Positions 1-30,741 of a stretch of 30,741 nucleotides of DNA are shown one piece after another. Made by a program: the position numbers and the translations under genes. The notes beneath the pieces are model-generated. The model ran no database searches and was not told where the DNA came from. It saw only the letters and a list, made by a program, of their open reading frames with translations. Source of the stretch: Octopus sinensis (lineage: Eukaryota); contig NW_021832516.1 in assembly GCF_006345805.1 (NCBI RefSeq), positions 1 to 30,741 of the forward strand. The letters run 5' to 3'. Position 1 is the first letter of the stretch. Each line of letters opens with the position of its first letter.

Positions 1-13
1 TATCTATCTATCA

Positions 14-44
<31 letters not shown>

Positions 45-76
45 ATATACTATATATTATATATATATATATATAT

Positions 77-140
77 TGTTTGTTTTGTACACCACCCGTC
101 TTCGTCTTTGTTTTTTTTCGTAAACTCTCCCTATATATAT
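77..140 (+). repeat. 3' end of a putative Penelope-like pLTR family (same family as 10.1 kb and 21.7 kb)
   Basis: TGTTTGTTTTGTACACCACC..GTCTTCGTCTTT..TTTCGTAAACTCTCCC matches 10145-10195, 21692-21757 and 9666-9680; runs into (TA)n. Confidence 0.6.
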
Positions 141-319
141 ATATTGCAAATAAAAAATGGATGGAAACAGTAGTTGGTTCATCAACCTTGGACGTTAAAA
201 ATGTTAGCTTATTTATTTTTAAACTGATAATTATAATAACATACATATTATAGCATATTATTGTATGCATATAAAATAAGAATACAAGCAATTATTAAGA
301 AACATGAATATAAATTAGT

Positions 320-360
<41 letters not shown>

Positions 361-361
<1 letters not shown>

Positions 362-775
362 ACTCTTTTACTCTTTTACTTGTTTCAGTCATTTTGACTG
401 CGGCCATGCTGGAGCACCGCCTTTAGTCGAGCAACACTCGACCCCGGGACTTATTCTTTTGTAAGCCCAGTACTTATTCTATCGGTCTCTTTTGCCGAAC
501 CGCTAAGTGACGGGGACATAAACACACCAGCATCGGTTGTCAAGCAATGCTAGGGGGACAAACACACAGACGCACAAACACATACGTACACACACATATA
601 TATATACATATATACGACGGGCTTCTTTTGTTTCCGTCTACAAATCACTCACAAGGCTTTGGTCGGCCCGAGGCTATAGCAGAAGACACTTGCCCAAGGT
701 GCCACGCAGTGGGACTGAAACCCGGAACCATGTGGTTGGTAAGCAAGCTACTTACCACACAGCCACTCCTGCGCC
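361..775 (-). mobile_element. tRNA-derived CORE-type SINE (family A), near full length
   Basis: Minus strand: GGCGCAGGAGTGGCTGTGTGG (A-box-like), GGTTTCAGTCCC (B-box-like), GGCACCTTGGGCAAGT (CORE-like), central TA/CA tract, 3' tail ending (AAAAGAGT)n; further copies at 9.0, 11.6 and 26.5 kb. Confidence 0.85.
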
Positions 776-776
776 T

Positions 777-809
<33 letters not shown>

Positions 810-1390
810 TATATTTGTATGTATGTATACTCATATATATTGAATGATACATTTAAGGAGGTTCACTTAAAGGACTTTAAGTTTCTGTGTCAAGGATACA
901 ATGATTGCCACACTTCTTCAGGTGTCCCTAAGTTCGTCAGCGGCCTCAATTAGAAACACGAGAAACGAAAAACACACCTACAACTATATCGAAGTCTACC
1001 GCGTTTGCCGACACGAGCGGTTTGTCAATATGTGTGTGTGTGTGTGTGTGTGTGTGTAGTTTGTGTGTGTGTACATGCATATACATATACATGTGTATTT
1101 GTGTGCCTATCATCGCCTGAAACTTTCATACTAGGTATATTTAACAGTCTTCTGAGAAACGAGGTGACACATCGTCACTATTTGTATATATTTACGAATT
1201 TTAAAAATTAAGTAAAAATAGTAATACTAGTTTTCTACCTTGGCTGATACTTAATTTTAATGCCTTGGGACGATGAATGGCTAAGTTAACCCCCGAGGAA
1301 TTTGAACTGAGCACGCCAAGGTGAAGAACACATAACACAAATCTTTTTATTCCGGCCTTCCATCGTGTCTGAAACGTCGTTGCCTTAATA

Positions 1391-1881
1391 CAGTGTGTCC
1401 CAGAATTACCTATCTTAATGGAATCGGGCAAAATAAAAAGAAAAAACAGGCGGTTTTGTGTTTATTCAATTATGATATTAAAACAAGTAGATTTATGAAT
1501 CTTATTTCAAAACTTTATTGAAAATTTTCAACAGATGCTCCGTCTGTATCTCTGGAAATTTCAAATCTAACCTTAGTGTTGCGAAACACATTTTGAAACG
1601 TACCAGGTGTAATGCATCCTTTAAGTTCAGGTAAACTATTATTCCATCCTGTTGGGGATAGGGCTAGAGGAAATGATGGCAGCCAAACTGAAATAAGGCT
1701 GTCGGGGACAGACAACCGGGATCTAACAGAAATGAAAATAAATTGTAAAATAAATATTATCAAAATTATAAAATGATAAACAAGATAAATTTGATACATA
1801 TTAAACATTATAAACAAATAAAAGCAAGTTTTAAAAAATATTCTCCGATTTCTCGGAAATAGTTAACTCTGAGACGCCCTG
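1391..1881 (-). mobile_element. Internally deleted Tc1/mariner DNA transposon
   Basis: Imperfect 23-bp TIRs (CAGTGTGTCCCAGAATTACCTAT vs reverse complement CAGGGCGTCTCAGAGTTAACTAT, 18/23); TA on the left flank, TG/TA on the right; minus-strand remnant ITPGTFQNVFRNTKVRFEISRDTDGASVENF resembles mariner-type transposase C-termini. Confidence 0.7.
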
Positions 1882-1897
1882 TGTATATAATGCCAAT

Positions 1898-2100
1898 AAG
1901 GCGGTTTGTTGGCAGAATTGGAAGCACGCCGGGCAGAATGCTTAGCGGCATTTCGTCTGTTTTTGCGTTCTGAGTTCAAATCCCGCTGAGGTCGACTTTG
2001 CCTTTCAATCTTTCGGGATCGATACAATACGTATTGGATTCGAGGTAATCGACTTACCCGCTTCCCCCAAATTGCTGGCCTGGTGCCAAAATTAGAAACC
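1898..2100 (+). mobile_element. tRNA-derived SINE (family B)
   Basis: AAGGCGG..TGGCAGAAT head, GAGTTCAAATCCC B-box-like motif, GAGGTCGACTTTGCCTTTC body, followed by a CAA/TAA tail. Confidence 0.8.
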
Positions 2101-2140
2101 GATATCTATAATAACAACAGTTGCAACAACAATAATAATA

Positions 2141-2308
2141 ACCCTTTCTACTATCGGCACAAGGCCTGAAATTTTAGGTTGTGAGGGTTAGTCGATTTCA
2201 TCGACTCTAGTGCTCAACTGTTATTTCATCGACCCCCCCAAAGGTTGAAAAGCTAAGTTGACCTCGGCAGAATTTGACATCAGAACTTAAAAACGGACGA
2301 AATGCCAC
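2141..2308 (-). mobile_element. SINE family B, inverted copy tail-to-tail with 1898-2100
   Basis: Reverse complement of family B body and tail (GGCACAAGGCCTGAAATTTT, GACCTCGGCAGAATTTGA). Confidence 0.75.
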
Positions 2309-2309
2309 C

Positions 2310-5300
2310 CCACAGATCCCAAGCCCCTTTGATCACTGGGAAAGGCAAAGGCTCCCTTCTCTTCATCTAACAGGCGCATACTTAGATTGGGTCCATTTAC
2401 TCGGCCATTCTCGCTACGTGCACCGACCTCGATATAAATTTAGTGGCGGTAGGTCAGCACCTCTCTCTCCACCCATATATTCCTTTCTAAGTGGAACTTG
2501 AAGAAGTCAGTGAGGCTGTCCTTTATAGAATCTACTTGGCCATGGCCAACAGAGAAAAAATGCCTGCAATCCCCGACCAAAGGAAAGCAGTTGATCGATG
2601 TTCACGATGGAATCGGTTGATAATTCGATCCGTCTTACAAATGATAGTAGCTGTTCTACACAACTTTACAAGTTAACACTGCTCGAGCCCTGTTCGATCG
2701 TACTCAGGGCGGTTTCATCACTCTGTGCGCATCTCGGGCAGTTGCGGGTAACCGCACTACCATATTTGTAGAGTTTATCCCGACCTGGTAATGCCCTTTA
2801 GTGGCACTGCTTGGCCAGGGACTGCTAGAAATAATCCATGGGTCTCAGCCTGAATGTCTTCCGGAAAATACCAGCCAGTTGATGTTCTTCGGCGCCCAGT
2901 GTTTATCCAAGAACATCATCGCTCTTACTCACCATCCTTTATAGAACGTTATGATAGAGTATCCATCAACCGCGTTACTGGACTGCTAGAGGTGTCATGG
3001 GCACCTGACGACACTCTATGTGCCAGGTGCCCCGTCTCGGTTTACCCTTCTGCAAGATTACAACTCTGTCAAAAAGAGTGCCTGACAAACGGTGAACTCA
3101 CTTGCTCACCGCCAAAGAAACGCTGGATGTCGCAGCCTCAGTACATTTCTGCGGATTATCAACCACTGCATGACCAATCCTTCACTTCAGCCGACGTTGA
3201 CAGTAAATGTACTGCTTGACCAGCGGGACCTGTCCTCTCTACAGAAAGCAGGGAATAAGCATTCCATCCTGATCAGCAATGAAGTAGAGAAAGACATTAC
3301 GGTCAGTCGGTAGGAGGTGGTGGATGGAATGTAGGCATTCAACACCTCCGCCTTACCCTTCAGGGATAGTTTCCTCTCAGCCTATTTCTGGGTGAGATTA
3401 GCCACCCTGCATGTCGCCTCATCCCAGTTTTTGTCCACCAATCCAAACCAAACCAAACCCAGTGCAATTTAATCCGGTCCGTTCGTCATGCGCCCCACTG
3501 GACCTGACTTTAAAGGTGGAGGACCACTGACTTTTCTTGGTTGGTCTTTGCATTTCTCACCGCCTCCAAGTCTCTTAAGGGCAATGCCGATCACGTCATT
3601 GCATCTTGTATCCGGCACTATGGCAATGGTATCTTCCGTGTATGCCATCGCGGATCATCCGTTTCCTAGTTCGCGCAGTATGCCCCTCAGCATCTCTAAT
3701 TTCCACGGAGAGAGTACAAACAAAAGAGACGAGAGTAAACAACCTTGGCAGACTGAGTGCAAGATGCTGAAAGATTTCAATAAGTGACAATTCACGAAAA
3801 CCATCGAGCAGATGTCGCTATACATTGCAGTGATCAGACCAAGGAAGACAGGACCGCAATCGACCACCATAAAGGCAGCTGACTCTATCGAAGGCTTTTG
3901 ATTGATCTAAGTTTGGTCAGAGTCCTGCCCGTGCCAGATTCCTTATTCACCTTCTCAATGACCGATCACATGAGACAGAGATTGTATTAGATATATTTGT
4001 TCAAGATGGTGCAGGTTTATGCATCACTTTTCTAACTGTCGATGACAAGCTACAACTTCTTTGCTAACAACTTGGCCAAAATTTTGAAATTTGCACTTAT
4101 CGGAGCTAGGGGCCGAAAATTATCAATATGATTGTTGTAGGGAAGTAGTAATAGTCGTACACCCCTCCCACGTGACGAGTGGAATGAATTTGTCACTATA
4201 AGTAAGGTGACGTCGGCCAGTATCGAGAGAGTACGTATAATAAGAGAGTACGTGTAGACTGTGTTGATAGTCGTGTCAGTGCTGATATAATAATCATACT
4301 GTGATACTGGGACCTTATAATGATCCAACCTTTTGAGAATAATAGCACTGTACGATTGGGGGTCGTACAGTGCCGGATAGAAGCATTCTAACGACGACTA
4401 TGGACCCTAACAATATGTGTCAGGACGACAACCGCCGTAGAAAGACAGGTCCAACAGTGGCGAAAGACCGTTTCTTAACAATAATCCCCTTTGTTTAGAT
4501 TCTGTCTCAGCAGCACCACCGCTCCTCGACTCAACGAACTAAGAAATATCCGTTCTGCAGCCAGTTGTGGTACTTATCTGACAAGAGGCCTCCAAACAAG
4601 TCTGGCATATAAAAGTAAAACTTGTAAAGTAGACCATCCAAACCAGAGGAGATGCCTCCGCCTCGTGCAGTCAATCATCGCTTTCCGTATTTTCTCGACT
4701 GCTATCGGCTTTTCGCAACACACCTCTTCTGTCGCCGTGAGTTACAACAGACCGTCGAGGTAGGCATTAAAATTATCCCAACGTTCTGGCTCGCCATTCG
4801 TTCTGAACATTCGACCGAAGTTCTGAAAACCGAACTCATCTGCTTGCGTTCGTGTAACAAGAGTCCTTTATGTTCCGTTGCGACTCTGCCACTCAGGCCC
4901 ATCGAACGGCTTTCGGTTCCTCGTGTCTTAGAGCACGTTTCTTAACTTTGACAGCTATAATCTTCGTATTTTAAGTCAATTGGTTGAAGGCCAATTTCGC
5001 CGAGTTCACGTCGGCTGCAATTCTTTTTCTATGCGCCTCTTCTAAGTTTGTTACTAAGTCCCCTTCTATTATATTTTTCTCTATCGCTACGACTATACGA
5101 AACCTTATCTAATCACCCATTTCAGGGCAAACCAACATTTTTTTGTTGACGAGTGTTTCGTTAACGTATACTTGGCGCACCGAGATTGACGCGTTCAATT
5201 TCCAGTAACCGGGGCCCTGTCAACGAAGCTTATGTATGTCAACCGTACAGATCACAAATTTGTAGTCTGTGTAGCCGACGATTTTAAAGTGTGGGCACCT

Positions 5301-5450
5301 ATACTTTACTTTTCTACTGGCCGACAGAATACTCAATCTAGATACAAAATGGGTGACCCGATGCGCTTGATCCATGTCGACATTGGTACAACCAGGAAAT
5401 CCGGTCGATACCAGTCAGACAGTTGGAAACATTCGAGCAGGTTTCTGTTG
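2310..5450 (-). pseudogene. Decayed Tx1/L1-clade LINE ORF2 (APE endonuclease end, RT, C-terminal zinc knuckle)
   Basis: Minus-strand motifs in the expected order: CPHFKIVGYTDY (APE TDH motif), GPGYWKLNASI (~5.2 kb), DNFRP..ANFKILAKLLAKKL (RT start), SVCQGCLLSSLLFVL, YTED for YADD at 3642-3631, RDKLYKYG..CPRCAQSDET (~2.75 kb); many stops and frameshifts. Confidence 0.9.
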
Positions 5451-5655
5451 CGTTTACTAATGAGAAATGCACGTGGAACCCATCACATTTAGATTCTCCA
5501 AGTGGAGCTACTAAGTTAGACATGGCCTGGGCCCAATTCTCGCCGAGGCTTTAAGAGTCTAAGTATAGTTCTTGTGCCAGTAAGGAAATATATGGTTGTA
5601 TGAGTGCGTGCGCACACACAGACGTACACACAAACACACACTTAAATACATAAGT

Positions 5656-5920
5656 GAGGGTGCGTGGTGTAGTGATCGAGGGTTCCACTCCTGGAGCGGG
5701 TTGCGCATTAGGATCTTGAGCAAAACTCTTCATCTCCCGTTACTCTGCGATCCCTTCGACATCCGGCCCGTGGCACACCGTGCATCTGTGAATGCCAGTT
5801 TGATGGAGGGAATCGGCTCCCACGTACAACACGAACATTTGATCATCAGAAACAAATCATCCGGTCAGGTTGTTCAGTAAGAAGTTGCCGAGGGCTCACC
5901 TGTCGTTTACGATAGGAGGC
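5656..5920 (+). mobile_element. tRNA-derived SINE (family C), degenerate
   Basis: GGTGCGTGGTGTAGTG A-box-like head, TTGAGCAAAACTCTTCATCTC CORE/Meta-like segment, unique tail running into a CA repeat. Confidence 0.6.
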
Positions 5921-6065
5921 CATGCACACACACACGCGCACGCACGCATGCATGGACGCACACGCACACATACAGGCATACATATACGCGCGCGAGTTTG
6001 GGTATGTGTGTCTATCTATCTATAATGGTAAGAAACTCTCAAGAGAGTCTCTCGCTCTCTCTCTC

Positions 6066-6129
<64 letters not shown>

Positions 6130-6130
<1 letters not shown>

Positions 6131-6255
6131 TTTTTAATCCAAAAGGGAAACAAAAAACAACAACACACAGGAACAATTACAGTATTATTATTAATAGGGC
6201 TCAGGAGATGGAAGCAGGGAGTTATGACGTTTCGAGCGGAGCTCTTCGTCGGAAA
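6130..6255 (-). repeat. Putative pLTR 3' fragment with degenerate hammerhead-like core
   Basis: Minus strand CCGACGA-A-GAGC-UCC-GCUC-GAAACGUC (6252-6226); helix I not formed; ends in (TA)n; same layout as the 10076-10111 motif. Confidence 0.35.
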
Positions 6256-6326
6256 TATATATATATTATATGTATGTGTGTGTGTATGTGTATATATATA
6301 TTTGTGTTGTGTGTATATATATATGC

Positions 6327-6359
<33 letters not shown>

Positions 6360-6496
6360 CAGTATGTGTGTATATAATATATATATATATAATACAGTAT
6401 GTGCGTATATATAATATATATATTATATATATGTAATATATACACACATACTGTTTATATATATATATATATATATATCTATATATATATATATAT

Positions 6497-6536
<40 letters not shown>

Positions 6537-7260
6537 TGTATATATGTATGTATGTGTGTTTGTCTGTCTATCTGCATGTATGCATATATAGATATGATAT
6601 AGTATGATTATATATAATATATATATATTATATATTCTTTTGTGAGGAGACAGACATTGACAGAGACAGAGAGACAGACAGACAGACATACAGACAGTCT
6701 TGGTCGTCTGCCGTTAACAGTTGAGATGAACGGGCCAATCAAAAAGTTCCTGTTCCTACTGCTCAACACTCTCCACCTACCATTTTAATTTCTCCTCTCC
6801 CTTACCCCATTACTGATTTTATTACTTTCCTCTCTCTCTCTCTCTTTCTTTCTCCTTTTGTTTCCCCTTCTCTCTCTCGCCCTCTCTCCCTTCCTCCTCA
6901 TCCAGCCTCAACCTCCTCCTCTTCCCCCCTTGTTTCTATTCCCTTCTTTCCTCTTCATGTCTTCATTACTGCTTCACTCACACCCCTCCCTCGCACTCTT
7001 TCGTCTTTTCCACAATCTACTTCCGCCGCCGCCGTCACCACCACCACCACCGCTTTTCTTTTCAATCCTCCTCCTTCCATAATTTGCTTGTTAAAATCTC
7101 CTCCTCTTCCCCCTCCCCGGCTCTCACTGACAATGGGGCGTGAACTTGGTGTTGTGTTTTTGAAGAGACAAGAGGAGAGAAAGGTAAAAAAAAAAGTGAG
7201 AGGAGAGAGAAGAAAAGAGAAATGTGTGTAAATAGAAAATTATAAATAAATATAAACACT

Positions 7261-7264
7261 CGTG

Positions 7265-7335
<71 letters not shown>
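7261..7335. repeat. (GT)n microsatellite
   Basis: Near-perfect GT array. Confidence 0.95.
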
Positions 7336-7895
7336 AAACGCGTACAGCTATGGCAGTGAGAAGCTTCAAAATCAAGTCCGGCTCTGTATTGACATAAATA
7401 CGAAATATGTTTTATATCTTCTCTGGGTACGATCGCGTTTCTAGTAGTCAGACATTCATTGGAACACATGAACACGTGATCCTTTTATCTGCGGAGCTGT
7501 AAAAGACGATATATAAGATTCTTATTGGTGTAGGAAACAGTCGAAACATGTAAAGCAGATATAGAGTCAATGCCCGAAATGTTTACACAGCATATGTCGG
7601 GGGTGTTATGTTCGTCAAAAAGATGCCGTAAAAAGAGACGGCTAGAGTATTATATTTCCCTACATTCCAACACAGAGTGGTTCAAACATATTTATACAAT
7701 TTAGTGTTGCGAAACACTGCTATGCTGATGTTTAGTTTTCAAATAAATCAGTTTCTAGCTTACCATTCAGGAATATATCGGAACAAAAGGGTGGGATTAC
7801 GGATTGATGGCATCATAGAGATTTTTCGACGTTCAATTAATTTATGGTTTTGTAAATCTCGTAGCAGTTCGCTGTGTCTACCCTTCCGGTCTCTG

Positions 7896-7933
7896 CTGCT
7901 GAAGAGAAGATAACCACTCCGAAATGCATACTG
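7896..7933 (+). ncRNA. Minimal type-I hammerhead-like motif, degenerate helices
   Basis: CUGAAGA (7899-7905), GAAG/CUCC helix II with one mismatch, GAAA, palindromic AUGCAU helix III, UA cleavage triplet; helix I weak. Confidence 0.4.
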
Positions 7934-8797
7934 TGAACTGACTCGGTGTATTTACACCTATTCTATCTACAGCGAAATATTTTCTCCATCACAAAATACA
8001 GTGAATGAATTTCTTACAGGTTCGAACAGGCCTCAAGCATATTTGAATTGGTAACAAGTTTGTATTCACAAATGAATGTCTCCAGTTGAAACGGGCGCCA
8101 TATCGTTCTCTCACCCCTCCCCTTCCTTCATTCTCTGTTTGTATGTCTCTGTCTCTCTCTTTGATTTCTCCCTTTATATACATAGCTCTCTTTGTCTCTA
8201 CCCTCTCCCTTCCCCCTTTTCTCTCGGTGTGTGTGTGTATGCATATGATTTTTACATTGAGATCGTATAACTGAAAGACTAACACTTCCCCCATCCCTTC
8301 ACTATTACAAGGGCGTGTGTTTGTCTTGTTTAAGAAAACTATTCAACAGATAAAACATCAAGAGTAGCTCTAGCTGTTTCACACTTGTTGGTAATTTAAT
8401 GAAGATCGTCTAAAGACAAAACCCAACGAGAAAGGCAACAAGACCACTTCCTGGAAAGTTGACTGCAATGACAGAACTAAGGGAAAGAGCATTGTTGGCC
8501 AGCGCTGGATGTTTAAAGCCATTATTATAATAAAATGACACAGCAAATCGAACAAGATCAATAAGATTAAATCATCAAAGACTGTGGGAGAGAAACTTTA
8601 AGAACAGGGGCCTATACCAAAAGTCTACATGCACGAACGAAGAATGAAAGAATGCCCCGGAAGATGACGCTGGCAATTTCAACCTAAGAATAGTCATTCA
8701 AAAAACAGTGACTCTTTTAGGATTCTTGTATTAAAATCAATAATTGGAGTGAATTCTCTCCCGCAGTCCACACCTTTCACGCGAGTGCGCACACACG

Positions 8798-8831
<34 letters not shown>

Positions 8832-8918
8832 TTCATATCTATAGAGAAAGAGAGAAAGAGAAAGAGGGAAGAGAGAAAGAGAGGGAGAGAGAGAACAAAG
8901 AAACTCCTTTATTGCAGG

Positions 8919-9025
8919 ACTGGTATTATATTTTATTGCCACCGAAAGGATGGGAGGCAAAGGCGACCCTTGGCTCTATTTGAACTCATCGAGCACAGAG
9001 CCGAAATAAATATCGCAAGACATTC
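8919..9025 (-). mobile_element. SINE family B fragment
   Basis: CCGAAAGGATG..GGCAAAGGCGACC..ATTTGAACTC matches the reverse complement of the family B body. Confidence 0.6.
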
Positions 9026-9035
9026 TATTTCTGTG

Positions 9036-9118
9036 CCACTACATGGCACCTAGAGCAAGTGTCTACTACTACAGCCCTGGGCAGACCAACGCCTTGCGAG
9101 TGAATGTGGTAGACGGAA
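9036..9118 (+). mobile_element. SINE family A CORE fragment
   Basis: GGCACCTAGAGCAAGTGTCTACTACTACAGCCCTGGGCAGACCAACGCCTTGCGAGTG..GGTAGACGGAA. Confidence 0.65.
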
Positions 9119-9232
9119 TGTATGTATGTATGTATGTATATGATATGAAGATAATTTTATAATTTCGTTAAAGCGAAGAATAAAAGTAGGACTGCAGATG
9201 GAAGTGCTCAGGTAACACTGAGACGAGAGGGA

Positions 9233-9625
9233 AATAAATTAAAAGGTATAATGAATAAAAACTCTAATTCTTGAAAACAACTTTATAACATTCCCAAATT
9301 ATCATAAATTGAACATAAATATATATTCTTTTCTACTCTATGTTCAACGCCTGCAATTTTTTGGTGAGGTGTGGTGGGGGCAGTCGATTAGATCGACCCC
9401 AGTACGCAACTGGTACTTAATTTATCGACCCCGAAAGGATGAAAGACGAAAATACTGGTAAACATCAGGGCACCCAATGGTATATATGTGTATATTTTAT
9501 GCTATTGAATTTTACCCTTGGGGGCCCTGATGTTTTAATATATATTTATGTTCGATTTATATGGGAATGTTATAAAGTTGTTTTGATCAATTAGTGCGTT
9601 TATTGATTATACCTTTCAATTTATT
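9233..9625. repeat. Diverged fold-back repeat with a SINE inserted in the left arm
   Basis: 9233-9327 plus 9460-9477 is the reverse complement of 9518-9625; the 18-bp inner stem matches 17/18. Confidence 0.75.
9325..9452 (-). mobile_element. SINE family B 3' half (5'-truncated)
   Basis: CAGTCGATTAGATCGACCCCAGTACGCAACTGGTACTTAATTTATCGACCCCGAAAGGATGAAAG. Confidence 0.8.
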
Positions 9626-9664
9626 ACACACACACACACACACACACACATGTATATATATATA

Positions 9665-10195
9665 TTCGTAAACTCTCCCTATATATCACACGCTCACGTG
9701 GTCGCACCAATTGATCCTGTCATTTCTTATCACACACGAACTTCTCCACTGGACTTTCTATCTACCCTTTACGGATTCTCTTTTGGACATGTTACCCTCC
9801 GGCTGCACCTCACCTACCTACGGATCACCGTGGACGCTACTCTTGATGAAAAATCCTTGCAATACACCACGACGTCAAAAACCTTTGAACTTTACGTAAA
9901 ACTGTTATTATTATTATCATTACTTTCTTTATTCTTTCTAAACTTTCCTGTATTTTCTTTTATCTCCCCTACTTCTTCGCTCTCCTGTGTGACCCTTCTG
10001 TCCGGCAGTCAGTCGCTATGATAGATCGTTAGGCACTACACACATTTTTTTTCTCTCCTTGTTTTTTCTGTGTCCCTTTCTGTAGAAGAGCGCAGGCTTG
10101 AAACGTAAAAGACTTTTTCTATTCCTGAGCGTTATACTAATACATCTGTTTGTTTTGTACACCACCTGTCTTCGTCTTTTGTTTTTTTCGTTTTT
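9665..10195 (+). mobile_element. Putative non-autonomous Penelope-like element fragment (pLTR end, internal piece, pLTR)
   Basis: Starts with the terminal sequence TTCGTAAACTCTCCCTATAT, which ends the pLTR-like unit at 77-140, and ends in that unit; carries a hammerhead-like motif; no RT or GIY-YIG motif visible. Confidence 0.5.
10076..10111 (+). ncRNA. Minimal hammerhead-like variant (A6 to U)
   Basis: CUUU-CUGUAGA-A-GAGC-GCAG-GCUU-GAAACGUA-AAAG: helix I CUUU/AAAG, helix II GAGC/GCUU, ACGU palindrome. Confidence 0.35.
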
Positions 10196-10744
10196 TTGTT
10201 TTATATATATATATATATATCTGCATATGTATATGTATATATGCATATACGTGTGAGTGTATGTGTGTGTGTGTTTTTGCGTCTATGTGTTTTTGTGTCT
10301 AGGACAGTAACGACAGTACAAAATATAAACAGTAAAAGACAGAACAAGGAGAATAGCAGTAACACAAACAAGAAGGGCTGTTAAGCCGAACGAGATAAAA
10401 TTTTTTACGAACGCTATTTTTTGAGAACGGCGAGGGAGCAACAGAAAGTGTCGTTTCTACTTGAAGGAAGCCAGGACAGAAAGACAGTAGCAGAGTTCTC
10501 GTCACGGGTCAACGACGGGAGGGAGGAGGAGGAGTAAGAGAAAGGGAGAGAAAAAAGGGAATGGTTGTAGAGAAAAGAATGAAGAATGAGAGAGAGAGAG
10601 GGAGAGACAATAAGGTAGAAGAAAAGGAAAGCCAAAAGAATGAAGGCTGAGAAAGGGAGGGGGAGAGAAAGGTTAAGAGTGCGCATCATTATTACTGTCC
10701 TGTTTTTGTTACCATTTTTACCCCTTCGCAAAAAAATCTCAAAT

Positions 10745-11012
10745 TTTATTTAATTTGATTTTCGCGGGAAGGATTGTTTCATTAAAGTCATGTATCGCCT
10801 TGACCTTCGAAACGTGGAGTAGATGAAACAAAGGCGACTGAAGAAGGGGAATTTTCCTTGTTTTGTTTGTCCTGTACTCTATTTTTTCATTTTTTAAGAA
10901 AAATGTCCATTTCCTTGGTTTTGTGTTTATGTTTTCGTTTCTCATTGTGTTCGACGTGTTCGTCCTGTACCCATATATGCATGTATATATACATGTAGAG
11001 GTAGGTACGTAC
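10745..11012 (+). repeat. Interspersed pLTR-like repeat (second copy at 23995-24220)
   Basis: CCTTCGAAACG.GGAGTAGA.GAAACA..GG..A.TGAAGAAGGG and TGTACCCATATATGCATG shared with the 24 kb copy. Confidence 0.65.
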
Positions 11013-11224
11013 ATATATGTATGCATATGTATGTATATGTATGTATATGTATATATATGTATATGTATATATATATATGTATATATGTATTATGTGTATA
11101 TACGTATATATGTATATATATGTATATATGTATATATATGACAACAATTGCAGCGTGGAAGGTGTTTATAAGCCATTTAAGAAACACACAAAAGCCGTTC
11201 GATTCACTTCAACATTAAGTTTAA

Positions 11225-11274
11225 TTTGTCAAAATATTTTCGTCGCTAAAATCCGCGACCTGTTCACTGACAAA
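11225..11274 (-). ncRNA. Minimal type-I hammerhead motif, G3:C8 core variant
   Basis: Reverse complement of 11293-11342. Confidence 0.55.
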
Positions 11275-11292
11275 GTCCGTGCTGCATCGGAC

Positions 11293-11342
11293 TTTGTCAG
11301 TGAACAGGTCGCGGATTTTAGCGACGAAAATATTTTGACAAA
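11293..11342 (+). ncRNA. Minimal type-I hammerhead motif, G3:C8 core variant
   Basis: UUUGUCA-GUGAACA-G-GUCGC-loop-GCGAC-GAAA-AUAUUU-UGACAAA: 7-bp helix I, 5-bp helix II, palindromic AAAAUAUUUU helix III. Confidence 0.55.
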
Positions 11343-11585
11343 TTAAACTTAAATGTTGAAGTGAATCGAACGGCTTTTGTGTGTTTCTTAAATGGCTTAT
11401 AAACACCTTCCACGCTGCAATTGTTTTCGTTTCAGCACACGATCTCAGATCAAATTACTTGCTATGCGAGTACATCTCCGTAATGTATATATATGTATAT
11501 ATATATGTATATATGTACATATATGTATATATATATCTATATATATGTATATATATATATATGTGTGTGTGTTTGTGTGTATGTA

Positions 11586-11946
11586 TACTCTTTACTCTTT
11601 TACTTGTTTCAGTCATTTTGACTGTGGCCATGCTGGAGCACCGCCTTTAGTGGAGCAAATCAACCCCAGGACTTATTCTTTGTAAGCCTAGTACTTATTC
11701 TATCGGTCTCTTTTGCCGAACCGCTAAGTTACGGGGGACGCAAACACACCACCATCGGTTGTCAATCGATGTTGGGGGACAAACACAGACACACAAACGC
11801 ACACATATATATATACACATATATACGACAGGCTTCTTTCCGTTTCCGTCTACCAAATCCACTCACAAGGTGCCACGCAGTGGGACTGAACCTAGAACCA
11901 TGTGGTTGCTAAGCAAGCTACATAACCACACAGCCACTCCTTGCCC
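11586..11946 (-). mobile_element. SINE family A with internal deletion
   Basis: Closely matches 361-775; lacks the GGCTTTGGTCGGCCCGAGG segment. Confidence 0.85.
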
Positions 11947-11949
11947 CCT

Positions 11950-12300
11950 CGTTATCGAGTATGGCCATTGCACGAAGCTTAACTGTTACTGGTGCTGTGA
12001 CCGAATGTGACTTTTTAGCCCAGCCAAAGATCTACAATGTCTTGTACAGAATTGGCAACTAAAACCTTTACTGGTAATAGCCGGCTGTAGTTGTAACTGG
12101 GCTTCATGTACCTTTGCATGTCGTTTAAGTCCTCCTCCCGAATTACACTCTCTTCCACATGCCCAACAGATATGATTAGAATGGTGTGTTACACCACCAC
12201 CAGTGGCCAGGTTGTCACTCATCTGTCTCGCTTTATGACTACGAAGATGGCTCTTGAGTCCAGCTTTACACACACAGTCACACATGTGCCACATATATTT
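11950..12300 (-). pseudogene. 3' end of an RTE-like LINE: three C2H2-type fingers plus a short 3' UTR
   Basis: ORF 12294-11986 has CWACGRECNSGGGLKRHAKVH and CQFCTRHCRSLAGLKSHIRSQH (CX2CX3CX5LX2HX3-4H, RTE-like spacing, no TGEKP linkers); first finger degenerate; CTCG-ATAA-CGAG hairpin after the stop. Confidence 0.55.
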
Positions 12301-12717
12301 TTTTACTGAGGTGGGGAGATATTAAAATGTCATACAATAAACATAAAAACAAAATAATTTCCTGTCTTTTGTCTTATCCTCAATCTTGCCAACTTTTTCT
12401 TTTCTGTTTCGTTTTTTAATTGCTGGGTCTGGAATGAGGGCTCGTGCCTATAGCCTTCGAACGCTCCCATAGACTGGTGAGCTTGATGTCGTTAACGTTC
12501 ATCTTGAAATTTGCTGAGTCAACAACGGCAGGGAAGACAGGAACAGAGAGGAGGGGGAAATTCCAGGGATGGGAAGAAAGGGTAGGGGCCGATAGAGTAA
12601 GGGTAGAAGAGGCAAAGAAGACAGCGATTTCCGGGGACCCGAGAAAAAATGGAGCTTTCTGTGATCGACTCTACAAGAATCAGTTGGGCATGCATTTAGT
12701 GGAGGAGTCAAAGATAT

Positions 12718-12748
<31 letters not shown>

Positions 12749-12749
12749 A

Positions 12750-13680
12750 TCCACTATATCTCCATATTCTAGGAAGGTTACAAACTTCTCCGGAGGAACG
12801 TGTAACAAATTTGTTCGAATAGTGCATTATCAAAACCATTTTTGCACCACAACCCCCATTCGTACAGCTCAATTATCAACAGAATTGCTGTCTCTAATGG
12901 GCCTTTGTTCTTGAACAAAGCCACCCACACAAAGGTCAATGGCAATCCTAGCCACTTGTGAATATAGGCGTTACATTTCCATTCAATTGTCACAACCTGT
13001 GTCCCTGCAGTTTCACATAACATCACTGGCCTCTGCAGTCTGGGGTTCAAAGCTAATTGCAAACACCAAAGTTTGAACTTACCTGGTGGTAATGTATTTC
13101 TTTTTCTTGATCATTGAGAGTCCCTTGTCAGCCCCATTTTCTTTATCCTCATCCCCTCACTTCTATCATTAAACATTCCATCATCCAGCCTGCCTGCCCA
13201 GGCCCTTCACACGATCCTCTGGTATTGTAGTCATGACTTCTCTTACGATCTCATACTTTACTTCTTTCTGTCCTCCCTTAACGAGTGTTACCCTGTGCGG
13301 CTCATCAGCCTCGCCCAGCCTGTACAAGATTCTCACCGTTCACTTCTGATCCCTATCTAACAATACTTTCTTAGGTGAGTGGCTCTTCATTTTATGGTCG
13401 TGAGCCATTATCCCTTATAGGATGAATTCCATTCCAAGAATGAACCATATGACTGAAATTGTACACCCAGCTACAATTTCTCATCTCAAGCTTTTGCCAA
13501 GTCTGTGTGTAATCCTTCGATGTAAATTGCGTGTAGAACCTGCTGCAGTAATCCATCATCAGCTTGCAGACTTCTGGTGGGATCCAGAACAGCTCCGTGG
13601 TATACTCAAGCAGTTTGTGTAACACTGACTCAAAAGTCTTTGACAAACCAAGCCACAACTTCTCAGCTCTATTCGACCAA
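12750..13680 (-). pseudogene. Decayed RT fragment of an R2-group (Hero/NeSL-like) non-LTR retrotransposon
   Basis: WLGLSKTFESVLHKLLEYTTELFWIPPEVCKLMMDY..FTSKDYTQTWQKLE (cf. WLDLANAYGSVPH) and KCNAYIHKWLGLP; frameshifted. Confidence 0.75.
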
Positions 13681-13882
13681 TTCTATTCTTCTAAGAACAC
13701 AAATAAAAGAATTCTTGAACTTTGTTTTGTCACTCAAAAGTCATCATCATCATCATTATCTCCAACATCGACATTATCATCATCCCTATCATGACCAACA
13801 TTATCACCATCACCATTATCACTGATATCAACATCAGCATTATCATCACAACTGCCATCATAATCTTCATCACCTCACCCTG

Positions 13883-13887
<5 letters not shown>

Positions 13888-13960
<73 letters not shown>
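13888..13960. repeat. (CTA)n microsatellite
   Basis: About 24 CTA units. Confidence 0.95.
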
Positions 13961-13961
<1 letters not shown>

Positions 13962-13979
13962 GTACACAAAATCTACCAA

Positions 13980-14467
13980 TACATTGTTTTGTCTTGGTAT
14001 AAAAGATGGGCTACAGCAAATATTCTGCTCAATAGCACAGATTTGCTTGTCAGTTGTTTGACCATAACCAGTTGAGCATGTCTCTTAGTGGTTGACGATA
14101 TGTGCATCTCTGATCATGAGCAGAAGTAGTGGGGGAGCATCATAACCATGTGTTGAAAAGAATTCTTCGGGGGTTGGATAATTCCCCTTTGGAAACATGG
14201 GTGTTTTGTTCGTCATCCTTAAACAACCCTTATACAGGCACCATTTGAGTGGGATGGGCTACTCGACCAGAAAAAAAAAATTAACTGGGCCCCCACCTGC
14301 AAGGTCATGCGCTGTTTATCTTGATATGAGATCACCATGTCGCACAGATATGGTTTTGATGCATGTACCTAGTGTACCCTTATCAGACGGGCAGTCATGA
14401 TAGGTATACTGGGCTTCGTATATTTTACCCCAGTATCAATTTGATGGCATGCACTGCTCTCTCACTC
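13980..14467 (+). repeat. Unclassified ~550-bp (TAA)n-flanked interspersed repeat, 5'-truncated
   Basis: High similarity to 15404-15938 and 29930-30487; ends CTCTCACTC then (AAT)n. Confidence 0.9.
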
Positions 14468-14543
<76 letters not shown>

Positions 14544-15098
14544 TACGAACATCATCCTGAGCCAGTCGTTGAAGGTAAAAATGTCACTATCCTCCGAGAT
14601 TTTCCTGTCAACACTGACAGAATGATCCAGGTTAATGGACCGGACATAATGATTAAACACAGTGAAGAAAAGACTTGTACACTAATAGATGTAAGTGTTC
14701 TCACTGATAAAAATATATGTGTAAAGGAATTTGACAAACTAAGTAAATATAAGGACCTGGAAATTGAAATACGAAAGATGTGGCATCTTAAAACGAAAAC
14801 TGTTCCTGATATTGTGGGTGCCCTAGGTATGATATAAAAGGGATTTCAGAAACAATTAGATAAGATCCTTGGATAACCAATGTATCAGAGAAATCCAAAA
14901 GATTGTGCTGACAGGTACTGCCCACATCCTCAGAAAGACCCTATCCATTTAAATGTCCGTGTTGTATTACATGAAGATATTTCCCTACCTCTCCTCCCCA
15001 AGCTTTCCGTCATATTGTAACATCTCTTATCCTTCACTCGCCCCAGGACGCTGGGTGTGATCGGCAAGTGACTGTAACAAAGATGCAGATAAAAAGTA
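14544..15098 (+). pseudogene. 3' end of an R4/Dong-like REL-endonuclease LINE
   Basis: YEHHPEPVVEGKNVTILRDFPVNTDRMIQVNGPDIMIK..LIDVSV..KLSKYKDLEIEIRKMWHLKTKTVPDIVGALG (PD..D REL motif); 3' UTR ends in (TAA)n. Confidence 0.85.
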
Positions 15099-15166
15099 AA
15101 TAATAATAATAATAATAATAATAATTAATGATTTCTTTATTAACCACAAGGGTTTACCTGACAGCA

Positions 15167-15376
15167 GGATGGGCTACTCAACCTGAATAAAATTCTGTGC
15201 CCCACCTACAAGGTCATGCGCTGTTTATCTTGATATGAGACCACTATGCCGCACACATATGGTTGTGATGCATGTACCTGGTGTATACTTATCGGGTGGG
15301 TAGTTATGATGGGTATATTGGGTTCGTATATTTGTACCCCAGTGTCACTTTAATGGCATACGTTGATCTCTTACTC
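15167..15376 (+). repeat. 3' part of the ~550-bp (TAA)n-flanked repeat
   Basis: GGATGGGCTACTC..CCCCACCTACAAGGTCATGCG..CCCCAGTGTCACTTT. Confidence 0.85.
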
Positions 15377-15403
15377 AATAATAATAATAATAATGATAAT
15401 GAT

Positions 15404-15938
15404 AAATGCCCTGATGCAGTACCAGGCAGTGGCTCTCATGGCTGCTGATCTTAACTGATTTGAAGTGTTATCATGTACATTGTTTTGTCTTGGTATAAAA
15501 GATGGGCTACAGCAAATATTTTGCTCAATACCACAGATTTGCATGTCAGTTGTTTGACCGTAACCAGTTGAGCATGTCCCTCAGTGGCTGACAATATGTG
15601 CATCTCTGGTCACGAGCAGAAGTAGCCATGTGTTGAGAGGAATTGCTTGGAGTTTAGATAATTCACCTTTGGAAACATGGGTGTTTTGTTCATCATCCTT
15701 AAACAACCCTTATTCAGGGACCTTTTGAGTGGGATGGGCTACTCGACCTGAAGAAAATTGTGTGCCCCACCTACAATGTCATGCGGTGTTTGCCTTGATA
15801 TGAGATCACTATGTCGTGCACATATGGTTGTGATGTATGTGCCTGGTGTACCCTTATCAGACGGGTAGTTATGATGGGTATACTGGGCTTCGTATATTTT
15901 ACCCCAGTGTCACTTTGATGGCATGCACTGGTCTCTCA
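15404..15938 (+). repeat. ~550-bp (TAA)n-flanked repeat, near full length
   Basis: Starts AAATGCCCTGATGCAGTACCAGGCAGTGGC; (TAA)n on both sides. Confidence 0.9.
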
Positions 15939-15941
15939 AGT

Positions 15942-16000
<59 letters not shown>

Positions 16001-16002
<2 letters not shown>

Positions 16003-16190
16003 TAATCCCCTTTTTACTATAGACACAAAGCCAGTGTTTGGCTGGCACTTATTTTATCGACCGCGGAAGAATGAAAAGCGAAATAGACCGTGGTGGAATT
16101 TGAACTCAGAACATAACGATGGGCGAAATACGATTAAGCATTTCGTCCAGCGTGCTATCGATTCCGCTAGCTCGCCGCATTAAATTAATA

Positions 16191-16273
<83 letters not shown>

Positions 16274-16452
16274 TAATCCCCTTTTTACTATAGACACAAA
16301 GCCAGTGTTTGGCTGGCACTTATTTTATCGACCGCGGAAGAATGAAAAGCGAAATAGACCGTGGTGGAATTTGAACTCAGAACATAACGATGGGCGAAAT
16401 ACGATTAAGCATTTCGTCCAGCGTGCTATCGATTCCGCTAGCTCGCCGCATT
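16001..16452 (-). mobile_element. Two apparently identical tandem SINE family B copies (period 271 bp)
   Basis: 16001-16186 equals 16272-16457 by eye, separated by (TAA)n. Confidence 0.9.
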
Positions 16453-16454
16453 AA

Positions 16455-16458
<4 letters not shown>

Positions 16459-16522
<64 letters not shown>

Positions 16523-16746
16523 TACCACCACCACCACCACTACTACAACTACTACTGCATACTGCTACATGTTTGGTTATCTCCTCCAACAACTGGCATT
16601 GCCCTTGTTGCTGCAACCACCACAACCACCACCACCACCACCACCACCACCACCACCCCACCACTACGGTCATTATATCATCATCATACCTATTATAACA
16701 TTACAGTATTACTACCGCCACCACCGCCATAACTACCACCACCGCC

Positions 16747-16786
<40 letters not shown>

Positions 16787-16950
16787 CAACCACCACCATC
16801 ATCATCTTCATCATCATCATAAACAACAATGCTAACACTTCAACTACTATAATAGTCCATTACTACTACTACTACTATTACTACTACTACTACTACAACG
16901 GTTGCTACAACCGCCGCTGCTGCTGCTACTGCTGCTGCTGCTGCTGCATC
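16459..16950. repeat. Compound trinucleotide mosaic (TAA, CCA, CTA, CAA, CAT, CTG)
   Basis: Consecutive runs of different triplets. Confidence 0.9.
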
Positions 16951-17031
16951 TCTCAATGCCATTACAGTTTTACGGCCACCATAATGTTACGGATAAATTT
17001 ACAATCAGCCGATGAAAAACGGTGAGTGACG

Positions 17032-17063
<32 letters not shown>

Positions 17064-17173
17064 TTCACACACACACACACACGCATTCATACATATATAC
17101 ATACACACACATTCTTGTACACATGCATGCGTGTTTATACATATACCTGTATATTCTTGTGTGCATATATATA

Positions 17174-17209
<36 letters not shown>

Positions 17210-17401
17210 TGTGTGTGTGTATGTGTGTGTGTTTATATGAATGTATACATACATATACGCATATATATGTGTGATATATGTGTGTGTGTCAAGGATATAC
17301 ATACGTACACACATACATACACTCACGCATACACACACATATACATACATATATATAAACACGCATACACACACACACGTATATATACATACACATACAC
17401 A

Positions 17402-17444
<43 letters not shown>

Positions 17445-18145
17445 CACAAGCACACACACACACGTGTATATACATACACACACGTACACTCATACATATA
17501 CACATAAACATATACATACATATATAAAAGAAAATCCCCTTTCTTTAAGTATTACGAAGCTACTCGCCATTGCCGCTAGGTTTATGTTTTCTTTTCCCAG
17601 TTGAAGAGTAAATCCCAAATAATTACAGGTATTTGCCTACGTCAACCAATACATCGCCATCTACCTGTATCACACACACGCGATATTTTATAACTTTCAC
17701 CCTGAATAGAATTTCAACGTTCAAACGGGTGGAACGGAATGTTGAAGCTGGTGTGGTGGTGGTGGTGGTGGTGGTGGCAATAATGTGGTTGGTAGTATAG
17801 GAGGGGGGTGATTGTAGAACTATTATCAGGGGTTGTGATGGTGGCGGCGGCGGCGGAGGTGGTGCTGGTGATGTTGATGGTAGTGCTGCCAACAAAATGG
17901 TGGCGTGCTGATATCGGTGGTGACGGTTGTACTAGTAGCAGCAGCAGCGTTAATTTTGTTTAACCCCAGGCCAACAGTAATTGGTGGACTCAGGAACGGG
18001 AGATGGACTCCGGCCGTGACCACACTTGTCTTTTTATAGGTCCACGTTGCTATTTCTAGCAATTCCATATACCACAAAGAAATTTCGTCTTCTGCTCACG
18101 TGGTGTCAATTCTGTCGTTATTTTGTATAGATGCGCATATATATA

Positions 18146-18198
<53 letters not shown>

Positions 18199-18560
18199 AT
18201 ATATGTGTGTATATATGTATAAATGTGCGCGAGTGTGTAATGTGTGTGAGAGAACTTGGAGAATGAAGGAAATTGTATTAATTTTATGGAGGGGTGGTTA
18301 GAGGAACCGTTCGATGAATGCATATGCGTTTGTGACCATAGAGACATGTATGTATGTATGTATGTATGTATGTATGTATGTATGTATGTATGTGTGTGTG
18401 TGTATAACGATATCTGTCTATCTGTCTATATATATATATGAATATATATATAAGGGCATAAAATGTGAAACAAGGTAGGAGAACATAGTACTCGAATACC
18501 AGAGGTAGAGTAATATGCTTTATTACTAAAGCTTTAAAAACATTACAAAAATATCACAAA

Positions 18561-18602
18561 AACTGCTACTCGGAGTTTCCCGTTCCCGTTCATCAAGCAG
18601 TT
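18561..18602 (-). ncRNA. Compact type-I hammerhead-like motif (C3 to U)
   Basis: AACUGC-UUGAUGA-ACG-GGAA-CGG-GAAA-CU-CCG-AG-UA-GCAGUU: 6-bp helix I, GUA cleavage triplet, one mismatch in helix II. Confidence 0.55.
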
Positions 18603-18740
18603 ATGATCAAAAATGGAATAAAAACATCTATTCCTTTCTTGATTTGTGATATTTTCGTGATGTTTTTGCAGATTTAATAATAACAATAATAACAATATAT
18701 GAAAATATATATATATATACACATGTATATATATAGATAT

Positions 18741-18775
<35 letters not shown>

Positions 18776-18825
18776 GAACGTATATATATACATACATACA
18801 CACACATGTATATAGATACATACTT

Positions 18826-18896
<71 letters not shown>

Positions 18897-19402
18897 GCAT
18901 GCGTACCTCTAAATACATATCTCTTTCATGATCATAAACTGTAAAAGAGCCTTAATTGGAATACATAATTACATAAATTATGCGAGGAAATGCACACAAA
19001 ATGCGTGAGTTCGTGTGTGAATGTGGAAGAGAGAAAGAGAGACAGACAGACACACAGACAGACGGATGGACGGACAGGTAGACCGACAGAATTCATTCAT
19101 ATTCACAAAAATTACAATTTTCAAAATTTTAAGTAGAAGGAAATGTTAATTATATGCTTGAAATTATTTCGTGATAACAATAAAGAAATTCCTATATCGG
19201 TATGTATACGTATAAACACATACAAATACGTAATATATATATATATATATATACAAAAGCAATAAAGATTCAAGTTAATTTAAATGAATTTACTTGAATA
19301 TGGTACCTAACTTAGATGCACCAAAAAGAAACTATACTGTTTTAACAATACAGTAATGTGGGGTGATTATAAGCGAGAAAGAAGCAACAAGAATGGATAG
19401 GT

Positions 19403-19493
19403 TTTTAGTACAATCGTTTCATACAAGGACAGGCTTTATTAAAAGTTGCAAAAATTACAGCATATAAACGTGTCCCGTACTCATCAGCTAAAA
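19403..19493 (-). ncRNA. Type-I hammerhead ribozyme motif with canonical core
   Basis: UUUUAG-CUGAUGA-GUACGGGACA..UGUCCUUGUAU-GAAAC-GAUU-GUA-CUAAAA: perfect 6-bp helix I, ~10-bp helix II, GUA cleavage site. Confidence 0.75.
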
Positions 19494-19680
19494 TACATGT
19501 GAGTTCTCTAGACATCCTAGTGGTTGAGGCTATACTCATGAAGTGATGTAGATAATTAAGTAACATAAACAGATTTCCAAACTTTAATGAACTTTGGAAA
19601 TCTGTTTATGTTACTTAATTATCTACATCACTTCATGAGTATAGCCTCAACCACTAGGATGTCTAGAGAACTCACATGTA

Positions 19681-19772
19681 TTTTAGCTGATGAGTACGGG
19701 ACACGTTATATGCTGTAATTTTTGCAACTTTTAATAAAGCCTGTCCTTGTATGAAACGATTGTACTACAAAA
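19681..19772 (+). ncRNA. Type-I hammerhead ribozyme motif with canonical core (second arm)
   Basis: Same as the minus copy with one extra C in helix I; predicted cleavage after A19764. Confidence 0.7.
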
Positions 19773-19890
19773 CCTATCCATTCTTGTTGCTTCTTTCTCG
19801 CGTATATATATATATTATATACAAATACGTACATATATATGTATGTACATATATACATTATATAAGTATATATGTGTATATACATACATA

Positions 19891-19932
<42 letters not shown>

Positions 19933-19935
19933 ATA

Positions 19936-20005
<70 letters not shown>

Positions 20006-20556
20006 TATGTAATATATATCATATATGTATATATATCATATATGAATGTAATATGTGCATAAATATACGTATATGTATGTATGCATATGAAAAATAATGA
20101 GAAATGGATGAAAATGCATTTAATTTTATGTATATACAAATGTAATTCAATAAGACTAACTATTTTTTACGGAAGGGAACATTTTTCATATTATAGTAAT
20201 AGCAAAGAAAAAAAACGAAAAATTTTAACTGAACCGATGCATTCGTTGAACGGATTTATTTTTTTTTTAAATAACCAAAAAATATCAATGTAGGTGTTCT
20301 GAAGGTGAGTCTTACATACAGAACACAGAGGGAAGAGAGGGAAACGATCACATGTTAGTTGGTGGCTTTCACATGAAAAAATATTCAAGAAATAGATTGT
20401 AATGTATGTCGTCTGTATATGGATATACAAACATACATACATATATATATATATATACATACATATATATATAATATAATATATAGCAATAATGATAACA
20501 TAATCGAATATTAAATGATATATATGCATACATAAATATGTGTGTGTTTGTATTAT

Positions 20557-20770
20557 TGTTAAATTTTTTGGCGCAAGGCCAACAAATTTTGAAAGAAGGG
20601 ACCATTCGATTTCATTGATTCCAGTGGACAACAGGAATTTATTTCATCGACCCTGGAAAGATGAAAGGTAAAATCGACCTCGGTCGAATTTGAAATCAGA
20701 ACGTAAAGAACCGTAGGAAATGCCGCTAAACAATTTGTCCAGAGGGTCGACAATTCTCTCAGTTCGCTTT
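20557..20770 (-). mobile_element. SINE family B, diverged
   Basis: TTTGGCGCAAGGCC..TCATCGACCCTGGAAAGATGAAAGGTAAAATCGACCTCGG..ATTTGAAATCAGAACG. Confidence 0.75.
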
Positions 20771-20892
20771 ATGTATGTGTGTGGGTGTATAAAGTATATG
20801 CATATATGTACGTATATATGTATATATGCATGTATGTATGTTACATATATATGTATGCAGTATATACCTATATCTATATATCTATCAATCTA

Positions 20893-20928
<36 letters not shown>

Positions 20929-21076
20929 AGAGAGAGAGAGAGAGATTGATAGATAGATAATGTATATGTATATATATATATATATATACACATATGCACT
21001 ATCTATCTATCTATCTATCTCTCTCTCTATATATATATATATACACACACACACATTATCTATCTATCTCTATCTA

Positions 21077-21150
<74 letters not shown>

Positions 21151-21520
21151 GTACATACATACATAAGTGTATATTTATATGTATATATCATTGCTATATG
21201 TGTGTGCATACATATGTTTATGTCATTATTATTATTATCAGTACCATTATCATCATCATTATCATCGTTATTATTATTGTGGTCGAGTCCGTCTGCAGCT
21301 ACTCAGTTCACAACTGGTCCGAAGATCCTAGGCCCCCACAGGTGGAGCTGCAAGTGACTGACTCAACCAAAATAGAACATAATCTTCATCTCTACCACGG
21401 TTTTGAGGACTCTTTGTACCAACTATTAACACTAAATGATTATATATATATATAATGTAGGTGGCTCATTACCGAGTAAAACCTACAGGCGAATTTATAA
21501 ACAAAGGCACAAAATAGTAC

Positions 21521-21625
21521 CAGCATTGCTAGAAAGAAGAGTCGAAAACGACTAAATTAGCCACAAAGTTAATTGCTTTTTGTGGCTAATTGAGTCGCTT
21601 TTGACTCTTGTTACTAGCAATGCTG
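21521..21625. repeat. Diverged inverted repeat, 47-bp arms (42/47), 11-nt spacer
   Basis: 21521-21567 vs 21579-21625. Confidence 0.85.
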
Positions 21626-21640
21626 CTGCTAATTTGTACC

Positions 21641-21752
21641 TAGGTTCGAAACGTTAAAGACTTTTTCACTTCCCGAGCGTTATACTAATACATCTGTTTG
21701 TTGTCTACACCACCTGTCTTCGTCTTTTGTTTTTTGTTTCTTTGTGAATTCT

Positions 21753-21757
<5 letters not shown>
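21641..21757 (+). repeat. pLTR-like 3' fragment (family of 10.1 kb)
   Basis: TAGGTTCGAAACGTTAAAGACTTTTTC..GAGCGTTATACTAATACATCTGTTTG..TTCTCCC then (TA)n. Confidence 0.7.
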
Positions 21758-21804
<47 letters not shown>

Positions 21805-21862
21805 TATACATGTATACATATATATCGATACATATATTACATATACATATATATATCCACAC

Positions 21863-21910
<48 letters not shown>

Positions 21911-22195
21911 ACGTATATAGTATATATATACACATATATATATACGGCATATATATATATATGCATGTATATATATATTATACATGCATATATATACATA
22001 TATATAATATACATCACATATTATACATATATATATATACAATATATATACATATATATACATATATATATACATATATGCATATATATATACTATATAT
22101 ATACATACATATATATATACATACATATATATATACATAATACAATATATATATACATACATATATATATACATAATACATATATATATATATAT

Positions 22196-22230
<35 letters not shown>

Positions 22231-22285
22231 GTATATACATATATATATATATTATGTATATATATACATATATATATATAAAACC
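21755..22285. repeat. Large (TA)n/(TACA)n low-complexity block
   Basis: About 530 bp of degenerate TA repeat; similar blocks at 17040-17520, 19800-20090 and 24290-24800. Confidence 0.95.
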
Positions 22286-23024
22286 ACCTCATATCCTCCC
22301 CCACGCCACTAAAACTTTCAGGCACATGGAACCCACGTACGTTCTTCAGGCTGCAGGAATACCATCGGACTTCAAATACTGGACCGAATCTAAAAACGGG
22401 GCGAAAGAAACCCAATACTGGGACGGATTATGTGGAAGATAGCATTAGGCTGACTACGCAGAATGTAAATCTCGAGATGCGAAGATCGAATGGTGTAAAA
22501 TCGGATGGAAAAAATGTTTGGGAAATTTTTTTTTTTTTTCTTAAATAAACATTTTGATGAAAAAAGTTTATGAGAAGAAAGGAATGATAGAACAGATTGA
22601 AAAAATCGGGGTATGTACAAATAATATACAAAACGTATAAAATAAGGAGAACTGTTGTTTTTTTTAAATAGGGGCATGTACAAATATAATTTACAATATA
22701 CAAATATAAAGAAAATCTAAATAAAGAGAGAATATGAAAAATATATGCATATAATAATAATATTAAAATATATATCGAAATATAAAATATTTGAAATATA
22801 ATAAAATAAAAGGTAATAAAAATATGAATATGAGAAAAAACTACAAGTATATAAGTAAATCAATTGTTGACGAGTTCGTCAGGAAGAGTGATATCTTCCG
22901 ATTTTTTAAAAGAAATTTTTGCATATGTTTACAACTACTAAAAATTTCGGATCGGGAGTTCAAGATCGAGTTTGGTATCTTTGATCTAAATAGGATATGT
23001 GGCCTTTCTGCCAAATACAGCCGG

Positions 23025-23122
23025 CATTTATTAGAACCATTTATGTATGGTGTAGATTCTTCTATAATCTTCCAATTAATTATAGAAAATTCTACACCAT
23101 ACACAAATGGTTCTAATAAATG
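23025..23122. repeat. Inverted repeat, 44-bp arms (41/44), 10-nt spacer
   Basis: CATTTATTAGAACCATTT..TCTATAAT / ATTATAGA..AAATGGTTCTAATAAATG. Confidence 0.9.
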
Positions 23123-23265
23123 GGTGAATGTATGTAATTCACACACCTATACACATTTCTAGATAGCTAGATAGATACAGATATGGGGATACCATATACA
23201 AATGTATACATACATCTCCCTCTCTCTCTCTCTCTCTCTCTCCTCTCTCTCTATCTCTATATATA

Positions 23266-23321
<56 letters not shown>

Positions 23322-23603
23322 AGATCCAGGGATCGAGGTGTAGCAAGAAAGTTAGCTTCAAGCAATCCGTAGTACATTTAAAAAAAAAAACTTTCAGGGA
23401 TAATAGAGATTTATTGAGACGACAGGTTGTAGATTTTTTCGTGTCGAAGAACGTTTATCTGAATGTGTGTGTATATATATATATATATATATAATATATA
23501 TATATTATATATATATATATATATATGTACGTATGTATGTATGTATATATTTAAATCAATAAATGGTGGGGTTGTGTTAACCGCATGTGGAGAAATGGTA
23601 GGC

Positions 23604-23848
23604 GAGGAAAAATTATAAAAGGGCAGAATGCTAAATTGAAGGTAAATTTTAATAAAAATGGGTGTATGGAAAATTTTTAAAAATTAAAAAATTAAAAAAA
23701 TATATTAAAAAAATATTTTTTTAAATATTATTTTTTTTAATATATTTTTAAATATATTTTAATATATTTTTAAATTTTTTAAAATTTTCCATACACCCAT
23801 TTTTATTAAAATTTACCTTCAAATTCTGTCTTTTTATAATTTTTCCTC
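23604..23848. repeat. AT-rich fold-back repeat, ~100-bp arms
   Basis: GAGGAAAAATTATAAAA..GAAGGTAAATTTTAATAAAAATGGGTGTATGGAAAATTTT is mirrored at 23770-23848; 6-nt indel between arms. Confidence 0.9.
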
Positions 23849-23910
23849 TCCTGTATATATATATATAAATATAATATAATATAAATAATATATAAATATA
23901 TGCATATATA

Positions 23911-24220
23911 CATACATATGTGTACATACCTACATCAATATGTATATATACATGCATATATGGGTACAAGACATCAAAAAACTTTGAACATAATACCTTC
24001 GAAACGCGGAGTAGACGAAACAGGGGCAAATGAAGAAGGGCAATATTCCTTGTGTTGTATGTCTTGTACTCTGTTTTTTCAGTGTTTGAAAAAAAAGTTC
24101 GTTTCCTTGTTTTTGTTTTTATGTTTTCGTTTCTCATTGTTTTCAATGTTTTTTTGATGTCTTGTACCCATATATGCATGTGTATATACATGTAGATGTA
24201 GGTATGTACATATATGTATG
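23911..24220. repeat. pLTR-like copy with its 3' end duplicated in inverted orientation at its 5' side
   Basis: 23911-23990 is the approximate reverse complement of 24138-24220; ~147-nt spacer belongs to the 10.8 kb family. Confidence 0.85.
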
Positions 24221-24695
24221 TATACATAATCTATATATTATTTATATTATTATATGATCGAACACCACGCATCCTTTTCCCAGTAAGTTATATATATACA
24301 TTATATATATATATATATATAATATATATATATATATAATATATATATATTTGTATATATATGTGTATGTATATGTATATATGTGTATATATATGAGTAT
24401 GTATATGTATATATATTGTATGTATATGTATATATATGTGTATGTATATGTATATATATATGTGTATATATGTGTACATATATATGTATGTGTGTATATA
24501 TATATGTATATATATGTAGATATATATGTATATATATGCATATATAAATATGTATATATTATGTGTATGTTTATATTATGTGTATATTTATATGTGTGTG
24601 TGTATATATGTATGTATATGTATATATATGCATATATGATGCATGTATATGTGTATATATATATGTATACATATGTATGTATACACATATACACG

Positions 24696-24736
<41 letters not shown>

Positions 24737-25169
24737 TGCAAGTTTGCATGTATGTGTATATGAATGTAAGAATATATGTATATGTATGTATACACACATA
24801 AACACATGCATGCACGCATATCCTTAATTCCTATGCTCCAAATGACCAGAGTGTCTGGGGCTATAAACATCTGCCAATTCTTTCTTAAGATTCAAAGGAT
24901 GATGGCTGAAACCAAATCCTTTCCTATACCACCCTTTTACCAATTTGGTGACCAGTCAAAATTTTCTCTTATGCTTAAAACGGGAAATAGAAGAACATAC
25001 ATACATGCAAAGATATGTATATATACATACGTACATATATGCATAATTACATACACTGGAACTATAGAAATCGGTTAAATTTTGCATAAGCTTATCATTT
25101 GAATATATGTGAGCATGTCTAGATATGTAGCTATATGCATGAGAATACATACATAAAACAAAACATACA

Positions 25170-25307
25170 AATCTGAGCATATACATACATACTTACATAC
25201 ATATATATATATACATACATACATACATACATACATACATACATACATACATACATACATACATACATGCATACATACATACATACATACATACATGCAT
25301 ACATACA

Positions 25308-25341
<34 letters not shown>

Positions 25342-25345
25342 CATA
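25170..25345. repeat. (CATA)n microsatellite
   Basis: Long CATA array. Confidence 0.95.
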
Positions 25346-26120
25346 CAAATAAAAATACTATGTGGTTGATGTTGAAATTCCAATGAAGGAACCGTGGATC
25401 TAGGTTAGAAACCGGTTCTTTCTCTATTGGCAAGAAATCTTGAAATAAACTGGCTAATGATATACGTACATACATACACATACACACGCACACATATCTA
25501 TTTAAACATACATATAAACATACATATAGAGGGCAAAAGAAAATCAACTGCGTAGAAGTAATGTGAAATCAACCGCCCTTGTGTCTCGCATCACCAGTTC
25601 TGCTTACCAAACGTGGCCCACTTGGCACCGTGCATTCGGCGCGTCGCAATGGTTGCGATATGCGGTTTTCATTTGTTCCTATTATCATAAGGGGTTAGGA
25701 TTAGGTAACAATGCCAGGAATGCGCGGGTTCGATCTCAAAAAAGGACAAACGAAATCGATTTGCAATTCTAAATACCAAGAATTGGAAATAGACTGAGCA
25801 GAGAGTAAGAATTTGTAAACCATTCCAGGGAATCTTCATTTTACGTTCCCTGGTGAGTGTATGCACCCAGTGACATATGCACGTGCAAAATAAATACACG
25901 CACACACATAGGCAAAACACACACACGTACACATATACGTACATATGTGCTGTCTCTCTCTGTCTCTCATTAAATATATATATATATATATATAATTAAT
26001 TAATAAGGGTGAGAGAATTAGATACTAATTTAATAGTATATCTATTCAACACCAAGTGGCCTAGTGCTCCGAGAAACCTGGATTATTATAATATTTTATA
26101 ACATATTATAATATTTTTAC

Positions 26121-26277
26121 AAAATAAATATAAGAGAGTGGTCACTATATGGCTCACTCTAGCACCAGTTAATCCAAAAGGTTTCAACCACGAAAATACA
26201 TGTATTTTCGTGGTTGAAACCTTTGGATTAACTGGTGCTAGAGTGAGCCATATAGTGACCACTCTCTTATTTATTTT
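26121..26277. repeat. Spacer-less palindrome, ~78-bp arms
   Basis: Centre ACA|TGT at 26200/26201; two small indels; left arm continues uniquely to ~26000. Confidence 0.95.
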
Positions 26278-26322
26278 TATTATAATATATATATATATAT
26301 ATAATATATGCATGTATGTATG

Positions 26323-26354
<32 letters not shown>

Positions 26355-26371
26355 GTGTGTATGCATGTATG

Positions 26372-26429
<58 letters not shown>

Positions 26430-26511
26430 TATATATTATATATATATATATATATATATGTGATATATTATGTTTATATATGTGTATGTGTTATTGTGTC
26501 TGTGTTTATAC

Positions 26512-26702
26512 CCCCATCACCGCTTGACAACTGATGTTGGTGTGTTTACGTCCCTGTAATATAGCCGTTCGAAAAAAGAGACCGATAGACTAAGTACTAG
26601 GCATACAAAGAATAAGTCCTGGGGTCGACTTGTTCGACTAAAGGTGGTGCTTCAGTATGGCCGCAATCAGACGACTGAAACAATTAAAAGATAAAAAGAA
26701 AA
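26512..26702 (+). mobile_element. SINE family A 3' half
   Basis: CGCTTGACAAC.GATG.TGGTGTGTTTACGTCCC..GAATAAGTCCTGGGGTCGA..GACTGAAACAA. Confidence 0.85.
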
Positions 26703-26703
26703 C

Positions 26704-26747
<44 letters not shown>

Positions 26748-27105
26748 CTATATACACGAACGTATATTTATGCATATTTATATGTAAATATGTATATATA
26801 CATATATACATATTTACATATATGTATTTATACACATGTGTGTATATTTATGTGTATATATGTATGTATAGAAAGAGTATGAAGGGTTTAGTACACTTGT
26901 GCTCTAAACGAATAGGTACGCTGGTTACGTGCTATTATTGGACTCCCGTTAGGTTCCAAGATCTCAGCCAAGGCTGGATCTAGGGACCTGTGTTAGGGTA
27001 TCGTTACAACAGGTATATATTATATTAGAGGGAAAATCAAAACCAAGACAGAAAGAGTATTTCAAGTCATTTACAATTATTTAATTAGGGTAAGATGGAA
27101 TTGAA

Positions 27106-27172
27106 GTCTTTCAACCGTTTCTGGGATAACCCAAGTGGGAGGTTAGCATGTCCGTATTCCGTCATCAGAGAC
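27106..27172 (-). ncRNA. Degenerate type-I hammerhead motif
   Basis: GUCU-CUGAUGA-..-GAAAC-GGUU-GAA-AGAC: canonical core and 4-bp helix I, but U16.1 replaced by A and helix II imperfect. Confidence 0.4.
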
Positions 27173-27212
27173 AAGTACAGTTCTATATTTAAGAGATGAG
27201 AAATTATGTACA

Positions 27213-27297
27213 TTATTTACATTTGACGGATATTTGTCCTCATCTTGTTTGTTAACAACAAACAGGATGAAGACAAATATCCGTCAAATGTAAATAA
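27213..27297. repeat. Inverted repeat, 41-bp arms (39/41), 3-nt spacer
   Basis: 27213-27253 vs 27257-27297. Confidence 0.9.
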
Positions 27298-27380
27298 AGT
27301 AAATAGTATCAGAGACTAGGTATGAATATTTTAGACGTGGAAAATTCACAGTAATATATATATATATATAATTACTGTTT

Positions 27381-27444
<64 letters not shown>

Positions 27445-27578
27445 GTATAATATATATATTATATATATATATTTAAAATGAAGGTGAGGAATCAGAAGAG
27501 CGGATCTATTTCTAGCATAAGGGTGTCCACATAGTGGTTTCCCTCTAATATGTATATATATATATTATATATATATAT

Positions 27579-27652
<74 letters not shown>

Positions 27653-27667
27653 GTATATATATATATA

Positions 27668-27810
27668 ATTGCAGCGTGGAAGGTGTTTATAAGCCATTTA
27701 AGAAACACACAAAAGCCGTTCGATTCACTTCACATTTAAGTTTAATTTGTCAAAATATTTTCGTCGCTAAAATCCGCGACCTGTTCACTGACAAAAATCC
27801 GTGCTGCATC
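27668..27810 (-). repeat. Solo copy of the 11.1 kb palindrome arm, including the G3:C8 hammerhead motif (27746-27795)
   Basis: Nearly identical to 11147-11288; the hammerhead segment is identical to 11225-11274. Confidence 0.9.
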
Positions 27811-27905
27811 TGAGAAAGTAACAGTTAGTTCGTCATATATATGTACGTATGTATGCGTGTATGTATGCATACACACATACATACGTACATGTATGTATGC
27901 ATACA

Positions 27906-28334
27906 CATGGTGGTCTCATAGCAAGATAAACAGCGTATGACCTTGCAAGTGAGGCCCAGTTAGAACTTTCTTCGGGTTGAGTGTCCCATACCGCTCAAAA
28001 AGTCCCTGAATTAGGGCTGTTTGCAGATGTTGGACGAAACATTCATGTTTCCAGAGGTGAATTATCCAAACGCCAAAGAATTCTTCTGAACACATGGCTA
28101 TGATGCTCTCCTACTATTTCTGCTCATGATCAGAGATGCACATATCATCAACCACCAAGAGACATGCTCAGCTGGTTAAGTTCAAACAAATGACAAGCAA
28201 ATCTATGGAATTGAGCAGAATATTTGCTGTAACCTATCTTTTTTATACCAAGACAAACAATGTACATGATAACACTTCCAATCTGTTAAGATCAAAAACC
28301 ATGTGAGTCAGTGCCCGGTATTGCGTCAGGGCAT
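27906..28334 (-). repeat. ~550-bp (TAA)n-associated repeat, inverted partial copy
   Basis: Reverse complement of the 5' three-quarters of 15404-15938. Confidence 0.85.
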
Positions 28335-28400
28335 CATCATCATCCTCATCATCATCATTATTATTATTATTATTATTATCATTATTATTATTATTATTAT

Positions 28401-28758
28401 CAGCGAAGCGCGGAAGTATTGTTTTCAGTCGTGCTTGTTTGTTTGTTTGTTTGTCCGCGGACAAGATATCTCAAGAACCGCTGGATGGATTCGGATGAAA
28501 CTTTCAGGGATATTTGACCTTGTGACTGGCACGAGCTGATTAGGTTTTGGGATCGATCCCATACCAGACAAGGATTCTGTGCTATTTTTCCTGTTTTATT
28601 TTAACTTAATTTTTGAGAGCGGTCAGGTTCAGTTTTAATATTCTCGTTTGTGAGAGCAGTCGAGTTTATTTCAGATATTCTCATTTTAAAAGCCATCTCC
28701 GACTAATTGATGAGAGGACATTGGTTTTGCCTTGGCAGTGGTTTGCGCTCTCTGAGTC

Positions 28759-28762
<4 letters not shown>
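28401..28762 (+). mobile_element. Helentron-associated interspersed element (HINE/DINE-1-like)
   Basis: GTTTTCAGTCGTG-(TTTG)n-AAGATATCTCAAGAAC..TGGATGGATT..GATGAAACTTTCAGG core; 3' CCTTGGCAGTGGTTTGCGCTCTCTGAGT resembles HINE subterminal repeat plus stem-loop; T-rich flanks. Confidence 0.65.
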
Positions 28763-28835
<73 letters not shown>

Positions 28836-28838
<3 letters not shown>

Positions 28839-29555
28839 GTAGCTCAAAATCAAGCTTTGTTAACCAACAACTTGAGAAAATATATGTAAAAGGGAGGTGT
28901 CAACAAAATGTAGAGTATATGGAACTTGAAATGAAACAACGACACACATTGACACACTGTTGCAGACTGCCTCGAGCTGGTCCAGGGTGAATATACGAAA
29001 TGGAGACATTAGAATGTTCTGAAAGTTTTACACTGGAAGTTTTATCAAAAATGGGTGATTGAAGCCGGAAGTGCATGGTATACAATCATCCGATAGAAAA
29101 AGTGCTTGAATCGGAAGCATTTATATTTTTATGGATTTTTTCCATCCCAACGGATTAAAAGATGGAAAATCGAATTTTCAGACTGAATGATCCAGAAAGT
29201 CCATTTAATTTTAGGATTGTCAAGAAAACAGATGAAAAGTTGAAAAACTAAAATCCCTTATTAAAACTTGAGATTGCAAGGCTTTGGAACATGAAATCTG
29301 TAAAGATAGTACCGGTGACATTTGGTGCATTAGGGGCTGTGATTAATGACGTATACAAATGATTAAAGGTGAATGGAATGGAATGTCCTGTTGAGCTTCT
29401 ACAGAAGGTTTGTTTCTGAGGGACAAGAAAGAATATAGAAGGGTTTTGAGCACTTGATGGCTTCTTGAAATCATATGGATATCTAAGGTTACAGGGAGTA
29501 ACCCACTACCCTCATAAAATCTAGCTGGAATAGGACAAATCCTGAGTCAATACGA
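28836..29555 (+). pseudogene. 3' end of a second R4/Dong-like LINE family (CCHC knuckle plus REL endonuclease)
   Basis: VAQNQALLTNNLRK (cf. AAQDQAL), LHWK, HPIEKVLESEAFIFLWDF, LKLEIARLWNMKSVKIVPVTFGALG; many stops. Confidence 0.8.
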
Positions 29556-29595
29556 TAACAACAACAACAGCAACAATCATAATAACAGTTATGAT

Positions 29596-29870
29596 AAAAA
29601 AAAAGGGATGTCAGAAACATCTAGATAAGATCCCAGGAGAGCCATGCCTCAGAGAAATCAAAAAAGATAGTACTGACAAGTATTGCCGACATCCTTAAAA
29701 ACTCATTTAAATGTCAGTTGTATTACATGAAGATATTTCGCTACTGCCCCTGCCATTCCCCCTCCTCAAGCTTTCAATCATACTGTAACATCTCTTATCC
29801 CTTACTCACCCCAGGACGCTGGGTGTGTCACCGAAAGTGATTGTAACAAACATGCAGATTAAAAGTATAC
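29596..29870 (+). pseudogene. Extreme 3' end of an R4/Dong-like LINE (family of 14.5 kb)
   Basis: KKGCQKHLDKIPGEPCLREI; 3' UTR matches 14950-15098. Confidence 0.8.
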
Positions 29871-29929
29871 AACAACAACAACGGTAATAATAATGAAAAG
29901 AAACCATAAATAATAATAATAATAATAAT

Positions 29930-30487
29930 AAATGCCCTGATGCAGTACCAGGCAGTGGCTCTCATGGCTTCTCATCTTAACTTATTGGAAGTGTTATCAT
30001 ATACATTGTTTTGTCTTGGTATAAAAGATGGGCGACAGCAAATATTCTGCTCAATACCACAGACTTGCTTGTCAGTTGTTTGACCATAACCAGTTGACCA
30101 TGTCCCTTAGTGGCTGACGATATGTGCATCTCTGATCAGAAGCAGAAGTAGTGGGGGAGCATCATAGCTGTGTGTTGAGAAGAATTCTTGGAGGTTTGGA
30201 TAATTCACATTTGGAAACATGGGTGGTTTGTTCAACATCCTTAAACAATCCTTATTCAAAGACCTTTTGAGCGAGATGGGTTACTTGACCAGAAGAAAAT
30301 TCTAAGTGGACCCCACCTGCAAGGTTATGCGTTATTTATCGTGATATGAGATCACTATGTTGTGTACATATGGTTGTGATGCCTGTGCCTGGTGTTCCCT
30401 TATCAGACGAGTAGTCATGATGGGTATACTGGACTTCGTATATTTTACCCCAGTGTCACTTTAATGGTATGCACAGCTCTCTCACTC
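29930..30487 (+). repeat. ~550-bp (TAA)n-flanked repeat, full length
   Basis: AAATGCCCTGATGCAG...CTCTCACTC between (TAA)n runs. Confidence 0.9.
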
Positions 30488-30549
<62 letters not shown>

Positions 30550-30551
<2 letters not shown>

Positions 30552-30741
30552 TCTCACTCCTCCGGAACTTCACCATTCAAATTGACAGAAAGATAGATGC
30601 GAATATGCCAGACATTATATTGAAAGACTTCAGACAAAAATCATGCCTTCTCATTGATATGACTGTCCCAATCGACATAAATGTACCTGTCAAGACCTAC
30701 CAAAAACTGAGCAACTATAAAGATCTTGACATTGAAATTGG
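30550..30741 (+). pseudogene. R4/Dong-like REL endonuclease fragment (runs off window)
   Basis: ISLLRNFTIQIDRKIDANMPDIILKDFRQKSCLLIDMTVP..YQKLSNYKDLDIEI; begins right after (TAA)n. Confidence 0.8.

Follow-up and report, generated by a model that had tools for sequence, protein, structure and literature searches.

Many of the repeats in this Octopus sinensis contig occur as head-to-head copies whose outer ends lie in or beside (TA)n microsatellite. This raises the question of how such palindromes arise, and whether they represent a new class of insertion. The window analysed is one complete unplaced contig of 30.7 kb, composed only of repeats, from a genome of 2.72 Gb.

Inverted duplications in the window

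Self-BLAST and a repeat search, which agree, detected 11 close inverted repeats in the window, compared with 0 in each of 30 dinucleotide shuffles. The inverted duplications listed in a first-pass annotation are thus real, and two more were absent from that list (23025-23122 and 1947-2017/2236-2306). Arm identities are as follows.

9.2 kb: arms 9233-9327 and 9537-9625, 84% over 95 nt
11.1 kb: 11141-11425, about 93%
19.4 kb: 19368-19806, 97.5%
21.5 kb: 21505-21641, 81%
23.6 kb: 23600-23852, 83.5%
23.9 kb: arms 23876-23994 and 24136-24250, 88%
26.1 kb: 26091-26309, 89.5%
27.2 kb: 27205-27305, 89%

The families share no sequence kinship, in agreement with the diversity first proposed, and for each the genome contains from hundreds to thousands of candidates. 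The proposed density, roughly one per 3 kb, cannot be extended beyond this unplaced contig, which consists of repeats alone. The claimed asymmetry between a long and a short arm holds in a sharper form: the short arm lacks a defined terminal segment, here called the tail, at its outer end. Runs of (TA)≥4 lie within 12 nt of 13 of the 20 outer ends, against a background of 0.15-0.24 (binomial p = 5e-7 to 1.3e-4). TA-rich outer ends, as first described, are therefore above chance overall, but the 9.2- and 27.2-kb cases are exceptions.

Families with an endonuclease reading frame

Each arm is the last few hundred bases (the 3' terminus) of a high-copy family, with its sense strand reading outward. 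In three families (11.1, 19.4 and 23.6 kb) the arms are the 3' termini of longer elements.

11141-11284, minus (sense strand): 11.1-kb family, tail-less arm, outer end ..CAATTG
11285-11483, plus: 11.1-kb family, tailed arm, tail of about 60-70 nt (about 11426-11483, ..CATCTCCGTAA)
27667-27834, minus: 11.1-kb family, single tail-less arm, starting at (TA)n with AATTGCAG
19254-19588, minus: 19.4-kb family of Penelope-like elements (PLEs), long arm, pLTR-like 3' end with a 122-nt tail (19254-19371)
19590-19801, plus: 19.4-kb family, short arm, ending ..CTCGC beside (TA)n
23550-23728, minus: 23.6-kb PLE family, tailed arm, tail of about 48 nt (23550-23599)
23730-23853, plus: 23.6-kb family, tail-less arm, ending ..CCTCTCCTG beside (TA)n

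The parent element of the 19.4-kb family was located at genomic loci L031 and L039. The former holds a tandem unit of 4614 bp whose minus-strand frames contain FDIxxYYxSI, PMGSxDS and YGDD, then ..VIYKCT..YIGCT; the latter holds an intact ORF of 890 aa. The element thus has a YxDD reverse-transcriptase motif plus, at the C terminus, a GIY-YIG endonuclease, and GIY-YIG (PF01541) is present in homologues of its ORF. A Pfam search of the ORFs returned no reverse-transcriptase domain. The structure model of one homologue (P0002, 40% identical; pLDDT 84) has telomerase reverse transcriptases as its best PDB matches, followed by retron, group II intron, LINE-1 and R2 enzymes. The element therefore probably encodes a reverse transcriptase, as judged from the motifs and the homologue's predicted fold rather than from its own protein. 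The reverse-transcriptase fragment has 9640 first-look candidates genome-wide. The end of the short arm is an alternative terminus, TATAAGCGAG, that other copies also use, and each of the six palindromic copies has a single tail.

For the 11.1- and 23.6-kb families the GIY-YIG part alone was captured, above the Pfam cut-off and downstream of the arms. Single-arm copies of the 11.1-kb family run inward to a minus-strand GIY-YIG ORF (L071:2668-3066; PF01541, 26.1 bits against a cut-off of 22.6). In the window, the tail-less arm of this family abuts (TATG/TA)n directly (10973-11140) and the tailed arm adjoins (TA)n at 11486-11562. The tail-less arm is truncated at a point shared by 7 other genomic palindromes and by the copy at 27667-27834, which extends inward beyond the turning point of the palindromic copies. 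Exactly one tail is present in 8/8 palindromes. Inner ends cluster at one position, where four palindromic and two single short copies read GCATCT+C and long copies have A, T or G. The six untemplated C residues suggest a short capped transcript of about 215 nt starting inside the pLTR, whose 5' end would lie at ..AGAUGCAGCAC.

The tailed arm of the 23.6-kb insertion adjoins (TA)n at 23472-23550. In a copy with a GIY-YIG ORF (L077; PF01541, 23.4 bits) the 3' end is tail-less and the tail sits on the inverted 5' copy. One tail per insertion is seen in the window, L075 and L077.

Families assigned by architecture, and other loci

The other families have no ORF link, so that a PLE ORF is tied to only 3 of about 10. 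Six families carry the published PLE signature: a 5'-truncated partner in inverted orientation, and a terminal tail that only one arm has. The tail-less arm begins at a recurrent internal AT-rich site. Three of these, at 18.5, 23.9 and 26.1 kb, are assigned from architecture, together with a near-threshold hammerhead at 26.1 kb, and are probably PLE-type insertions.

18460-18683, minus: 18.5-kb family, long arm with a tail of about 60 nt (18460-18516)
23876-24290, plus: 23.9-kb family, short inverted tail-less arm 23876-23994, long arm 23995-24290
25993-26285, no strand: 26.1-kb family, head-to-head piece of a 535-bp tandem unit
9233-9625, no strand: 9.2-kb inverted repeat, its arms separated by a small hairpin and a SINE fragment (about 9340-9450)
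21505-21755, plus: 21.5 kb, palindrome 21505-21641 joined to a 5'-truncated 3' end (21642-21755)
26871-27354, minus (sense): Family A, single copy split by the 27176-27306 insertion and bordered by (TA)n on either side
27176-27306, minus: 27.2 kb, fold-back of a tRNA-derived SINE 3' end, not in (TA)n

The 18.5-kb insertion has (TA)n on either side, and its short inverted arm spans 41 nt only (18643-18683), stopping at the tail boundary. We regard it as real despite this length because an independent copy (L085:800-988) is the same one-tail palindrome; the family has at least 2050 genomic candidates, many as inverted pairs. The long arm at 23.9 kb has a 37-nt tail (24254-24290) beside (TA)n from 24289 onward, and the TA-rich stretches inside this insertion belong to the element. 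Its family, with another copy at 10690-11059, has at least 3689 genomic candidates; TACCTTCGAAACG is the start of 35 of the 40 best, and insertions in the window, L084 and L086 have one tail each.

The 26.1-kb arms (long 25993-26200, short 26203-26285) have (TA)n at both outer ends. Elsewhere the family contains a candidate hammerhead (L076:1224-1306; Hammerhead_1, 30.1 bits against a cut-off of 34, E=5.5e-6), in a part of the 535-bp unit that is absent from the window's piece. With this near-threshold type I motif, the family appears, from sequence, to resemble a retrozyme.

The genome has at least 189 candidates for the 9.2-kb arms, at 82-88%; most are single arms, and a few are inverted pairs. 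The 3' end joined to the 21.5-kb palindrome belongs to a family that ends in (TA)n, with at least 961 genomic candidates and further window copies at 64-144 and 10094-10242. Family A has at least 2442 candidates at 81-88%, inverted pairs included. The insertion that interrupts it (long arm 27176-27256, short arm about 27257-27293/27306) is bracketed by a 13-bp target-site duplication, cATCAGAGACaAG (27163-27175) and tATCAGAGACtAG (27307-27319). This 13-bp duplication is LINE-like.

Hammerhead motifs

Hammerheads had been proposed at four loci, all reading outward. A complete CUGAUGA...GAAAC-GAUU-GUA layout occurs in the window only in the two 19.4-kb arms (core at 19487 on the minus strand in the long arm; 19681-19770 in the short arm), where it does read outward; the descriptor gives 0.01 matches per shuffled window. 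The other three are incomplete or degenerate. At 11.1 kb the core position holds GUGAACA, and at 18.5 kb the hammerhead-like box (18576-18597) is degenerate (CUUGAUGA); neither has the core. The Family A consensus reads CUGAUGA..GAAAC-AGCU-GUA, and its degenerate window copy at 27.1 kb (core 27168) keeps CUGAUGA and GAAAC with helix III broken. Rfam found no hammerhead at gathering score in the window, none at E<=10 across 18440-19800 and no match to the Family A motif. The one full-core motif scores 11.4 bits with Hammerhead_1 (E=7), which is not significant, and the proposed link between inserts and hammerheads is accordingly weak.

How the palindromes formed

Target-site duplications enclose whole palindromes at L066 (9 bp, ATCTTCAAT) and L061 (about 30 bp), and therefore each of these arose in one integration. 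Centres vary among copies of one family, some with filler nucleotides, so each palindrome is a separate event. Most of the structures probably result from normal integration of endonuclease-bearing PLEs, and of non-coding RNAs that share their machinery. Each arm would copy the 3' end (pLTR region) of the element in 5'-truncated form, with the 3' terminus toward the flank. The PLE protein would cut both strands in AT-rich or (TA)n DNA, both 3'-OH ends would prime reverse transcription on element RNA, and the two cDNAs would extend toward each other and be joined at the template end. The (TA)n association may reflect target preference together with micro-homology to AU-rich tracts of the RNA. 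In vitro both ends are reported to prime alike; if so here, the strict one-tail rule is left without explanation.

The PLE origin first suggested thus stands for the three families with GIY-YIG ORFs and extends by signature to the 18.5-, 23.9- and 26.1-kb families, but the 27.2-kb insertion is a tRNA-derived SINE end. The suggestion of novelty fails. The insertions do not form a new class. PLE insertions that are 5'-truncated, that form partial tandems, that have an inverted 5'-truncated copy next to them, that often bear the tail at just one end and that target (TA)n are already described (Craig et al. 2021, PMC8557442).

The first-pass annotation proposed fold-back during integration. In a true fold-back, one nick would yield one cDNA whose 3' end snaps back and is copied toward the flank, the hairpin being fixed as a palindrome; the second arm would stop short of the tail because the cDNA start is still held by protein or RNA. 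That one mechanism would cover the strict one-tail rule. It would also suit three observations: the two arms span one common part of the element, in contrast to LINE-1 twin priming; the short arm is always the one truncated at its outer end; and at some centres the join has a short palindrome or micro-homology (TGTACA in L015, 2 nt of overlap in the window). Counter to this, several loop-less centres are perfect to the last base (GCATCTC/GAGATGC in L049, and L015), which is impossible for an intramolecular hairpin, and others contain filler of 3-11 nt, or their inner ends are unequal, which fits the joining of separate ends. The tail-less outer end is also the terminus of independent single-arm copies (L009, L022, window 27667), and it therefore acts as a start site, not a stop. 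Moreover, two-strand extension is observed in vitro (Frangieh et al. 2024, PMC11167929). Integration itself is thus borne out by the duplications at L066, L061 and 27.2 kb, whereas the centres look like two joined cDNAs, and we regard fold-back as unlikely.

MITEs or Foldback-type DNA transposons targeting TA, like Tc1/mariner-derived elements, would yield both the palindromic shape and the TA flanks; the hairpins score with Rfam models of MITE-derived miRNAs (MIR2863, 82.8 bits at 26140-26260; MIR8562, 112.7 bits at 19471-19703), and the SINE end starts TA/CAGT. We give this reading almost no credence, as it is already contradicted in six families: most genomic copies are single arms running into long GIY-YIG ORF elements, centres vary by copy while the arm inequality is fixed, duplications are 9-30 bp rather than TA, and no transposase ORF was seen. 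It is also highly improbable that the palindromes are secondary, made when replication switches template or a cruciform is processed in (TA)n, or are chimeric-long-read assembly artefacts. Such origins might be suspected of self-complementary, fragile (TA)n, of an unplaced contig and of near-perfect arms in young palindromes. However, many loci on chromosome-scale contigs have this architecture, with a different centre at each, and duplications bracket whole palindromes. The arms are 81 to 97.5% identical and have thus aged in place, and random template switching would not produce the one-tail rule.

Comparison with known systems

Endonuclease-bearing PLEs (Penelope/Poseidon, Neptune, Nematis and Naiad clades) were reportedly described by Evgen'ev and Arkhipova in 2005 and by Arkhipova in 2006. 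Like PLEs, the elements studied here have a telomerase-like reverse transcriptase joined to a GIY-YIG endonuclease at the C terminus, lie in tandem (pLTR) arrangement, are heavily 5'-truncated with an abutting inverted 5'-truncated copy, bear a one-sided terminal tail and sit in AT-rich or (TA)n targets (PMC8557442); at least some families also share the hammerhead motif in their terminal region. Unlike published PLEs, they have tails of 37-122 nt rather than 30-40, most copies are solo termini of a few hundred bases, the hammerhead candidates, which contain an insert of 40-60 nt in helix II, score under the Rfam cut-off, and one family's ORF has an Asn-rich linker of about 200 aa between domains.

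The protein of PAc, a Poseidon element from Anolis, cuts and extends both strands of AT-rich DNA in vitro, and two alternative internal reverse-transcription start sites, spaced by the tail length, define the tail (Frangieh et al. 2024, PMC11167929). Combined, these behaviours offer a direct route to head-to-head copies. The PAc start site has no homology to the cut DNA, whereas the tail-less junctions here lie at AU-rich tracts beside (TA)n, which suggests micro-homology; and in vitro the strands behave alike, whereas each insertion here uses both sites, once each.

Non-LTR (animal) retrozymes are tandem 150-1000-bp hammerhead repeats, proposed to be non-autonomous PLE derivatives (bioRxiv 10.64898/2026.07.22.740005). 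The 26.1-kb family is similar in its head-to-tail 535-bp unit and its candidate type I hammerhead with a 2-bp helix III and palindromic AAUU loop; it differs in that the candidate is below the cut-off and that its arrays are head-to-head with outer ends anchored in (TA)n. Like MITEs and Foldback elements, the insertions occur in high copy number, lie between TA-rich flanks and have long inverted repeats that form hairpins, but here the arms are unequal retroelement 3' ends, centres vary, duplications are 9-30 bp and a transposase was not found. LINE-1 twin priming (5' inversion) starts when reverse transcription is primed from the two ends of a staggered break, and the inverted segment, which comes from another, upstream part of the RNA and overlaps the other little, lies within one pair of target-site duplications. 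Two primed ends and an inversion inside one duplication pair are common to both; here, however, both arms are the same 3' region and the enzyme is that of a GIY-YIG PLE, not an APE-type LINE. We see in this window a known oddity of PLEs, displayed very clearly.

Inverted duplications in the window

The window has a G+C content of 24-48% and no credible coding frame, and between 9 and 27.7 kb runs of (TA)≥4 take up ~10% of positions. Inverted repeats that are close or self-overlapping are strongly over-represented, with 11 found by self-BLAST compared to 0 in 30 dinucleotide shuffles; a separate repeat search of the window added the 11.1-kb palindrome. All nine sites listed in the first-pass annotation exist, and the families that they represent (named here by position in kb) are mutually unrelated in sequence, as it had claimed. 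At the 18.5-kb site the short arm is just 41 nt, and the same layout recurs in an independent genomic copy (locus L085). The reported flanking by (TA)n also stands: of the 20 outer ends, 13 have a (TA)≥4 run no more than 12 nt away, compared to a background of 0.15-0.24 (p = 5e-7 to 1.3e-4). Elsewhere in the genome the majority of copies adjoin (TA)n and a minority sit in other AT-rich sites. In other words, the pattern first noticed by eye is real and non-random. First-look genomic candidates number from ~190 to >3,600 per family. The assembly comprises 2.72 Gb in 13,516 contigs, one of which (C8987) is the entire window, and little can be read about genome-wide density from an unplaced, repeat-only contig of this kind.

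Several other repeats occur in the window. A 98-bp hairpin at 23025-23122 (86% complementary), absent from the first list, lies away from (TA)n and may be a MITE. SINE fragments in inverted orientation at 1947-2017 and 2236-2306, with 219 nt between them, are an ordinary pair with no bearing on the finding. At 15944-16524, (TAA)n and a SINE-like segment together form a 271-bp unit that is present as a tandem duplicate of 98% identity, with relatives at 13979-14533, 15383-16006 and 29909-30549.

Parent elements of the arms

Alignment of genomic copies shows that the arms, the halves of each head-to-head inverted pair, are the terminal parts of longer elements. Specifically, the 19.4-kb arm is the final ~340 nt of an element that occurs in a 4,614-bp tandem at locus L031. 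There, direct repeats spaced 4614-4616 bp apart bracket an ORF, as do repeats on contig C9907; this is the tandem or partial-tandem arrangement of pseudo-LTRs (pLTRs) of endonuclease-bearing (EN+) Penelope-like elements (PLEs). The same 4.6-kb tandem, with identical broken frames, is found on a chromosome-scale contig (C1:160881600-160888600) and on the small contig (C9907:63300-70300), and is probably a haplotig or assembly duplicate. Minus-strand frames at L031 contain a series of reverse-transcriptase motifs with YGDD, followed by a GIY-YIG motif. The main coding features outside the window are:

L039:343-3015, minus strand: intact 890-aa ORF of the 19.4-kb element
L071:2668-3066: GIY-YIG ORF (PF01541 at 26.1 bits, above the cut-off), to which single-arm copies of the 11.1-kb family lead inward
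L077:1953-2750: GIY-YIG ORF (PF01541 at 23.4 bits, above the cut-off), upstream of a 23.6-kb family arm

A reverse-transcriptase motif series containing YxDD is present at both L031 and L039. Pfam, NCBIfam and PDB sequence searches returned no reverse-transcriptase family for the element's own ORFs, so we turned to the fold of a homologue. The confident model (pLDDT 84) of the 40% identical protein P0002 has telomerase reverse transcriptases as its best structural matches (E 2e-8), followed by other reverse transcriptases. In the L039 ORF, an Asn-rich low-complexity linker of ~200-250 aa separates the reverse-transcriptase and GIY-YIG parts, and this linker may be the cause of the missing Pfam domain.

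Endonuclease-bearing PLEs are defined by a reverse transcriptase with a GIY-YIG endonuclease on its C-terminal side (Craig et al. 2021, PMC8557442). We find this order, with Cys residues inside the GIY-YIG core, the full pair being read only for the 19.4-kb family. In that family the motif is VIYKCT..YIGCT, and Pfam GIY-YIG is recognized in the homologues P0001 and P0068; the downstream-domain ORFs of the 11.1- and 23.6-kb families carry VYQIKCQEGAC..SYIGET and LIYVLTCAGC..YVGQT. In every case the ORF is directed at the outer end of the arm, which identifies the arms as 3' ends with their sense outward. For the reverse-transcriptase fragment on its own, 9,640 first-look genomic candidates were counted at 67-100% identity. 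The closest protein relatives of the transposon ORFs are from molluscs, including Argonauta and Solemya, which together with the SINEs present would suggest a cephalopod genome.

The first-pass annotation had read the inserts as ultra-short PLE derivatives. GIY-YIG ORFs beside the arms and the tail signature described below bear out this class assignment, although PLE origin is demonstrated for only part of the sites. At 27.2 kb the structure corresponds to the 3' terminus of a tRNA-derived SINE, longer copies of which combine a tRNA-like head with an (AAT)n body, and it is inserted in a repeat (family A, 26871-27354) rather than in (TA)n. A Tc1/mariner reading of its end (TA|CAGT) was dropped in view of that head and body. 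The SINE fold-back shares the long-arm/short-arm form and the tail on one arm with the PLE cases, which raises the question of whether PLE machinery may have been its mover. For the 21.5-kb palindrome proper there was no other match among the scored candidates, and family membership is limited to the adjoining 115 nt (the 21.6-kb family). The PLE reading is made for six families (11.1, 18.5, 19.4, 23.6, 23.9 and 26.1 kb) and does not take in the 9.2-kb family.

One tail per insertion

The long-arm/short-arm asymmetry has a simple form. One arm reaches the true terminus of the element, and the other ends at a fixed internal point and lacks the terminal segment, or tail. Tails of 37-122 nt are present at one end only, as in EN+ PLEs.

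Tails in palindromic copies, by family
Family; copies with exactly one tail; tail length
11.1-kb; 8/8 palindromic copies; ~70 nt
19.4-kb; 6/6 palindromic copies; 122 nt
23.6-kb; one tail in the window, in L075 and in the ORF-bearing L077; ~48 nt
23.9-kb; one tail; 37 nt
18.5-kb; one tail in the window and in L085; ~60 nt

The tail-less terminus also ends independent single-arm copies (L009, L022 and window 27667) and thus behaves as an alternative start point. Two further EN+ PLE traits are an adjoining, inverted and 5'-truncated copy, seen at L077, where the GIY-YIG copy has an inverted terminus on its 5' side, and a preference for AT-rich or microsatellite targets, seen in the 13/20 outer ends beside (TA)≥4 (p ≤ 1.3e-4). 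Solo head-to-head copies are numerous in the genome. At L085:800-988, a palindrome of the 18.5-kb family is nested within an element of the 23.9-kb family, in its TA-rich 3' region, indicating that PLE-type elements insert into the TA-rich tails of earlier ones.

This architecture is not new. In the published PLE signature, copies are heavily truncated at the 5' end, form partial tandems, have a 5'-truncated copy in inverted orientation next to them, frequently carry the tail at a single end and insert preferentially into microsatellites, notably (TA)n; the cause was called undefined (Craig et al. 2021, PMC8557442). A purified PLE protein was shown to cleave both strands of AT-rich DNA and to extend each of them, and its reverse transcription begins at two internal sites whose spacing equals the tail (Frangieh et al. 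2024, PMC11167929).

Hammerhead motifs

Hammerhead motifs reading away from the centre had been proposed at 11.1, 18.5, 19.4 and 27.1 kb; most of these could not be confirmed, and the evidence falls short of what was proposed. Both arms of the 19.4-kb palindrome carry a full core that reads outward; the motifs at 11.1 and 18.5 kb lack the required core and that at 27.1 kb is degenerate in the window. A custom descriptor (CUGANGA, helix II, GAAA, short helix III, UH, helix I) matches only the two 19.4-kb arms, both in sense and outward, and gives 0.01 matches per shuffled window. The core and helices of this motif are complete, yet Hammerhead_1 scores it at just 11.4 bits (E=7), and its minimum free energy fold is no better than that of shuffles (z-score 0.4). 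Rfam gave no match over the whole window at gathering score and no hammerhead in 18440-19800 at E≤10. Canonical Hammerhead_1 matches exist elsewhere in the genome. The family A consensus at 27.1 kb is hammerhead-like (CUGAUGA..GAAAC-AGCU-GUA), with no Rfam match. Inspection by eye found no hammerhead to account for the clustering of 5' ends in the 11.1- and 23.9-kb families.

At E≤10 over the window, Rfam reported only hairpin-shaped miRNA and sRNA look-alikes, which we take to be artefacts of the palindromic sequence. Among them are sub-threshold matches to plant and animal miRNA-precursor models (MIR2863 at 82.8 bits, MIR8562 at 112.7 bits and mir-297 at 59 bits), located at 26140-26260, 19471-19703, 17201-17271 and many other positions. 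We reject miRNA genes at these matches, which reflect palindromes and TG/TA microsatellites.

Origin of the palindromes

Target-site duplications bracket whole palindromes, from which it follows that each palindrome arose from a single integration. They measure ~30 bp at L061, read ATCTTCAAT at L066, and around the 27.2-kb structure form a 13-bp pair with 2 mismatches (window 27163-27175, cATCAGAGACaAG; 27307-27319, tATCAGAGACtAG). An origin at integration had been part of the original proposal, and here it holds. Within one family the centres vary among copies, so the palindromes arose independently of one another and were not copied from a palindromic master. Centres of the 11.1-kb family all fall in a stretch of ~10 nt; some are perfect right up to the junction (GCATCTC|GAGATGC), and in others the inner ends are unequal or filler of 3-11 nt is present. 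Turning points in the 19.4-kb family are spread over ~50 nt.

The pattern of 11.1-kb centres fits two cDNAs that were made separately and then joined. In the model that we prefer, a (TA)n or other AT-rich target would be cut and both cut ends would prime reverse transcription, each from a different one of the two start sites, and the two cDNAs would then be joined where their templates end. Alternatively, the palindrome could form by intramolecular fold-back of a single cDNA. Arguing for such a snap-back, it better accounts for the use of each start site exactly once per insertion, for which dual priming offers no explanation, and for this reason it remains a live rival. Counter to this, snap-back needs a loop, and the 11.1-kb centres are loop-free or contain filler or unequal inner ends; fold-back as the specific mechanism, as first suggested, is thus not the best fit.

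Explanations that lie outside retroelement integration fare less well. MITE or Foldback DNA transposons, in which the unit is the whole inverted repeat, are excluded for six families: single arms predominate and run on into long elements, centres are variable, the inequality of the arms follows a fixed pattern, and the duplications are 9, 13 and ~30 bp instead of the fixed short duplication expected (TA for Tc1/mariner types). Secondary palindrome formation, or an assembly artefact, is unlikely given that duplications bracket whole palindromes, that the one-tail rule holds, that many independent loci are on chromosome-scale contigs, and that arm identities span 81 to 97.5%.

The inner ends may be informative about the template. 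GCATCT followed by an extra C occurs at the inner end of 6 independent short copies of the 11.1-kb family (4 palindromic, 2 single), all of which stop at one and the same base, whereas long copies read A, T or G; the six are L065, L068, L049, L056, L061 and L066, to be compared with window 11275-11292. Judging from these termini, the 11.1-kb template could be a discrete short pLTR RNA of ~215 nt starting at ..AGAUGCAGCAC, with the extra C a copy of the 5' cap. The 23.9-kb family likewise has a discrete 5' end: 35 of its 40 best copies start at one base (TACCTTCGAAACG; window 23994), although longer copies exist (window 10690-10802 and L085). Both the 21.6-kb and the 23.9-kb families begin at TTCGAAACG. 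Ribozyme cleavage there was rejected as the start of the 21.6-kb family, and of that family only, since other copies read through. If short transcripts served as templates, the predicted capped 5' ends would be ..AGAUGCAGCAC (11.1-kb family) and TACCUUCGAAACG (23.9-kb family).

A bolder scenario, which we consider rather improbable, is that short capped transcripts (~215 nt in the 11.1-kb family) starting in a solo pLTR are the main PLE template here, that a PLE dimer routinely makes them into perfect 300-700-bp palindromes in (TA)n, and that this telomerase-related enzyme might also seed or lengthen the (TA)n arrays at its flanks instead of only targeting them. Were it true, a retroelement would be producing MITE-like hairpin loci on a mass scale, across many families of unrelated sequence and possibly for a tRNA-derived SINE as well.

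Significance and comparison with known elements

The loci represent PLE biology in a new host, and their classification is unaffected. How PLE tandem and inverted structures form, and why microsatellites are preferred, has been stated to be unresolved (Craig et al. 2021, PMC8557442; Frangieh et al. 2024, PMC11167929). This genome holds thousands of very young (99-100% identical) solo insertions with junctions that can be read base by base, and could provide a clean natural data set for the PLE integration mechanism. One tail per insertion, recurrent AU-rich alternative start sites, and clustered inner ends with an extra C are constraints on any PLE model. In practice, annotation pipelines will mis-call such loci as MITEs or miRNA hairpins, and assemblies can break there. 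If transcribed, palindromic loci would yield long double-stranded RNA.

Twin priming of the LINE-1 type differs from what we observe in that it inverts an upstream segment with little overlap; here, both arms are the same 3' region in every case. The 26.1-kb family invites another comparison. It consists of a 535/536-bp unit in head-to-tail arrays (L076, L089), some of them head-to-head. At L076:244-3501 (C3:149953243-149956500), two such arrays lie head-to-head 102 nt apart, with one outer end anchored in (TA)n. The L076 array and the window copy share the same terminus, adjoining (TA)n, and the window copy holds only the hammerhead-free part of the unit. Hammerhead_1 aligns to the unit over the full model (1-45) at 30.1 bits and E=5.5e-6 over 161 nt searched, which falls short of the gathering cut-off (34 bits); in this candidate loop II contains an insert of 40 nt and helix III reads GAAAC-AAUU-GUC. 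On sequence grounds, a tandem unit with a candidate type I hammerhead appears to match descriptions of animal non-LTR retrozymes, which have recently been argued to be non-autonomous PLE derivatives (bioRxiv 10.64898/2026.07.22.740005).
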